Counted from the stretch's first letter, positions 1 through 64,000 are shown. The stretch: 64,000 nucleotides of DNA from Acidimicrobiia bacterium (GCA_040878325.1 JBBDMM010000006.1:128418-192417); one strand, 5' to 3'. The notes: generated from the sequence alone by a model not told the origin. Program-made: numbers and translations.

Positions 1-885
1 CACGCCGGCGAGGTGCGAGATCACCTAATGGGGATCGACGGCGCCCTGGTGTGGGTGAACCCCGAGGAACAAGGCCATGATCGGTCGCGCCTCAACGAAG
101 TCCTTCGGGAGGTTGCCTCCTCCGGCGTGATGGTCAGTGCCCATCCCGACGCGATCGACGCGATCGGAACCAAGGAGGTGGTGTTCCACACCCGGCATCT
201 CGGATGGGGCACCGACACCCGACTCTACGAATCGTGGGAAGCGATGAGCGAGCTGTTCCCCGATGCCGTCCGGACCGGCCCGCGGGTAGTGAAGCGGGAA
301 CGGGGCAACGGGGGCAACGGTGTCTGGAAGGTCGAACTCCTCCACGCCGCCGCGGTTCTGGTTCGCCACGCCGCCCGGGGCAGCACGCCACAGTCGATGG
401 CCCTGGACCAATTCGTCGGCGACTGCGCCCCGTACTTCGAGAACGGGGCCTCGATGATCGATCAGGCCTACCAGCCTCTGCTCAGCGAAGGGATGATTCG
501 CTGCTACCTGGTCGGTGATCGGGTGGCGGGATTCGGCGAGCAAGCGGTGAACGCGTTGCACCCGCCCCCTCCGGGAGCCCCCGCGGAGGAGGCCCCGCAG
601 CCGGGTCCCCGGCTCTACTACCCGCCGGATCGGGACGACCTACAGCACCTGCGGGAGAGAATGGAGTCCGAGTGGGTGCCGCTGCTCTGCCAGGCGCGGG
701 GGATGGAATCCTCGGATCTGCCCGTGATCTGGGACGCCGACTTCCTCCACGGACCACCCGATGAGGAGGGGACGCCGGGATACGTTCTCTGCGAGATCAA
801 TGTCAGCTCGGTGTATCCATTCCCCGACTCTGCACTCGGGCCATTGGCCGCGGAGACGATCGCCCGGGTCGCGGGGCACCGCTGA
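1..885 (+). CDS. Cj0069-family ATP-grasp-like protein, probably 5'-truncated by the window
   Basis: Motifs DGALVWVNP, VSAHPD...GTKEV, RGNGGNGVWKVE, EGMIRCY, CEINVSSV; frame is open back to base 1. Confidence 0.7.
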   Translation, partial: HAGEVRDHLMGIDGALVWVNPEEQGHDRSRLNEVLREVASSGVMVSAHPDAIDAIGTKEVVFHTRHLGWGTDTRLYESWEAMSELFPDAVRTGPRVVKRERGNGGNGVWKVELLHAAAVLVRHAARGSTPQSMALDQFVGDCAPYFENGASMIDQAYQPLLSEGMIRCYLVGDRVAGFGEQAVNALHPPPPGAPAEEAPQPGPRLYYPPDRDDLQHLRERMESEWVPLLCQARGMESSDLPVIWDADFLHGPPDEEGTPGYVLCEINVSSVYPFPDSALGPLAAETIARVAGHR

Positions 886-900
886 CTGCGTCCCGGTGGC

Positions 901-1920
901 CTAGACCCTCTTTCGCAGCTCGACCTCGCCGCCGTGGACCTCGCCAGTCGGCTCGTAGCCGCGGGAGCGGTAGAAGTCGCCGGGTGAGCCCCGCCCCTCG
1001 CCGAAGCTGAGCACCAGGTATGCGCCACCCAGACCCCCCGCCTCTTCTTCCAGCAGGCTCATCGCGCGCGTGGCGACACCCCGCCGCTGATGGAGGCGGT
1101 CGATGAGCAGGCGCCACAAATAAGGGTCGCGGCCCTCGACCAGTGCCAGCATGCTGAAGCCCACGATTTCGCCGTCGGCTTCGATCGCGCGCAGCCAGGG
1201 ATGAATCGACACGCCGTCGCGGGTCCCGGGTCGCAGCGCCTGCGCCAACGACCGGGCCATCGGGGCGACGAAGGCCTCCTGGCTCCTGTGGGTGCGCAGC
1301 CCCGACACCACGGCAAGGTTCTCCGCGGTGATCTCGACCAGCCGCACCTCGCCCGGTGGGGTCCGGCGACGGCTCCGCCACGCCTCCCAGTCCGCGCGCA
1401 GCATCCCGTAGATCCAATCGTCGGAGCCCTCGCCGTCGAGCCAGAACGACATCAGGGTGTGGCCTTCGAACAACATGCCAATCCGTTCGAGCACCATCGC
1501 CGAGGGACGGTTGTCGGGGTGAAGCATGCCGAACACCCGGTCCACCCCTACCGACTCGAACAGGTAGTCGACCAATGCCTCCGCAGCCTCGAGCGCATAT
1601 CCCTGCTGCCAGTAGGCGGAGCCCAGCGTGTAACCGATCTCGGCCGTGTGGCCCTCGTTCTCGATATGGACCGCCAGGTCACCCACCACCTCTCCGGAGT
1701 CGGCCAGTTCGATGGTGGCCATCCACCAGTCGTCCACCTGGGGGCCGTCAACCGCGGCGCAGTCCCGGGCGATCTGGTCGGCCTTCTGGCGGGGGAATGG
1801 GGTGATCCAATCCTGGTACCTGGCCACCTCGGGATCGTTGCGTCGCTCCCACAGGCCGAAGCCGTCGTCGGGACGCATGGAGCGGATGACCAGGCGAGCG
1901 GTATTGATGGGAGAGAACAC
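901..1920 (-). CDS. Tandem GNAT acetyltransferase (RimJ/RimL-type N-terminal domain plus second GNAT domain)
   Basis: TARLVIRSM, AEIGYTLGSAYWQQGYA, DNRPSAMVLERIGM, then LWRLLIDRLHQRRGVA; GTG start at 1920 is a guess (ORF open to 1989). Confidence 0.8.
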   Translation of the reverse strand: MFSPINTARLVIRSMRPDDGFGLWERRNDPEVARYQDWITPFPRQKADQIARDCAAVDGPQVDDWWMATIELADSGEVVGDLAVHIENEGHTAEIGYTLGSAYWQQGYALEAAEALVDYLFESVGVDRVFGMLHPDNRPSAMVLERIGMLFEGHTLMSFWLDGEGSDDWIYGMLRADWEAWRSRRRTPPGEVRLVEITAENLAVVSGLRTHRSQEAFVAPMARSLAQALRPGTRDGVSIHPWLRAIEADGEIVGFSMLALVEGRDPYLWRLLIDRLHQRRGVATRAMSLLEEEAGGLGGAYLVLSFGEGRGSPGDFYRSRGYEPTGEVHGGEVELRKRV

Positions 1921-1940
1921 GGCGGGGGACGGTACACCAA

Positions 1941-3392
1941 GTGAACGCGGGCGAAACTGGGGCCGGTAGCGTCGCGCCGGTGACTCCACGAGAGGCCTCC
2001 CCCACCATCGTCTGGTACCGGCGTGACCTCCGTATCGCCGACAATGCGGCCCTGTCGTCTGCGATCGACACCGGGCGGCCCGTGATCCCGGTATTCATAT
2101 GGGCACGCGAGGAGGATGCTCCGTGGCAACCGGGCGTCGCCTCACGCTGGTGGTTGCACCACTCGTTGAAGTCGCTCGCCGTTGACCTCGGTACCCGCGG
2201 GTCACGGCTGGTCATCCGGCAGGCCGACGACAGCCTCGACGAGCTGCGCCGGATCATCGCCGAAACCGGGGCGGACACGGTGATGTGGAATCGCCTCTAC
2301 GAGCCTTCCCGCGCCGACGGTGACCGTCGTGTCGCCGATGCCCTCAGACGTGACGGGCTCGAGGTGGTCTCGTTCGAGGGTGCCCTACTCTTCGAGCCAT
2401 CCGAGGTCCTCAATCGAGCGGGAGCCCCTTTCCAGGTGTTCACCCCGTTCTGGAAGCACTGCTTGACGCGGGACGAGCCTCCCTCCCCAATTCCCGCGCC
2501 GGCCGCGGTGCCGCCGCCATCCAATTGGCCCTGGTCCGCCCCACTCGCCGACCTGGGCCTGATCGCCCCGGATGACCACCAATTCTCCGATCACTGGGTA
2601 CCCGGAGAATCCGCCGGGTGGAACTCGCTCGACGCCTTCCTTGGGGGGCCGATCGAGCGCTACGGCGACGATCGGGATCGCCCCGACCTGGCGGGCACCT
2701 CCCGCCTCTCGCCTCACCTTCACTTCGGAGAGATCACCGCCCGCCAGTTGTGGCATGTCCTTGGCGATCGTCGGGGCACCAGCGCCGACAAATTCCTCTC
2801 CGAAGTCGGCTGGCGCGAGTTCGCCCATCAACTTCTCCATCACTTCCCGCACACCGCCGACCAGCCCTTGCGGCCAGAGTTCACCCGCTTTCCGTGGCGC
2901 ACCGACCCCGAGCACCTCGAGGCATGGCACACCGGGCAGACCGGGTATCCCCTCGTCGATGCCGGGATGCGCCAACTGCGGGCCACCGGGTGGATGCACA
3001 ACCGGGTGCGGATGGTGGTGGCGTCGTTCCTGGTCAAGCATCTTCGGATCCACTGGCTGGAGGGGGCCCGGTGGTTCTGGGACACACTGGTGGACGCCGA
3101 CCTCGCCAACAACACCTTCGGGTGGCAGTGGACAGCCGGCAGCGGGGCAGATGCGGCGCCCTACCTTCGGGTCTTCAACCCAACCCTGCAGGGCGAGCGG
3201 TTCGACCCCGACGGGGGCTACATACGCCGCTGGGTGCCCGAGTTGAGCGGGATACCACAGCAGCACCTCTATCAACCGTGGAGGCGGCCACCTGCATCGA
3301 GCCTCGAGTACCCCGATCCCATCGTTGACCACGCCGACGCCCGCACCGAGGCGCTTCTCGCCTTCGAAGCTCTGAGGCGGGCCAGTCCATGA
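1941..3392 (+). CDS. phrB: Deoxyribodipyrimidine photolyase (class I CPD photolyase family)
   Basis: WYRRDLRIADN, TSRLSPHLHFGEI, WREF, TGYPLVDAGMRQL, GWMHNRVRM, DADLANN, GWQWTAG; start may be 1980. Confidence 0.92.
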   Translation: MNAGETGAGSVAPVTPREASPTIVWYRRDLRIADNAALSSAIDTGRPVIPVFIWAREEDAPWQPGVASRWWLHHSLKSLAVDLGTRGSRLVIRQADDSLDELRRIIAETGADTVMWNRLYEPSRADGDRRVADALRRDGLEVVSFEGALLFEPSEVLNRAGAPFQVFTPFWKHCLTRDEPPSPIPAPAAVPPPSNWPWSAPLADLGLIAPDDHQFSDHWVPGESAGWNSLDAFLGGPIERYGDDRDRPDLAGTSRLSPHLHFGEITARQLWHVLGDRRGTSADKFLSEVGWREFAHQLLHHFPHTADQPLRPEFTRFPWRTDPEHLEAWHTGQTGYPLVDAGMRQLRATGWMHNRVRMVVASFLVKHLRIHWLEGARWFWDTLVDADLANNTFGWQWTAGSGADAAPYLRVFNPTLQGERFDPDGGYIRRWVPELSGIPQQHLYQPWRRPPASSLEYPDPIVDHADARTEALLAFEALRRASP

Positions 3393-3393
3393 G

Positions 3394-3434
3394 AGAAGCC
3401 CTCCGGGAGAGGTGATCTCTCCCGGAGGGCTTCT
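3394..3434. terminator. Perfect 18-bp-stem hairpin between convergent genes
   Basis: AGAAGCCCTCCGGGAGAG-GTGAT-CTCTCCCGGAGGGCTTCT. Confidence 0.8.
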
Positions 3435-3543
3435 ACCCGGTTCAGACCGACGATCAGGCGGGTTCGTTGACCGTGAACTTGTAGGTGGTGTGGGCCGAGC
3501 CGTTCACCTTCACCGTGAGTAGCCGCCGCCACCAAGTGTCGCG

Positions 3544-4458
3544 TCAGGAGCGGAGACGCTCGAGAGCGTGATCCACCCGACTCATGTCGTCGTCGGCCAC
3601 CTGGATGTAGAAGCGTTGCAACCCCGCGTCCTCCAGGCCACCAAGCACTTCCCGGACCTGATCCCAGGTTCCCCGCGGTGAGTTCCGCATCCGCATCGAC
3701 TCCTCGAGGTCCTCGACCTTCACGGACATCTCGGCGGCGCGCGCCTCGAGCATCTTGCGGTAGGTGGCCTCGTCGTCGGCGGCGGTGAGCACTCCCGAGG
3801 ACGAGATGAGCAGTGCGTCGGGATCGCGGCCCGCGTCTGTCGCCGCCTGCCTCGCCACGGCCACCTTGGCGGCAAAAGCCTCGGGAGGGGCGGGGTAGGC
3901 GTTCAGTTCGTCGCAGTACCGGCCTGCCAGTTCGGGCGTTCTCTTTGGGCCGATGCCGCCCACGACCAGCCGCAGCGGCGGACGCGGTTGCATGTCGAAG
4001 GCCTCGAAGGAGTAGTGCTTGCCGCTGAACGCTCTCGGCGGATCCGAAAAGGCGGCCCGCAAGTACCCCAGCGCTTCCTCAAGCATGTCGAACCGCTCGG
4101 CTCGCTCCGGGAAGGGGAACCCGAACAGTGTGTGCTCCCGCTCCATCCAACCGGTGCCAACGCCCAGAGTCACCCTTCCGCCCGACATTTCGTAGAGCGA
4201 CGCATAAGACTTTGCCAGTACCGCCGGATGCCGCCAGGTCACCGGGCTCACCAGCAGAACCAGTTCGATAGAAGTCGTCTCACGGGCGAGTCCGGCCATC
4301 ACCACCAGGGCGTCGTGGGCCGACGCGCTGTCGCCCCCGCCGCGGAGATAGTGGTCCGGGATGGCGAAGGCGGCCAAACCTCGCGACTCGGCAAACCGAG
4401 CCCACGAGAGGGTCTCCTCGTAGGTGGCGCCGAGGGCTTGAAGGGCGTACCGGATCAT
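3544..4458 (-). CDS. LLM-class flavin (possibly F420)-dependent oxidoreductase
   Basis: AIPDHY, LARETTSIEL...LVSPVTWRHPAVLAK, SGGRVTLGVGTGWMEREH. Confidence 0.88.
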   Translation of the reverse strand: MIRYALQALGATYEETLSWARFAESRGLAAFAIPDHYLRGGGDSASAHDALVVMAGLARETTSIELVLLVSPVTWRHPAVLAKSYASLYEMSGGRVTLGVGTGWMEREHTLFGFPFPERAERFDMLEEALGYLRAAFSDPPRAFSGKHYSFEAFDMQPRPPLRLVVGGIGPKRTPELAGRYCDELNAYPAPPEAFAAKVAVARQAATDAGRDPDALLISSSGVLTAADDEATYRKMLEARAAEMSVKVEDLEESMRMRNSPRGTWDQVREVLGGLEDAGLQRFYIQVADDDMSRVDHALERLRS

Positions 4459-4469
4459 CGACGGTCCTT

Positions 4470-4616
4470 TCAGTCGGTCGGTGCGCCAACCGTCGGACGG
4501 TCATCATCCACCGTAGACCCGAACCCGACCAGGCCGAGGGTGCCGCCGACGATGGCACCGGCGATCGCGGTCGCTCCGAGAACCCGCTTGAGAGCGCTCG
4601 GTAGAGATATCGCCAT
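4470..4616 (-). CDS. Small 48-aa single-TM protein (below ORF-track cutoff)
   Basis: MAISLPSALKRVLGATAIAGAIVGGTLGLVGFGSTVDDDRPTVGAPTD; G-rich RBS-like sequence upstream; 11 bp before the LLM gene. Confidence 0.55.
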   Translation of the reverse strand: MAISLPSALKRVLGATAIAGAIVGGTLGLVGFGSTVDDDRPTVGAPTD

Positions 4617-4678
4617 CGGCCCCCTGTCGGAGTTGGGGCGAGGTTAGACCAGGGTCCCTCGTCGACGAATTGCCGATT

Positions 4679-4701
4679 GCGGCCGAGCGAAGCTCGGCCG
4701 C
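4679..4701. terminator. Hairpin at the dnaB 3' end
   Basis: GCGGCCGAGC-GAA-GCTCGGCCGC. Confidence 0.6.
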
Positions 4702-6059
4702 TACATCGGGTCTTCGCGGCGCGCCAGGTTGGCGAAGCGGTTGAATTCGGCGGCGAACGCCAGCTTGATGGTTCCCCGGGCACCGGCACGGTGCTTGGCG
4801 ATCTCGACTTCGGCGATGCCGGCGTTCTCGGGGTTGTTGGCGTCGTAGTAATCGTCGCGATAGATGAACAGCACGACGTCGGCGTCCTGCTCGATGGCAC
4901 CCGACTCGCGGAGGTCGCCGAGGCGGGGGCGCTTGTTCTCCCTCGACTCCAACTGCCGGTTGAGCTGCGAGACGGCGATGACCGGAACCTTCAGCTCTCG
5001 GGCCAGGTTCTTGAGCGAGCGGCTGATGTCGGCGATCTCCTGCTGGCGGTTCTCGGCCGCCCGGGGGCCTTGCATCAGCTGCAGGTAATCCACGACCACC
5101 AGCTCGAGGCCGCCCTTACGCTTGAGGCGGCGGCACTTGGCCCGGATCGAGGTGACGGTGAGGTCGTGAGAGTCGTCCACATAGAACGGCATCTCGTACA
5201 GCTTCGATGATGCCTGGCTCAGCTTGCGCCACCGGTCGACGTCGAGCTGGCCGGTCTTGATCTTCGAGGCGTCCACCCCGGCCAGTGAGGCCAGAAGGCG
5301 ATGGACCACCTCTTCGCGGCTCATCTCCAGGGTGAAGAGGGCGACCGGCTTCTTGTGGTCGGCGATGTTGGCGGCGATGTTGATCGCCAGCGTGCTCTTG
5401 CCCATGCCGGGCCGGGCCGCCACCACCACCAGGTTCTCCGGATGGAGGCCGGCAAGGATCTGGTCGAGTTCATGAAAGCCGGTAGGAGTGCCGGTGACGG
5501 CACCCCCGGCGTCGCCGAGCGCCTCGATCTTCTCGAGGGCGGCCTTGAGCATCGGGCCGACCGGTTCGAGGCCCTCCCCCATCTTCCGGTCGGCGACGGC
5601 GAACACCTCGGCCTCGGCGGAGTCGAGTGCCTGCTCGATGGGAATGTCACCGCGGAGGGCGAACGTCCCCACCTCGCCGCCGGCGCGCAACAGGCGGCGC
5701 CGCACCGAGGTCTCGTCGACGATCCCGGCGTAGTAGTCGACGTTCGAGGTGGAGGGGACCCCCTCCATCAGCCGGGTGATCGCCCCGATGCCCCCCACCC
5801 GATCCAACGACTCGTTGCGGCGCAACCAGTCGGAGACGGTGATCGGATCGATCGGCTCGTTGCCGTCGAACAGGGCGGTGATCGCTTCCCAGATCGTCTG
5901 GTGCGCCGGCTTGTAGAAGTCCTCGGACCGCAGGGACTCGAGTGCCACGTTGGCGGCGTCGGCGGACAGCATGACCGCGCCGAGGACCGACTCCTCCGCC
6001 TCGATGTTGTGAGGCGGTGCCACCCCCTGGGGGGTTCTGCGGTCGAGTTGGGTGGTCAT
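4701..6059 (-). CDS. dnaB: Replicative DNA helicase
   Basis: PPHNIEAEESVLG, AARPGMGKS, VVDYLQLM, ENRQQEI, SQLNR, DLRESGAIEQDAD; no intein. Confidence 0.98.
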   Translation of the reverse strand: MTTQLDRRTPQGVAPPHNIEAEESVLGAVMLSADAANVALESLRSEDFYKPAHQTIWEAITALFDGNEPIDPITVSDWLRRNESLDRVGGIGAITRLMEGVPSTSNVDYYAGIVDETSVRRRLLRAGGEVGTFALRGDIPIEQALDSAEAEVFAVADRKMGEGLEPVGPMLKAALEKIEALGDAGGAVTGTPTGFHELDQILAGLHPENLVVVAARPGMGKSTLAINIAANIADHKKPVALFTLEMSREEVVHRLLASLAGVDASKIKTGQLDVDRWRKLSQASSKLYEMPFYVDDSHDLTVTSIRAKCRRLKRKGGLELVVVDYLQLMQGPRAAENRQQEIADISRSLKNLARELKVPVIAVSQLNRQLESRENKRPRLGDLRESGAIEQDADVVLFIYRDDYYDANNPENAGIAEVEIAKHRAGARGTIKLAFAAEFNRFANLARREDPM

Positions 6060-6505
6060 TACGCGGGAATCACATCCAGAGTCAGTCGTGCTTCGATGTC
6101 GCGGTAAGGAGTGACGATCACTTCGTGCAGCCCGATCTCCTTGATGGGACCGGCCAGCCTGATCTGCTCGGCGGGGACCACGACCCCGGTGTACTTGGCG
6201 ATGGCCTCGGCCACGTCGCGGGCGCCGATCGAACCGAACAACTTGCCCTCGTCGGCGGCCCGGGCGGCAACAACCACGGTGGTGTCGGCGAGCGCCAGGG
6301 CGACCTGCTCGGCCGTTTCCCGGGCGACGGCCTCGGACGCCTCACGTGCCTCGCGCAGAGTGTGGGCGTCCCGGAGCGCCCCCGCGGTCGCCTTGATCGC
6401 CATCGACCGGGGCAGCAGGTAGTTGCGCCCGTAGCCCTCGGCCACGTCGACGACGTCTCCCTTGTGCCCCAGATCGGTCACGTCCTGGGTGAGTACGAGC
6501 TTCAT
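6059..6505 (-). CDS. rplI: 50S ribosomal protein L9
   Basis: [28 protein letters not shown]. Confidence 0.97.
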
Positions 6506-6774
6506 CGGCCGAGGTACGGCAGCAGGGCCATCTCACGGGCGTTCTTGATGGCCCGTGCGATCTTTCGCTGGCACCGCGGGCAGTTGCCCGTGACCCGCGA
6601 GGAGCGGATCTTGGCGCGGTCCGACATGAACTTGCGGAGGGAGGCGACGTCCTTGTAGTCCACCTTCCAGTCGCGGGTCGCGCAGAACTCACAGGTCTGC
6701 TTCTTGGGGCGCCGGCCCCCCCTCTCGGGAACCCGGCGCTTCTTCTTCTCGGCCTTTTGTGATCTCGGTGACAC
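6502..6774 (-). CDS. rpsR: 30S ribosomal protein S18 (Zn-binding type)
   Basis: CEFC...[12 protein letters not shown]...KI...RVTGNC...[13 protein letters not shown]; AGGAGG RBS. Confidence 0.96.
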
Positions 6775-6797
6775 GGTGTCCTCCTGGGGAAGTGTGT

Positions 6798-7247
6798 TTA
6801 GAAGGGGGCCTCTTCAGGCCCGTATTCCTCTCGGGCGACAGGGGCGGCGGCGACGTTCGGCTGTGATCCACCGCCGAAGCTGTCCCCGCTGCGGGGTGAC
6901 TTGGTGACGGAGGCAGTCGCCCACCGCAACGACGGGCCGATCTCGTCGATCGCCACTTCGACGACAGAACGCTTCTCGCCCTCCTGGGTCTCCCAGTTGC
7001 GCTGCTCGAGGCGGCCGGTGACGATGACGCGGGCTCCCTTGGTCAGGGACTCGGCGGCGTTCTCGGCGGCATCCCTCCACAGGGTGCCTCCGAAGAAGCT
7101 GGTGTCCTCCTGCCATTCGCCATTGCGGTCTTGCCAACGCCGATTCACGGCGAACCGGACCTTCGCCATGGCCACCCCCGATGGGGTGAACCGCAGTTCC
7201 GGGTCCTCGACCAGGTTGCCGATGAGCGTGACGTGATTGGCTGCCAT
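6798..7247 (-). CDS. ssb: Single-stranded DNA-binding protein
   Basis: [29 protein letters not shown], acidic tail EEAPF. Confidence 0.97.
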
Positions 7248-7329
7248 AACTATCCCTCTGCCCCCGCTGCCGGGGTTGCTCGATGTATTGCTCTCAATAA
7301 TGAATGGTGGGTGTGACGAATTCCAGAGG

Positions 7330-7626
7330 TCACTCCGGGCGGATGAACTTGTGGCGGACCACCTGGTCGGAAAGCGATAGCGCCCGATCGATGTCGGTGA
7401 TCGCCGCTGGTTCGGCGTTGAACTGCAGGACCGAGTAGTAGCCCTCGTTGAGATGGTTGATCTCGTAGGCGAAACGCCGCTTGCCCCAGAAGTCGTTCAC
7501 GGTTATCTCGGCGCCACGCTCGGTGAGTGCGGCGGCGACGCGATCGACTTCGGTGCGGACATCGCTCTCGACCATCTCAGGCCGGAATATGGTCATCAAT
7601 TCGTACGTGCGCACGATGCGCTCCAC
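7330..7626 (-). CDS. rpsF: 30S ribosomal protein S6
   Basis: YELMTIFRPE, WGKRRFAYEI, EGYY, VVRHK; position in the rpsF-ssb-rpsR-rplI operon. Confidence 0.96.
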   Translation of the reverse strand: MERIVRTYELMTIFRPEMVESDVRTEVDRVAAALTERGAEITVNDFWGKRRFAYEINHLNEGYYSVLQFNAEPAAITDIDRALSLSDQVVRHKFIRPE

Positions 7627-7692
7627 CTCCTTTGGACACCCGCGTACGGCGGGAGGCCCCCGTAAGGGCAGTAGGGGAAGGCGGGGAGTGTA
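7627..7692 (-). promoter_or_regulatory. rpsF promoter (-10 TACACT) and putative S6:S18 autoregulatory leader RNA
   Basis: Minus strand TACACT...CCCCTACTGCCCTTACGGGGGCCTCCCGCCGTACGCGGGTGTCCAAAGGAGGTGG; pyrimidine-rich 5' part could pair with the SD; family match from recall only. Confidence 0.45.
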
Positions 7693-7728
7693 TCGCGGCG
7701 AGGGCGGAACGCGGAAATGGGCGAGAGC

Positions 7729-7852
7729 GCGATACGCGATACGCGATACGCGATACGAAGGAAGCGGTGAACGCGTGCCGATACCGGTCTGGCGATTCTT
7801 GCGGGAAGCGGGAAGCGGGAAGCGGGAAGCCTGAGGGCGGAAGGCGGAAGGC
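7729..7852. repeat. Modular heptamer element R1
   Basis: (GCGATAC)x4 7729-7756, linker CGCGTGCCGA 7772-7781, TTCTT then (GCGGGAA)x4 7801-7828, (GGCGGAA)x2. Confidence 0.92.
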
Positions 7853-7858
7853 CCCCGC

Positions 7859-8395
7859 CTAGGGACCCTCCACCGACAGGAACGGTTGGTCTATCGCGTC
7901 GAACGCTCCCCGGGGGGCTTCCAGGGCGTAGCGGTAGGAGCCGGATGGCTGATAGCGCTCGCAGGGTTCGGCGACACAGGGCTCCATGCGGAGCAGGTCG
8001 ACCAGGGTTCCATCGGCGGCGAAGAAGGCGATGTCGAGCGGCAGCAGGGTGTCCCGCATCACGAAGGCCGACGCCACGTCGGCGTCCCAGACGAACAGCA
8101 TCCCGTCGAGACCACCGAGGTCGGTCACGCCCATGAGCCCTTGGGCGCGCTGGTCGCGATCGGTGGCCACGGCCACCTCCCACTCGTCCCCCGAAACCAC
8201 GATCGTCTGGTGCTCGAACGCGTCGAGGGGATGGGCGGCTGCGGCCGTCGTCTCGGTGGTGGGCCCGATGACCGGCGGAACGGTGGTCGCCCTGGTCGCC
8301 GGATCCGGCTCGGCGAGAAGGACTCCCACCGCGATCGCCAGCACGACCGCCAGGCCGATACCCAGGGCCAGCGGTCCCCAACGACGGGTGGTCAC
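7859..8395 (-). CDS. DUF192-family protein with N-terminal TM anchor
   Basis: VAVATDRDQRAQGLM, GMLFVW, FVMRDTLLPLDIAF, YALEAP. Confidence 0.85.
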   Translation of the reverse strand: MTTRRWGPLALGIGLAVVLAIAVGVLLAEPDPATRATTVPPVIGPTTETTAAAAHPLDAFEHQTIVVSGDEWEVAVATDRDQRAQGLMGVTDLGGLDGMLFVWDADVASAFVMRDTLLPLDIAFFAADGTLVDLLRMEPCVAEPCERYQPSGSYRYALEAPRGAFDAIDQPFLSVEGP

Positions 8396-9243
8396 CCGTC
8401 GCTCAAGAGTGCTCGGGCGACCTCTTCTGGCATGTGATATGTCTCGTCGTCCGAGGGGAAGTCGCCCTTTTGGACATCCTCGAAGAAGCGGGTGACGGCC
8501 TCGGTGGCGATCGCCCCCAGGTCGACGTACTGGCGCACGAACTTGGGCACCCGTCCATCGCCCAATCCGAGCAGGTCGTGGAAGACCAGTACCTGCCCGT
8601 CAACCTTCGGTCCGGCGCCGATCCCGATGGTCGGGGCACCGACCTCCTTGGTGATCAACTCGGCGAGCACGTCGGGCACCCCCTCGAGCACGATCGAGAA
8701 CACCCCGGCGGCGTCGAGTGCCCGGGCGTCGGCGATGAGCTCGCGCGCCGCCTCGATCTGCTTGCCCTGCACCCGGTAGCCACCCATCGCGTGCACCGAC
8801 TGGGGGGTGAGGCCGAGGTGGCCCATCACCGGGATCTCCGCGTCGAGGACCGCCTCGATCATCGGCAGCCGCTTGCGACCCCCTTCGAGCTTGACGGCCT
8901 CGGCCCCGCCTTGGGCGACCATGCGCCCGGCATTGCGGACCGTCTCCTCCACCGAGACGTGATACGACATCCACGGCATGTCGCCCACCACGAGGGCAGC
9001 CGGCTTGGTGCCCGCAACTGCCCGGGTGTGATGGACCATGTCGTCCATGGTCACGGTCAAGGTGGTCTCGCGGCCCAGCACCACGTTGGCAAGTGAGTCG
9101 CCCACCAGGATGATGTCGGCGCCGGCGGCGTCGGCGATGCGCGCCGAAGGGGCGTCGTAGGCAGTGATCATTCGCAGCTTGGGGCCGCCCTTGGCGGCGC
9201 GCACCTTGGGGGCAGTCTGCTTCTCACGGGTCTCGTCGCGCAT
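8392..9243 (-). CDS. panB: 3-methyl-2-oxobutanoate hydroxymethyltransferase
   Basis: MITAYDA, ILVGDSL, VGDMP, AVKLEGG, MGHLGLTPQS, TIGIGAG..DGQVLV. Confidence 0.97.
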   Translation of the reverse strand: MRDETREKQTAPKVRAAKGGPKLRMITAYDAPSARIADAAGADIILVGDSLANVVLGRETTLTVTMDDMVHHTRAVAGTKPAALVVGDMPWMSYHVSVEETVRNAGRMVAQGGAEAVKLEGGRKRLPMIEAVLDAEIPVMGHLGLTPQSVHAMGGYRVQGKQIEAARELIADARALDAAGVFSIVLEGVPDVLAELITKEVGAPTIGIGAGPKVDGQVLVFHDLLGLGDGRVPKFVRQYVDLGAIATEAVTRFFEDVQKGDFPSDDETYHMPEEVARALLSDG

Positions 9244-9403
9244 TTCTCAGCCTTTCTCCCCACCGGGTTCCGGTTGGGGGAACATCGCGCGTCTTCGGTT
9301 GACCCCCGCCTTCGTGGATCGGCCGCCTACTGGTCGGCCGTACCTGCGGGTACCCCTCCATCATAGGAAACCCCGGGCCAAGGCCGGCACTAGCGTCGGT
9401 CCC

Positions 9404-9880
9404 ATGGCACGCAAGGACATCTCGATGACCCCCGGGGAGGTGAGCGCCTTCCTCGAAGCCGGCCACACCATCGTGGTCGCCTCACTGGGGCGGGGGGGAA
9501 TGCCCCATCTGGCACCCATGTGGTACGTGATGGAGGACGGCAAGGTGGTCTTTCGCTCGTTCACCAAGTCGCAGAAGATCGTGAACCTCCAGCGGGACGC
9601 TCGAGTCACCCTCCTCCTCGAGACCGGTGAGAGGTACGCCGAACTCCAGGGGGTGATGATCAAGGGGCGCGCCGTGCTGGTGGACGACCCCGCCTACACC
9701 CTGGGGATCTACGGGCGCCTCGCCGCCAAGTACGCCATGGTCGGCGACAGCCCGGTCGTGCTCGAGGGTGAGGCCCTGGAGGCGGCGTTCGGGCGGTTTG
9801 CCCCCAAGAACACCTCGGTGATCGTCGAGCCCTCGCGGGTGGTCACCTGGGACCACCCCAAGCTGGGCGGGGGGTATTAG
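9404..9880 (+). CDS. Pyridoxamine 5'-phosphate oxidase-like (FMN/F420 split-barrel) protein
   Basis: VASLGRGGMPHLAPMWY, SQKIVNLQRDARVTLL, VTWDHPKL. Confidence 0.82.
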   Translation: MARKDISMTPGEVSAFLEAGHTIVVASLGRGGMPHLAPMWYVMEDGKVVFRSFTKSQKIVNLQRDARVTLLLETGERYAELQGVMIKGRAVLVDDPAYTLGIYGRLAAKYAMVGDSPVVLEGEALEAAFGRFAPKNTSVIVEPSRVVTWDHPKLGGGY

Positions 9881-10024
9881 GCGGCCGGCTTTGCCGGCCG
9901 CCGCAATTCGCAATTCGCTATTCGCAATTCGAAGGACGGGCCGGGTCGCTTCCTCCCGGCCCATTGAGCGGGCTCTGGAGGCGCTCGGTCGGGGGTTTCG
10001 CCCTTCGCTCTTCGCCTTTCGCTC
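9881..10024. repeat. Hairpin plus heptamer arrays R2
   Basis: GCGGCCGGC-TTT-GCCGGCCGC, then about four GCAATTC-type units (9901-9931) and four TTCGCYY-type units (about 9997-10024). Confidence 0.8.
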
Positions 10025-10079
10025 GACGGTTCTGGCTACTAGAAGCCAAGAACTCGCGAAAAGTTATAACCCGCTTGGT

Positions 10080-10112
10080 TTGACAATCGTTATATCGGAC
10101 CGATATAACGAT
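10080..10112 (+). promoter_or_regulatory. Sigma70-type promoter with overlapping perfect palindromic operator (probable PadR autoregulation site)
   Basis: TTGACA 10080-10085, TATAAC 10104-10109; ATCGTTATATCGG-A-CCGATATAACGAT 10086-10112. Confidence 0.8.
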
Positions 10113-10119
10113 CTACACG

Positions 10120-10650
10120 ATGTTGGGCATGGCGATTCTGGGGCTGCTCCGCGAGGGGCCGATGCACGGGTACGAGCTGCGACAGCGGCTGGTCGACCTG
10201 GGCTTCTGGCGTATCTCGTTCGGCTCGGTATATCCGGCGTTGCGCCGGTTGAACAAGTCCGAGTGGGTCGAGATCACCCCAGGGGCGGGACGGCGGAAGG
10301 AATACCGCATCACCGCCGAAGGCAAGGAGCACTTCCAGCAGCTTCTCGAAGACGAGGGCTCCGAGGTGGAGAACACCACCGCATTTCGGGTACGCCTCGC
10401 CTTCTTCCGGTACATGGAGCCGAATACACGAATCGGCTTCCTCGAGCGGCGCAAGGCCGTTCTGCGGGAGCGGATCGCCACGGCTCGAAACTCGTTGCGC
10501 AAGACGGCCGATCGGGTCGACCGGTACACCCACTCCTTGATGGAGCACGGGGTGCGCGCGGCCGAAGCCGACGTGGCCTGGCTCGACGAACTCATCGCGT
10601 CCGAACGAGACGCACCCGATGAGGCGACCGACGCCTCGATGGATTCCTGA
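10120..10650 (+). CDS. PadR-family transcriptional regulator (Rv0047c-like position upstream of ino1)
   Basis: LAILGLL-like N-terminus, PMHGYEL, SFGSVYPALRRL, RRKEYRITAEG. Confidence 0.92.
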   Translation: MLGMAILGLLREGPMHGYELRQRLVDLGFWRISFGSVYPALRRLNKSEWVEITPGAGRRKEYRITAEGKEHFQQLLEDEGSEVENTTAFRVRLAFFRYMEPNTRIGFLERRKAVLRERIATARNSLRKTADRVDRYTHSLMEHGVRAAEADVAWLDELIASERDAPDEATDASMDS

Positions 10651-10666
10651 GGATAGGGAGGACTAG

Positions 10667-11773
10667 ATGGGCAAAGTAAGGGTGGCGATTGCCGGGGTCG
10701 GCAACTGCGCCAACTCATTGATTCAGGGCGTTTCGTATTACGCGAAAGCCGAGGCGGGCACCACGGTCCCCGGCCTGATGCATGTCGAGCTCGGCGGATA
10801 TCACATCCGCGACATCGAGTTCGTGGCCGCGTTCGACGTCGACGCGACCAAGGTGGGCCAGGAGCTCACCAAGGCCATGTGGGCCGGACCGAACGACACC
10901 TACCGCTTCTCCGACGTGGTCGAGACGGATGTGATCGTGCAGCGCGGCCCCACTCTCGACGGCCTCGGCAAGTACTACCGCCTGACGGTCGAAGAGTCGG
11001 TCAGTGAGCCTGTCGACGTCGTCGCCGCCCTGCGGGAGTCGAAGGCAGACGTCCTCGTGGCCTATCTCCCCGTCGGATCCGAGGAGGCGCTTCGCTATTA
11101 CGCCGAGGCGGCGCTCGAGGCCGGAGTCGGCTTCGTGAACTGCATCCCGGTGTTCATCGCCAGCGACCCCGAGTGGGCGCGGCGCTTCTACGACGCCGGC
11201 GTGCCGATCATCGGTGACGACATCAAGTCGCAGGTGGGGGCCACGATCGTCCACCGCACGCTTGCCCGGCTCTTCGAGGACCGGGGTGTGGTAGTCGAAC
11301 GGATGAGCCAGCTGAACGTCGGCGGCAACATGGACTTCAAGAACATGCTCGAGCGCGAGCGTCTCGAATCCAAGAAGATCTCGAAGACCCAGGCGGTCAC
11401 CTCCCAACTCGAGAACGGGCTCCACGCAGACGACGTCCACATCGGGCCCTCGGACTACGTGCCCTGGCTCACCGATCGCAAGTGGGCGTACATCCGGGTG
11501 GAGGGACGGGCGTTCGGTGACGTGCCCCTGACGGCCGAACTCAAGCTCGAAGTGTGGGACTCGCCCAACTCGGCTGGCGTCGTGATCGATGCGGTCCGCT
11601 GCATCAAGCTCGCCCTCGACCGGGGTGTGGGAGGACCGCTGCTGGCGGCATCCTCGTACTTCATGAAGAGCCCCCCGGTTCAGTTCCGCGACGACGACGC
11701 CCACGACAACGTCGAGCGCTTCGCCGCCGGCGAGGATCCGACGAAGCAAGAACTCGCCGACTATCTGGGGTAG
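10667..11773 (+). CDS. ino1: myo-inositol-1-phosphate synthase
   Basis: [47 protein letters not shown]. Confidence 0.96.
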
Positions 11774-11793
11774 GAGCCTCGCTGGGCTCGGCT

Positions 11794-11867
11794 GCGATTG
11801 GCGATTGGCAAGAACGTGGAGAGAAAGTCCGGGGGTCTTCTCTTCTCTTGCGGAGGTGGGAGGCGGG
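11794..11867. repeat. Degenerate modular heptamer element R3
   Basis: (GCGATTG)x2 11794-11807 and TCTTGCGGAGGTGGGAGGCGGG 11846-11867. Confidence 0.65.
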
Positions 11868-11878
11868 TAGCCCTCCTC

Positions 11879-12640
11879 TTACAGCCTCGCTTTGAGCCAC
11901 GCGATGTCCGCGGCTTGCCCCTCGGCATCCCCGGGGGTTTCGACGACGGTGGGAACCCCGGCGGAGCGGACCACGCCGACCAGCACGTCCTCCGGGATCA
12001 TCCCCTCTCCGAGATTGGCGTGGCGGTCGCGGCTTGAGCCGTGGGGGTCGCGCGAATCGTTGCAGTGGATCAAGTCGAGCCGGCCGGTGAGTCCTCGCAC
12101 TCGATCGGGCAAGCCATCCAGTTCCGCCCCCGACGCCCAGGCGTGGCAGGTGTCGATCACCACCCCCACCGGGAAGGCGCCGATCGCCTCCCACAATCGT
12201 CCGAATCCGTCGATCTCCCGCAGGACCGCATTGCCCCCGCCGGCAGTGTTCTCCAGAAGCACCGGAACCGTCACCTCGACCGAGTCGAGCGCCTTGCGCC
12301 AACGGTCGTACCCGACAGCGACATCCTCATCGTCGCCGACATGGCCGCCATGAACGATGACCCCGGCGGCGCCAATAGCCCCCGCCGCGGCCAGGGTGTC
12401 GGCGAGGATCTTGCGACTGGGGATCCGAATCCGGTTGTTGGGTGAGGCGACGTTGATGAGGTAGGGGGCGTGCACGTAGATCGGCAGGCTCGACGCGGCC
12501 AGTGCCGCCGCGTCCGGACGGGGAGGAGGCGCCTTCCACGACTGCGGGTTCGACAGGAAGATCTGGACGAGGTCCGCGCCACGAGCGGCGGCCTCGGGCA
12601 GCGGCTCGGCGGTACCGACGTGGGCCCCGATCGGGATCAC
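11879..12640 (-). CDS. nfo: Endonuclease IV (AP endonuclease family 2)
   Basis: [54 protein letters not shown]. Confidence 0.92.
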
Positions 12641-13257
12641 TCGTCGGCCCCGGCGACCCGGGGGCGACCGGCCCGCTGATCGAGGAGGGGAGCCACCATG
12701 TGGGCGGGTCGATCCCACTCATCCGCATACAGGTGGATCCACGGCGGATCGGGCTCAGCACCCGACGGGTCGGAGGGCAGCAGGCCCATATCCCGTAGAC
12801 GGATCGAGAGCACCGAAACCGGCGCTCCTTCGCTGTCGATCACACCAGAGCGGACTTCGACCACCTCCTCCCAAGGAAACAGGCGCGACCTCCGTGCGGG
12901 ACCGTCGACCCGGACCGATATCCCCTCATCGTCCGCCTTCAGCAAGATCGTCGGCAGGACGAGCTCCTTCAACCCCCAGATCATTGCCCCGGACCCGCCC
13001 ACCAGAAGGGCCGACGCGATCACCAGGTCACGCCGCCGTTGGGCGCGGCCGTCTTGGGTCAACGACCTGGAGACGACGTCCACCGACTCGCCGTTCTCGT
13101 TGATGGTGGTGCCGACGACGGATTCGGTGAATGCCGGCTCGGGGAACCAGCGATAGGCAGCCATCATGTCGACCGCCAGCAGGATCGCCGGCACCGCAAA
13201 CGCCGCATACGCCAGCAAGCGAAGAGGCGAACGGGCGATGGAAACGCTGACCGGCAT
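12637..13257 (-). CDS. Hypothetical membrane protein (2 TM)
   Basis: Two hydrophobic segments; GTGA overlap with the nfo start. Confidence 0.65.
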
Positions 13258-13294
13258 GGGCTGGAGGGTAGATCAGCAAGCCCCACTCTCGGTA

Positions 13295-13372
13295 CGCAAT
13301 GCGCAATGCGCGACCTGCGGTCCGCGTCCGTGGAGGGTTTGACGCGTCGCGCATTGCACATCGCGCATTGCG
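13295..13372. repeat. Inverted pair of GCAATGC-type arrays R4
   Basis: CGCAATGCGCAATGCGCGAC (13295-13314) ... GTCGCGCATTGCACATCGCGCATTGCG (13346-13372). Confidence 0.85.
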
Positions 13373-14185
13373 CTACTTCCCGAACCTGCGCTCTCTCCGC
13401 GTGAAATCGCGTAGGGCGCGCAAGAAGTCGACCCGGCGGAAGCCGGGCCAGTGGACGTCGACGAACGAGTATTCGGCATACGCCGCCTGCCACAGAAGGA
13501 AGCCCGACAACCGCGACTCCCCGCTGGTGCGGATGACCAGATCGGGGTCGGGTAGATCGGCGGCGTACAAGTGGGCGGCGATCGCCCCCGCATCGATCGA
13601 TTCGGCCATCTGCTCGGCCTCCACCCCGTCGGCGGCCAGCTTCGCCACCAGCTCGCGGACCGCGTCGACGATCTCCTGGCGGCCGGTGTAGGCGAGCGCC
13701 AGGTTGAGCCGCCGCCGCCCGCGCGGCGAAGACGCCGACAACTGACGCGCCGCCTGCTGGAGCCGGTCGGGCAGAAGATGGACGCTGCCGATGACACCCA
13801 CCTGCAGGTCCTCGCCTCCGATCGCCGGCAGCCGCTCGAACAGGTCGATCAGGACCTCGTAATACGGCTCCAGTTCGGCCGGAGGACGTTCGAGGTTCTC
13901 CTGCGACAGCACCCAGCAGGTCATCACCGGCACGTCGAGGTCGCCGCACCAGCCGAGGAACTCGGCGAGCTTGTCCATCCCCGCCCGATACGACGAGGCG
14001 TAGTCGGGAAGGCCGGCGATCCGAGCGAAACGCCGGTGCCCGTCGAGGATCACCCCGACGTGTCGAGGGAGCTTCTCCCGGTCCAGCGATCGAAGGAGGC
14101 GCTCCTCGTAGAGCCGATACAGGGGCCGGGTCAGCGCGGCCCTACGCGGCGATGGCCCGGAACGCCTATCAGCAGACTCCGTCAT
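13373..14185 (-). CDS. cis-prenyl (isoprenyl) transferase, UppS/Rv1086 family
   Basis: PRHVGVILDGHRR, LSQENLERP, LALAYTGRQEI, PDPDLVIRTSGESRLSGFLLWQ. Confidence 0.93.
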   Translation of the reverse strand: MTESADRRSGPSPRRAALTRPLYRLYEERLLRSLDREKLPRHVGVILDGHRRFARIAGLPDYASSYRAGMDKLAEFLGWCGDLDVPVMTCWVLSQENLERPPAELEPYYEVLIDLFERLPAIGGEDLQVGVIGSVHLLPDRLQQAARQLSASSPRGRRRLNLALAYTGRQEIVDAVRELVAKLAADGVEAEQMAESIDAGAIAAHLYAADLPDPDLVIRTSGESRLSGFLLWQAAYAEYSFVDVHWPGFRRVDFLRALRDFTRRERRFGK

Positions 14186-14204
14186 GACCCCGGGGCGATT
14201 CGCT

Positions 14205-15794
14205 TCATGGAAGCCCGCAGACATCGATGCCATCGAGGAACCCCGCCTTGAAGGACTCGAACCGTCTGAAAGCAGTCGCGTAGCCCTCCGTGCCCGCCGG
14301 GGCCGATGTCTGCAGAAAGCCGGCGATGCCCTCGTCGAGGTCGCCCGCCGTGAGGATGATCCCGGTCGGGTTGTCCTCGAAGGTGATGGCCGCGGTCCAC
14401 ACCCCGGTGAGGCAGTCGCGCTGCAATGTGGCGAGAACACCATCGGTCTCGAGACCGGCCTTGTGCTGCACCGCCTCGTGCCACTGGGTGGCCAGCACCA
14501 ACCCGAGAGCGAAGTCGCCGATCTCCGTGTAGAGGCCCGGGAACAGCTGCTCTTCGTCCCAGGCGACGTAGTCCTCCGGCGGGCAGTAGAACACGTTGCC
14601 CTCGTAGAAGGAGGTGTCGGAGGTGAATCCGCCGCACGATGGAAGGTCACCCGACGAGGGGAAGTACGGCACGGTGGAGTCGACCGGGTCCCAAGCCTCG
14701 CCGAACACCTCCGGGTAGACGAGCGCCCAGAACGCCTCGAGCGAGCCCGACAGCAACGCGGCGGCCTCGGCGTAGGGAAGGTCGACGCTCCCGTCCTCGG
14801 CGACGAAGGGAACATGGAAGAACGGGGGCGGCGTGTCCTCGAAGGTGGCGCAGTGCTCGGTGCTCAACGCGTAGCCATCGAAGAAGGCACTCAGCCGCGC
14901 GAACGAGTTGCCATGGGCATTGGGGCCGGTGGGGGCGCTGCCGAGGGAGTCGCCGATCAGCAGGAAGCCTGCCATGCCTTCCTCAAGGTCGCCGGGGTCC
15001 AACTGGAGGAGGTCGCTCTCCATCCTGTCGATCCGCCCGGTCCACGCTCCGGCGAGACAATCGGCCTGCAATTCGGACACGATCGTCGGAACCGAGTCGT
15101 CCAATCCGAAGCGAGCCTGGATCGCATGACCCCACTCATGGGCGAGAACTAGGGCGACGGTGAAGTCGCCGTAGCCCTCGTAGAGCGGTGCCATCAGGCC
15201 CTCCTGATCCCACTGCACGCTGTCGTTGAGTTGGCAATAGAACGCGTTCACCTCGAACTGGTCGGGCGACAGGGGACCGCCGCAGATCGGCACGTCACCT
15301 TCGGAGACGAAATAGGGGCCGAACACCGCGACCGGCTCGTACTCCAGGCCGAACACCGCCGGCAACTCGACAGCCCAGAACTGCTCGAGGTCGGTGATGG
15401 AGATATTGATCAGGGTCTCGATGTCGCGGATCGGCTGGAACCCTCCCGCGGTGGTAGTGGTGGTATCGCCCGTGCTGCGTTGGCAGATGTCCACGATCTC
15501 GACCACGACGGGATGCGATTCGATGTCGCCCTCCGTCTCGAGGTCAAGGAAGTCCTGGAGCGACATCCGCTCCTGGAACTCGTCGATGGTGCAGCGGCAG
15601 AACTCCACCGTCCCATCGACCGAACACCCATCGACAAACGCATCCACGATCTGGGTCGGATACTCGAATGCGGCAGCGGTGGTCGAGGTGGTGCCGGCGC
15701 CAGTCGTCGTCGTGGTGGTGATGACCGACTCACCATCGTCGCCGCAGGCCGCCGCGACCAGCCCCAGGGCGAGTATCAGAACCAGGGTCCTCAT
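14205..15794 (-). CDS. Lipoprotein neutral zinc metallopeptidase with duplicated domain (LpqM/YpfJ-like)
   Basis: Lipobox LVAAAC, Thr-rich linker, NAFYC...VLAHEWGHAIQ...ELQADCLAG; second copy NVFYC...LATQWHEAVQH...LQRDCLTG. Confidence 0.8.
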   Translation of the reverse strand: MRTLVLILALGLVAAACGDDGESVITTTTTTGAGTTSTTAAAFEYPTQIVDAFVDGCSVDGTVEFCRCTIDEFQERMSLQDFLDLETEGDIESHPVVVEIVDICQRSTGDTTTTTAGGFQPIRDIETLINISITDLEQFWAVELPAVFGLEYEPVAVFGPYFVSEGDVPICGGPLSPDQFEVNAFYCQLNDSVQWDQEGLMAPLYEGYGDFTVALVLAHEWGHAIQARFGLDDSVPTIVSELQADCLAGAWTGRIDRMESDLLQLDPGDLEEGMAGFLLIGDSLGSAPTGPNAHGNSFARLSAFFDGYALSTEHCATFEDTPPPFFHVPFVAEDGSVDLPYAEAAALLSGSLEAFWALVYPEVFGEAWDPVDSTVPYFPSSGDLPSCGGFTSDTSFYEGNVFYCPPEDYVAWDEEQLFPGLYTEIGDFALGLVLATQWHEAVQHKAGLETDGVLATLQRDCLTGVWTAAITFEDNPTGIILTAGDLDEGIAGFLQTSAPAGTEGYATAFRRFESFKAGFLDGIDVCGLP

Positions 15795-16147
15795 CACTTC
15801 CTCCACCCCCTCCAGGGTCCCGGCCGGGGCGCGGTGTCCAGTGTCGTCTCGGCAGCCAGCGGTTCGCCATGTAAGTCCTGAACCCGGCCCCACATCCAGA
15901 CGTCGAATGCCTCGGATGAGTCGGCCATGGCTCGTACGGCGGCGTCGGGATTTCGACCCTCGGAAAAGACCACCGCGAGGTGGGTGTCGCCGTGATCGAC
16001 GACCGACACCACCTGGCGGGTGATGCCACGCCGCCGCTGCGACTGAGCCCATTCGATGCGGCGGGGCCCCATCAGCTCGGCATGGAAAGCACGCCACTCG
16101 GCGAGCTTTCCCGCCGCGATGGGCCGGACGGTGATGGTCGCGGCCAC
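15794..16147 (-). CDS. Hypothetical small protein (DUF6176-like)
   Basis: ITVRPIAAGKLAEWRAF...RRGITRQ...SSEAFDVW; translationally coupled to the peptidase. Confidence 0.55.
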   Translation of the reverse strand: MAATITVRPIAAGKLAEWRAFHAELMGPRRIEWAQSQRRRGITRQVVSVVDHGDTHLAVVFSEGRNPDAAVRAMADSSEAFDVWMWGRVQDLHGEPLAAETTLDTAPRPGPWRGWRK

Positions 16148-16213
16148 TGATCCTCCAAATGGCTGTGACGCGGCACAGTAGCCAGTCCTCGGATTCAACC
16201 GGGGGCTACGGCC

Positions 16214-17323
16214 TCAGCCCACCACTCGCTCGTAGAGCGAGCGCAGCCGCCCCGCCCATCGATCCGCGCCGAACTCTTCGTCATACCGCTCGCGACCGTG
16301 CTTGCCCATCGCAGCCCTCTCCTCGGGGTCGCCGGCGAGGCTCGCCACCGCGGCGGCGAGAGCGGCCGCATCACCCGGAGCCACCAGGATCCCGGCGCCC
16401 GGAGTCACGATCTCGGACACCCCACCGACATCCGAGGCGATCACGGGGCGAGACGCGGCGATGGCGTGGATGAGCGCGGTCGGCAGTGCGTCCGCCAGCG
16501 ATGGGTGTACCACCAGGTCGGCCGCCGCCAGGATCCGATCGACGTCCTCCCGAAAGCCGCCGAAAACCACCCGACCCGGCGGGAGGTCCGCCGCCAGGGA
16601 CCGCAATCGGCCTTCCAGCGGTCCGTCGCCCACCAGGAGGAAGACCACGCCGGCAGAGGAGCGCGCCGCCTCCAGTAGTACCTCGTGACCCTTCCCCGGA
16701 CGCATGACCGCGATCGTGGCGGCAACCAAGGCATCGGGAACGATCCCCAGCTCGGCCCGCACCGCGGCGCGAGTGCCTTCGAGGGGCTCACCGGGGTCGG
16801 GCACGCCGTTGCGGATCGTCACCACCCGGCCGGGCTCCTCGGCGAACTCCTCCAGGTACCAACCCCGCATCGCCTCCGAGACGGCCACCGTGGCCGCCGC
16901 GGTCCGCCTCCGGGACCTCGCCGCGAGGTTCCGCTTGAAGAGGGCGATACCCGAGACATCTCGTTCGATCACATGGAGGGTGGAAACGTGGGGGATCCCG
17001 CTCCGCGAGGCCACCCTGCCGGCGATGAAGTCGGCGTGCTTGAGGTGGGAGTGGAGCACGTCAGGCCGTCCGATCTCGACTAGCCGACGCAGCCGACGGG
17101 GACCGCGCGGATCCCACCAGGCGCGGAGATCGAGCGAAGCCACCCGGGCTCCGGCGGCGCGCAGCTGCTCCGGATAGCGGAGGCCGTCGGTGGGGAGCAT
17201 GCTCACCACCGTCAGGTCGATGCCGGCGCCGGCCGCCACCGAGGCCAGGTCGACGAGAACATGCTCGGCCCCACCGGGGCCGAGGTCGTGAATCAGATGA
17301 AAGACGCGGATGGACCCCGGCAT
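16214..17323 (-). CDS. Glycosyltransferase family 4
   Basis: GPGGAEH, DVLHSH, TIRNGV, KGHEVLL, FGGFREDV...PSLADALP, VIASDVGG. Confidence 0.9.
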   Translation of the reverse strand: MPGSIRVFHLIHDLGPGGAEHVLVDLASVAAGAGIDLTVVSMLPTDGLRYPEQLRAAGARVASLDLRAWWDPRGPRRLRRLVEIGRPDVLHSHLKHADFIAGRVASRSGIPHVSTLHVIERDVSGIALFKRNLAARSRRRTAAATVAVSEAMRGWYLEEFAEEPGRVVTIRNGVPDPGEPLEGTRAAVRAELGIVPDALVAATIAVMRPGKGHEVLLEAARSSAGVVFLLVGDGPLEGRLRSLAADLPPGRVVFGGFREDVDRILAAADLVVHPSLADALPTALIHAIAASRPVIASDVGGVSEIVTPGAGILVAPGDAAALAAAVASLAGDPEERAAMGKHGRERYDEEFGADRWAGRLRSLYERVVG

Positions 17324-17353
17324 GAGGACTCATCGGCGCCTCGGAGCAAGGGC

Positions 17354-17535
17354 ATGAGGGATGAGGGATGCGCAATACGGAATACGCAATGCGCGATGCG
17401 CAATGCGCAATGCGCGACCGGTCGAGCGCGTGCCGAGGGTCAGGACGGGCTCTTGCGGATGGCGGAAGGCGGACGGCCTTCTTGCTGGAGACTGGAGACT
17501 GGAGACTGGAGACTGGGGACTGGAGACTGGAGACT
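17354..17535. repeat. Complete modular heptamer element R5
   Basis: (ATGAGGG)x2, GCAATRC/GCGATGC array 17371-17416, CGCGTGCCGA 17427-17436, TCTTGCGGATGGCGGAAGGCGGA, CTTCTTG, (CTGGAGA)x7 17485-17533 with one variant unit. Confidence 0.95.
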
Positions 17536-17569
17536 CCTATCCACCCAATTCCCCTAGCCTCGCGCGGCT

Positions 17570-19009
17570 ATGCGAATCCTCGTCACGGGTGCCACTGGTT
17601 ACATCGGGGGTCGCCTCGTGCCGCGGCTGCTCGACGCGGGGCATCAGGTCCGTTGCCTGGCTCGCAGTCCCGCCAAGCTCGCCCAGCACCCGTGGAGGCG
17701 CGAGGTGGAGGTCGTCGCCGGCGACGTGCTGTACGCCCCCTCCCTGAAGGAGGCGGCCTCCGGCTGCGACATGGCCTATTACCTGGTCCACTCTGTGGCC
17801 GCCGGCAAGGGCTTCGCCGACCTCGACCGATCCGGCGCCGACAACTTCCGCCTCGCCGCCGAGGACTCCGGGCTGCGGAGGATCGTGTACCTCGGAGCGC
17901 AGGGGGCGGCCGACGGCATCCATTCCCGCGTCGCCGCGGTCCGGCACGAGGTGGGTGCAATCCTTGCTTCGGGGGTGGTGCCGGTGACCGAGATCCGGGT
18001 GGGACCGGTGATCGGCTCGGGATCGCGGTCGTTCGAGATGGTGCGGTCCCTCACCGAGGTCAGCCCGATCCTCCTCGCCCCGCGTTGGGTGCGAAACGAG
18101 TGCCAGCCGGTCGGGGTGAGAGACGTCATCGAAGCCCTGACGTCTGCCGCCACCGACGCTTCGGCCCACGGCCGCGTCGTCGAGCTCGGCGGGCCCGAAG
18201 TGCTCACCTTCTTGCAGATGATGAAGATCTACGCCGACGAGGCCGGCCTGCGGAAGCGGCGGGCGATACCGGTGCCGATGACCGCCGCCCGACTGTCGTC
18301 GCTGTGGGCGGGGCTGGTGACCCCACTGCCGGCGCGGGTGGCGCGTCCCTTGATCGAGGACCTGCGATCGGGTCTCGTGCCCGAGTCGCCCGAACCGCTG
18401 GTGGACGACCCCACCCCATATCGTGTCGCCCTTCGCCGGGCCCTGTCGCGGCTTCCGGGTGGGGTGATCACCCGCTGGTCCGATGCCGAATCCCACCCGC
18501 CGGCGCCGGAACCGAACCGCTCCTGGCGGGGCGAGATCGTCTACATGGACCGCCAGGTGGTGCCCACCGACGCCGAGACCGCTCACCTCTTCTGGGCCTT
18601 CAGCCGCATCGGCGGCAGTGTCGGGTACTACGGGCTCGATTGGGCATGGCGGATACGCGGCCTTCTCGATCGAGCAGTGGGCGGTCCCGGACTGCGGCGC
18701 GGCCGACGGCATCCCAATGAGTTGCGGGTGGGTGAGGTCGTCGACTGCTGGCGGGTCGAAGAGGTGGAACCGGGAAGGCGCCTCCGCTTGCGCGGCGAAC
18801 TCAAGATCCCTGGTGAGGCGTGGCTCGAGTGGGAGACCCGTGACACCGAGTTCGGGGCCGACCTGATCCAGACCGCGTGGTTTCGCCCGCGGCGGTGGCG
18901 AGGCCGGGTGTATTGGTACGGAATGCTCGCCGCCCATCGCATCGTCTTCCCGCGGATGGCGCGACGCATCGCCGCGGCCGCTGAAGAACGCGGGTACTCG
19001 ACGCGGTGA
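17570..19009 (+). CDS. NAD(P)-binding (atypical SDR) oxidoreductase with C-terminal DUF2867 (YbjT-like)
   Basis: ILVTGATGYIGG, YYLVHS, QPVGVRDV, WRIRGLLDR.VGGPGLRRGR, WRVEEVEPG. Confidence 0.88.
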   Translation: MRILVTGATGYIGGRLVPRLLDAGHQVRCLARSPAKLAQHPWRREVEVVAGDVLYAPSLKEAASGCDMAYYLVHSVAAGKGFADLDRSGADNFRLAAEDSGLRRIVYLGAQGAADGIHSRVAAVRHEVGAILASGVVPVTEIRVGPVIGSGSRSFEMVRSLTEVSPILLAPRWVRNECQPVGVRDVIEALTSAATDASAHGRVVELGGPEVLTFLQMMKIYADEAGLRKRRAIPVPMTAARLSSLWAGLVTPLPARVARPLIEDLRSGLVPESPEPLVDDPTPYRVALRRALSRLPGGVITRWSDAESHPPAPEPNRSWRGEIVYMDRQVVPTDAETAHLFWAFSRIGGSVGYYGLDWAWRIRGLLDRAVGGPGLRRGRRHPNELRVGEVVDCWRVEEVEPGRRLRLRGELKIPGEAWLEWETRDTEFGADLIQTAWFRPRRWRGRVYWYGMLAAHRIVFPRMARRIAAAAEERGYSTR

Positions 19010-19785
19010 ACCTGCCCGAGACGCTGCTGATCACAGGGGTGGTCACCGCGCTCTCGATGGTGGTGGTGTGGTTGGTCAGCCTTGCCCTCCACAACGCCTC
19101 GATCGTCGATCCCTTCTGGGGCACCGGCTTCACGATCGTCGCGTGGACCGCCTTCATCGCGGCGGGGGACCGCGGGGCGCACGACTTGCTCCTCGCCCTG
19201 CTGGTGACCCTTTGGGGAATCAGGTTGTCGGGCCACCTCCTCTGGAGGAGCATCGGCAAGGAGGAGGACTACCGCTACCAGGCCTTCCGCCGGCGATGGG
19301 GATCGCGGTTCTGGATCGTCAGCCTGGTCACGGTGTTCCTGCTCCAGGGGGTGCTGTTGTGGATCGTCTCGCTCCCGGTGCAGGTGGCGATGCTCGCTCC
19401 GGGGGAGATCGGCCTGCTCAGCGCGATCGGCATCGCGGTCTGGGGTATCGGGCTCTCGTTCGAGGCGATCGGTGATTGGCAACTCGCCCGCTTCAAGTCC
19501 AATCCCGACAACCGGGACCAGGTGATGGATCGGGGTCTGTGGCGATACACCCGCCACCCCAACTACTTCGGCGACTTCTGTGTCTGGTGGGGGATCTTCA
19601 TCGCCGCCCTGGATCCCTCGGGGACCGCGTGGACCGTCATCGGGCCGATGCTGATGTCATGGCTGCTCATCCGGGTGAGTGGCGTGGCGACGCTGGAGAA
19701 GACGATCGCCAAACGCCGCCCCGGCTATGAGGGATACGCAGCGCGCACCAACGCGTTCTTCCCGGGCCCGCCGCGACCCGAGTGA
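19006..19785 (+). CDS. DUF1295 membrane protein (steroid 5-alpha-reductase/ICMT-like)
   Basis: [37 protein letters not shown]. Confidence 0.9.
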
Positions 19786-19994
19786 GGTCGACCGGTCAGG
19801 TCTCGACCGAGCCTTTCACCGAGTCGCCGTGCTCGTCCCGCTTCTTTCGCTTCACGAACGCGACCGCGATTGCGAAGAGCGCCGCCATGCCCAGCCACTT
19901 CTTCTTGGATGCCATAGCAGAAGGCTACCCGCCTGGTCGATGCCTGTGGCACCCCGCCTCCCTGCCCTCGATTCACCGCTCTAGCCTCTGCGAC

Positions 19995-20420
19995 ATGCTG
20001 ACAGTGGGATGGCGCGAGATCGTCGGTCTGCCGGGACTCGGCATCCAAGCGATCGCCGCCAAGATCGATACGGGGGCGAGCTCGTCATCGATCGACGTCA
20101 CCCGGATCGAGGAGTTCCTCACACCCGACGGGGAACGAATGGTCCGGTTTCGGGTGCACCTGTCGCGGAAACAGACGGTCGAGGCCGAGGCTCCGATCGT
20201 CGACGAACGCCGCATCCGCAACCCCGGTCGCGGCGGCAGGGAAGAGGAGCGCTATGTGATCCGCACCGATCTGGCGATCGGCGACGACCAGTGGTCGATC
20301 GACGTGACTCTCGCCCGGCGCACCCGCATGCAATATCGGATGCTCCTCGGCCGCGAGGCGATGAGCAACCGGGTGGTGGTCGATCCGGGCGCTTCCTATC
20401 TCCTCGGGGGCCCGCGATGA
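19995..20420 (+). CDS. RimK-associated retropepsin-like protease (RimB/ATP-dependent zinc protease family)
   Basis: [23 protein letters not shown]; 4-bp overlap with rimK. Confidence 0.88.
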
Positions 20421-21307
20421 GGATCGGAGTTCTCAGCCGGCGACCCGGGCTCTACTCGACGAGGCGCCTGGTCGAAGCAGCCGAGACCCGGGGTCACGAC
20501 GTGGCGGTGGTCGACTACCTCCGCTGCTACATGGACATCACATCGCGCCGGCCCCGGGTGCTCTTCGCCGGGCGGGAGCTCGAGTTCGACGCGGTGATTC
20601 CCCGGGTGGGTGCCAGCTATACGTTCTACGGCACCGCGGTCGTCCGCCAGTTCGAGATGATGCATGTGCTCACCGCCAACGAGTCGCAGGCGATATCCCG
20701 GGCGCGCGACAAGCTCCGCTCACTGCAATTGCTCTCCCGCGCTGGCATCGGGCTCCCGGTGACCTCATTCGCCCATTCGATCAAGGACATCTCCGGCCTC
20801 CTCGACGTGGTGGGCAAGCCCCCCTACGTGATCAAGTTGCTCGAAGGCACCCAGGGGGTGGGCGTCGTGCTCGCCCCCACTCTCAAGGCGGCCGAATCCG
20901 TGATCGCCGCCTTCCGGCAGTTGGACGCCAACATCCTCGTGCAGCGCTTCGTGTCGGAAGCCAAGAACACCGATCTGCGCGCCTTCGTGGTCGGCGGCAA
21001 GGTGGTGGCGGCCATGGAGCGCGTCGCCGCCGAAGGAGAGTTTCGCGCCAACCTCCACCGCGGAGGAACCGCCCGGGCGGTAGAACTCACCGAAGAAGAG
21101 GAAGAGACCGCCCTCACCGCCGCCGCCACCCTCGGCCTCGACCTCTCCGGCGTCGACATGCTCCGCAGCGACGAGGGCCCGCTGGTGATCGAGGTGAACT
21201 CGTCGCCGGGCCTCGAAGGCATCGAAGCCGCCAGCGGAGTAGACGTAGCCGCCGCAGTCATCGAGTACCTGGAGAAGCGTTTTCATCCGCCCCCGGAGGA
21301 GGATTAG
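20417..21307 (+). CDS. rimK: Ribosomal protein S6 glutamate ligase (ATP-grasp)
   Basis: [63 protein letters not shown]. Confidence 0.95.
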
Positions 21308-21312
21308 CCCGG

Positions 21313-21466
21313 CCTCCAGCCTCCAGCAAGAAGGCCTTCCGCCTTCCGCAAGACTCCGGTCCAACCCTGCAAACGCGCTCGACCGGCCGCGCATCGCGCA
21401 TCGCGCATCGCGTTCCTCCGTGTCGCGTATTGCGAATCGCGAATCGCGTGCCGAGCGAAGCGAGGC
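21313..21466. repeat. Modular heptamer element R6 (inverted relative to R5)
   Basis: (CCTCCAG)x2, AAGAAGG, (CCTTCCG)x2 CAAG 21335-21352, AACGCGCTCGACCGG, (GCGCATC)x3, GCGAATC units, CGCGTGCCGAGCGAAGCGAGGC. Confidence 0.92.
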
Positions 21467-21468
21467 AC

Positions 21469-21477
21469 TTATCCACA
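21469..21477 (+). promoter_or_regulatory. Isolated consensus DnaA box
   Basis: TTATCCACA exact match in the intergenic region. Confidence 0.45.
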
Positions 21478-21563
21478 GATTCGAAACCGGGCGTAACGCC
21501 GTCACCATGCGCGCGCGCCTCGGGTCTAAGTGTCGTAAGGGAAAGCCACGTATAGGAGGAACT

Positions 21564-22070
21564 GTGGACGTAGTACTCATTGCCTTAGGTGCGATCTTGT
21601 TCATGTACGGCTGGTTCTGGGGTGGGGTCACGGAAGCCCGCACCACGGCGTATGCCATCGGAGCCACCGCATTCATGCTCGGCCTCTGGTTCGCCTTTAG
21701 CGGCGGTGCCGGCGGCGACGCGGTCGGTGGGGCGTTCCTGGGATTCGGAGCGATCTTCGGGTTCATGGCCGCCGCCAACGCGTGGAACGAGTCGAGCCAG
21801 GACCGCACCTATGGCATGTTCGCTCTGTTGTTCGGGATCGTGGCCCTCTTCGGGTTCATGTACTTCTCGGACAACGACGCGCCCGGCCAGTACACGTGGG
21901 CCTCGCTCGTGCTTGGCATCGTGCTGTTGCTCCACTTCGTCTCGGCCGGCCTGGTGGCGTCGAACCGCGGCTTCAAGTCGCTGGTCGGATGGGTGACGCT
22001 GTTCGCGGGCGTGGCGCTCGTGTACTTCGGCTTCGCTGAGGCGCTCGGCAACGGGTTGGAGCCCTTCTAA
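21564..22070 (+). CDS. Six-TM channel, divergent AmiS/UreI-like
   Basis: AGGAGG RBS; six hydrophobic segments; EARTTA, FMAAAN and DRTYGMFALL resemble UreI DPKSTA, LYAAIN and DWRPYSWYSL (from recall). Confidence 0.6.
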   Translation: MDVVLIALGAILFMYGWFWGGVTEARTTAYAIGATAFMLGLWFAFSGGAGGDAVGGAFLGFGAIFGFMAAANAWNESSQDRTYGMFALLFGIVALFGFMYFSDNDAPGQYTWASLVLGIVLLLHFVSAGLVASNRGFKSLVGWVTLFAGVALVYFGFAEALGNGLEPF

Positions 22071-22110
22071 GGCGCCCAACCAAAAACATGGTCCCCGGGG
22101 GGACGGATCG

Positions 22111-22144
22111 AGAGAGCGGGAGACCTTCGGGTCTCCCGCTCTCT
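22111..22144 (+). terminator. 15-bp stem with UUCG tetraloop
   Basis: AGAGAGCGGGAGACC-TTCG-GGTCTCCCGCTCTCT. Confidence 0.82.
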
Positions 22145-22176
22145 ACTCTTGGCGGCGAGTCGCAGGCAGGAGTCAA

Positions 22177-24039
22177 ATGGAACCCAAAGAACTCCTCGGC
22201 AGGATCAAGGCCGAGGTTGCCGCACCAGCAGAAGAGGTGACGTTCGCCCGGTACCTCGAGATGGTGCGCGACGATCCCCGACTCGCCCGACTGTCGCACG
22301 CACTGATCGCCGACATGCTCGAGGCTTCCGGCGTATCCACCGGGCCCGACGGCGAGGAGCGCTTCGACCTCTTCGAGGGCGGGCTGTTCGGTCAGCAGTG
22401 GGTCATCCAGCAGGTGGTCGACTACTTCCGGGCGGCCGGACGCCGCCTCGATGTCCGCAAGCGGATCCTGCTCCTCGTCGGTCCTCCTGGCTCGGGCAAG
22501 TCGACCCTCATCAACACCATCAAGGAGGGTCTTGAGGAGTACACCAAGACGGACGACGGCCGGGTGTACGCCGTCAAGGGCTCCCAGATGCACGAGGACC
22601 CGCTGCGGCTGATCCCCAAAGGCCTCCGCGACGAGACCGGCGTCTACATCGAAGGGGACCTCAACCCCGAGGTGCGCTGGCTGGTGGAGTACGTCTATCA
22701 GGGCGACATCACCAAGGTGCCGATCCAACGAATCCACTACAGCATCGCCCGCGGCACCGGCTTCGGCACCTTTGTCGCCACCGACCCCCGCTCGGAGAAT
22801 CTCGCCCGCCTCGTCGGAGAGGTGGAGCAGAACCTCCTCGACCCCACCGACCCGGGATCGGTGCGGCGCGCTTACCGCTTCGACGGCGAGTTGAACGCAG
22901 CCCACCGGGGGATGGCCGACCTGCTCGAAGTCTTCAAGATGGACGAACGCTTCCTGGCAGTGCTGCTGAGCCTCAGCCAGGAACAGATCATCAAGACGAG
23001 CGGTCCCGGCACCATGTATGCCGACGAGGCATTGATCGCCCAGAGCAACCTCGCCGAATATCAGGAGCTCGTCGACAACCCGCGGGCGGCGGCGATGCTC
23101 GACCGCCTCGTGGTGGTGAAGGTTCCGTTCGTACTGTCGGTGCGCGACGAGATACGCATCTACGAGAAGATGCTCTCCGGCGCCGACCTCGGCCGGCGCG
23201 ACGTCTCGCCGCTCGCCCTCCACACCGCCGCCACTTTCGCGGTGCTGACCAGGCTCGAACACCCGGGCGGAGGCATGCAAGGCCTGATCCGCAAGCTCCG
23301 GCTCTACGACGGCCGCTACGGGCCTCACGGCGGCTCGGAAGACGCCCGCAAGCTGCGGGACAAGGCTCCCAACGAGGGCATGACCGGACTGAGCCCCCGC
23401 TACGTGATCAATCGCCTGTCGCAAGTGGCCGGCAACACCAAGGGCTGCCTCGATGGCATCGCGGTGCTCGAAGCACTCTGGGAGGGTCTGCCCCAGCGGG
23501 CCGGGTTCACCGAAGACGAGCGCGAGCGTTGGAGCTCGCTGCTCTCCGCCACCCAGGCCGAGTACGACGAGATGGTGCAGTTGGAGATTCGCAAGGGGTC
23601 GGTGCTCGGGTACCGGGATTCGGCCGAGAAGATGGCAAAGACGGTTCGTGAGGAAGTGGCCACCTGGAAGTCCCAGGGCGACGCGGCCAACACCCCCACC
23701 CTGCGGCGCCTGGAGCGGCTCATCGACGTTCCCCAGTACGGACGAGATCGATTCCGCAACGCGCTCTCGGCGGCGCTCGAGTTGAAGGGGCAGCGGGGTC
23801 GCCCGCTCCACACTCGCCATCCCTTGTTGGAGGATGCGATCCAGCGGGCGCTGCTGCCGTCGTGGAGCGACGTCGCCAGGAAGCTCGACGACCAGGGCGA
23901 CGGCATCGTCCAGGGCATCCAGGCTTCCGGCTGGCGCAAGGCCTGCGCGGTGCAACTGGTCGAGTACGCCCACAAGTTCACCGGATCGAAACGCGACCGG
24001 CACGAAGACGGGGATAAGAGGCCAACCTGGTACTCGTGA
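22177..24039 (+). CDS. prkA: PrkA/YeaG-family AAA+ protein (annotated serine kinase)
   Basis: TFARYLEMV, GLFG..., RKRILLLVGPPGSGKST, FDGELNAAHRG, EKML, GMTGLSPRYV. Confidence 0.85.
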   Translation: MEPKELLGRIKAEVAAPAEEVTFARYLEMVRDDPRLARLSHALIADMLEASGVSTGPDGEERFDLFEGGLFGQQWVIQQVVDYFRAAGRRLDVRKRILLLVGPPGSGKSTLINTIKEGLEEYTKTDDGRVYAVKGSQMHEDPLRLIPKGLRDETGVYIEGDLNPEVRWLVEYVYQGDITKVPIQRIHYSIARGTGFGTFVATDPRSENLARLVGEVEQNLLDPTDPGSVRRAYRFDGELNAAHRGMADLLEVFKMDERFLAVLLSLSQEQIIKTSGPGTMYADEALIAQSNLAEYQELVDNPRAAAMLDRLVVVKVPFVLSVRDEIRIYEKMLSGADLGRRDVSPLALHTAATFAVLTRLEHPGGGMQGLIRKLRLYDGRYGPHGGSEDARKLRDKAPNEGMTGLSPRYVINRLSQVAGNTKGCLDGIAVLEALWEGLPQRAGFTEDERERWSSLLSATQAEYDEMVQLEIRKGSVLGYRDSAEKMAKTVREEVATWKSQGDAANTPTLRRLERLIDVPQYGRDRFRNALSAALELKGQRGRPLHTRHPLLEDAIQRALLPSWSDVARKLDDQGDGIVQGIQASGWRKACAVQLVEYAHKFTGSKRDRHEDGDKRPTWYS

Positions 24040-24042
24040 GCC

Positions 24043-24146
24043 CGCTCCGGCTACGGCTCCAGCCCCAGCCAGAGAAGAGCCAAGAGTCAAGAATCAAGAA
24101 TCAAGAATTGGGATTGGTGTTGTCTTGATTCTTGGCTCTTGATTCT
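24043..24146. repeat. Hexamer array plus inverted ATCAAGA/TCTTGAT arrays R7, overlapping the cca stop
   Basis: CGGCTACGGCTCCAGCCCCAGCC, GCCAAGAGTCAAGAATCAAGAATCAAGA, then TCTTGATTCTTGGCTCTTGATTCT. Confidence 0.88.
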
Positions 24147-25528
24147 CTCTCCCGCATCCAATCATCGAGCAATCGCAAGGCCTCTTCTTCGTCATAGGGG
24201 CCTTCGTCGAGGCGGTGTTCCAGGAGCATGTCCATCGCTTCGCCGACGAGGGGGCCGGGCTTCAGGCCTAGGTGCTGCATCACCCGGTTGCCGTCGATCG
24301 GGGGGCGGATGCGGTCGATCTCTTCACGACTGCGCAATTCGGCGATGCGGTCCTCCAACTCGGAGATGGCGCGCTGGATCTGCCGCTCACGCTTCTCGTT
24401 GCGGGTGGTGACATCGCACCGGACCAGCGTGTTGAGCTGGTCGAGTTGATCCCCGGCATCACGGACGTACCGGCGAACGGCTCGATCGCTCCACCCCAAC
24501 TTGAAGGTGTGAGGGCGCATGTGGAGGTAGACCAGACGGGACACGGCGTCGATGTCGTCCTTGGGATAGCGCAGTTCGCGCATGCGGGCCTTGGTGATTC
24601 GGGCACCGACGACCTCGTGGTGGTGGAAGCTGACGCCGCCCTCGCCCACCTCGCGGGTTTCGGGCTTTCCGATGTCGTGGAACAGCGCCGCCAGGCGGAC
24701 GATCCTGTCGTCGGCGGGGCACTTCTCGACCACCGCGATCGTGTGGGCGAGCACATCCTTGTGTTGATGGAAGGGATCCTGCTCGACGGCCAGGGCGGGG
24801 ATCTCAGGGATGAAATGCTCGGCGAGCCCGGAGTCCACCACCCCCCAGAGCCCGGCGGCCACAAAGTCTCCCGTGATCAGCCGATCGAACTCGCCGTGGA
24901 CTCGCTCGGCGCTCACGATCTCGATCCGCCCCGCCATCGCCCCGGCCGCTGCCAGCGTGGCGTCCTCAACCGTGAACCCCAGGGTCGCGACAAAGCGAAA
25001 GAGGCGGAGCATTCGCAGCGGATCGTCGGCGAACGAGATCTCGGGGTCGATCGGAGTGCGGAGCACCCCGGCACCGAGGTCGGTCAGACCACCGTGCGGA
25101 TCGATCATCTCCGGCTCTGGCACCAGCCGTAGAGCGATCGCGTTGATGGAGAAGTCCCGGCGGGACAGGTCGGTGGCCAGGTCGTTGGAGAACTCCACCA
25201 CCGGCTTACGGCTCTCCTCGCGATACACCTCACTGCGGAAGGTGGTGATCTCCACGCTGATGCCATCGAGGTGTGCCCCGACCGTGCCGAACTCCTTCCC
25301 GACGACCACCACCGCCTTCGCCCAGCCCCGAAGGAGCCCCTCGATCTCGTCGGGGGAGGCATCGGTGGTGAAGTCGTACTCCTCGACGGCCGCCACTCGA
25401 TCGAGCAAGGCGTCGCGGACGCTTCCCCCCACCAGGTAGAGCTCGTGCCCCGCCGCCCGGAACCGCTCGGCGACCCGAACAGGAACGCCCTCGGCGCGCA
25501 ACAGCGGTTGAAGACGAGCGGGGATCAT
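24101..25528 (-). CDS. cca: CCA tRNA nucleotidyltransferase with HD domain
   Basis: LYLVGGSVRDALL, DFTTDA, EITTFR, DLSRRDFSINA, SFADDPLRMLR, HKDV..HT, LAALFHDIGKP. Confidence 0.93.
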   Translation of the reverse strand: MIPARLQPLLRAEGVPVRVAERFRAAGHELYLVGGSVRDALLDRVAAVEEYDFTTDASPDEIEGLLRGWAKAVVVVGKEFGTVGAHLDGISVEITTFRSEVYREESRKPVVEFSNDLATDLSRRDFSINAIALRLVPEPEMIDPHGGLTDLGAGVLRTPIDPEISFADDPLRMLRLFRFVATLGFTVEDATLAAAGAMAGRIEIVSAERVHGEFDRLITGDFVAAGLWGVVDSGLAEHFIPEIPALAVEQDPFHQHKDVLAHTIAVVEKCPADDRIVRLAALFHDIGKPETREVGEGGVSFHHHEVVGARITKARMRELRYPKDDIDAVSRLVYLHMRPHTFKLGWSDRAVRRYVRDAGDQLDQLNTLVRCDVTTRNEKRERQIQRAISELEDRIAELRSREEIDRIRPPIDGNRVMQHLGLKPGPLVGEAMDMLLEHRLDEGPYDEEEALRLLDDWMRERESRAKNQDNTNPNS

Positions 25529-25551
25529 GGGGCAACTTTACGACACCCGCT

Positions 25552-25659
25552 TCCAGTCTCCAGTCGCCAATCCCCAGTCTCCAGCGAGAACAGATCAAGA
25601 ATTCTTGCGGGAGGCGGGAGGCTTCTCCTACTGGAGACTGGCGACTGGAGACTGGAGAC
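25552..25659. repeat. Modular element R8 bracketed by inverted CCAGTCT/CTGGAGA arrays
   Basis: CCAGTCTCCAGTCGCCAATCCCCAGTCTCCAG ... TTCTTGCGGGAGGCGGGAGGC ... CTGGAGACTGGCGACTGGAGACTGGAGACT. Confidence 0.92.
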
Positions 25660-26753
25660 TCATTTCGTCCCGACCAGGCCCAGTTGCTGTGCTCGCAGCT
25701 TGAGGTCCGCCGGGTTGGTGGCGTTGCGCATTGCTTCGTCGAAGGCGATCTTGCCGCTGCCTGCCAGGCGCAGGATGGCCTGATCGAAGGTCTCCATGCC
25801 GTAGTACGACCCCTCGGCGATGACGTCGGGGATCTCATGGGTCAGCGTCTCATCGGCGATCCGTTCGGCGACCCGGTCGGTGTTGACGAGCACCTCGACC
25901 GCCGGCACCCGACCCTTGCCGCTCACCGCGGGGATGAGCCGCTGGCTGAGGATCGCCTTCAGCGTGCCGGAGAGCAGCACTCGGATCTGACGCTGATGCT
26001 CGGTGGGGAAGAAGTCGATGATGCGGTTGATGGTCTCAGTCGCATCGAGGGTGTGGAGCGAGGACAACACCAGGTGGCCGGTCTCGGACGCCTTGAGGGC
26101 GGCATCGACGGTCTCCACGTCGCGCATCTCGCCGATGAGGATGACGTCGGGGTCCTGGCGGAGCATCCGGCGCATCGCTTCGCCGAAACTGCCGGTGTCC
26201 ACGCCCACCTCGCGCTGGCTCACCATGGCCACCTTGTCGCGGTGGATGAATTCCACCGGGTCCTCCACCGTGATGATGTTGACCCGGCGGTTCGAGTTGA
26301 TCCAATCGACCAGCGCCGCCAGGGTCGTCGACTTCCCCGAGCCGGTGGGCCCGGTCACGAGGATCAGTCCCCGGCGCTCGGCAGCGAGCCGGGAGAGCAC
26401 CGGAGGAAGCCCCAGCGAGGCGAAGTCGCCAGTGGGTGGAAGCAGAGCGCGCAGGGCGATGGTGTTGTGGCCCCGCTGCTGAAAGGCGTTCACCCGGAAT
26501 CGGGAGCCGTCGCGGAGGCCATACGCGAAGTCGGCCTCCCGATGCTCCTTGAACTCGACCCGCAGGCGGTCCGGGATCAGGGCTTCGAGGTAGGCGTCGA
26601 CATCGGCCACCGTGAGGTTCGGCTGCGGAAGGGGGCGCAGGTCGCCGTCCACCCGGATCGTCGGGGGGATCCCCGGCTTCAGGTGGAGGTCAGATGCTCC
26701 GGCCGTGCGCGTGTCGGCGAGTAGTTCATCGATCGAGGGCAGGTTCGAGGTCA
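25660..26753 (-). CDS. pilT: Type IV pilus retraction ATPase PilT/PilU family
   Basis: ASDLHLK upstream of the ORF-track start, GPTGSGKSTT, TVEDPVE, LRQDPDVILIGEMRD, GHLVLSSLH; start codon uncertain. Confidence 0.88.
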
Positions 26754-26795
26754 GCTCCGGCTCTTCCTATCGGTCAGGTCGTATCGGCACTGCCG

Positions 26796-27809
26796 TCAGC
26801 CGCCTTGAACACCCTTCCAATGTGGCGCCATCGCCTCGGCAACCATCTGCACCGACTGCCGGGCTCGCCGGGGCGAGGCGGCCGACGGCGGCGACGCAGG
26901 CTCGCCGGCCGCGCCCCGCAGGGTGGCGGCGACCGAGGCTTCGATCGCCGCCAGGTCGTAGCCCCCTTCGAGGAAGTAGACGGTCGGGATCCCCAGGGAC
27001 GCCAGGTCCGCCGCCATCCGCTGGTAGTCGGCGGCCTCGAGCATCAACCCGGCGAGCGGATCGGCGCGATGGGCGTCGTATCCGGCGCTCACCAGAACGC
27101 GAGCAGGGGCAAACTCGGCGAGCACCGGGACCACCACCCGATCGAACGCCTCCGCATACGCGTCGCCCGCGGTCCCGGGAGGAAACGGGAAGTTGATCGT
27201 CCGCCCCTCCCCGGGGCCGCTGCCCGTCTCCTCGAGCCATCCGGTACCCGGGTAGAAGGGAAACTCGTGAAGCGACAGGTAGAGCACTTCACCGTCGGTG
27301 TAGAACATGTCCTGGGTGCCGTTACCGTGGTGAACATCCCAGTCGATGATCGCCACCCGATCGCCGCGGCCCCGGATGCGATCGGCCGCAACCGCCACGT
27401 TGTTGAACAGACAAAAGCCCATCGCCCGTGCCCCCAGGGCGTGATGACCGGGCGGGCGCACCACGTTGAAGGCCACCGTGGCATCGCCGTCGTCGATCGC
27501 CTGCAGGGAGGCGAGGCCCGCACCCACAGCCCGCAGCGCCGCGGTCCACGAGGCGGGCACGGCGGAGGTGTCCGGATCGAGCGCCCCACCGCCGGCTGCA
27601 CAGAAGTCGCGGATCGCCTCGACATACGCCGGGTCGTGCACCCCGAACAAGTCGGTGATCTCGGCTTCGGGGGCGAGTCGCTCATCCACCTCACCTCCCC
27701 ACGATCGGGCACCCCGGAGGGCGGCGGTCACCCTTTCGGGACGCTCGGGATGGCCGGCACCCGTGTCGTGGTCGAGGAACGCCTGGTGGTGAAAGAGCAG
27801 CGGTCGCAT
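26796..27809 (-). CDS. Zn-dependent histone-deacetylase-family protein (AcuC/AphA-like)
   Basis: HPERPERV, RPPGHHA, GFCLFNN, DWDVHHGNGTQ, SAGYDAH..DPL, EGGY. Confidence 0.95.
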   Translation of the reverse strand: MRPLLFHHQAFLDHDTGAGHPERPERVTAALRGARSWGGEVDERLAPEAEITDLFGVHDPAYVEAIRDFCAAGGGALDPDTSAVPASWTAALRAVGAGLASLQAIDDGDATVAFNVVRPPGHHALGARAMGFCLFNNVAVAADRIRGRGDRVAIIDWDVHHGNGTQDMFYTDGEVLYLSLHEFPFYPGTGWLEETGSGPGEGRTINFPFPPGTAGDAYAEAFDRVVVPVLAEFAPARVLVSAGYDAHRADPLAGLMLEAADYQRMAADLASLGIPTVYFLEGGYDLAAIEASVAATLRGAAGEPASPPSAASPRRARQSVQMVAEAMAPHWKGVQGG

Positions 27810-27876
27810 CGCCACCACTCTGCCACGAGCCGCCGCGGGGATTCGGCGCGACCGGCCCGCACCTACCATCGCCACC

Positions 27877-28599
27877 GTGACAACACGAGTACGGGTCGAG
27901 GGCAGTTGGCCCGAGCCGATCACACTGAGGAGGGGTTGGGCCCGGGCCGAGTCGCGACCGTGGAACGATGTCGTCCCGATGGCTCACCTCCGTTTGATGC
28001 GCGGCGGAGGAACCCAATTCCTCAGTGACTGCGTCGAGGCCCTCCGCGAGGTCGGAGCATCCGCGGTGCTGTCACCCCCACTCCCCCGGTCTGCGCAGCA
28101 GACATGGTGTGACGCCGAGTTCGTGCATCACGCCGACCTGGCGCTGCTCCGTACCACCCTCGATCGAATCCCTCCGCCGGCACATCTCGTTCTCGTCGGA
28201 GGAGAGGCCGACGTCGAGGAGGCGCTGCGCATCGACGCCGCCGCCTTCGACGACTTCTGGCGGTTCGACCGGCGAGCAATGTGTGAGGCGATGGCCTCCA
28301 CCCCTCGCGCCGTCCTTCATGTGGTCCGCAACGCCGGCGGCGGACTCGCCGGCTTCGCCGTCAGCGGGGCCGGCACATCGATCGCCTACCTGCAACGCCT
28401 GGCGGTCGATCCGGGGAGCCAGGGCCGCGGGATCGGTCGGTCCCTGGTCCGGTCATCGGCGCGATGGGCCAAGCGGATGGGGTCGCGGGTGCTCATGCTC
28501 AACACCCAGATCGACAACGACGGAGCCATCGCCCTCTACGAGTCGGAGGGCTTCGTCGCGCTCATGGAGCCCCTGGCGGTACTGAAGAACGCGGGGTGA
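27877..28599 (+). CDS. GNAT acetyltransferase
   Basis: YLQRLAVDPGSQGRGIGRSL, LNTQIDNDGAIALYESEGF. Confidence 0.88.
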   Translation: MTTRVRVEGSWPEPITLRRGWARAESRPWNDVVPMAHLRLMRGGGTQFLSDCVEALREVGASAVLSPPLPRSAQQTWCDAEFVHHADLALLRTTLDRIPPPAHLVLVGGEADVEEALRIDAAAFDDFWRFDRRAMCEAMASTPRAVLHVVRNAGGGLAGFAVSGAGTSIAYLQRLAVDPGSQGRGIGRSLVRSSARWAKRMGSRVLMLNTQIDNDGAIALYESEGFVALMEPLAVLKNAG

Positions 28600-28606
28600 A
28601 CAGAGA

Positions 28607-28708
28607 GGCAAGAATCAAGAATCAAGAATCAAGAATCAAGAATCAAGAGTCAAGAGTCAAGAGTCAAGACCGTGGCAGGTTCGAGTCTTGAATCTTGGCT
28701 CTTGATTC
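28607..28708. repeat. RTCAAGA array with inverted partner R9
   Basis: (ATCAAGA)x5 28614-28648, (GTCAAGA)x3 28649-28669, then TCTTGAATCTTGGCTCTTGAT. Confidence 0.95.
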
Positions 28709-28744
28709 CCTCCCACAAGACAGGACCCTGCATCCGCCCCTGGG

Positions 28745-29575
28745 CTACTTCAATCGGTAGGCAATTCCGATCACCCCGGGGCCGGCGTGGGTTCCTACCA
28801 CCGGGCCGAGGCGGGAGAGCATGACCGTGGGGTAGCGAGCGGCGACCTCGTCCCGGAACGACTGGAGGTCGTCCGGATCCGAGTGGACCACGGCCAGTGC
28901 CTCGACACGGTCGACGATTCCGTCGAGGTGCTGGAGGATCGCCGCCACCGCCTTCTTCCTGGTACGGACCCGCCCTGCGGGCGAGACCACCCCGTCGGCG
29001 AACGCGATGAGCGGCTTCAGGTCGAGCAGATTTCCGAAGAAGGCCGCCGCCCCTCCGATCCGGCCACCGCGCTTGAGGTACTCGAGAGTGTCGAGCGTCG
29101 CCAGCAGATTGGACTTGGCGGCGGCATCCACCGCGATCCGCTCTGTCTCAGCGATGGTGGCCCCGGCCTCCGCCGCCTGGGCTGCCTCGACCACCACCAG
29201 CCCGAGGGCGGCCGAGACCAGCCGGCTGTCGATCACCCTGACCGGGATCCCACCGCCGTAGCTGTCGACGGCGAGCACCGCCGCCTGGTGGGTGGCGCTG
29301 ATCTCCGATGAGATACAGATCACCACCACCCCGTCGGCCCCCTCGTCGGACAGCCGGCTGAATGCCTCCTGGAACCGACCGACCGACGGAGCCGCGGTCT
29401 CCGGAGTCACCGTGCCGCCTGTCAGCTTCGACCAGAAGTCGTCCTTCGAGAGCTGCTCACGGTCGACGAAGTCCTCGTCGCCGAAGCGGATGGTCAGCGG
29501 TACCACCGTGAGCCGGTGTCGCTCCACCACGTCATCCGGAAGGTCACAAGAGGAGTCGGTGATGATTCGAATCAT
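28745..29575 (-). CDS. DegV-family fatty-acid-binding protein
   Basis: IITDSSCDL, TAAPSVG, ISSEISAT, VIDSRLVS, TLEYLKRGGRIG, LDLKPLI, GPVVGTHAGPG. Confidence 0.94.
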   Translation of the reverse strand: MIRIITDSSCDLPDDVVERHRLTVVPLTIRFGDEDFVDREQLSKDDFWSKLTGGTVTPETAAPSVGRFQEAFSRLSDEGADGVVVICISSEISATHQAAVLAVDSYGGGIPVRVIDSRLVSAALGLVVVEAAQAAEAGATIAETERIAVDAAAKSNLLATLDTLEYLKRGGRIGGAAAFFGNLLDLKPLIAFADGVVSPAGRVRTRKKAVAAILQHLDGIVDRVEALAVVHSDPDDLQSFRDEVAARYPTVMLSRLGPVVGTHAGPGVIGIAYRLK

Positions 29576-29622
29576 TACGCCCGCAGTCTCGCGCGTGTTT
29601 GGCCTGCTTGCGCCGCCGGGTG

Positions 29623-29697
29623 GCAATTCGCAATTCGCATCTCGATGAACCGGAGCCTTCAACATTCGGCACGCTCGCAGCGCATTGCGCATTGCAC
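29623..29697. repeat. Degenerate heptamer element R10
   Basis: (GCAATTC)x2, TCGGCACGCT (reverse complement of the shared linker) 29666-29675, CGCATTGCGCATTGC. Confidence 0.75.
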
Positions 29698-29739
29698 CGA
29701 GGGCGCACACGGCCTCGGACCCTCATTACCGTCTGGGGA

Positions 29740-30321
29740 ATGACCGACCGCGCCGAGCTCGACGCCATTCTCATCGGGCGCTACCTCCAGGGGGAGGTGG
29801 CCGCCTTCGACGAGCTGATGCGCGCCCACGAGGACCGGGTGTTCGCGGTGTGTCTGCGAATGCTGCGCGATCGGGAAGCGGCGCTGGATGCCACCCAGGA
29901 GACATTCATCGCGGTATTCCGCAAGGCCGATCGGTTCGCCGGCCGCTCCGCGTTCAGTACCTGGCTGTACCGGGTGGCGGTGAACACGTGTTACGACCAG
30001 GCCCGCCGCAGGCGGCGCCACGCGGCGGTCCCCCTCCCCGATTCGAACGATCCGGTCGATGTATCCGCCGACGATCGGTTCACGTCGGCCGAGTTGAGGT
30101 CGGATATCGAAGCCGCGCTGGCCGCCCTACCCGACGAGTTCCGGGCGGCCGTCGTCCTCGCCGACGTCGAGGGTCTCGCCCTCCAGGCCGTCGCCGACAT
30201 CCTCGAGGTCCCGGTGGGCACGGTGAAGTCACGGGTATTCCGGGGCCGCCGCCTGCTCGCCGAATCTCTCGGGAACCTGAAAGGCCCTTCCGACACTCCT
30301 ATCCGAGAAGCCAATGCCTGA
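29740..30321 (+). CDS. sigM: ECF RNA polymerase sigma factor (SigM-like by synteny)
   Basis: AFDELM, ALDATQETF, FSTWLYRVAVN, GTVKSRVFRGR; upstream of trxB-trxA. Confidence 0.85.
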   Translation: MTDRAELDAILIGRYLQGEVAAFDELMRAHEDRVFAVCLRMLRDREAALDATQETFIAVFRKADRFAGRSAFSTWLYRVAVNTCYDQARRRRRHAAVPLPDSNDPVDVSADDRFTSAELRSDIEAALAALPDEFRAAVVLADVEGLALQAVADILEVPVGTVKSRVFRGRRLLAESLGNLKGPSDTPIREANA

Positions 30322-31090
30322 ATTCGACCACGACCTCATCGCCGCCCTCGCCGACGGCCGCCTCGACCCGAGTGAGGCCGCCGCGGCCGAACGCGTGATC
30401 GCCGCCGACGGCGAAGCAACCGCGGCGCTCGCCCAGCACCGCCGGGCGCTCGCGGCCGTGCGGGCTGCTCCCCCGGCCAACCTCACCGACGGCGAGCGAG
30501 AACGCGTCCATATGGCAGTGGCCGAGGCCATCGGGTTCGACCGCACCCCGGCGTCGGCCGCGTCGGGTCGGCGGGCACCCTGGGGCGCCATCACGGTGGC
30601 CGCGGCGACTCTGGCCGCCCTGGTGGCTGTCGTCCCCATCGCCGGCCTGCTGACCAGCGACCAGCCCGACTCCTCCGACGTGTCGTTGGGGCTCGCCGAG
30701 GTCGACGCGTCCCGCACCGCCGAGGACGCCGGCGCCGAGCCGATGGCCGGGGTCGACTCCACCATCACCGACGGCATGTCCACGACGCCGGCGAGCGGAG
30801 ACTCCGAAGGGGCTCCGGCCGCCGCCGACGACGACGTCGAGGAGGCGCTCACCGCATTGGCCGACGACCCGGCCGGCAGCAGGTACCGGGCTACCTCCCC
30901 CACCCCCGAGACAGCCTGTGCCGCCGAGGCGTCCGACCAGATCGACGCGTCCCCCGACGCTCTCGAGTTCATCGAAATGACGATCGGAGACCGCCAGGTG
31001 ATGGTGTTCTTCACCATCGTCGACGGAGCGCTCGACGGCGCCGCGGCGTACTCGCCTGTCGATTGCGAGCTTCTCGGCACCCTCCCCTGA
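30314..31090 (+). CDS. Probable membrane anti-sigma factor
   Basis: 8-bp overlap with the sigma gene; ALADGRLD N-terminus, single TM, acidic extracytoplasmic part with two Cys. Confidence 0.7.
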   Translation: MPEFDHDLIAALADGRLDPSEAAAAERVIAADGEATAALAQHRRALAAVRAAPPANLTDGERERVHMAVAEAIGFDRTPASAASGRRAPWGAITVAAATLAALVAVVPIAGLLTSDQPDSSDVSLGLAEVDASRTAEDAGAEPMAGVDSTITDGMSTTPASGDSEGAPAAADDDVEEALTALADDPAGSRYRATSPTPETACAAEASDQIDASPDALEFIEMTIGDRQVMVFFTIVDGALDGAAAYSPVDCELLGTLP

Positions 31091-31163
31091 GAGCCGATCT
31101 CCTGCGCATCGTCCGGCGTCGCCGATGGCGCCATCGACCGATCCAGGCTCTAACCTCGGGTGT

Positions 31164-31481
31164 ATGGCCGACCAGGACCAGACCCGCGACGACTACCCGG
31201 TGAGGATCGCCGACTTCCTGGAGTCGGTGGCCACCAAGATCAGATCGATGACGGTCGACAAGGTGGCCCGGGTCATCACTTACGTGACGCTGGGGTTGGT
31301 GGCGCTGACCCTCGTCGCCACCGCCCTCCTCTTCTTCCTGGTGGGTCTGTTCCGGATCACCGGCGAGTTGACTCGCAAGGCGTGCGATTGCACCCAGTAC
31401 ATGGAGATCACATACGCGGTGATCGGTGGAGTATTCCTGGCCCTCGGAGCGTTGTTGTGGTCTAAGCGGGTGAGCGAATAG
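31164..31481 (+). CDS. Hypothetical 2-TM protein
   Basis: RIADFLESVATKIR, two hydrophobic helices. Confidence 0.7.
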   Translation: MADQDQTRDDYPVRIADFLESVATKIRSMTVDKVARVITYVTLGLVALTLVATALLFFLVGLFRITGELTRKACDCTQYMEITYAVIGGVFLALGALLWSKRVSE

Positions 31482-31513
31482 GCTCGCCCCGGGATCAGAC
31501 GCAAGGACGATCA

Positions 31514-32521
31514 GTGACCGAGAAGCTCACCATCATCGGCTCCGGCCCCGCCGGGCTGACCGCGGCGATCTACGCCTCCCGGGCCAACCTCGAACCGCTG
31601 ATGATCGAGGGCATGGCCGCCGGCGGCCAGTTGATGCTGACCACCGACGTCGAGAACTACCCCGGCTTTCCCGACGGGATCATGGGGCCCGAACTGATGG
31701 AGCTGTTCAAGAAGCAGGCCACGAGGTTCGGTACCAGGATCGTCACCTCCGACGTGTCGAAGGTGGATCTGTCACAGCGGCCCTTCAAGATCTGGGTCGG
31801 CAATGACGAGTACCAATCCGAATCGATCATCGTGTCCACCGGCGCGTCGGCGCGCTGGCTGGGCGTGCCCGGCGAAGACAAGCTCCGCGGCTATGGCGTG
31901 TCGGCCTGCGCCACCTGCGACGGGTTCTTCTTCCGCGACCGACCGATCATCGTGGTCGGCGGAGGCGACTCGGCCATGGAGGAGGCGTTGTTTCTCACCA
32001 AGTTCGCCTCCAGGGTCACCGTCGTTCACCGTCGCGACGAGTTCCGGGCGTCGAAGATCATGGCCTCCAGGGTTCTGGAGCACGACAAGATCGACGTCCG
32101 TTGGAACACCGTCGTCGATGAGATCCTCGGTGACGGGTCGGTTACCGGGGTGCGGCTCACCGACCTCGAATCTGGCGCCACCGAAGAGTTCGCCACCGAA
32201 GGCGTTTTCGTCGCCATCGGCCACGATCCGAACACCGGCCTCTTCGAGGGTCAGCTCGAACTCGACGAGAAGGGCTACCTCAAGGTGTTCGGCAGCACTG
32301 CTACTTCGGTGGACGGGGTGTTCGGCGCGGGCGACGTGGTCGACCACACCTACCGCCAGGCGGTCACCGCAGCCGGCATGGGGTGCGAGGCCGCCATCGA
32401 CGTCGAACGCTGGCTCGACGCCCAGGCCGGCGACCACTATCCCCCCGCAGGGTCACGAACCTCGACCGCGATGGTCGCCGATCAACAGGAGGTGAAGGCC
32501 GCAGGGCCCGCCAATGGCTGA
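31514..32521 (+). CDS. trxB: Thioredoxin reductase
   Basis: IIGSGPAGLTAA, GGQLMLTTDVENYPGF, SACATCDG, GGGDSAMEEA, GAGDV...RQAVTAAG. Confidence 0.97.
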   Translation: MTEKLTIIGSGPAGLTAAIYASRANLEPLMIEGMAAGGQLMLTTDVENYPGFPDGIMGPELMELFKKQATRFGTRIVTSDVSKVDLSQRPFKIWVGNDEYQSESIIVSTGASARWLGVPGEDKLRGYGVSACATCDGFFFRDRPIIVVGGGDSAMEEALFLTKFASRVTVVHRRDEFRASKIMASRVLEHDKIDVRWNTVVDEILGDGSVTGVRLTDLESGATEEFATEGVFVAIGHDPNTGLFEGQLELDEKGYLKVFGSTATSVDGVFGAGDVVDHTYRQAVTAAGMGCEAAIDVERWLDAQAGDHYPPAGSRTSTAMVADQQEVKAAGPANG

Positions 32522-32840
32522 AAATGTGATAACCGCAACCGATCAAGGATTCGCCGACCTCATAGCCGGCGACACTCCGGTGCTCGTCGACTTCTGGGCC
32601 GAGTGGTGCTCGCCATGCCGGATGATCGCCCCGGTCGTCGAGAAGATCGCCACCAACCACGCCGGCAAGATCACCGTGGCAAAGCTGAACGTCGACGAAA
32701 ACCCCAACACCGCGATGCAGTACGAGGTGATGAGCATTCCCACTCTCATCGTGTATCAGGGCGGCAACGAGAAGAAGCGCATCGTGGGGGCGCGGCCCGA
32801 GCAGGCGATCCTTTCGGAGATCGACGAGTTCATCTCCTAG
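32514..32840 (+). CDS. trxA: Thioredoxin
   Basis: VLVDFWAEWCSPCRM, KLNVDENP, SIPTL. Confidence 0.96.
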   Translation: MAENVITATDQGFADLIAGDTPVLVDFWAEWCSPCRMIAPVVEKIATNHAGKITVAKLNVDENPNTAMQYEVMSIPTLIVYQGGNEKKRIVGARPEQAILSEIDEFIS

Positions 32841-32894
32841 TTCGACACCAGCCGGACCCCGGGCCGCCAGTGAAGCGTTCACTTTCTGTCAGGA

Positions 32895-33860
32895 TTGGCT
32901 GACATGGCCCTGTATCAAATAGGCGACACCGGGGACGCCGTGCGCGACATTCAGGACCGCCTGACAGCGGTCGGCCTCGCCATCAACGGCGATCGCTTGG
33001 GTGAATTCGGTGAAGGCACCGAGGCGGCGGTTCGTTCGTTCCAGGAATCGAGACGGCTCGCTGCCGACGGCATGGTCGGCCGCGAGACCTGGCGCATCCT
33101 CGTCGACGCCAGCTACACCCTCGGTGATCGGCTCCTCTACTACCGGATGCCGATGCTGCACGGCGACGACGTGGCCGAACTGCAGAGCCGACTCAATGCA
33201 CTGGGCTTAGAGGCCGGAGCGGTGGACGGCATCTTCGGCCCGGCCACGCTGAAGGCCGTGCTCGAATTCCAACAGAACCGACTCATGGCCGAGGACGGGA
33301 TCATCGGCCCGGCGGTGGTCGCCGAGTTGACCCTGATGTCGCGCGAGACCGGGAAGATGGGACGGCACGAACTGAAGGAGCGGGTGTGGCTGTCCAACCT
33401 GCCCCGCTCCCTCGCCGGCCACCGGGTGTTCGTGGACCCCTACTGCCGAGACGATCGCGAGTCCATCGAGGCGTGGGCTGCCGCCCGTGGGGCGATCTCC
33501 ACGCTGAGCGATGCCGGCGCCCACCCGGTGCTCAGCCGCTCGGCCGACACCCGCCCTGCCGAGCGGCTCCGCGCCGAGCACGCCAACGAGGTGGGGGCGT
33601 TCATCGTCATCGGGTTCGCCCTGCCGTCCACCGACGTCCCCGGGGTCTACTTCTACTCGTCGGCTCGAGGCGAGAGCGAGGCAGGAGAGAGGATCGCCGT
33701 TGCGGTCGCCGCCGGGCTGGGGGTCGAAGCGGTGGGCCGGGTCACCCCCCTGCTCCGCGACACCCGCGCTCCGGCGATCGTGGTGGCCCTACCCCGCCTG
33801 GACGCGGCGGTCGGCGCCTCGACCGCTCGCAGCGTGGAGTCCTGGTTCGAGAATCAGTAG
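32895..33860 (+). CDS. cwlM: CwlM-like protein: two peptidoglycan-binding domains plus degenerate amidase_3 domain
   Basis: GDAVRDIQ, FQESRRLAADGMVGRETW, GDDVAELQSRL...DGIFGPAT; synteny after trxA. Confidence 0.75.
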   Translation: MADMALYQIGDTGDAVRDIQDRLTAVGLAINGDRLGEFGEGTEAAVRSFQESRRLAADGMVGRETWRILVDASYTLGDRLLYYRMPMLHGDDVAELQSRLNALGLEAGAVDGIFGPATLKAVLEFQQNRLMAEDGIIGPAVVAELTLMSRETGKMGRHELKERVWLSNLPRSLAGHRVFVDPYCRDDRESIEAWAAARGAISTLSDAGAHPVLSRSADTRPAERLRAEHANEVGAFIVIGFALPSTDVPGVYFYSSARGESEAGERIAVAVAAGLGVEAVGRVTPLLRDTRAPAIVVALPRLDAAVGASTARSVESWFENQ

Positions 33861-33874
33861 TCGGTGCCGACCGC

Positions 33875-34733
33875 TCACTGGCTCAGTTCCCGATAGATCC
33901 TCTCCAGATCGTCCACTGATCCGAACCTTATGGTCAGCCGTCCCCCACCCCCCCGTCCGTACTGGATGGTGACGGACGAGCCGAGACGGTCCGTCAGTCG
34001 CTCCTCGAGCGCAATGATCTCGGCGGGGCGCTCGCGGCGGGCGGGACCGGCCGATTCAGGATCGCCACCGTCGTGCTTCCGGACCGCATCTTCGACCTGA
34101 CGGACCGACCATCCTTCGTCGGCGGCTCGATTGGCGGTTCGCACCGCGAAGGCAGTGTCGCTGGTTCCGAGTAGAGCCCGAGCCGCGCCGGCTGAGAGCC
34201 TGGCGTCGGCCAGCAGGCCCTGAATGGCTCCGGGGAGGTTCAGCAATCGCACGGTGTTGGTGATCGCCGACCGGCTCTTCCCCACCCGCTCGGCGACCTG
34301 CTCGTGTGTCATGTCAAAATCTTCCATGAGGGTTCGGTAGGCGGCGGCCTCCTCCAGCGAACCGAGATCCTCGCGCTGCAGGTTCTCGATCAGCGCTTCG
34401 GCCAGGCGACCCGAGTCGTCGGACACCCGGATCATCGCGGGGATCGTGTCCAGGCCGGCAAGCTTGGCGGCTCGAAGCCGCCTCTCCCCTGCCACCAGCA
34501 CGTGCCGGCCTTCGTCGTCTGCCGGCCCGATCACTATTGGCTGCAGGACCCCCACCTCTCTGATCGAGGCGGCCAGGGCCTCGAGGGCCTCTTCGTCGAA
34601 GCGCTCTCTCGGCTGGCGTGGATTGGGGGTGATCGCTCCGATCTGCACCCAGGCGAACCCCTCCGTCGGTACGGTCGTCGACAGGAGGGCATCGAGCCCC
34701 CGCCCCAATCCGGACTTACGTGGTGCGGCCATG
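33875..34733 (-). CDS. parB: Chromosome partitioning protein ParB
   Basis: GLGRGLDALL, PNPRQPR, GVLQPI, LVAGERRLRAA, ENLQREDL, KSRSAITN. Confidence 0.96.
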
Positions 34734-35510
34734 TCTCCTCCTGAACTCCTCGGCGAGCGAGCGGTAGGCGATGGCCCCACGGCTCATCGGATCGAACGAC
34801 TCGATGGGCTCCCCGAACGACGGGGCTTCGGCCAGTCGCACTGTGCGGGGAATCACCGTGCGGTAGGCCCGATCCCCGAAGTGCTCCCGGACCTGCTGCG
34901 ATACGTCGGAGGCGAGAGTGGTGCGGCGATCGAACATGGTTATCACTGCTCCCTCGATCTCGAGTCCAGGGTTAAGGTTGGTCTGGATTGCATTGATCGA
35001 CTTGAGTAGTTGGCTCAATCCTTCGAGGGCGTAGTACTCGGCCTGGATCGGGATGATCACCTCATCCGCCGCGGTGAGGGCGTTTACGGTTATCAGCCCG
35101 AGGCTCGGGGGGCAATCGATGAACACGAAATCGAACACCCGCTCGAGCTTCTCGATGGCGATCGCCATCTGACGCTCCCGGGAGAACCGAGCGACCAGCT
35201 CGATCTCTGCCGCCGCCAGATCGATCGAGGAAGGGGCGACGAACAGTCTGTCCATCGCGGTGGGCAAGATCACTTCGTCGAGGCCGGCCTCGCCCAGCAT
35301 CACGTCGTATACCGACTTCACCACCGTGCGTCGATCGATGCCGAGGCCACTGGTGGCGTTGCTCTGCGGATCGCAATCGATGACCAGCACCTGCTCCCCC
35401 ATCGTGGCAATGGCGGCAGCCAGGTTGATGGCGGTGGTCGACTTACCGACCCCGCCCTTCTGATTGGCGAAAGCGACGACGGTTGCGCGGGAACGAGCGA
35501 GGTCAGGCAC
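34716..35510 (-). CDS. parA: Chromosome partitioning ATPase ParA/Soj
   Basis: ANQKGGVGKSTT, DCDPQSNAT, IDCPPSLG, IPIQAEYYALEG, RLAEAPSFG. Confidence 0.96.
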   Translation of the reverse strand: MPDLARSRATVVAFANQKGGVGKSTTAINLAAAIATMGEQVLVIDCDPQSNATSGLGIDRRTVVKSVYDVMLGEAGLDEVILPTAMDRLFVAPSSIDLAAAEIELVARFSRERQMAIAIEKLERVFDFVFIDCPPSLGLITVNALTAADEVIIPIQAEYYALEGLSQLLKSINAIQTNLNPGLEIEGAVITMFDRRTTLASDVSQQVREHFGDRAYRTVIPRTVRLAEAPSFGEPIESFDPMSRGAIAYRSLAEEFRRRHGRTT

Positions 35511-36147
35511 CGAGGCGCATGATAAGGATCCAGGCGGGTCCGTCAAGGATTTCGGGTGGCGTGCCCACCACCTCCGCTTGCAGGCCCAACGCGGTGGCGA
35601 TCCCCACCAGGTCCCGGGTGCGATCCGGCGGCTCCTCCCGTCGGCTCAGCCCGAGGACTGCGGTGCCGGGAATCCCCAGCAGGCGCCCGGCCAAGCCAAC
35701 GGCCTCCGGTGCCTTGACCGATCCCCGAAAGACCAGGCCGGACCACTCGTCGGCCACATCGAAGACGTCGCCCTGGGCGACTCGAACATTCTCCAGGCCG
35801 AGGATCCTCACCGCCCTGGTCAGCAGCCGGATACGGCGCCCCCCGCGATCGAGCACGGTGACCTCGGTGTCCGGCCACAGGATCGCCAGTGGGATCCCGG
35901 GGAGACCTACCCCGGTGCCCACGTCGAGAATCTCGGGCGGGGCAGCCGGCCATGCGGCGGAGAAGGCGACGGAGTCGGCGATGTGTCTCCCCCAGATACG
36001 GTCGGATTCTCGCGGACCCAACCCGCCGGCCGGAATCGCCTCGTGAATCAGCCACTCCGCGTACGCCTCGAGCATTTCGCCCTGGCCGTCGGAGAGTTGG
36101 TGGCCGGCCCAAACGGCCGCGCTGCGGGCGAGGTCCAGAGAGTCCAT
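35503..36147 (-). CDS. rsmG: 16S rRNA m7G527 methyltransferase
   Basis: IWGRHIADS, LDVGTGVGLPGIPLAI; position between jag and parA. Confidence 0.9.
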   Translation of the reverse strand: MDSLDLARSAAVWAGHQLSDGQGEMLEAYAEWLIHEAIPAGGLGPRESDRIWGRHIADSVAFSAAWPAAPPEILDVGTGVGLPGIPLAILWPDTEVTVLDRGGRRIRLLTRAVRILGLENVRVAQGDVFDVADEWSGLVFRGSVKAPEAVGLAGRLLGIPGTAVLGLSRREEPPDRTRDLVGIATALGLQAEVVGTPPEILDGPAWILIMRLGA

Positions 36148-36222
36148 GGTGAAGAAGGTAGCAGGGCCACCGGCTCCGGCTCCAGCTACGGCTCCAGCCA
36201 GAAACGGGGGATCGGACGGCAC

Positions 36223-36238
36223 AGTTTCACGTGAAACA
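36223..36238. promoter_or_regulatory. parS site 1
   Basis: AGTTTCACGTGAAACA, one mismatch to TGTTTCACGTGAAACA. Confidence 0.9.
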
Positions 36239-36256
36239 GAGCAAATTTGAGATCGG

Positions 36257-36272
36257 TGTTCCACGTGAAACA
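36257..36272. promoter_or_regulatory. parS site 2
   Basis: TGTTCCACGTGAAACA, matches the TGTTNCACGTGAAACA consensus. Confidence 0.92.
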
Positions 36273-36383
36273 TCAACAGCTGTGGGGGGTTTGGGCCCGC
36301 GCGTCTGGCCGGAGCTGGAGCCTGGAACCGGGGCTGGGCCGCCGGGGCTCTTCCGGCTGGAGCCGGAGCAGGAGCCGGGGCTG

Positions 36384-37253
36384 CTACTCCGCGGCGACTA
36401 TCACGGACCGGTGGGGCTCTTCGCCCTCGGAGTACGACCGGACCCCGTCTATCTCGCCCACGGTGTCGTGGACCACCTTGCGGTCGGCGGAGTTCATCGG
36501 CTCGAGCATGACTTCGCCGCCTTCGGCGATCACCTTGTCGGCGAGTCGGCGGGCATAGATGCGGAGCGCCTCGCGACGGCGCTCGGTGTAGCCGGCGATG
36601 TCGAGTCGGATGCGGGCGCCCTCCTGGGTCTTCCGCTGAACGATGGTCCGGCAGAGCTCGAGGACCGACTGGAGGATGATCCCCTTGGTGCCAACGAGCG
36701 CTTCGGTCTGTTCGCCGGCGACGTCGGCGTAGATGATCTCCTCCTCGACCCGCACGGAGACCCTGCCCTCGAGCCCGAAGGCCTCAAGCAACCCCTTGAG
36801 AAACCGCTCGATCTCGGCTGCCTGCTCGTCGACCCCGATCACGTCGCGATCATCTGGGCGCGCCCTCATTTCCTCACGCTCCTTGGAACGATCATCTCGC
36901 TTCGGAGGCCTCGGCTTCGGGCTGCTGGCCGACTTGGATCCACGGTCTCCTCCCCTTCCTGCGCTCGACGAGGGCTGGTCCGACTCGCGAGGCTTCGTCC
37001 CCGAACCACCCCGCGGGCGGCGCGAATCGCCACCCGAACTGCGGGTCCGTCGCCCGTTGCTCGGCTTCGGTGGTCTGCGTCGAATGCGAACCACGGCGCC
37101 TTCGCCTCCGATTCCGAGGAATCCTCGGGTCGGCTGCTGCAGGACCTCGATCTCTGCCTCATCCTGAGACTTGAGACCCAACTCCTCGAGTCCCGCCTCG
37201 ATGGCGGTCTCTACCGACGGTCCCCTGACGTCCACGTACTCCCTGGAAGACAC
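36384..37253 (-). CDS. jag: Jag/EloR RNA-binding protein (Jag-N, KH, R3H)
   Basis: SVETAIEAGLEELG, RGFLGIG, LVGTKG, LDIAGY..RR, LEPMNSADRKVVH, SEGEEPHR. Confidence 0.93.
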   Translation of the reverse strand: MSSREYVDVRGPSVETAIEAGLEELGLKSQDEAEIEVLQQPTRGFLGIGGEGAVVRIRRRPPKPSNGRRTRSSGGDSRRPRGGSGTKPRESDQPSSSAGRGGDRGSKSASSPKPRPPKRDDRSKEREEMRARPDDRDVIGVDEQAAEIERFLKGLLEAFGLEGRVSVRVEEEIIYADVAGEQTEALVGTKGIILQSVLELCRTIVQRKTQEGARIRLDIAGYTERRREALRIYARRLADKVIAEGGEVMLEPMNSADRKVVHDTVGEIDGVRSYSEGEEPHRSVIVAAE

Positions 37254-38132
37254 CTACTTCCTCCTCCGCTTCTTTCCCCGCTTCTTCTTCGAGACGTTGG
37301 AACTCCGTTGACCGCCGCTCGAAAGAGGCCGGGTGGCGGTGGGGGAGTCGTCGCTCGGTCGGGTTTGCTTCCCTTCCTTTGGGGATGCCGCCTTGGTGGG
37401 GCTGGATCCCTTCTTGTCGCCTCCGTCCATCCCGAGGATGAGGGCCTGCTGCCCGATCCTGAAGATCTGGCTGGCAGCGAAATAGACCACCAAGCCCGCC
37501 GGGAGGGTGTAGGAGATGAACCCAAAGAACAATGGAAAAATCTTCATGATAGCCTGGCCGGGAGGCTGCTGGCCGCCTTGGGCACTACTGCGGGCCATGG
37601 TCTGCCGCTGCTGCCAATAAGCGGTGAAGACCACTATCAGGATCGTGAGGAAGTAGGGGATCGCATCAATGACGCCGATGTTGAGGGCGTCGCTGGGGGA
37701 GACGCTCAGGTCCATCCACAGGAAGTCGACCCGACCCTCGGCCACCGCCGCCGCCAGCTCGCTGCCTTCGGTCACCCATTTCCCCGGGTTGCGCAGCACG
37801 CTGAACAGGGCGAACCAAATCGGCATCTGGAGCAGGAGGGGGAGACACCCGGCGGCGGGATTGACCCCGCGCTCCTTGTAAAGCGCCATCATTGCGGCCT
37901 GTTGGGCCTGCCGGTCGTGCTTCAGTTCCTTCTGAATCCGCTTGACTTCTGGCTGGATGTCTTGCATCGCCTTCATCGAGCGGGTCTGCTTGAGGGTGAG
38001 GGGGAACAGCAGAATTCCGATCACGATCGTGAGCAGGATGATGGCGATCCCGAAGTTGGCGATGAGGCCGTAGAAGAAGCTCAGCGTCGCTCCGATGAGC
38101 TCCTGAATGCCGTTCCAGATCCCCGACATCAA
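37254..38132 (-). CDS. yidC: Membrane protein insertase YidC
   Basis: FGIAIILLT..., LFPLTLKQ, NPAAGCLPLLLQMPIW, LPAGLVVY. Confidence 0.95.
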   Translation of the reverse strand: MMSGIWNGIQELIGATLSFFYGLIANFGIAIILLTIVIGILLFPLTLKQTRSMKAMQDIQPEVKRIQKELKHDRQAQQAAMMALYKERGVNPAAGCLPLLLQMPIWFALFSVLRNPGKWVTEGSELAAAVAEGRVDFLWMDLSVSPSDALNIGVIDAIPYFLTILIVVFTAYWQQRQTMARSSAQGGQQPPGQAIMKIFPLFFGFISYTLPAGLVVYFAASQIFRIGQQALILGMDGGDKKGSSPTKAASPKEGKQTRPSDDSPTATRPLSSGGQRSSNVSKKKRGKKRRRK

Positions 38133-38401
38133 TGAACCCCTATCTCATCGCGGTGCGGAACCGGGTCGACTCCGCCTTCTCTCCACGGATGGCATCGCCC
38201 GATCCGCTTCACGGCCATCCAACTGCCGCGCATCGCGCCCCACTCGTCGATCGCCTCGAACGCGTATCCCGAGCACGTGGGCTGGTACCGGCAGCGCCGC
38301 CCGACCAGGGGCGAGAGCGCCTTCCGATAGAGGACGATCAGTCGCTGCAACCACCAGCCGGGCTGGTAAGGCTTCAGCGTTCCCTTCAGATCTTCCACCA
38401 C
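38129..38401 (-). CDS. yidD: Membrane protein insertion efficiency factor
   Basis: LSPLVGRRCRYQPTCSGY, RIGRCHPW..GGVDPVP. Confidence 0.95.
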   Translation of the reverse strand: MVEDLKGTLKPYQPGWWLQRLIVLYRKALSPLVGRRCRYQPTCSGYAFEAIDEWGAMRGSWMAVKRIGRCHPWREGGVDPVPHRDEIGVH

Positions 38402-38722
38402 TCACTCCTGTTCCATCGTCGCCGTCCGGGCCCAGGCCACCAGCGCCTCGAATGGCGCTCGGACCACGGCCGCGGAGGCAATCACCACAAACTCGCGGCC
38501 CTCCCGCAGCGGGACGAGGCGTAGCGCCTCGCGCAACCGCCGCTTGGCCCGATTCCTTCGGACCGCGTTACCCACCGCCCGGCCGGCGACCACCGCCACC
38601 CTGGGAGTGCCCGGCTCACCCGGTGCGGCGAAAACGGTGATGCCGCCGACGCGTCGACGCGTCCCGACCCGCCGCACCCTCCCGATGTCGGAACTCTTTC
38701 GCAGCGGGGCGTAGGGCGCCAC
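38402..38722 (-). CDS. rnpA: Ribonuclease P protein component
   Basis: RVAVVAGRAVGNAVRRNRAKRRLRE. Confidence 0.92.
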   Translation of the reverse strand: MAPYAPLRKSSDIGRVRRVGTRRRVGGITVFAAPGEPGTPRVAVVAGRAVGNAVRRNRAKRRLREALRLVPLREGREFVVIASAAVVRAPFEALVAWARTATMEQE

Positions 38723-38736
38723 GGCGATGCTGCGAC

Positions 38737-38871
38737 CTATGCGGAAAGCCGGCGTCGGCCCTTGAGGCGCCGGCGCTTGAGAATGGCGCGGCCAGCCCGC
38801 GTCCGCATACGCAGCCGGAAGCCATGCCGCTTCTTACGGCGGCGAACATTCGGCTGATAGGTGCGCTTCAT
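38737..38871 (-). CDS. rpmH: 50S ribosomal protein L34 (below ORF-track cutoff)
   Basis: [44 protein letters not shown]. Confidence 0.97.
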
Positions 38872-39108
38872 GAGGGAGTCCCGAGAGAAGGAAGAGGATG
38901 CTTTCGGGTGAGGTTACGAAGAGTTGGTCGACTTTGTCAAAGGTGAGGCACCCGCAGGAGCCGTTCGCGAGAAATGACAATGAGTCGCGAAAGATCACTT
39001 AGCGGCCTGATCGTCCACGCCTTCGTCCCCACCGCCACGAAGTCGCGAAATCCATCTCTGATTGTCCTTGATCCATAAGGGGTTTTGATGGTCGCCAACC
39101 CGGTCGCC

Positions 39109-39290
39109 GGTGGATAAGCCGCGTTTTGTCGTTCTTGTGGGCCGCGAGGGCCATTTCATATACTCGCCGTTCACCGGTCCCCCAACCGGTCGACTTCCCA
39201 GGGTCATCGACCCAGCGGCGCGCTGGGTGGGGCAAGAGTAAGAGCGGGAAATCCGCCCTTCTCCACAGGTGTGGATACCCCTGTGGAGAA
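39109..39290. promoter_or_regulatory. DnaA-box cluster upstream of dnaA
   Basis: GGTGGATAA 39109, TTCTCCACA 39259, TGTGGATAC 39270, TGTGGAGAA 39282; each one mismatch from TTATCCACA. Confidence 0.85.
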
Positions 39291-39323
39291 ACGATTCGGT
39301 CATGAGAGCACTCGAGGGAGCAC

Positions 39324-40685
39324 GTGGAAGCCCATCCGGCCGCTGAGAGTTGGGATCAGTTTCGCCAATCGCTCCGATCAAGGGTCACTCCAGTCACCTG
39401 GAGGACCTGGCTGGAGGGCCTGTCTCCCCAGAGCATCGACGCAGGTGTCGTCCGCATCCTCGCCCCCAGCGAGTTCCATCTCCGCTGGGTGAATGAGAAG
39501 TATCGGCCGATCATCGAGGAGTCGGCCTCCGCCGTGTACGGCGACGGGGTGGTGGTCGAGATGGCGGCGAGCGAGATGCCGCTGTTCGACAGTCCAACCG
39601 TCGACGATGAGTTGGGGCCCGATACGCTCACCGAGACCCCCACTCCCGTGGAAGGGGAGGACGATCCCCTCGTCCCCAAGTACTCCTTCGAGAACTTCGT
39701 GGTGGGCCCCTCCAACCGCTTCGCCCACGCCGCCGCCCTCGCCATCGCCGAGCAGCCTGGGGGCCACTACAACCCGCTCTTCATATACGGGGCAGCCGGC
39801 TTGGGGAAGACCCACCTGCTGCAGGCGATCGCCCAGCACTGCGCCGACCTGAATCCCCGCCTCGAGGTCTGTTACCTGACATCCGAGGAGTTCTTCAATG
39901 GTTTCATCGACGGCATCCGGCGCAAGCGGATGGACGAGTTCAAGGCCCGCTACCGCAGCGTCGACATGCTGCTGCTCGACGACGTTCAGTTCCTGGAAGG
40001 CAAGGAGCAGATCCTCGAGGAGTTCTTCCACACCTTCAACTCCCTTTACGAGGCAGGCAAGCAGTTGGTGTTCTCGTCGGACCGGCCGCCCAAGAGCCTC
40101 TCCAGCCTCGAAGACCGGATTCGAAGCCGGTTCGAGTGGGGCCTCACCACCGACATCCAGCCCCCCGACGTCGAGACCCGGCTGGCAATCCTTCGCAAGA
40201 ACGCAGCGTTTGCCCCCGTGGTGGTGCCCGAGCCGGTGCTCGATTTCATGGCCAACCGGGTGGTCGACAACATCCGTGAGCTCGAAGGGGCCCTGACCCG
40301 GGTGACCGCCTATGCCGCGCTGACCCATCAGCCGATCGACCTCGAGATGGCCGAGGACGTACTGCAGGATCTCGGGCCGGCGCACAACGCCATGCCCATT
40401 AGCCCCGGCAGGATCCTGGCGGCCTCCTCCGAGTCATTCGGGGTGTCGATCGGCGACCTCGAGGGACCCAGCCGCAAGCAGCCACTGGCGCGTGCCCGCC
40501 AGGTGGCCATGTACATCTGCCGTGAGCTCACCGACCTGTCTCTGCCCAAGATCGGCAGCCTGTTCGGCGGTCGGGACCACACCACCGTGCTCCACGGGGT
40601 GAACAACGTGGCCCGGCTCATGAAGGAGGATCAGCAACTGTTCGATCGTGTCACAGCCCTGTTGCAAAGTCTGAGGAAATCGTGA
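39324..40685 (+). CDS. dnaA: Chromosomal replication initiator
   Basis: YSFENFVVGPSNRFAHA, YNPLFIYG..GLGKTHLL, LLLDDVQFL, SRFEWGL, RELEGAL, GGRDHTTV. Confidence 0.99.
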   Translation: MEAHPAAESWDQFRQSLRSRVTPVTWRTWLEGLSPQSIDAGVVRILAPSEFHLRWVNEKYRPIIEESASAVYGDGVVVEMAASEMPLFDSPTVDDELGPDTLTETPTPVEGEDDPLVPKYSFENFVVGPSNRFAHAAALAIAEQPGGHYNPLFIYGAAGLGKTHLLQAIAQHCADLNPRLEVCYLTSEEFFNGFIDGIRRKRMDEFKARYRSVDMLLLDDVQFLEGKEQILEEFFHTFNSLYEAGKQLVFSSDRPPKSLSSLEDRIRSRFEWGLTTDIQPPDVETRLAILRKNAAFAPVVVPEPVLDFMANRVVDNIRELEGALTRVTAYAALTHQPIDLEMAEDVLQDLGPAHNAMPISPGRILAASSESFGVSIGDLEGPSRKQPLARARQVAMYICRELTDLSLPKIGSLFGGRDHTTVLHGVNNVARLMKEDQQLFDRVTALLQSLRKS

Positions 40686-40689
40686 TCAT

Positions 40690-40849
40690 CTATCCACAGT
40701 CTCCCCAGGGCACCCGGCAGGGTGTTCACAACCTCCCCCGGTCGTCCCCACCCCGGGGGACGACGAATCGCTCGCTGGCCTGGCCCGATGGCGGTTTCTC
40801 CACAATCCACACCCCCTACTACTGCTACTACTTGTTCTTTCAATAAATA
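40690..40849 (+). other. oriC unwinding region (DnaA boxes, C-tract, DnaA-trios, AT-rich tract)
   Basis: CTATCCACA 40690, TTCTCCACA 40796, CAATCCACA 40803, CCCCC, CTA CTA CTG CTA CTA CTT 40816-40833, TGTTCTTTCAATAAATA. Confidence 0.88.
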
Positions 40850-40876
40850 CAGTCGAAGAAGAGAGAGGGACACCCT

Positions 40877-41956
40877 GTGCGCATCAGAGCGGAACGAGAC
40901 GACTTGGTCGACGTGCTCGGCCGCGCCGCCCGCGCCGTCGTAGTTCGTTCGCCGCGACCGATCCTCCAGGGGGTGCTCGTCGACGTCCGCGGCAAGACGA
41001 TGCGGATCACCGGTACCGACGAGAACATCACGGTCAGGACCCAACTCGACGTCGAGGTTCTCGAGGAGGGCACCACGGTCGTACCTGCTCGCCTGGCCAC
41101 CGAAGCGGTTCGCAAGATGCCGTCGGGGGCGGTGGTGGTCCACGCCGAAGGCGGCGAGGTCGAGATCACCGGGAACGGGCCCCGGTTCCGGTTCCGGGAG
41201 TCCCCGGTCGACGACTTCCCGCGGATCTCCGAGCCAGATCTCTCCGACTCGGTGAAGGTCGCCGGCGACGAATTCGTCGACGCCGTCAACCAGGTGGGGG
41301 TCGCCGCCTCCAACGATGACGCTCGCCCGATCCTCACCGGGGTGTATTTCGAGAGTGAGGAGGGGCGGCTGCGCCTGGTAGCGACCGATTCATATCGGCT
41401 GGCGGTACGCGACCTCCCCTCGGTCGACGCCCAACTATCCGGGCTGGTGCCGGTGCGCGCACTCAAGGAACTGGGTCGCAGCATTGGTGCTTCCGAGATG
41501 CAGGTTGCGATTGGGGACCGCGAGGCGGCGTTCTCTTCCGACCGGGGCACGCTCACCGCCCGGCTGATCGAGGGCACGTTCCCCAACTACCGGCAGCTCC
41601 TCCCCCCCTCGTATCCGAACCGGCTCAGCCTCTCCCGCGACGGGCTGCTCGAGGCGATCGACCGAGCGTCGCTGGTGGCCGAAGACCACATCCCCATCCG
41701 GCTCACGCTCCAGAAGGGCGGGGTGGAGCTGAGCGTCACCCGACAGGACGTCGGTGGCGAGACCGAGCATGTCGACGGCGAGTACTCGGGTGAGGAGATG
41801 ACGATCGCCTTCAACAGCCGTTATCTCAACGACGGCGTCAACGCGGTCCAGGGCGACGAGGTGGTGCTCGATGTGATGGACCCCCTCAAGCCCGGCCTGT
41901 TGCGCGGCGGTGGGCACGACGACTTCGTCTATCTCCTCATGCCCGTCCGGCTTTGA
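40877..41956 (+). CDS. dnaN: DNA polymerase III beta clamp
   Basis: RPILQGV, RPILTGV, VATDSYRLA, RLIEGTFPNY, IAFNSRYL, YLLMPVRL. Confidence 0.98.
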   Translation: MRIRAERDDLVDVLGRAARAVVVRSPRPILQGVLVDVRGKTMRITGTDENITVRTQLDVEVLEEGTTVVPARLATEAVRKMPSGAVVVHAEGGEVEITGNGPRFRFRESPVDDFPRISEPDLSDSVKVAGDEFVDAVNQVGVAASNDDARPILTGVYFESEEGRLRLVATDSYRLAVRDLPSVDAQLSGLVPVRALKELGRSIGASEMQVAIGDREAAFSSDRGTLTARLIEGTFPNYRQLLPPSYPNRLSLSRDGLLEAIDRASLVAEDHIPIRLTLQKGGVELSVTRQDVGGETEHVDGEYSGEEMTIAFNSRYLNDGVNAVQGDEVVLDVMDPLKPGLLRGGGHDDFVYLLMPVRL

Positions 41957-41969
41957 GCGAGCCGATCGC

Positions 41970-43069
41970 GTGCAACTGGTCTGGCTCGAACTTCGCGACT
42001 TCCGCTCGTACGAGTCTCTGGCGTTCCGTCCCGAACCAGGTGTGAACGTTCTCGTCGGCCCGAACGGCGCCGGCAAGTCGTCGATACTCGAAGCAATCGG
42101 TTACTTAGCCACCCTGTCCTCGTTCCGGCGTGCTCCCGAAGGGTCGTTGGTGCGGGACGGCGCCGACTCGGCGATCGCCCGGGGCGAGTTCTTCTCCGGC
42201 GGGGGAGGCACCGTCATCGAAGTCGAGACGCCGCGGACGGGCCGCCGCAGAGTGCTCCTCAACGGCAAGCGCGCCCAGGGCCGCGCCGATGTGGCCGCGG
42301 CCGTAACGGTGGTGGCATTCCTCCCCGACGATCTCGACCTGGTCAAGCGCGGCCCCGCCTACCGGCGCGAGTACATCGACGACGTCGCCGCGCAGGCGTG
42401 GCCGGCAGCCGGCGCCGAGCAGGCCGAGTACGAGCGGGCTCTGCGCCAACGGAATGCCCTTCTCCGCAAAGAGGGACGCCGTGCAGACGGGCCCACGCTC
42501 GATGTGTGGGACGAGCGGGTGAGCCTGCTGGGGGCACGGATCCTCGAACGGCGCCTGGCGGCGGCGGCCCTGCTCGAACCGGCCGTCTCCGGGCTGTATC
42601 TGGAGTTGGGGGAGGGCGGCGAGCGGTTCAGTTGGAGTTATCTCTCGAGTGGGTTGGGCACACTGGTCGCCCCATCGTCGGGGGACACCCTGGTGGGACC
42701 GCTGCGAAGTGCGATGGCCGCTGCCCGCAGTGATGATCTGGACCGGCGCACCACCACCGTGGGCCCTCATCGGGACGATCTGGTGATGCTCCTCGACGGC
42801 CGTGACGCTCGCACCCGCGCCTCTCAGGGAGAGCAGCGTTCGATCGCTCTCGGCCTGCGATTGGCTGCGTTCCGGGTGCTGTCAGACCGCCGCGGATCGC
42901 CGCCGGTGCTGCTGCTCGACGACGTGTTCTCCGAACTGGACGCGGCACGCGGTGAACGCCTGGTGGGTCACCTGCCCCATGCCCAGGTCTTTGTGACATC
43001 GGCCCGGTCGGAGGAAGTGCCCATGGTGGGCGCCCGGTGGCGGGTAGACGACGGCGAGGTGAAGGCGGC

Positions 43070-43073
<4 letters not shown>
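41970..43073 (+). CDS. recF: DNA replication/repair protein RecF
   Basis: LRDFRSY, VGPNGAGKSSILEAI, GPHRDDL, ASQGEQR, VLLLDDVFSELD. Confidence 0.96.
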
Positions 43074-45471
<2,398 letters not shown>

Positions 45472-45480
45472 GAGAAACAG

Positions 45481-47916
45481 ATGACGGACGACCGGGACGC
45501 CCGGGTAGAGCTGATCGACATCGAGCAGGAGGTGAAGGCCTCCTTCCTCGAGTACGCCATGTCGGTCATCGTCTCCAGGGCGCTGCCCGACGTGCGCGAT
45601 GGGCTCAAGCCGGTACACCGCCGCATCCTCTTCTCGATGTACGACTCGGGCAGCCGGCCCAACCAGCCGTTCCGTAAGAGCGCCCGGGTGGTCGGCGATG
45701 TCATGGGTTGGTTCCACCCCCATTCCGGTGAGGCCATCTACGACGCGATGGTTCGCCTCGGCCAGGACTACGCCACCCGCTACCCACTCATCCAGCCGCA
45801 GGGCAACTTCGGCACCGTCGATGATCCGCCGGCGGCGATGCGGTACACCGAGGCGCGGCTCGAGGCGTTGGCGATGCACATGCTCGACGGCATCGACGAG
45901 GACACCGTCCGCTTCGAGGACAACTATTCGGGGGAGCGGCAGGAGCCGACGGTGCTACCGGCCCGCTTCCCCAATCTGCTCGCCAACGGTTCCACCGGCA
46001 TCGCGGTCGGCATGGCGACGAACATTCCCCCGCACAATCTGGTCGAGATCATCGACGCGACCATCCACATGATCGACAACCCCGAAGCCACCGCCGAAGA
46101 TCTCCTCGAGTTCGTCAAGGGTCCCGACTTCCCCACCGGGGCGTACATCGTCGGCACCAAGGGGGCGCGCGACGCGCTGCTCACCGGGCGCGGCTCGGTG
46201 AAGATGCGAGCCGTCACCGAGGTCGAGGAGGTGCGGAAGGGGCGCACCGCGATCATCGTCTCTGAGATCCCGTATCAGGTGTCGCGCGACCGGATCATGG
46301 AGAAGATCGCCGACATCGTGCGCGACAAGAAGGTCACCGGCATCGCCGACCTGCGCGACGAGAGCGACCGCAACGGCACCCGCCTCGTGATCGAGTTGAA
46401 GCGCGAGGCCACCCCGCAGGTGGTTCTCAACCAGCTCTACAAGAACACCCAGCTCCAGGAGAGCTTCGGGGTCAACATGGTCGCTCTGGTCGACGGCGTT
46501 CCCCGCACCCTCAACGTCGCCGAGATGATCGGGTACTACATCGATCACCAGATGGATGTCATCGAACGGCGGACCCGGTTCCGCCTCGGCCGGGCAGAGG
46601 CCCGTGCCCACATCGTCGAGGGGCTCCTGATCGCCCTCGACAACATCGACGCCGTGGTGGCGGTGATTCGGGGATCGAAGGACACCGACACCGCCCGCCC
46701 CGCGCTGATGAAGAAGTTCAAGCTGAGCGAGATCCAGGCGACGCACATCCTCGACATGCCCCTGCGGCGGCTCACCGCGCTGGAGACCACCAAGCTGCGC
46801 GAGGAGCACGCCGAGCTGCTCAAACTCATCAAGTACCTCAACGGCCTGCTGAAGAGCCCGGCGAAGCGTCGGGAACTCATCGCCACCGAGTTGAAGGAGA
46901 TCAGGGAGAAGTTCGGCGACAACCGACGAAGCATTTTCATCCCCGACGATGGCGACATGACGCTCGAAGACCTGATCGCCGACGAGGAGATCGTGGTCAC
47001 CGTCACCGCCAACGGTTACGTCAAGGCAGTCAATGCTTCCGCCTACAAGACGCAGGGGAGGGGCGGTCGCGGGGTCAAGGCCGAGAATCTGCGCGAGGAC
47101 GATGTCATCCACCACCTCGTCCACACCACGGCCCACGCCTATCTGTTGTTCTTCACCAACCGGGGCAAGGTGTACCGGATCAAGGCTCATGAGCTTCCAC
47201 GTAAGGACCGCACCGCCAAAGGGGTACTCGCCCAGTCGGTGCTCCCTCTCGGCCCCGATGAGGTGATCGAGGCCGTGGTCGACACCCGTGACTACGAGAC
47301 GGCCCGGTACCTGGTGATTGCCACCCGGGACGGGCAGATCAAGAAGACCAAGTTCTCCGACTACGACAGCCGCAACAGCAGCCTCATCGCGATTCGGCTC
47401 GCCGGCGATGACGAGGTGGTGGCAGTGCGCACCACCACCGGCAAGAACGACATTCTGCTGTTCACCTCCGACGGGCAGGGGATCCGGTTCAAGGAGAGCG
47501 ACATCCGGGCCATGGGCCGCGACACGATGGGGGTCAGGGGCGCCCGGCTGCGTGAGGGCGATCACGTGGTGTCGGCGGCGAGCGACCGGGAGGGAGACGA
47601 GGTGGTGCTGCTGACCACCGCCGGCTACGGCAAGCGGGTGAAGACCGCCGAGTTCCCCCGTCAGAAGCGGGGTGGCCTGGGGGTGAAGGCCATCAAGCTC
47701 ACCAAGGCCCGGGGGACCCTGGTGGCAGCCCGCACCATCGCCCCGGGGGCGGAGATCTTCGTCACCTCATCGACCGGAGTCGTGATTCGCACCGGCACCG
47801 ACAAGATCAGCCGGCAGAAGCGAGACTCCACCGGCGTCAAGGTGATGACGGTCTCCGGCGGCGGAACGGTCACCGCCTTTGCCCAGGTTCCCCCCGAGGA
47901 GCTCGTCGACGAGTGA
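45481..47916 (+). CDS. gyrA: DNA gyrase subunit A
   Basis: [31 protein letters not shown], GyrA box QGRGGRG, C-terminal beta-pinwheel repeats; no intein. Confidence 0.98.
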
Positions 47917-47989
47917 GTTGCGGGCATGGTGATCCGCCGCAAAACGGCAGACCCCCGGTAACGTAAACAGGCCTTTCCGAGGAGCCCCA

Positions 47990-48568
47990 ATGGCCGTCCA
48001 GCGAGTGCGACGGGTCATTCGAAAGATCGACCCGTGGACCGTTCTCAAGGTCACGATCGTCTTCAACGCCATCATGGCGCTCGTCTTCGTGCTCGGGACG
48101 GTGATCTTCTGGTCGATCTTCGTGAATGCGGGCATTCCCGAAAGGATCAACGATCTGGCCTTGCTGATCGGGATCGAGAACGGCATCAACCTCGAGGGAG
48201 CGGTCTATTTCCGGATCGTCCTGCTGCTGTCGGTGATCGGCACGATCATGATGACCGGCTTCTTCACCCTCGGCGCGGTGGTCTACAACCTGATTTCCGA
48301 CCTCGTCGGTGGCGTCGAGGTGATCGTCCTCGAGGAGACCCTGGCGGCGCGGGCGGTTCCCCGGGCCACCCATTCGGGCGTCACCCGTCCTCCGGCGCGT
48401 CGGGGCATCCTCCCCACCGTGCGCTCGGCGCTTTCACCCAAGAGCGACGAGGAGAGAGCCCGCGCCGCCGCCAAGCAGGCAGCAAAGACGGAGGCCGCAC
48501 CAGCCCCAGCCACGGCCCCAGATCCGGCCCCAGCCGCTGCGACCCCCTCGGAACGGACCGGCACCTAA
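47990..48568 (+). CDS. DUF3566 membrane protein
   Basis: RVIRKIDPWTVLK, VVYNLISDLVGGVEV; canonical position after gyrA in Actinomycetota. Confidence 0.85.
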   Translation: MAVQRVRRVIRKIDPWTVLKVTIVFNAIMALVFVLGTVIFWSIFVNAGIPERINDLALLIGIENGINLEGAVYFRIVLLLSVIGTIMMTGFFTLGAVVYNLISDLVGGVEVIVLEETLAARAVPRATHSGVTRPPARRGILPTVRSALSPKSDEERARAAAKQAAKTEAAPAPATAPDPAPAAATPSERTGT

Positions 48569-48631
48569 CGGCGGGACATCCAGCACCGGTTTCGCCCATC
48601 GCAGAGCCGGCCCGGGCGCCAGCCCGAGCTT

Positions 48632-49381
48632 CTACGTCGAGTAGGCCGCCACTTCCAGTCCCACCCGTAGCGCGGCGGCGAGGTACTGCTCGGGGTGATC
48701 TCCGGGGCGGAGGAACCCCGGGCCGACGGCACCCTCCGCCACCATGAGCGCGCCGGCGGCGAGGGCGATCCCATCGAGGTGGTGGCCCAGGTCGGCGACA
48801 CCGACGACCCGCGAGATGTGCTCGCCGTCGGCGTCACCGATCACGGTGGCGGATGCGCCGGCCCACTCACCCTCGATCGGAACCCTGATGCGGATGCTGC
48901 CGTCGCCGCGCCCTACCACTTCACCCCACCGGGCTCCGACTGGCTCGGGGAACGCCACCGGCTCACCCCGTCGCAGCGGTTTGCCGGGCACCGTCCAGGC
49001 GGTGACGGTCCTGGTCACCTGGTCGGTGCGAGCGACTTCATGGGCCGTCAGCGACTCGGCGATCCCCGAGAGGTTGGCCCCCGCGAGGAGCGTCAGTCCA
49101 CTGTCGGTGAAGCGCCGGGTCACCTCCGGGTCGATCTGGTCGGCGGTGACGACGCACGAGATGCCGTCATCGGCGGCGATACCAGCAAGGCTGGAGGCGG
49201 CGGCAGCGTCGTCGGTGGCTAGTGGGTCGTACCCGGTTAGCTCGCGAATCTTGATTGTCCGGCGTTCGGAGACCGGTCCGGTATACCCGTACATCCCCAG
49301 CGCGACCAGTTCCCGTTCTGCGAGGAGGATAAGCGCGGCGCGGCGTCCCGCCTCGCCGACCGCATGGATGGCGATCCTCAT
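48632..49381 (-). CDS. Hypothetical protein, degenerate Rossmann/saccharopine-dehydrogenase-like
   Basis: MRIAIHAVGEAGRR N-terminal beta-alpha pattern; weak resemblance only. Confidence 0.55.
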   Translation of the reverse strand: MRIAIHAVGEAGRRAALILLAERELVALGMYGYTGPVSERRTIKIRELTGYDPLATDDAAAASSLAGIAADDGISCVVTADQIDPEVTRRFTDSGLTLLAGANLSGIAESLTAHEVARTDQVTRTVTAWTVPGKPLRRGEPVAFPEPVGARWGEVVGRGDGSIRIRVPIEGEWAGASATVIGDADGEHISRVVGVADLGHHLDGIALAAGALMVAEGAVGPGFLRPGDHPEQYLAAALRVGLEVAAYST

Positions 49382-49394
49382 GGGTCGAACGGCC

Positions 49395-49514
49395 TCAAGC
49401 CGGTGTCCATTTGCCGGAGTCTTCTGGCGGCTCGATGGGCCGGCGCCGGAAGATCGCCAACGCCGCCGCGGCCAGGGCGGTGAGGATCACCACCTGGAAG
49501 GCTCGTCGGTGCAT
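49395..49514 (-). CDS. Small 39-aa single-TM protein
   Basis: MHRRAFQVVILTALAAAALAIFRRRPIEPPEDSGKWTPA; 13 bp before the next minus-strand gene. Confidence 0.55.
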   Translation of the reverse strand: MHRRAFQVVILTALAAAALAIFRRRPIEPPEDSGKWTPA

Positions 49515-49531
49515 CGGCCGAGTGTAAGAGA

Positions 49532-49588
49532 GCAATGCGCGATGCGCGGTGCGCCAAGCGCTAATCGCAGGCCGAGCGGAGCGAGGCC
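49532..49588. repeat. Short heptamer array plus CCGAGCGGAGCGAGGCC motif R12
   Basis: GCAATGC GCGATGC GCGGTGC 49532-49552; motif at 49572-49588. Confidence 0.65.
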
Positions 49589-49621
49589 CTGCTTGCGACG
49601 CCGGAGCGGCCGACCCTACGC

Positions 49622-49735
49622 TCACTTCACCACACCAGTGGTGACCTGACGGACAGCGAAGTCCGGTTTGAATCCGGCACTGTCCCGCAACCGTGATGCC
49701 CCTCTTTGGGGACGAGTCGGGACGCCTGACGCCAG
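49622..49735 (+). ncRNA. Cobalamin riboswitch
   Basis: AGCGAAGTCCGGTTTGAATCCGGCACTGTCCCGCAACCGTGA...GAGTCGGGACGCCTG matches the B12-element core; upstream of an ABC importer; boundaries approximate. Confidence 0.88.
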
Positions 49736-49818
49736 GTCGGATTTGGACGCCTTCGGAGGAAGGGTGGCCAGCCGTCGGGCTTCCACACCTCCTCCTCGAG
49801 ACTCGAGGAGGTTTTTTC

Positions 49819-50730
49819 ATGAAGCGGCTCTCTTGCCTGCTCCTGTTGATCGCCCTGGTGGCCGGGGCGTGCGGTGACGACGCCCCGGCGGGCGGTGGTG
49901 CCACCACCACGGTGGCCGCCGGATTCCCCGTGGAGGTGCGCGGGGCCACGATCCCCGTCCGCCCGGAACGGATCGTGTCGGGATCGGCGACCCACACCGA
50001 GATCCTGTTCGCCATCGGCGCCGGCGACCGGGTGGTGGCGGTGGATGCGTTCTCGGACTTTCCCGCCGAGACGGCATCGATCCCGCAGTTCGATGCCTTC
50101 AATGCCAGTGTCGAAGGGATCGCCGGGCTCGACCCCGACCTGGTGATCCTGTCCTTCGATCCGGGCGACGTGGTCGACGGGCTCGCCGCCCTGGGCATCC
50201 CGGTCGTTCTCTTCGCCCCGCCCGGTCCGACAGATCTCGACGACGTGTATGCCGAGTGGCGCGATGTCGGGGCCGCCGTCGGTCTGGCCACCGAGGCCGA
50301 GGTTCTCATCGGAGAGGTGCGTGCCGAGATCGCGGCGATCGTGGCCGAGGTGCCGATCTATGTCCGGCCCTTCGCGTACTACCACGAGCTCGACAACACC
50401 TACTACTCGATCGGATCCGACACCTTCATTGGGTCGATCTACGGAATGTTGACGATGGTGAGCATCGCCGACGAGGCCGGTGGCGGGTTTCCGCAACTGT
50501 CGGCCGAATTCATTCTCGATGCAGATCCCGACTTCATCTTCCTGGCGGACGTCGACTGTTGCGGTGAGTCGATAGAGACCGTGGCCGCCAGGCCGGGCTG
50601 GTCCGAGCTCTCCGCGGTGCAGGGTGGCCGGGTAGTCGAACTGGACGACGGGGTCGCGTCCCGATGGGGGCCCCGGGTGGTCGACCTGGTGCGGGTGATC
50701 GCTCGCGAGGTTCACGGAGTCGGCGCCTGA
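49819..50730 (+). CDS. btuF: Cobalamin ABC transporter substrate-binding lipoprotein (BtuF-like)
   Basis: Lipobox LVAGAC, PERIVSGSATHTEILFAIGAG, VEGIAGLDPDLV, SRWGPR. Confidence 0.85.
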   Translation: MKRLSCLLLLIALVAGACGDDAPAGGGATTTVAAGFPVEVRGATIPVRPERIVSGSATHTEILFAIGAGDRVVAVDAFSDFPAETASIPQFDAFNASVEGIAGLDPDLVILSFDPGDVVDGLAALGIPVVLFAPPGPTDLDDVYAEWRDVGAAVGLATEAEVLIGEVRAEIAAIVAEVPIYVRPFAYYHELDNTYYSIGSDTFIGSIYGMLTMVSIADEAGGGFPQLSAEFILDADPDFIFLADVDCCGESIETVAARPGWSELSAVQGGRVVELDDGVASRWGPRVVDLVRVIAREVHGVGA

Positions 50731-51761
50731 CTGGCGCCGATCCGTCGCGGCGGGTACCGCCACTGGTGGTTGCCGGTGCCTTCACCCTCCTGGTGGGGGC
50801 GCTGGCCGCCGGGGTACTCATCGGTCCGGCGTCGTTGGCCCCCGGGCGGGTGATCCTCGAGATCCTCGACCGGATGCCGCTGATCGACCTGGAGAGTGGG
50901 CTGGATGCGCGCGGCTCGGCCATCGTGTGGGAACTGCGGCTGCCGCGGGCGCTGCTCGGCGCCCTGGTAGGGGCAACGTTGTCGCTGGCCGGCGGGGCGT
51001 ATCAGGGCGTCTTCCGTAATCCGCTGGCGGATCCGTATCTCCTCGGGGTGGCCGCCGGCGCCGGTCTCGGCGCAACGCTGGTGATCGTCACCGCCGGCGC
51101 CGGAGCCGCGATCGTGCCCATCGCCGCCTTTGCCGGCGCAATCGCCGCGGTCGCCGCCGCCTACGGCTTGGGGGCGGCGGCCGGAGGGCGAAGGAGCGGG
51201 GCGACGCTGATCCTGGCCGGCGTCGCGGTCGCGGCGTTCCTCACCGCGGCGCAGACCTTCGTCCAGCAGCGCAACGCCGACTCGATCCGCGAGGTCTACT
51301 CCTGGATCCTCGGCCGGCTCGGCACGGCCGGCTGGTCCGAGGTGATGATGATGACGCCGTACGCCGTGATCTCGATCGTCGTGATCCTCTTCCATCGGCG
51401 GCTCCTCGACGTGCTGGCCGTGGGCGAGGAGGAGGCGCGCGCGCTCGGGGTGCGACCCGAGCGCGTCCGGGCCGCCGTCGTCGTCGCCGCCACGCTGGGA
51501 ACCGCCGGAGCGGTCGCCGTCAGCGGATTGATCGGCTTCGTGGGGATCGTCGTGCCGCACACGGTCAGACTGTTGGTGGGTGCCTCCTACCGGTTGATTC
51601 TGCCGCTGTCGGTCGTGGGCGGGGCGGCGTTCATGGTCCTCGCCGACCTGGTCGCCCGTTCGGCGCTCGGGCCTGCCGAGATCCCGATCGGGGTGGTGAC
51701 CGCATTCATTGGGGGACCGTTCTTCCTCATCGTGCTCCGCACGTCGAGACGGTCGACATGA
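50727..51761 (+). CDS. btuC: FecCD/BtuC-family ABC permease
   Basis: IVWELRLPRA, FRNPLADPYLLG, GEEEARALGV, SGLIGFVG; start uncertain. Confidence 0.88.
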   Translation: MTGADPSRRVPPLVVAGAFTLLVGALAAGVLIGPASLAPGRVILEILDRMPLIDLESGLDARGSAIVWELRLPRALLGALVGATLSLAGGAYQGVFRNPLADPYLLGVAAGAGLGATLVIVTAGAGAAIVPIAAFAGAIAAVAAAYGLGAAAGGRRSGATLILAGVAVAAFLTAAQTFVQQRNADSIREVYSWILGRLGTAGWSEVMMMTPYAVISIVVILFHRRLLDVLAVGEEEARALGVRPERVRAAVVVAATLGTAGAVAVSGLIGFVGIVVPHTVRLLVGASYRLILPLSVVGGAAFMVLADLVARSALGPAEIPIGVVTAFIGGPFFLIVLRTSRRST

Positions 51762-52564
51762 GCCGGGTGACTGCGACTGGCGTGTCGGTGGGGTACGGGG
51801 GTCGCACCGCGGTCGACGGGGTCGACCTCTCGGTGGCGGCGGGGGAGTGGGTGGCGTTGATCGGCCCCAACGGTGCGGGCAAGACTTCGCTACTGCGCGC
51901 CATCGCCGGGACCATCCCCCATACCGGTGAGGTGAGGTTCGACGGAGTGGCGGCGGCTTCGTTGCCCCGGCGAAGGGCCGCCCGGTTGGTGGCGATGGTT
52001 CCCCAGCAGCCGGTGCTACCCGACGGGATGACGGTGCTCGACTACGTGCTCCTCGGACGGACTCCCCATCTGGGGTACCTGGCCGCCGAAAGCTCCACCG
52101 ATGTCGCCATCGCCCGTGAGTCGATGGCGCGCCTCGACGCCGCCGACCTGGGCGGCCGCCGGCTGGGAGAGCTCTCAGGCGGGGAGCACCAGCGGGTGGT
52201 GCTGGCGCGGGCCCTGGCACAGCAATCGGCGGTGCTACTCCTCGACGAGCCCACCGCCGCCCTCGATGTCGGCCACGGTCAGCAGGTGCTCGACCTGGTC
52301 GACGAACTGCGACGGGAGCGAGGGATGAGCGTGATCGCCGCGGTGCACGACCTGACCCTCGCCGCCCAATACGCCGATCGCCTCGCCCTCATGGACGGGG
52401 GCCGTATCGTCGCCGAAGGGAGCCCGCGCTCGGTGCTCACCGAAGACGCGATCGCCCGCTTCTCCGGCGCCCGAGTGTCGATCGTCACCGGCCCCGGCGG
52501 CGAGGTGGTGGTAGTGCCTAGAAGAGGTCCACGGTCGGCGGTCGACGGCGTACAGCCCGACTGA
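51758..52564 (+). CDS. btuD: ABC ATPase (BtuD/FepC-like)
   Basis: GPNGAGKT, LSGGEHQR, LLLDEPT, HDLTLAAQYADR. Confidence 0.9.
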   Translation: MSRVTATGVSVGYGGRTAVDGVDLSVAAGEWVALIGPNGAGKTSLLRAIAGTIPHTGEVRFDGVAAASLPRRRAARLVAMVPQQPVLPDGMTVLDYVLLGRTPHLGYLAAESSTDVAIARESMARLDAADLGGRRLGELSGGEHQRVVLARALAQQSAVLLLDEPTAALDVGHGQQVLDLVDELRRERGMSVIAAVHDLTLAAQYADRLALMDGGRIVAEGSPRSVLTEDAIARFSGARVSIVTGPGGEVVVVPRRGPRSAVDGVQPD

Positions 52565-52570
52565 ACTCGC

Positions 52571-53293
52571 CTACGCGAACGCGTTGTAGGCCGAGCCCAC
52601 CGCGTACGCCAGACCGGCGCCGACGGTGGCGATCGCCACGTTCTCCAGTCCGCTCCAGATCGGGTTCTTGCGGGTGGTGAGCGTCTTGGCTGCCCCCACC
52701 GCAAAGAGGGCGATGCCGGCACCGATCCCGGCCAACAGCAGTCCCCGCCCGGTGGAGTCGACGAAGACGAAGGGCAACACCGTCGGCAGCGAGCCGGCGA
52801 TGAACAGCAGTCCTGAGTAGATCGCGGCCCGATAAGGGCTTCGCCGTTCCTTCTCCACGACACCGAACTCCAGGGCCATCATCGCCTTGATCAGCGAGTC
52901 GTCGTCCGCATCGAGGGCAGCGACCACATCCTCGACTTGCGCCGGCGGGAGGCCCATGTCGCCGAACATCTCGCGGACCTCGTCCAGTTCCTTGTCCCGG
53001 TGATACAGGAGGTGTTCGCGCTCCAGTTTCATCTCCGAGTCGAACACTTCCTCCTGCGACTTGGTGGCGATGTACTCACCGGCCGCCATCGAGATGGCGC
53101 CGGCGAGGCCGCCGGTGAGACCGGCGAGAAGCACCTCCCGGGTGGCGAGGCCCCCTCCGACCACCCCGACGACCAGGAGGAAGACCGACACCAGGCCGTC
53201 GTTCACCCCGAGCACGATGTCTCGCATGTATTGCCTGGTGGTGCCGACGTGAGGCCGATACGGCGGAACCTCAGCGGTGTCGAGGGTTTCCAT
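52571..53293 (-). CDS. VIT1/CCC1-family Fe/Mn transporter
   Basis: DIVLGVNDGLVS, AGAISMAAGEY. Confidence 0.9.
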   Translation of the reverse strand: METLDTAEVPPYRPHVGTTRQYMRDIVLGVNDGLVSVFLLVVGVVGGGLATREVLLAGLTGGLAGAISMAAGEYIATKSQEEVFDSEMKLEREHLLYHRDKELDEVREMFGDMGLPPAQVEDVVAALDADDDSLIKAMMALEFGVVEKERRSPYRAAIYSGLLFIAGSLPTVLPFVFVDSTGRGLLLAGIGAGIALFAVGAAKTLTTRKNPIWSGLENVAIATVGAGLAYAVGSAYNAFA

Positions 53294-53331
53294 CCGCTCG
53301 ATTGTACGACCCGGGCGGCCCGCGGCTCCGG

Positions 53332-53457
53332 TCAGCCGTTGGTGAGCAGCCCGGAGGCGAATCCCATCAGCAGAACGACCCAGAAGATCGCCGCAGTCGC
53401 CAGCACGAAGCCGACGATGATCCGGATGCGCCGCTTGTAGGTGGCTGGGGCAGACAT
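53332..53457 (-). CDS. Small 41-aa single-TM protein (not in ORF track)
   Basis: MSAPATYKRRIRIIVGFVLATAAIFWVVLLMGFASGLLTNG; its ATG directly follows the DUF6529 TGA. Confidence 0.6.
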   Translation of the reverse strand: MSAPATYKRRIRIIVGFVLATAAIFWVVLLMGFASGLLTNG

Positions 53458-54009
53458 TCAGAAGCCCGGGAAGGCGACGTTGGTGAAGAACCAGAACGAG
53501 CTGGTCCAGAACATGATGGTCAAGGCTCCGAACACGATGCCGCCCGCCACCGGGAGCGTCCACCCCGGCAAACCCTTCGAGCGAACGATCAGGACCTTGG
53601 CGGCGAACGCGCCATAGAAGATGCAGCCCACGGTCGAGTGGATCAAGACCCGGGTTGTGAAGTCCTGGAAACCGAGGCTCCACAGGCAGTGGTAGGCGAC
53701 GGGCAGCGTGAACAAGAAGGCGATGGTGCCGCTCAGCCGGTGGACCGATCCGAGCCAGGGGGCCGTGGGTCCCGACCCCAGCTTCCCGTACATGCGAAGG
53801 GCGGTCCCCAACTGGAACAGCGCGGCGGTGAATGCTGCTGTCGCCAGCCACACCTTCGCCCGGATCGGCGCCGTGAAGAACAAGCTGACCAGGGAGCGTC
53901 CGGTCGGGTCGTGGATGTTCCCGTAGACCCCCAGCGCGACGGCGACGGCACTCCCCACCATTAGGGCGAGAACCAATCGCCCGCGGTTGTCCCGGGTGGC
54001 CGTCACCAT
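53458..54009 (-). CDS. DUF6529 membrane protein (putative cytochrome b-like)
   Basis: GVYGNIHDPT, KVWLAT, VHRLSG, VAYHCLW, LIHS.VGC.FYGAFAAK. Confidence 0.75.
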   Translation of the reverse strand: MVTATRDNRGRLVLALMVGSAVAVALGVYGNIHDPTGRSLVSLFFTAPIRAKVWLATAAFTAALFQLGTALRMYGKLGSGPTAPWLGSVHRLSGTIAFLFTLPVAYHCLWSLGFQDFTTRVLIHSTVGCIFYGAFAAKVLIVRSKGLPGWTLPVAGGIVFGALTIMFWTSSFWFFTNVAFPGF

Positions 54010-54163
54010 CGCTCGCCCCCTCCTCGTGAGACGGGAGGAGGCTACCGCGCCGGTACCAGGCCATGCCGAGCGATCGGACCCTGGTTGGCCTGCCTCCGGT
54101 TCGTGCGTCTACGGAGCGGAGCGGAGTCCGCGTCTACGCAAAGACCTGCCATCCTCCGGTGGT

Positions 54164-54613
54164 ATGACACGGGCTCCGGCGAGCAGGGCGGCCCCGGGAG
54201 GAGGGCTGCTCAGCGGGCCGAATCTCCCCTATTCCCTCACGACGCTCGTCGCACTCGGGGTGCTGGTGGCGTTCATCCTCATGGCCGATCCGTTCCGTAG
54301 CGGGGCCGTCTCCACCGGTTTCGGCCCTGGCGACCCGGTGGTGGGCGACACCACTTTCAACAGCCGCTGCAGCGTCTGCCACGGGCCCGGCGGCGAAGGC
54401 ATCATTGGGCTCGGGAAGCCGCTCACCACTTCGGAGTTCGCCGCAGGGCTCACCGACGAGGAACTGCTGGCGTTCCTGATCGAAGGGCGCGCCTCGGACG
54501 ACCCGGACAACACCACCGGGATCGTCATGCCGGGCAGGGCCGGCGTTCCGCCGCTGAGCGACGAGGAGTTGGTCGACGTGATCGCCTATCTCCGGACGCT
54601 GAGCGCCGGTTAG
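54164..54613 (+). CDS. Membrane-anchored monoheme cytochrome c
   Basis: TM helix, CSVCHG, distal GIVMPG Met ligand, LSDEELVDVIAYLRTL. Confidence 0.88.
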   Translation: MTRAPASRAAPGGGLLSGPNLPYSLTTLVALGVLVAFILMADPFRSGAVSTGFGPGDPVVGDTTFNSRCSVCHGPGGEGIIGLGKPLTTSEFAAGLTDEELLAFLIEGRASDDPDNTTGIVMPGRAGVPPLSDEELVDVIAYLRTLSAG

Positions 54614-54622
54614 GGTCGCAGC

Positions 54623-55489
54623 GTGGCTCGGCTGTCCAAAGTAGACCGGCGCAGTCTCCCTGACTCGGCATTTGCGTATGTCGACTCGAAGGGTCGCCGC
54701 AGCCTGCCCATCTACGACGAATCACATCTGAGGAATGCTTTGGCCCGCTTCGAGCAGGTGAAGTTCGAGAGCGAGGCCTCGCGGGATCGTGCCCGCCGAC
54801 GGATCCTCCAGGCGGCCAAGAAGCACGGCATCGTCCCCGTGGGTTTCGTCACCAGCCAACTGGAGACCGAACGAGTTCGAGTGGCGAAGGGTGAGCATCC
54901 GAGTGGGTTTCTCACCCTCATGTTCGCTGACGTCGAGGGATCGACCGCGCTGTTGCATGCGATGGGAGACGCCTACGGACGACTTCTGCAAAGTCTGCGT
55001 CGATTGATCCGGCGGGTGGTGGTGCGCTCTGGAGGGGTCCCGGTCGACCTCCGCGCCGACGAGGCGTTCGTGGTCTTCGAGGACCCGGCAGCCGCGATCA
55101 CGGCGGCCGTGGACCTCCAGCGCACGATCGCCGGCTCCTTCTGGCCCGGCGAGGTAGTGGTCAGGCTGCGGATCGGCCTCCACAGCGGCGAGGTCGCTTG
55201 GACCGACGCGGGATACGTCGGCCTCACGGTGCATACCGCCGCCCGGGTAACGGCTGCCGCCCATGGGGGGCAGATACTGGTCAGTGACGCCTGCCGCCAT
55301 GCCGTCGGTCGACCGCCGGGCATCGGGCTCCGCTCGATCGGGCGGTACCGCTTTGCCGGATTCGTTGACCCGATCCAGGTCTATCAGGCCGACGCGGAGG
55401 GTCTACCCCGCGACTTCCCCGCGCTGCGCGCCGGCAAGCGGGTCAGGGGAGGTGGCCCGGCGGCGGTCAGTTCTTCGCCAGGGCCTTGA
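54623..55489 (+). CDS. DUF6582 domain fused to class III adenylate/guanylate cyclase domain
   Basis: LPDSAFAY...HLRNALARF..V; FADVEGST, RADEAF, LRIGLHSGE, VGLTVHTAARV. Confidence 0.8.
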   Translation: MARLSKVDRRSLPDSAFAYVDSKGRRSLPIYDESHLRNALARFEQVKFESEASRDRARRRILQAAKKHGIVPVGFVTSQLETERVRVAKGEHPSGFLTLMFADVEGSTALLHAMGDAYGRLLQSLRRLIRRVVVRSGGVPVDLRADEAFVVFEDPAAAITAAVDLQRTIAGSFWPGEVVVRLRIGLHSGEVAWTDAGYVGLTVHTAARVTAAAHGGQILVSDACRHAVGRPPGIGLRSIGRYRFAGFVDPIQVYQADAEGLPRDFPALRAGKRVRGGGPAAVSSSPGP

Positions 55490-56255
55490 TCAACGGATCG
55501 TTCAGGGGGCCATCGCCGACGCAACGGATCGGGGTGATGGCGATCACCCCGTCCGCGGCCGCACCTACATCGGTGCCTTCGACCGCTTTCGGGTCGTGGA
55601 TCAACCCGCCGTAGGCATGGACGTAGACGCCAGGGCGATCCTCGGCGAAGAGGCGGTCGTACCCGGATGGGGCGACCCTGGTGAGAACCCGCTCGGTGCT
55701 TTCGGTCGCATGGTCCGGTAGCCCCACATTGAGCACATCGCCGGGGCGAATGACCGGCAGCGCCTCGGCGACCATCGCCGCGGCCACCGTCGCCAGCCGC
55801 TCCCACATCGGCAGGGCGTCGGGTTCGAGCACGTCGTTCTTCCACTGTTGCCACGGAACCGTGTGCGACCCGGCGGAGAAGGCGATGGCGGGTACCCCGG
55901 CGATCCCTGCCTCGAGAGCGGCGCCGACGGTGCCGCTCGACTGGAGATAGGCCGATCCGTGGTTGTACCCGATGTTGATTCCGGAGACGACGATGTCGGG
56001 TCGTTCGAAGAGGACGTGGATCCCCAGTTGGACGCAATCGGCCGGAAACCCGCTGCAGGCGTGCACTGTCACGCCCCCGACGTCTACCTCGATCACCGTG
56101 ACCGGCTCGAAGCGGGTGATGGCCTTGGCCACCCAGGATCGTTCCCGATCCGGCACCACCACGGAAACCTCCCCGACCCTTGCGAGCGCCCGGGCGAATG
56201 CGGCGAGTCCGGGGGCGGCGGTGCCGTCGTCGTTGGTGAGAAGGATTCGGGCCAT
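55467..56255 (-). CDS. surE: 5'/3'-nucleotidase SurE
   Basis: ILLTNDDG, SGFPADCV, VSGINIGYN, SSGTVGAA. Confidence 0.93.
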   Translation of the reverse strand: MARILLTNDDGTAAPGLAAFARALARVGEVSVVVPDRERSWVAKAITRFEPVTVIEVDVGGVTVHACSGFPADCVQLGIHVLFERPDIVVSGINIGYNHGSAYLQSSGTVGAALEAGIAGVPAIAFSAGSHTVPWQQWKNDVLEPDALPMWERLATVAAAMVAEALPVIRPGDVLNVGLPDHATESTERVLTRVAPSGYDRLFAEDRPGVYVHAYGGLIHDPKAVEGTDVGAAADGVIAITPIRCVGDGPLNDPLIKALAKN

Positions 56256-56329
56256 CGGACCACGCTACCGGGAACCGGCGGGGTCACCGTTACCGTCACA
56301 TGGGGCAACACCCACGAAAAGGATCAGAG

Positions 56330-58519
56330 ATGCGCAGGTACCTCGCCCTCGCGGCGGTAATGGTCATGGCGATGACGGCGTGTTCCAGGGCGGAGTCGAC
56401 CAGCCCGATTCGATCGTTGGGAGCCTCTTTCGATCCCCGGTCGATCACCTTCACCGCGATCCTCACGCCGTTCGATGCCTGCGACGCCGTGCTGGCTCAC
56501 TTCAAGGCAGAGGCACTCGAACGGGTGGGTCCCTACGGACTGGATGGTGGCCCTCGCTGGTACTTCTTCGAGGGAGGCGCCAGGGCGCAAGAGGACACTG
56601 CGGGCCCTCCCGGTGACGGCTCGGTGACCACCATGGCTGCCGGGCTTCCCACTGGCGGCGAGGATGGCGGATTTTCGGGGACCAACGTCCAGGTATCCGG
56701 CGTCGACGAGCCCGACATCATCAAGACCGACGGCGAGCGGATCCTCTCGATAGTCGACGGGAAGCTCCGCTACGTCGACGTGACCGGTGACGAACCTGTC
56801 CTGCTCGGCGAACTCCAACTCGAGACGGGCTGGAACCACCGGTTCTTCGTGGATGGTGATCGTGCCTTCGTCTTCTCGCAGGGCGACCTCGATGCGATCC
56901 CGATGTTTGCCGCCGACTCCCGCATCGCCCCGCCCTACGGGATGACCGTGAGCGTGGTTCAGGAGGTCGACCTGTCCGACCCGGACGACATGCAGGTCGT
57001 CCGCACCCTGCGGGTCGATGGCTCTTACCTGAGCGCCCGCTCGATCGACGGGGTGGTGCGGATGGTGGTGTCGTCCTATCCGTCCAATCTCCCCTTCGTG
57101 TATCCCTCCAACGAGTCGGCCGAGGACATCGCCCTCGCCGCCAACCGTCAGATCATCGAGGCGTCGACCCTGGAGACCTGGGTCCCGTCGTACACCCTTT
57201 ACGACGCCGATGGCGACGAGGTCACCTCGGGGCTGGTGGTGGCGTGTGACCGGATGCATCGTCCCGCCGAGTTCGCCGGGTTCGACACCTTGTCGGTGAC
57301 CACTCTCGATCTCAGTGGTTCGCTCGGCGCCGGCAACGGCACCGGGGTCATTGCCCGCGGCGAGACGGTGTACGCGTCGCATACCAGCCTCTACGTGGCC
57401 ACCAATGTGTGGATCCCGGAGAACGTTTCCGACACCCCCGACTTCCAGGAGTTCTCGGAGCGGTACGAGACGGCGGTGCACAAGTTCGACATTGCCGGCG
57501 ACGGGCCCGCCACCTACCGGGCCAGCGGCTCGATCGACGGACACCTGCTCAATCAGTTCTCACTGGACGAGTTCGACGGTGATCTGCGGATCGCGGTCAC
57601 CGAGGGCGCTCCCTGGTCGTTCGAGGAGGACTCGGAGTCCAAGATCGTCGTCCTCACCGAGCGCGATGGTGTCCTGGTGGAGATCGGCTCGGTTGGCAAC
57701 ATGGGCAAGGGTGAAAGGATCTACTCGGTCCGCTTCCTTGGGGAGACGGCGTATGTGGTGACGTTCCGCCAGGTCGACCCGCTCTACGTGGTCGATCTCA
57801 GTGACCCGGAGAGCCCGGTTGTCAGCGGCGAGCTCAAGATCCCCGGCTACTCCTCCTACCTCCACCCCCTGGGCGACGGCTTGCTGCTCGGGGTGGGCCA
57901 GGCGGCCGATAGCCAGGGCCGCACCACTGGAGCGAAGGCCACCCTCTTCGATGTCTCCGATCCTTCCGATCCGCGAGAGCTCTCATCGTGGACCATCGCC
58001 GACGCGTACAGCGACGTCGAGTGGGAGCACCTGGCCTTCCTGTACTGGGCGCCGGCGGACATCGTGGTCCTGCCGATTCAGTCCTGGATGACGCAGTTCA
58101 TGGGGGCGGTGGTCCTCAAGACCGACGATGGACTGCGTGAGTACGGACGTATCACCCATCAGCGCGAGGACCGGCCGGGCGATGGATCGGACTGTGAGGT
58201 TCTCGACTCCGTCAAGGAAGCCGGACTCGTCATTCAGCTCTGCGATGAGGGTGACGATGGCGGGTACGGAGGGTACTACTGCGAGCCCCTGCCGGCGGAT
58301 GAGGCAGCCGCCCTCGCTCGGGATTGGGGCGTCGAGGTCTCCGACGACCAGCTCGACGCCGCCGACAGGGTCGAGGTCTGCTGGCCGAACTACGAGCTCG
58401 GCGATCCGCAGATCATGCGGTCCCTGGTGATCGGCGACACCCTGTGGACCCTGTCCTGGCACGGCCTCCAGGCCAACGCCCTCGACGGCCTCGAGGTGCT
58501 GCACAAGGTGGAGTTCTAA
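56330..58519 (+). CDS. Secreted beta-propeller-domain lipoprotein (Beta_propel family)
   Basis: Lipobox MTACS, TNVQVSGVDEPDIIKTDG, LLNQFSLDE, GERIYSVRF, VTFRQVDPL, GELKIPGYSSYLHP. Confidence 0.88.
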   Translation: MRRYLALAAVMVMAMTACSRAESTSPIRSLGASFDPRSITFTAILTPFDACDAVLAHFKAEALERVGPYGLDGGPRWYFFEGGARAQEDTAGPPGDGSVTTMAAGLPTGGEDGGFSGTNVQVSGVDEPDIIKTDGERILSIVDGKLRYVDVTGDEPVLLGELQLETGWNHRFFVDGDRAFVFSQGDLDAIPMFAADSRIAPPYGMTVSVVQEVDLSDPDDMQVVRTLRVDGSYLSARSIDGVVRMVVSSYPSNLPFVYPSNESAEDIALAANRQIIEASTLETWVPSYTLYDADGDEVTSGLVVACDRMHRPAEFAGFDTLSVTTLDLSGSLGAGNGTGVIARGETVYASHTSLYVATNVWIPENVSDTPDFQEFSERYETAVHKFDIAGDGPATYRASGSIDGHLLNQFSLDEFDGDLRIAVTEGAPWSFEEDSESKIVVLTERDGVLVEIGSVGNMGKGERIYSVRFLGETAYVVTFRQVDPLYVVDLSDPESPVVSGELKIPGYSSYLHPLGDGLLLGVGQAADSQGRTTGAKATLFDVSDPSDPRELSSWTIADAYSDVEWEHLAFLYWAPADIVVLPIQSWMTQFMGAVVLKTDDGLREYGRITHQREDRPGDGSDCEVLDSVKEAGLVIQLCDEGDDGGYGGYYCEPLPADEAAALARDWGVEVSDDQLDAADRVEVCWPNYELGDPQIMRSLVIGDTLWTLSWHGLQANALDGLEVLHKVEF

Positions 58520-58522
58520 GAG

Positions 58523-58702
58523 AGCCTCCAGCCACCAGCCTCCAGCCACCAGTAAGAGAAGAACCAAGAGCCGCGCGGGCCTCCCGCGCGGTTCTTGGTG
58601 TTCGGCCTTCCGCCTTCCGCAAGCACTGTTGAACGCTCTGCGCAAGCAACCACAGACCCCGCCCATCGCATCGCTTATTGCGTATTGCGTATCGCATATT
58701 GC
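58523..58702. repeat. Modular heptamer element R13 with internal hairpin
   Basis: (GCCWCCA)x4, hairpin ACCAAGAGCCGCGCGGG-CCT-CCCGCGCGGTTCTTGGT, (CCTTCCG)x2 CAAG, TATTGCG-type array 58675-58702. Confidence 0.88.
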
Positions 58703-58741
58703 GAAGAGGGCACTCGAGACCCCTAATACCATCCACCGCGC

Positions 58742-59884
58742 GTGTTCGCTCCTATTCGTTCGATGCTGTCGGTGCGCCGGGGGGCGCCGGTGGCGCTCAT
58801 CGTGGGGGCGGCATCGGTGTCGTTCCTCTTTGGCGCAACCCCATTCTTGATTCCCGAGGTGGCCGATCGGCTCGACGTGAGCCTGGGGGTCGCCGGGCTC
58901 ATCTCCTCTGCCCAGGTGCTGGGATTCGCCGGATCGGTGTTCGTTGCCGGTCGGCGGCTCACCCCGTCTCGTGGCGTGCTGGTATGGGCTGCGGTGGCTG
59001 CGGCGGCGTTCGATGTCGCCAGCGGGTTCGTGCCGTCTTTTGGGCTACTCCTGGTCCTGCGACTCGGTGCCGGGGTCGCAGCCGGCCTACTGACGTGGTT
59101 GGCGTGGGCGGATGCGATGCGGTCGTCTCACTCGATGCGCGACATCGCAGCGGTCGGCCCATTGGCTGTGCTGTTCGGCGCACCGCTGCTCGGGTGGGTG
59201 GCGTCGGTGGGCGGCGACCGTGCCCTCTACCTGGTGTTGGCCGCCTCGATGATTCCTCCAATGTTGATTCCGGTCGAGTTCGTGGCTCAGCCGATGAGGG
59301 GTCGGCACTCGATGAGCCCGTCGCGGACGAACCTCGTGCTCATGGGGGCCCTCGGGTTCCTGACGATGGCGGGTTCCGCCCTCTTTGTCTTCCTCGGCGC
59401 GTTCGCCGACATCGAGGTCGGCCTGACCGCGGTCGCGCTGTCCCTGGGGTTCAGCGTCAATGCGTTGGCCGGACTGATCGCCGCCCGCCTGCGACGGCGG
59501 CCCCGATACGCCTGGCCGTGGCTGGTGGTGACGGCGGTTTCGGCGACTTCCATCGTCCTGTTCCCCGGCCCGGTTGTGTTCTACGCCGGGATGTTCAGCT
59601 GGGGTTTCGCGTTCTGGATGGCGGTGCCCCGAGTGCTGGGGCGGGTGGCGGAGTGGTCCCTGGTCCCGGACGAGCGCGTCGGTGACGCCCAGTCGATCAT
59701 GGCGCTGGGTCGCGCCGCCGGCCCGGCGATCGGGGCGGCTCTGGTCGGCTCAGGCGAGTTCGGTGGTCTGGTGGCGTTCGCTGGCGCCGGGCTGCTGAGT
59801 AGCGCGGTCCTGGCGGGATCGGTGGAGGTCTACCGGCGAGACCGGGCCGGTCCGTCGGCCGGTCACAACGTTCCGCATCGCTGA
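58742..59884 (+). CDS. MFS transporter
   Basis: About 12 TM segments, LGVAGLISSAQ, LLVLRLGAG; start may be ATG near 58763. Confidence 0.82.
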   Translation: MFAPIRSMLSVRRGAPVALIVGAASVSFLFGATPFLIPEVADRLDVSLGVAGLISSAQVLGFAGSVFVAGRRLTPSRGVLVWAAVAAAAFDVASGFVPSFGLLLVLRLGAGVAAGLLTWLAWADAMRSSHSMRDIAAVGPLAVLFGAPLLGWVASVGGDRALYLVLAASMIPPMLIPVEFVAQPMRGRHSMSPSRTNLVLMGALGFLTMAGSALFVFLGAFADIEVGLTAVALSLGFSVNALAGLIAARLRRRPRYAWPWLVVTAVSATSIVLFPGPVVFYAGMFSWGFAFWMAVPRVLGRVAEWSLVPDERVGDAQSIMALGRAAGPAIGAALVGSGEFGGLVAFAGAGLLSSAVLAGSVEVYRRDRAGPSAGHNVPHR

Positions 59885-59888
59885 GCCC

Positions 59889-60194
59889 TCAGGCAGCATC
59901 GCCCGTCGGGGGAGGACCCTCGGCGGGAGTGGGTACACGTTTGCGGCCCGCGGCCGCCACCGCTTTGGAGGCGACGCTCTTGATGCCATCCGCGGCCTTC
60001 CCGGCCACGGGGAACTCCTTACGGAGCACCGCGAGCCCGGCCAGTATCACCACAGTGCCCGGCCCCGGCAGCGGGAGAAGGGCCACCCCGAGCAGCACCG
60101 TGGCACCGCCGGACACCGCCACGGTGGCGCGCCGCAGCTGCCGCTTGGAAACAGGTTGGGCTTCCGGGCTGAGGTCACTCTCGTGCACGCTCAT
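59889..60194 (-). CDS. PGPGW-domain small membrane protein
   Basis: GVALLPLPGPGTVVILAGLAVL..EF. Confidence 0.8.
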   Translation of the reverse strand: MSVHESDLSPEAQPVSKRQLRRATVAVSGGATVLLGVALLPLPGPGTVVILAGLAVLRKEFPVAGKAADGIKSVASKAVAAAGRKRVPTPAEGPPPTGDAA

Positions 60195-60228
60195 ATGACC
60201 ACGCAATGCCCGCGAATGTTCCCGGCAA

Positions 60229-60359
60229 TCAGTCGCCAGTCCCCAGTCTCCAGTCTCCAGCAGGACAGGCGATCTGCGATGCGCTCCGGATCGCTTCTCA
60301 GGCGGGAGGCGGGAGGCCATCCCTTCTTCCTGGCTACTGGTGACTGGTGACTGGTGACT
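60229..60359. repeat. Modular element R14 bracketed by inverted CCAGTCT/CTGGTGA arrays, overlapping the upstream stop
   Basis: CAGTCGCCAGTCCCCAGTCTCCAGTCTCCAG ... GGCGGGAGGCGGGAGGCC ... (CTGGTGA)x3. Confidence 0.9.
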
Positions 60360-62202
60360 TCCTTGCCACCACCACCAGGCTGTCCAGCCTGACCCAGTTG
60401 GCCTGGCGGAGGGGGTTGCGGATCACTTGAAGCGTCTCCAACCCCGCCTCGGCCACCATCCTGCGCAGATCCTTCTTGCGAAAGTGCCATATGTGCTTGT
60501 GCGGCTTGAGGGTCCACCAACGCCGGCGCAGCAGGCGGGCGGGCAGGGAATCGAAGTTGGGGCAGGAGAAGGCGATCACCCCTCCCGGCGAGGTCAGCCC
60601 GGCCGCAGCCGCCAGGAAGGCACCGGGGTCGGGCACGTGTTCGATCACATCCCAGAACGCCACGGCATCCCATTCCTCGGTGGGTGGGAGTGACATCACC
60701 TCCCCGACATGGATGGGTACCCCCAACCGCCCGCTGGCCGTCTCGGCGGCCACCGCCGAGTACTCGAGGCCGCCGAGGTCGAATCCCCGCTCGCGGGCGG
60801 CTTCGAGGAACATCCCGTACGCGCACCCGACCTCGAAGATGCGCCGCTGGGGTCGCCGCCCGAGGTGATGCTCGATCAGGTCGAGGCGCCCCGCCGACCA
60901 CCGTCGCTGCATCGCCTCGGCGCCGGTGTTGCGATATACGCCGTCGTCGAAGTATTTGGCGTTGCCGTAGAGCGCCGTTCGCCCTGCCTCATTGAGGCGA
61001 GGGCTCATGAAGGCCTGGCCGCAATTGGGGCAATCGACGAGGGCGAAGGGATCCAGGTTCCACCGCAGCTTGCCGGGGATGCGGCAACGGAAACACACGG
61101 CCTCCTCGAGGTGCTCGGGCGGCACGTCGTCGAGGCCCCAACGAGCCGCTCCCGTCACCCGGTTGGTGCGGCGGTGCCAGCCGATGGCCACCAACCCCCC
61201 GACGATGGTCGGCAGAAGGTAGGTGAAGAACCGGAACAGCAGTACCGCGGCCGCGACCCGTTCGACCCCCGGCTCGGCCATGCCCGTCGAGATCAGCCCC
61301 ACCAACCCGAGTTCGGCGACCCCGAGGCCACCGGGGGTGACGGGTATCGCAGAAAGAAGGCGGATGATCGCGAAGGCGGCGAGCACCTCGGGCCACGGCA
61401 CCACCCGAGAGGCAACGCCGGCGGCGCGCAGGCACGCCAGCAGCACCAGGAACAGCGATAGATGAGCGGCGAGGGTGGACAGCAGCATTTGCCGCCACCG
61501 GGTTCCCAGCGCCTGCCCCACCGCGGTGAAGAAGTCCGTCACCGGCGACCGGTCGACGCTCATTTCGGAGCGTCCGAACAAGCGCCGGATCCACCCGACG
61601 AGGCGCTCGACCGGCCCGAGAAGGGCGTGTCGAAGGCTCGAGCGGGCCACCGCGACGGCAGCCAGGATCACCACGAGCAGGGCGACGGCGCCGATGAGGG
61701 TCGCATCGAGAAGATCGGGCATCGCCAGGCCGCTCAACATCGCCCCGACCAACGCGACCGCGGGCAACAGCAGCTTGACGAGGTTGTTCCAGACACCGGT
61801 GAGGGCGACCGCGGCCCCGATCTGGCTGCCGGGATGACCCCACCGCCCGAGCATCACGTAGGTGATCCCTACTCCGACCGCACCGCCTCCGGGGATCGTG
61901 TTCGCGGCAGAGGTGGACGCGAGTCGGGCGACGAGCGCGTGGCGGAAAGTGAGGTTGGGGATCACTGCCATGGTCATCAGGGGGTTGACGAGTTGGTGGG
62001 CGATTGCCAGCACGGTGAGGAGGGCCAGCGTGGTGACCGAAATGGCGCGGATGTCACCCCAGACGTTGCCGTAGTCGGCGAGGCGGGGAAAGATCGCGAC
62101 GAACGCGACGGCCACGAGCGCCGCTGCCACGAGGCCGAGAATGAGGCGCCGACGTCGATTGGCGCGGACGGCCGTCGCCGTCGAGGGGGATGAGTCGGAC
62201 AC
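60334..62202 (-). CDS. Fusion: LPG-synthase/UPF0104 flippase-like TM domain plus Zn-ribbon class I SAM methyltransferase
   Basis: ANTIPGGGAVG, IPVTPGGLGVAE, AVLLFRFFTY; then CFRC...CPNC, FEVGCAYG, DVIEHVPDP, PGG. Confidence 0.8.
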   Translation of the reverse strand: MSDSSPSTATAVRANRRRRLILGLVAAALVAVAFVAIFPRLADYGNVWGDIRAISVTTLALLTVLAIAHQLVNPLMTMAVIPNLTFRHALVARLASTSAANTIPGGGAVGVGITYVMLGRWGHPGSQIGAAVALTGVWNNLVKLLLPAVALVGAMLSGLAMPDLLDATLIGAVALLVVILAAVAVARSSLRHALLGPVERLVGWIRRLFGRSEMSVDRSPVTDFFTAVGQALGTRWRQMLLSTLAAHLSLFLVLLACLRAAGVASRVVPWPEVLAAFAIIRLLSAIPVTPGGLGVAELGLVGLISTGMAEPGVERVAAAVLLFRFFTYLLPTIVGGLVAIGWHRRTNRVTGAARWGLDDVPPEHLEEAVCFRCRIPGKLRWNLDPFALVDCPNCGQAFMSPRLNEAGRTALYGNAKYFDDGVYRNTGAEAMQRRWSAGRLDLIEHHLGRRPQRRIFEVGCAYGMFLEAARERGFDLGGLEYSAVAAETASGRLGVPIHVGEVMSLPPTEEWDAVAFWDVIEHVPDPGAFLAAAAGLTSPGGVIAFSCPNFDSLPARLLRRRWWTLKPHKHIWHFRKKDLRRMVAEAGLETLQVIRNPLRQANWVRLDSLVVVARKSPVTSHQ

Positions 62203-62248
62203 CGGCGCCAGGTTACCCGCGGTCGGTGGTGGTCGGGATGGGCCGGGC

Positions 62249-63451
62249 CTATCCGTGGTGGTCGACCGGCTCCCCTTCGGCCATGCGCGCCGCCAGCCAG
62301 GTCGTCAGGGGCACGGCCGCCACGAGTCCGATGCTGCCTACGAGGGTCCGAACCACTTCGACCGCGACGATCTCGGTGTTCAGCGATGTGCCGAGAGACT
62401 GCCCGGCGAGCACGAAGAACAACAGCAGCGGCATCGACGCTCCCACATAGGCGAGCAAGAGGGTGTTGACCGTGCTCGCAACGTGGTCCCGGCCCACTCT
62501 CATCCCCGAGCGGAACAGGCGGCTGCGCGTCATCTCCGGGTTGGCAGCCCGAATCTCCCATACCGCCGAGGCCTGGGTCACGGTGACGTCATCGATGGCG
62601 CCGAGGCTCCCCAGGACCACCCCGGCGAGCAGCAGACCCTGAACGTTGATGGTGCCGACGAATGTAAGGATGAACGAGACATCGGAGGCGAATCCGGTGA
62701 AGCGAGCCGCCTCCAGGGTGCCCCAGGCCAACAGCGCGGTGAGGGCGAGCGCGGCAAGGGTTCCCAGCAGCGCAACGGTGGTCATCCGGTTGAAACCGTG
62801 AGCCGTGTAGAGGGCGACGTACGCGATCGCCGAGGCGCCGACGATCGCCACCATCACCGGCTCGCGGCCGTCGATGATGGCTGGAACGATGAAGGTCAGG
62901 ATCACCAACACGCTTGCTCCCAGGCCGGCGAGCGCCGCTGCCCCTCGGACCCTCCCCATGACCACCACCGCGATGACGAACAGTGCAGTGATCCACAGCA
63001 GCACCGGGCGGCGCTGACGGTCGAAGTACGAGTATCGGAACTCGGGTGCGGCACCTTCCTGATAGGCGAGCACCACATCGTCTCCTGGAGCGAATGTCGG
63101 GGTCGTCGCCGACACCGCGAACTCGAGCACGACGGTGCTTCCCGTATCCGGGCCCTCTGTCATCTCGAACGCCACGGACACACAGGGGACCTCGGCGGAG
63201 TTCGCGCAGGGTTGTTGTTCGGCCGTGACGACGGTGGCGTCGTAGACGAGGCGGGGGATCCCGACCTCGGACAGGTCCGGACGTTCCTCACCAGTTGGGC
63301 GGAGCAGCACGATTCCGATGAGGGTCAGCAACGCAATCGTCGCGGCGATCATCGTTGGCAGCGCGCGCAGTATTCCCACGCGCTCGGGCTCGAGGAACCG
63401 CTCTAACTCTCGGCGGCGGTCCGGAGGGAGGTTCTCGATCCCGGGGGGCAT
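62249..63451 (-). CDS. YibE/F-family membrane protein
   Basis: DRQRRPVL, GSLGAIDDVTVTQAS, GRDHVASTVNTLLLAYVGASMPL, EVVRTLVGSIGL. Confidence 0.92.
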   Translation of the reverse strand: MPPGIENLPPDRRRELERFLEPERVGILRALPTMIAATIALLTLIGIVLLRPTGEERPDLSEVGIPRLVYDATVVTAEQQPCANSAEVPCVSVAFEMTEGPDTGSTVVLEFAVSATTPTFAPGDDVVLAYQEGAAPEFRYSYFDRQRRPVLLWITALFVIAVVVMGRVRGAAALAGLGASVLVILTFIVPAIIDGREPVMVAIVGASAIAYVALYTAHGFNRMTTVALLGTLAALALTALLAWGTLEAARFTGFASDVSFILTFVGTINVQGLLLAGVVLGSLGAIDDVTVTQASAVWEIRAANPEMTRSRLFRSGMRVGRDHVASTVNTLLLAYVGASMPLLLFFVLAGQSLGTSLNTEIVAVEVVRTLVGSIGLVAAVPLTTWLAARMAEGEPVDHHG

Positions 63452-63553
63452 CGCAGGAGCGTAGACCCCGGTGGGGGATGGGAAGCGCCTGCGGGGTGTT
63501 GCTGCACCCGGTACCGTCCCGCGTTGCCATGACCGAAGCTCTCCCCGACCCGG

Positions 63554-64000
63554 ATGGCCCACCGGCGCAAGGTGACGATCACGACCCTGATCGCCCTCAC
63601 CACGTTTCTCGGGGCCATCGGGGCGTGGCGGGCGACTGAGGCCAGTGGAGCCGCATCGTCATCCGAGCACAAGGCGCTTTCTGATGAACGCTCCTCTGCC
63701 CAACGGCAGGCAGTCATTCGCTCGGGGCTCGCTTCGATCGAGTTCGATTACATGCGGCAGACGACCCATCGGATCATGGCAGCCGAGCTCCGTACCGAGG
63801 CGGAGACCGCCGAAGCCGACGATGCTGCCCGTCTCGAAGCCGAGGCCGCCGGCCATGACGCTGCGGCGAATTCGATCTTCATCGACCCTGACGCCGTGGA
63901 CCCTCGACGTGCCGGATGGTGCGGCCATGTTCGAGATCACCTACCCATCGGGGCTACGGGGCACCACGGTGCGTGTCGAGATCTTCGTCGAGGGCAACCT
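63554..64000 (+). CDS. Hypothetical membrane-anchored protein, open to window end, with apparent frame switch near 63890
   Basis: MAHRRKVTITTLIALTTFLGAIGAWRATEA...; no stop before the window end. Confidence 0.55.
   Translation, partial: MAHRRKVTITTLIALTTFLGAIGAWRATEASGAASSSEHKALSDERSSAQRQAVIRSGLASIEFDYMRQTTHRIMAAELRTEAETAEADDAARLEAEAAGHDAAANSIFIDPDAVDPRRAGWCGHVRDHLPIGATGHHGACRDLRRGQP

Follow-up and report, generated by a model that had tools for sequence, protein, structure and literature searches.

The heptamers GGGAATC of Xanthomonas and GGGGA(C/T)T of Nostoc are tandem units found at hundreds of mostly intergenic loci, with no link to insertion sequences; their arrays occur in inverted pairs, lie nearer to one neighbouring ORF regardless of the orientation of that ORF, and vary strongly in length and sequence within the same spacer between close relatives (Rehm et al. 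2015, PMC4692102). Cyanobacterial STRR and heptanucleotide long SSRs (LSSRs) are known from Mazel et al. (1990) and Mrazek et al. (2007), both as cited in PMC4679880, and an origin by slippage has been put forward for them. Heptamer arrays of 2-6 copies scattered between genes, for which a regulatory role has been proposed, include the TAACTGA repeats of marine Beggiatoaceae (MacGregor 2015, PMC4679880) and the four-copy heptanucleotide elements of Geobacter metallireducens (PMC2700814). A first-pass annotation of the window studied here, a stretch of 64,000 nucleotides, had proposed a modular heptamer composite for which it knew no description. The repeat class itself is known (heptanucleotide SSRs, STRR and the Xanthomonas GGGAATC; PMC4692102, PMC4679880), whereas no description of a multi-family composite grammar was found in the literature.

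The genome concerned, that of an uncultured Acidimicrobiia bacterium, is small, compact (2.2 Mb) and 98.9% complete, and was found to harbour 673 arrays of period 7, against 175 of period 6 and 89 of period 8, with 85% of the period-7 arrays being intergenic. Most belong to four unit families, A (GCRATNN), B (GGCGGAA/GCGGGNA), C (CTGGNGN) and D (CAAGANN), and copy numbers per array range widely, from 2 to 12. The unit cores GCRAT, CCGCC, CCAG and CAAGA are kept across approximately 580 arrays, with one or two positions varying even between neighbouring units. Arrays are carried by 40% of convergent, 23% of tandem and 24% of divergent spacers, and in spacers of 80-149 nt by 53%, 29% and 10%, respectively, genes having been called with a crude GC3-based caller. 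Such arrays also lie between structural genes on phage contigs.

As in Xanthomonas and Nostoc, these are tandem 7-nt units, mostly intergenic, in inverted pairs able to form stem-loops; a side-of-spacer rule applies, fewer arrays lie between divergent genes, variation within the same spacer is strong between close relatives, and there is no insertion-sequence link. The Nostoc unit GGGGACT is a rotation of ACTGGGG, a member of family C here. Unlike the Xanthomonas and Nostoc arrays, those described here join at least four families in a set order, the junctions carry conserved motifs, and an outer hairpin motif is present; polarity is reversed, with the G-rich strand reading outwards here whereas the G-rich array is nearest the 5' neighbour there; most units (CTGGAGA, GCGATTG, CAAGAAT) cannot form G-quadruplexes; no four-copy preference is seen; and the host is an actinobacterial MAG. 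With STRRs and LSSRs they share the period of 7, several unit families per genome, intergenic location and lineage restriction, and reverse-complementing STRR1 (CCCCAGT) gives ACTGGGG; STRR hosts belong to a different phylum, whilst the genome here is GC-rich and compact. No report was found of mirror grammar, polar flanks or composites of heterologous half-elements in STRRs. The Beggiatoaceae and Geobacter arrays are single-family, in contrast to the multi-family arrays here, in which start-side arrays immediately precede the -10 box of leaderless promoters and arrays past stops are equally numerous.

Within the window, Tandem Repeats Finder placed period-7 arrays at 7728-7852, 9902-10024, 11794-11809, 13295-13311, 17349-17535, 21312-21448, 24081-24108, 25552-25660, 28609-28669, 29623-29695, 49535-49554, 58523-58703 and 60230-60359. 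The approximately 14 loci previously proposed to share a grammar were thereby found in place, as part of the genome-wide set. Their features are as follows.

7728-7757, plus strand: R1, A array, CGCGATA x4.3, a left-type half (Tandem Repeats Finder and sequence)
7769-7781, plus strand: R1, inner junction, GAACGCGT with linker CGCGTGCCGA
7797-7852, plus strand: R1, TCTTGCGG then B arrays, GCGGGAA x4.3 and GGCGGAA x2-4, which adjoin the stop codon of the minus-strand DUF192 gene (7859-8344)
9902-9931, plus strand: R2, A array, CGCAATT x4.3; at R2 a GC-rich hairpin, GGCGGCCGGCTTTGCCGGCCGCC, lies immediately 3' of the stop of a PNPOx-like gene
9997-10024, minus strand: R2, degenerate array of TTCGCYC units on the right-hand side of the spacer
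11774-11809, plus strand: R3, outer hairpin motif H (GAGCCTCGCTGGGCTCGGCT) then A array, GCGATTG x2.3, immediately 3' of a TAG stop
11843-11871, plus strand: R3, TCTCTTGCGG and a degenerate B array, adjoining the stop codon of the minus-strand nfo-like AP_endonuc_2 gene (11879-12640)
13295-13372, both orientations: R4, A-type hairpin, A+ at 13295-13311, loop containing ACGCGT, A- at 13348-13372
17349-17417, plus strand: R5, AGGGATG units then A array, CGCAATR x6.4
17418-17484, plus strand: R5, spacer with CCGGTCGAGCGCGTGCCGA, TCTTGCGG, B array GCGGAAG x3.3 and junction CCTTCTTG
17485-17535, plus strand: R5, C array, CTGGAGA x7.3, followed 3' by a -10-like TAGCCT (17555-17560) and an ATG at 17570
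21312-21353, minus strand: R6, C array GCCTCCA, CAAGAA, B array GCCTTCC, CGCAAGA; the C array begins 5 nt past the rimK stop
21388-21466, minus strand: R6, two A arrays, CGCGCAT x3.6 and TCGCGAA x3.7, then H'
21450-21466: R6, outer hairpin motif H', GCCGAGCGAAGCGAGGC
24041-24108, plus strand: R7, hexamer run GCTCCG/GCTACG/GCTCCA/GCCCCA then D array, CAAGAAT x4, in the spacer where PrkA and poly(A)-polymerase-family (PolyA_pol head domain and HD) genes converge
25552-25660, both orientations: R8, nested hairpin, C- at 25552-25584, CAAGAATTCTTG at 25596-25607, B+ at 25607-25622, C+ at 25630-25660; RNA fold z-score -6.6 (plus strand) and -7.9 (minus strand)
28609-28706, both orientations: R9, D-type hairpin, (CAAGAAT)5(CAAGAGT)3, 16-nt loop, TCTTGAATCTTGGCTCTTGAT, between converging GNAT and DegV genes
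29623-29695, both orientations: R10, A+ (GCAATTC) and A- (GCGCATT), between divergent DegV and ECF sigma factor genes; weak hairpin, z-score -1.0
49535-49588, both orientations: R11, A+ ATGCGCG x2.9, A- remnant and H' GGCCGAGCGGAGCGAGGCC (49570-49588), upstream of an AdoCbl riboswitch
58523-58552, minus strand: R13, C array, GCCTCCA/GCCACCA, beginning 4 nt past the stop of the beta-propeller gene
58564-58598: R13, GC-rich hairpin with ends CCAAGA/TCTTGG, -36.7 kcal/mol, z-score -6.7
58601-58703, minus strand: R13, B array TTCCGCC x2.9, CGCAAG, spacer, A array TATTGCG x4
60230-60359, both orientations: R14, C- CAGTCTC x4.4, B+ AGGCGGG x2.6, C+ ACTGGTG x3.4, adjoining the LPG_synthase-methyltransferase stop codon; RNA fold z-score -6.5 (plus strand) and -4.4 (minus strand)

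The A-B-C order proposed for R5, R6 and R13 was borne out by the sequence, and genome-wide there are 12 full A-B-C composites, 17 A-B, 10 A-C and 6 B-C, with conflicting order essentially absent. The linker CGCGTGCCGA does occur exactly at 7772, 17427 and 21445, and as a one-mismatch reverse complement at 29666, but as a 10-mer with one mismatch allowed it gives 12 hits where 19.7 would be expected, hence no enrichment; the recurrent linker core following A arrays is (ACA)GAACGCGT. The copy at 21445, where an A array meets the hairpin motif GCCGAGCGAAGCGAGGC, was rejected as a positional homologue. TCTTGCGG, which was said to precede module B, is found eight times in the window against 2.3 expected, and 180 times genome-wide. 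The strings CCGGTCGAGCGCGT and GGCCTTCTTGCTGGAG are indeed common to R5 and R6, but have only 2 and 3 copies in the genome, and hence represent a link specific to this pair rather than a family-wide feature. Array flanks are polar: ACGCGT is present in 26 of 211 inner flanks and in none of 211 outer flanks, roughly 80 A arrays have the hairpin GGCCGAGCGAAGCGAGGCC at their outer end, and the non-repeat pieces ACAGAACGCGT and CAAGA are conserved at inner ends. The evidence supports module order and the short junction motifs as a genuine, non-random grammar, conserved genome-wide.

The arrays are mirror-symmetric about the spacer centre, with 151 left-right junctions against two right-left, a count that is independent of the gene calls. 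Past stops the families read A+, B-, C- and D+, and ahead of starts their complements. Homologous pairs are almost exclusively of one polarity (A+A- 33, A-A+ 0; D+D- 28, converse 0; C-C+ 13, converse 1; B-B+ 7, converse 1), and on the same side of a spacer C is outer and B inner in 25 instances to none. Single arrays follow the side rule too (A, p=8e-8; C, p=8e-7). A family-blind test of A+C skew gave p=1.5e-16 in this genome; four other sets showed the same direction, three of them at p<0.05 on A+C or C/G, and in the close relative G001 the values were p=0.006 (A+C) and p=0.19 (C/G). The strand read inwards has C in excess of G.

Six of the seven B modules in the window lie past a stop codon in the sense orientation, as first noted, the upstream genes being DUF192, nfo-like AP_endonuc_2, RimK, a PilT-like T2SSE ATPase, the beta-propeller gene and the LPG_synthase-methyltransferase, and stop-adjacent arrays are strongly oriented in that sense (C, 57:7; A, 87:16). 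Start-adjacent arrays are, however, about as numerous, and they take the mirror orientation (A, 68:14; C, 38:3); divergent spacers (75:23) obey the rule as well as convergent ones, so that array orientation follows the side of the spacer and not transcription. The proposal of a specifically 3'-UTR element is therefore contradicted, and so is that of transcription-linked orientation. Whole composites are only weakly biased relative to gene direction. Arrays in divergent spacers or ahead of leaderless promoters obey the polarity and are probably untranscribed by the flanking genes; selection at the RNA level thus cannot explain the rule.

Homologous array pairs form long imperfect hairpins, with fold z-scores of -4.4 to -7.9 for C-arm hairpins, and the A-B-C composite folds weakly (z-score -2.4). 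A with B pairing exceeds random assortment (31 observed, about 23 expected). The D+D- pairs lie 0-8 nt past stops, and only one of the 28 is in a divergent spacer. Complementarity between the two arms of a hairpin was found not to exceed that with arms from other loci, and arm lengths are uncorrelated, which argues against selection for pairing.

Comparison with G001, whose DNA identity is typically about 93% (88-96% by aligned block), revealed arrays in both genomes at about 11 of 16 sites, copy-number changes at sites 7819, 24039 and 28634, and family swaps at sites 17308, 25537, 36160 and 58523. The distribution of the arrays is restricted to a clade with GyrA identity of at least 78%; other genera have different units with the same type of hairpin, the vocabulary being common within a genus and drifting between genera.

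The loci had also been proposed to be a spreading element, acting on RNA or mobilised in trans. One rival reading is a non-autonomous palindromic family (MITE-, REP- or BIME-like) that an enzyme encoded elsewhere would copy into spacers; its polarity would come down from palindromic founders, and its heptamer arrays would be secondary expansions within the arms. Fixed polarity per family is what such descent predicts, the conserved pieces at outer (GGCCGAGCGAAGCGAGGCC) and inner (ACAGAACGCGT, CAAGA) ends are in keeping with it, and a 14-nt spacer string common to R5 and R6, 4 kb apart, and absent from G001 at both sites suggests recent copying; G001 moreover has a complete A+...A- hairpin where this genome keeps a remnant. 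The mosaic of modules and linkers resembles the BIMEs of E. coli, and the arrays share with enterobacterial REP/BIME elements an intergenic position mostly at 3' ends, oppositely oriented units, conserved linkers, hairpins and content that differs between relatives. REPs often follow GTAG or TAG, and the small outer hairpin here is often 3' of the same motifs. REPs are, however, single 35-nt palindromes rather than tandem heptamer arrays, and internal sequences here are not conserved between copies, as 19 of about 7,900 loop/spacer pairs match, mostly through other embedded motifs. Neither a Y1_Tnp/RAYT transposase nor a reverse transcriptase (RVT_1) was found in this genome or its array-rich relatives, no target-site duplications were seen at the sites compared with G001, element length and module content vary continuously, and heterologous and homologous halves are equally common. 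A spreading mobile element is thus not indicated, and a palindromic mobile family is unlikely.

Somewhat better placed, though still unlikely, is that the arrays are platforms for a clade-specific multimeric factor binding DNA or RNA through a 4-5 nt core every 7 nt and marking both spacer edges (an insulator, a nucleoid organiser, or a cold-shock-, S1- or Rho-type RNA binder), with selection for binding holding cores constant and leaving one or two positions free. The constant cores, the polarity that is independent of gene direction even in probably untranscribed divergent spacers, the retention of arrays at the same spacers despite sequence turnover, and the arrays between phage structural genes are consistent with such a factor, co-evolution with which would be expected to give a vocabulary shared within genera and drifting between them. 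An excess of C over G is rut-like for Rho, and the inward strand has it. At least four unrelated cores would nevertheless demand more than one factor or one of great tolerance; no protein emerged as a candidate, a period of 7 bp does not keep phase with the DNA helix, and copy numbers are widely spread. The least probable alternative is a functionless by-product, in which a clade-specific property of replication or repair causes frequent 7-nt slippage and arrays accumulate where least harmful. They are most frequent past gene ends and least frequent in short divergent spacers, as would be expected if selection protects promoters, their turnover is very fast, their arms lack co-variation, and Mrazek et al. 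(as cited in PMC4679880) proposed a polymerase footprint favouring heptamers. Under neutral slippage, however, none of the 151:2 polarity, the 25:0 placement of C outside B, the polar junctions and the conserved cores would be expected, and the arrays persist clade-wide despite a small, compact genome; the mismatch-repair nuclease NucS is present both inside and outside the array-rich clade, hence its loss is not the cause.

The reading we favour, to which as a whole we would give about an even chance, is that these are clade-wide heptanucleotide simple-sequence repeats of the STRR/LSSR class, a more elaborate form of a known bacterial repeat class rather than a new mobile element, such that the window loci are not copies of one mobile composite. 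The repeats are organised as polar half-elements of two kinds, each with its outer end facing the neighbouring gene: from gene side to centre, one comprises hairpin motif H, (GCRATNN)n and ACAGAACGCGT, and the other (CCAGNCN)n, CAAGA, (CCGCCNN)n, (G)CAAGA and sometimes (CAAGANN)n. Each spacer holds left-type halves, a centre and right-type halves, two halves of the same kind giving a long imperfect hairpin, and an A-half opposite a C/B-half the A-B-C composite. Replication slippage in 7-nt steps may create, resize and remove arrays, with gain and loss of modules, whilst exchange between arrays at separate loci may keep the vocabulary shared as it drifts between genera. Plain slippage leaves unexplained why unit cores are constant across hundreds of loci when one or two positions vary. 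The hairpin pairs, lying 0-8 nt past stops and commonest between converging genes, would be transcript-end structures, with bidirectional terminators, 3'-end protectors and insulators as candidate roles; they probably act as 3'-end terminator or insulator structures, and the start-adjacent halves are probably tolerated passengers.

Tandem Repeats Finder detected period-7 arrays at every intergenic locus that the first-pass annotation had listed in the window, which spans C6:128418-192417. Across the genome of the host (G000; 2.21 Mb in 18 contigs, 66.6% GC, 98.9% completeness), an uncultured Acidimicrobiia bacterium according to its GyrA relatives, heptamers were more frequent than adjacent periods, with 673 period-7 arrays as compared with 175 for period 6 and 89 for period 8; array counts are lower bounds, since such arrays break short-read assemblies. 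Runs of N often lie within or adjoin heptamer arrays (for instance at C11:19320, C16:132251-132523 and C4:48563-48756), and long poly-C/G runs are found beside some contig gaps. The arrays carry a median of 3.6 copies, and 85% of them are intergenic by our own GC3-based gene calls. Four unit families take in approximately 85% of the arrays, with minor families in addition.

Unit families of the period-7 arrays
Family A: GCRATNN
Family B: GGCGGAA / GCGGGNA
Family C: CTGGNGN, including ACTGGGG
Family D: CAAGANN

No repeat family in Rfam was matched at gathering score, the sole match in the window being a riboswitch.

49630-49776, + strand: AdoCbl (cobalamin) riboswitch, 51.1 bits (gathering score 50), just downstream of the array at locus R11 and upstream of a gene starting near 49819

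The first-pass annotation had proposed that array orientation is linked to transcription, on the grounds that six of seven B modules follow a stop codon in sense orientation. This count was correct, but the pattern proved to be one half of a mirror rule that is not tied to transcription. With both sides of the spacers counted together, orientation looked near random with respect to the direction of the genes (42:44 for A, 28:36 for B and 26:42 for C) and whole composites showed only a weak bias, such that a simple sense or antisense bias relative to the flanking genes was rejected; once the arrays were divided according to the side on which they lie within the spacer, the rule hidden in the pooled counts emerged.

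Number of arrays by unit strand (+ or -) and side of the spacer
A+: left side 72, right side 16
A-: left side 14, right side 83
C-: left side 43, right side 7
C+: left side 3, right side 52
B-: left side 40, right side 18
B+: left side 17, right side 35

The side rule holds beside stop and start codons alike, and is obeyed by single arrays as well. It was observed in convergent spacers (92:17), in tandem spacers at both stops (122:36) and starts (69:10), and in divergent spacers (75:23), hence simple transcription-linked selection is ruled out. In a test blind to family, the strand running inwards from the gene to the middle of the spacer was A+C-rich in G000 (p=1.5e-16), with the same direction in the syntenic relative G001, two genomes of another genus and 15 other species, although in these smaller samples only some reached p<0.05.

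Adjacent arrays were likewise constrained in order. In G000, arrays no more than 120 bp apart join in very few combinations, with composites being A+B+C+ (12), A+B+ (17), A+C+ (10) and B+C+ (6), and other orders almost absent. Inverted pairs of a single family occur in one polarity, with 33 A+A- pairs against no A-A+, 28 D+D- against none of the reverse, 13 C-C+ against one and seven B-B+ against one. When A+, B-, C- and D+ are taken as left-type and their complements as right-type, neighbouring arrays were left-then-right in 151 instances and right-then-left in two, and C lay outside B on the same side of the spacer in 25 instances against none. The flanks of the arrays are also polar. GCAAGA is present at the inner end, towards the spacer centre, of 62 of the 141 B arrays and at the outer, gene-side end of six; CAAGA adjoins C arrays at 41 inner and six outer ends, and ACGCGT adjoins A arrays at 26 inner ends and no outer end. 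A small conserved hairpin, GGCCGAGCGAAGCGAGGCC, is found at the outer end of approximately 80 A arrays and is restricted to this position, being absent from the other half types; by comparison, the unit of a REP/BIME element is an imperfect, conserved palindrome of about 20-40 nt.

These genome-wide combinations and polar flanks agree with the modules, the module order and the TCTTGCGG motif recognised earlier. The 10-mer linker described with them fared less well: it represents only part of the (ACA)GAACGCGT junction and was not enriched, and one of its four copies (21445) falls within the outer hairpin motif instead and is not positionally homologous to the others, hence its standing as a conserved element was rejected. 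A continuous 7-nt phase through the modules was inconsistent when R6 was inspected by eye. No gradient of unit decay from one array end, which would be a sign of directional growth, was found, as both boundaries are equally sharp, and units at stops and starts showed only minor differences rather than distinct variants.

Homologous pairs, in which two arrays of the same family are inverted, fold as long imperfect hairpins, those with C arms having z-scores of -4.4 to -7.9, and it is only in these pairs that a stop codon is followed closely by a stable hairpin of the sort expected for an intrinsic (Rho-independent) terminator. Folding of the A-B-C composite is not strong (z-score -2.4). The D+D- pairs lie 0-8 nt after stop codons and are almost never found in divergent spacers; by eye, no clear T-run was seen after the hairpins. 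Of the convergent spacers, 40% contain arrays, compared with 23% of the tandem and 24% of the divergent ones; in the 80-149 nt size class the shares are 53%, 29% and 10%, respectively. Co-variation of the hairpin arms was absent, in that complementarity between an arm and its partner did not exceed that with arms from other loci, and arm lengths were uncorrelated.

Genome-wide, a TANNNT box starts 12-15 nt before the start codon in approximately 19% of genes, forming a sharp peak (for instance at 17555-17572 of the window), and motifs resembling a Shine-Dalgarno (SD) sequence precede only approximately 24% of genes, which together indicate leaderless promoters and show that leaderless mRNAs are common in this organism. 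Start-side arrays end 3-8 nt upstream of the TANNNT box, and thus do not belong to the gene's own mRNA.

The relative G001 is syntenic over the window region, with DNA identities of 88-96% by block and typically of around 93%. Copy number differs at several arrays common to both genomes, and many orthologous spacers hold arrays in both, but of different families, such that array positions persist whilst the sequences turn over completely.

Orthologous spacers in G000 and G001, by window position
25537: C arms in G000, B arms in G001
58523: C-hairpin-B-A in G000, D+D- hairpin in G001
36160: hexamer arms in G000, heptamer arms in G001, around conserved GTTTCACGTGAAAC palindromes
48490: remnant only in G000, full A hairpin in G001

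At 36160-36383, both arms are hexamer arrays (GGCTCC/GGAGCC types), and the two central GTTTCACGTGAAAC-like palindromes are shared by both genomes and probably serve as binding sites of a regulator. Such hexamer arrays also occur at C6:221710-221860, the centre of which contains DnaA-box-like TTATCCAC motifs. Whole genes present in one genome and absent from the other were encountered at array-bearing spacers (window 49533-49610, 54109-54118, 54613-55456 and 63530-64000), with gene-sized inserts of 1.2 kb and 0.9 kb in G001 and of 0.84 kb and 0.49 kb in G000; genes may be gained and lost preferentially at these spacers.

The four genomes of the genus all have approximately 0.3 arrays per kb, as do other genera, the latter with partly different units (CAGACAT, AGGNGTT, CGTTTCC and others) and hairpins of the same kind. 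At least two arrays were present at 14 of the 16 gyrA loci from species with GyrA identities of at least 78% (the exceptions being L013 and L015), whereas 63 of 64 loci from more distant Acidimicrobiia had one or none, locus L051 being the exception. The genome G045, from another family of the same order, has 115 occurrences of GGTCAGNGGTCAGNGGTCA, a reversed control pattern, so that a separate lineage possesses its own, different heptamer family in abundance. Heptamer arrays also lie between the structural genes of two phage contigs, 12 in L165 (IMGVR_UViG_3300044858_004789) and 23 in L147 (IMGVR_UViG_3300035659_003156); these contigs have 63-65% GC and encode a terminase, portal, protease and major capsid protein. 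The CCAGTCA/GTGACTG arrays of L165 appear to have a polarity opposite to the host rule in G000.

Cyanobacteria have been known since about 1990 to carry heptamer repeats between their genes, and such repeats were later reported from Xanthomonas, Beggiatoaceae and Geobacter, though we are aware of no established function or mechanism for them. The loci described here belong to this class of heptanucleotide simple sequence repeats of STRR type (PMC4692102, PMC4679880, PMC2700814), in that they consist of head-to-tail 7-nt units, are dispersed and intergenic, multi-family and lineage-restricted, and vary in copy number and sequence between G000 and G001 at orthologous spacers. ACTGGGG is the reverse complement of the cyanobacterial STRR1. 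The Xanthomonas repeats already include inverted pairs, lie nearer to one neighbouring ORF regardless of its orientation and vary strongly between relatives (Rehm et al., PMC4692102). Unlike the G-quadruplex-forming heptamers of that study, which require at least four runs of at least three G per array, the main units here (CTGGAGA, GCGATTG, CAAGAAT and GGCGGAA) lack G3 runs, and the 16 arrays of the ACTGGGG subset are the only ones among the 673 to qualify. Three aspects appear to be new: the organisation of several families into polar half-elements that have junction motifs and keep a fixed order, a mirror rule almost free of exceptions, and the occurrence in Actinomycetota.

We consider the chances about even that slippage together with exchange between loci drives the array dynamics, and that the hairpin pairs function at gene ends as terminators or insulators. 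The mirror rule would not be expected from plain slippage, and neither the rule in untranscribed divergent spacers nor the conserved unit cores are explained by the combined model. Mobile-element, binding-platform and neutral models are less likely alternatives. With regard to mobility of the REP/BIME kind, the RAYT/Y1 transposase profile PF01797 gave no match in G000 or any array-rich relative, whilst control genomes were positive; among 60 relatives only one array-poor genome encoded such a protein, and this partner was therefore rejected, as was a reverse transcriptase writing the arrays, none being present in array-rich genomes. Nor do the elements have the common internal sequence and uniform size of a MITE, as sizes vary continuously and homology between the spacers or loops of different copies is almost absent (19 of approximately 7,900 pairs matched, against one in a shuffled control), with only R5 and R6 sharing a string, of 14 nt. 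Target-site duplications were not seen at some 16 compared G000/G001 spacers, where the flanks had diverged too. Loss of the mismatch-repair nuclease NucS as the cause of instability was also rejected, since NucS is present inside and outside the clade and is kept in G000.

Outside the window, a second dispersed repeat of approximately 25 copies, CCTCCCCCGG-N4-CCGGGGGAGGTGCCGAAGCGAAGCGAGGCGGAGGGGGCAGC, was noted (for instance at C9:21355-21530, C10:33008-33140 and C18:150799-150960), which has a GAAGCGAGG core in common with the hairpin motif beside A arrays; at window 60224-60358 the heptamer arrays of G000 have a copy of this second repeat as their counterpart at the orthologous site in G001.

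It is improbable, in our estimation, that a clade-specific trans-acting system, either a protein with a 7-nt register or an activity copying between loci, maintains the arrays as a code for gene boundaries rather than as debris of slippage. If it did, a slowly drifting, genome-wide vocabulary of polar half-elements would mark both edges of each spacer between genes whatever the gene direction, and the same system could also account for the STRR and Xanthomonas repeats. The confinement of the trait to a single clade makes it feasible to look for a responsible factor by phylogenetic profiling. With four families, polar flanks, a 151:2 mirror rule and a 25:0 order, G000 represents an unusually clean and dense case, and the mirror rule constrains models of heptamer arrays. 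Standard terminator predictors fail in compact, GC-rich, largely leaderless actinobacterial genomes, and if the hairpin pairs, under the preferred model of slippage and exchange, are terminators or insulators, they would help to define transcript ends in such genomes.
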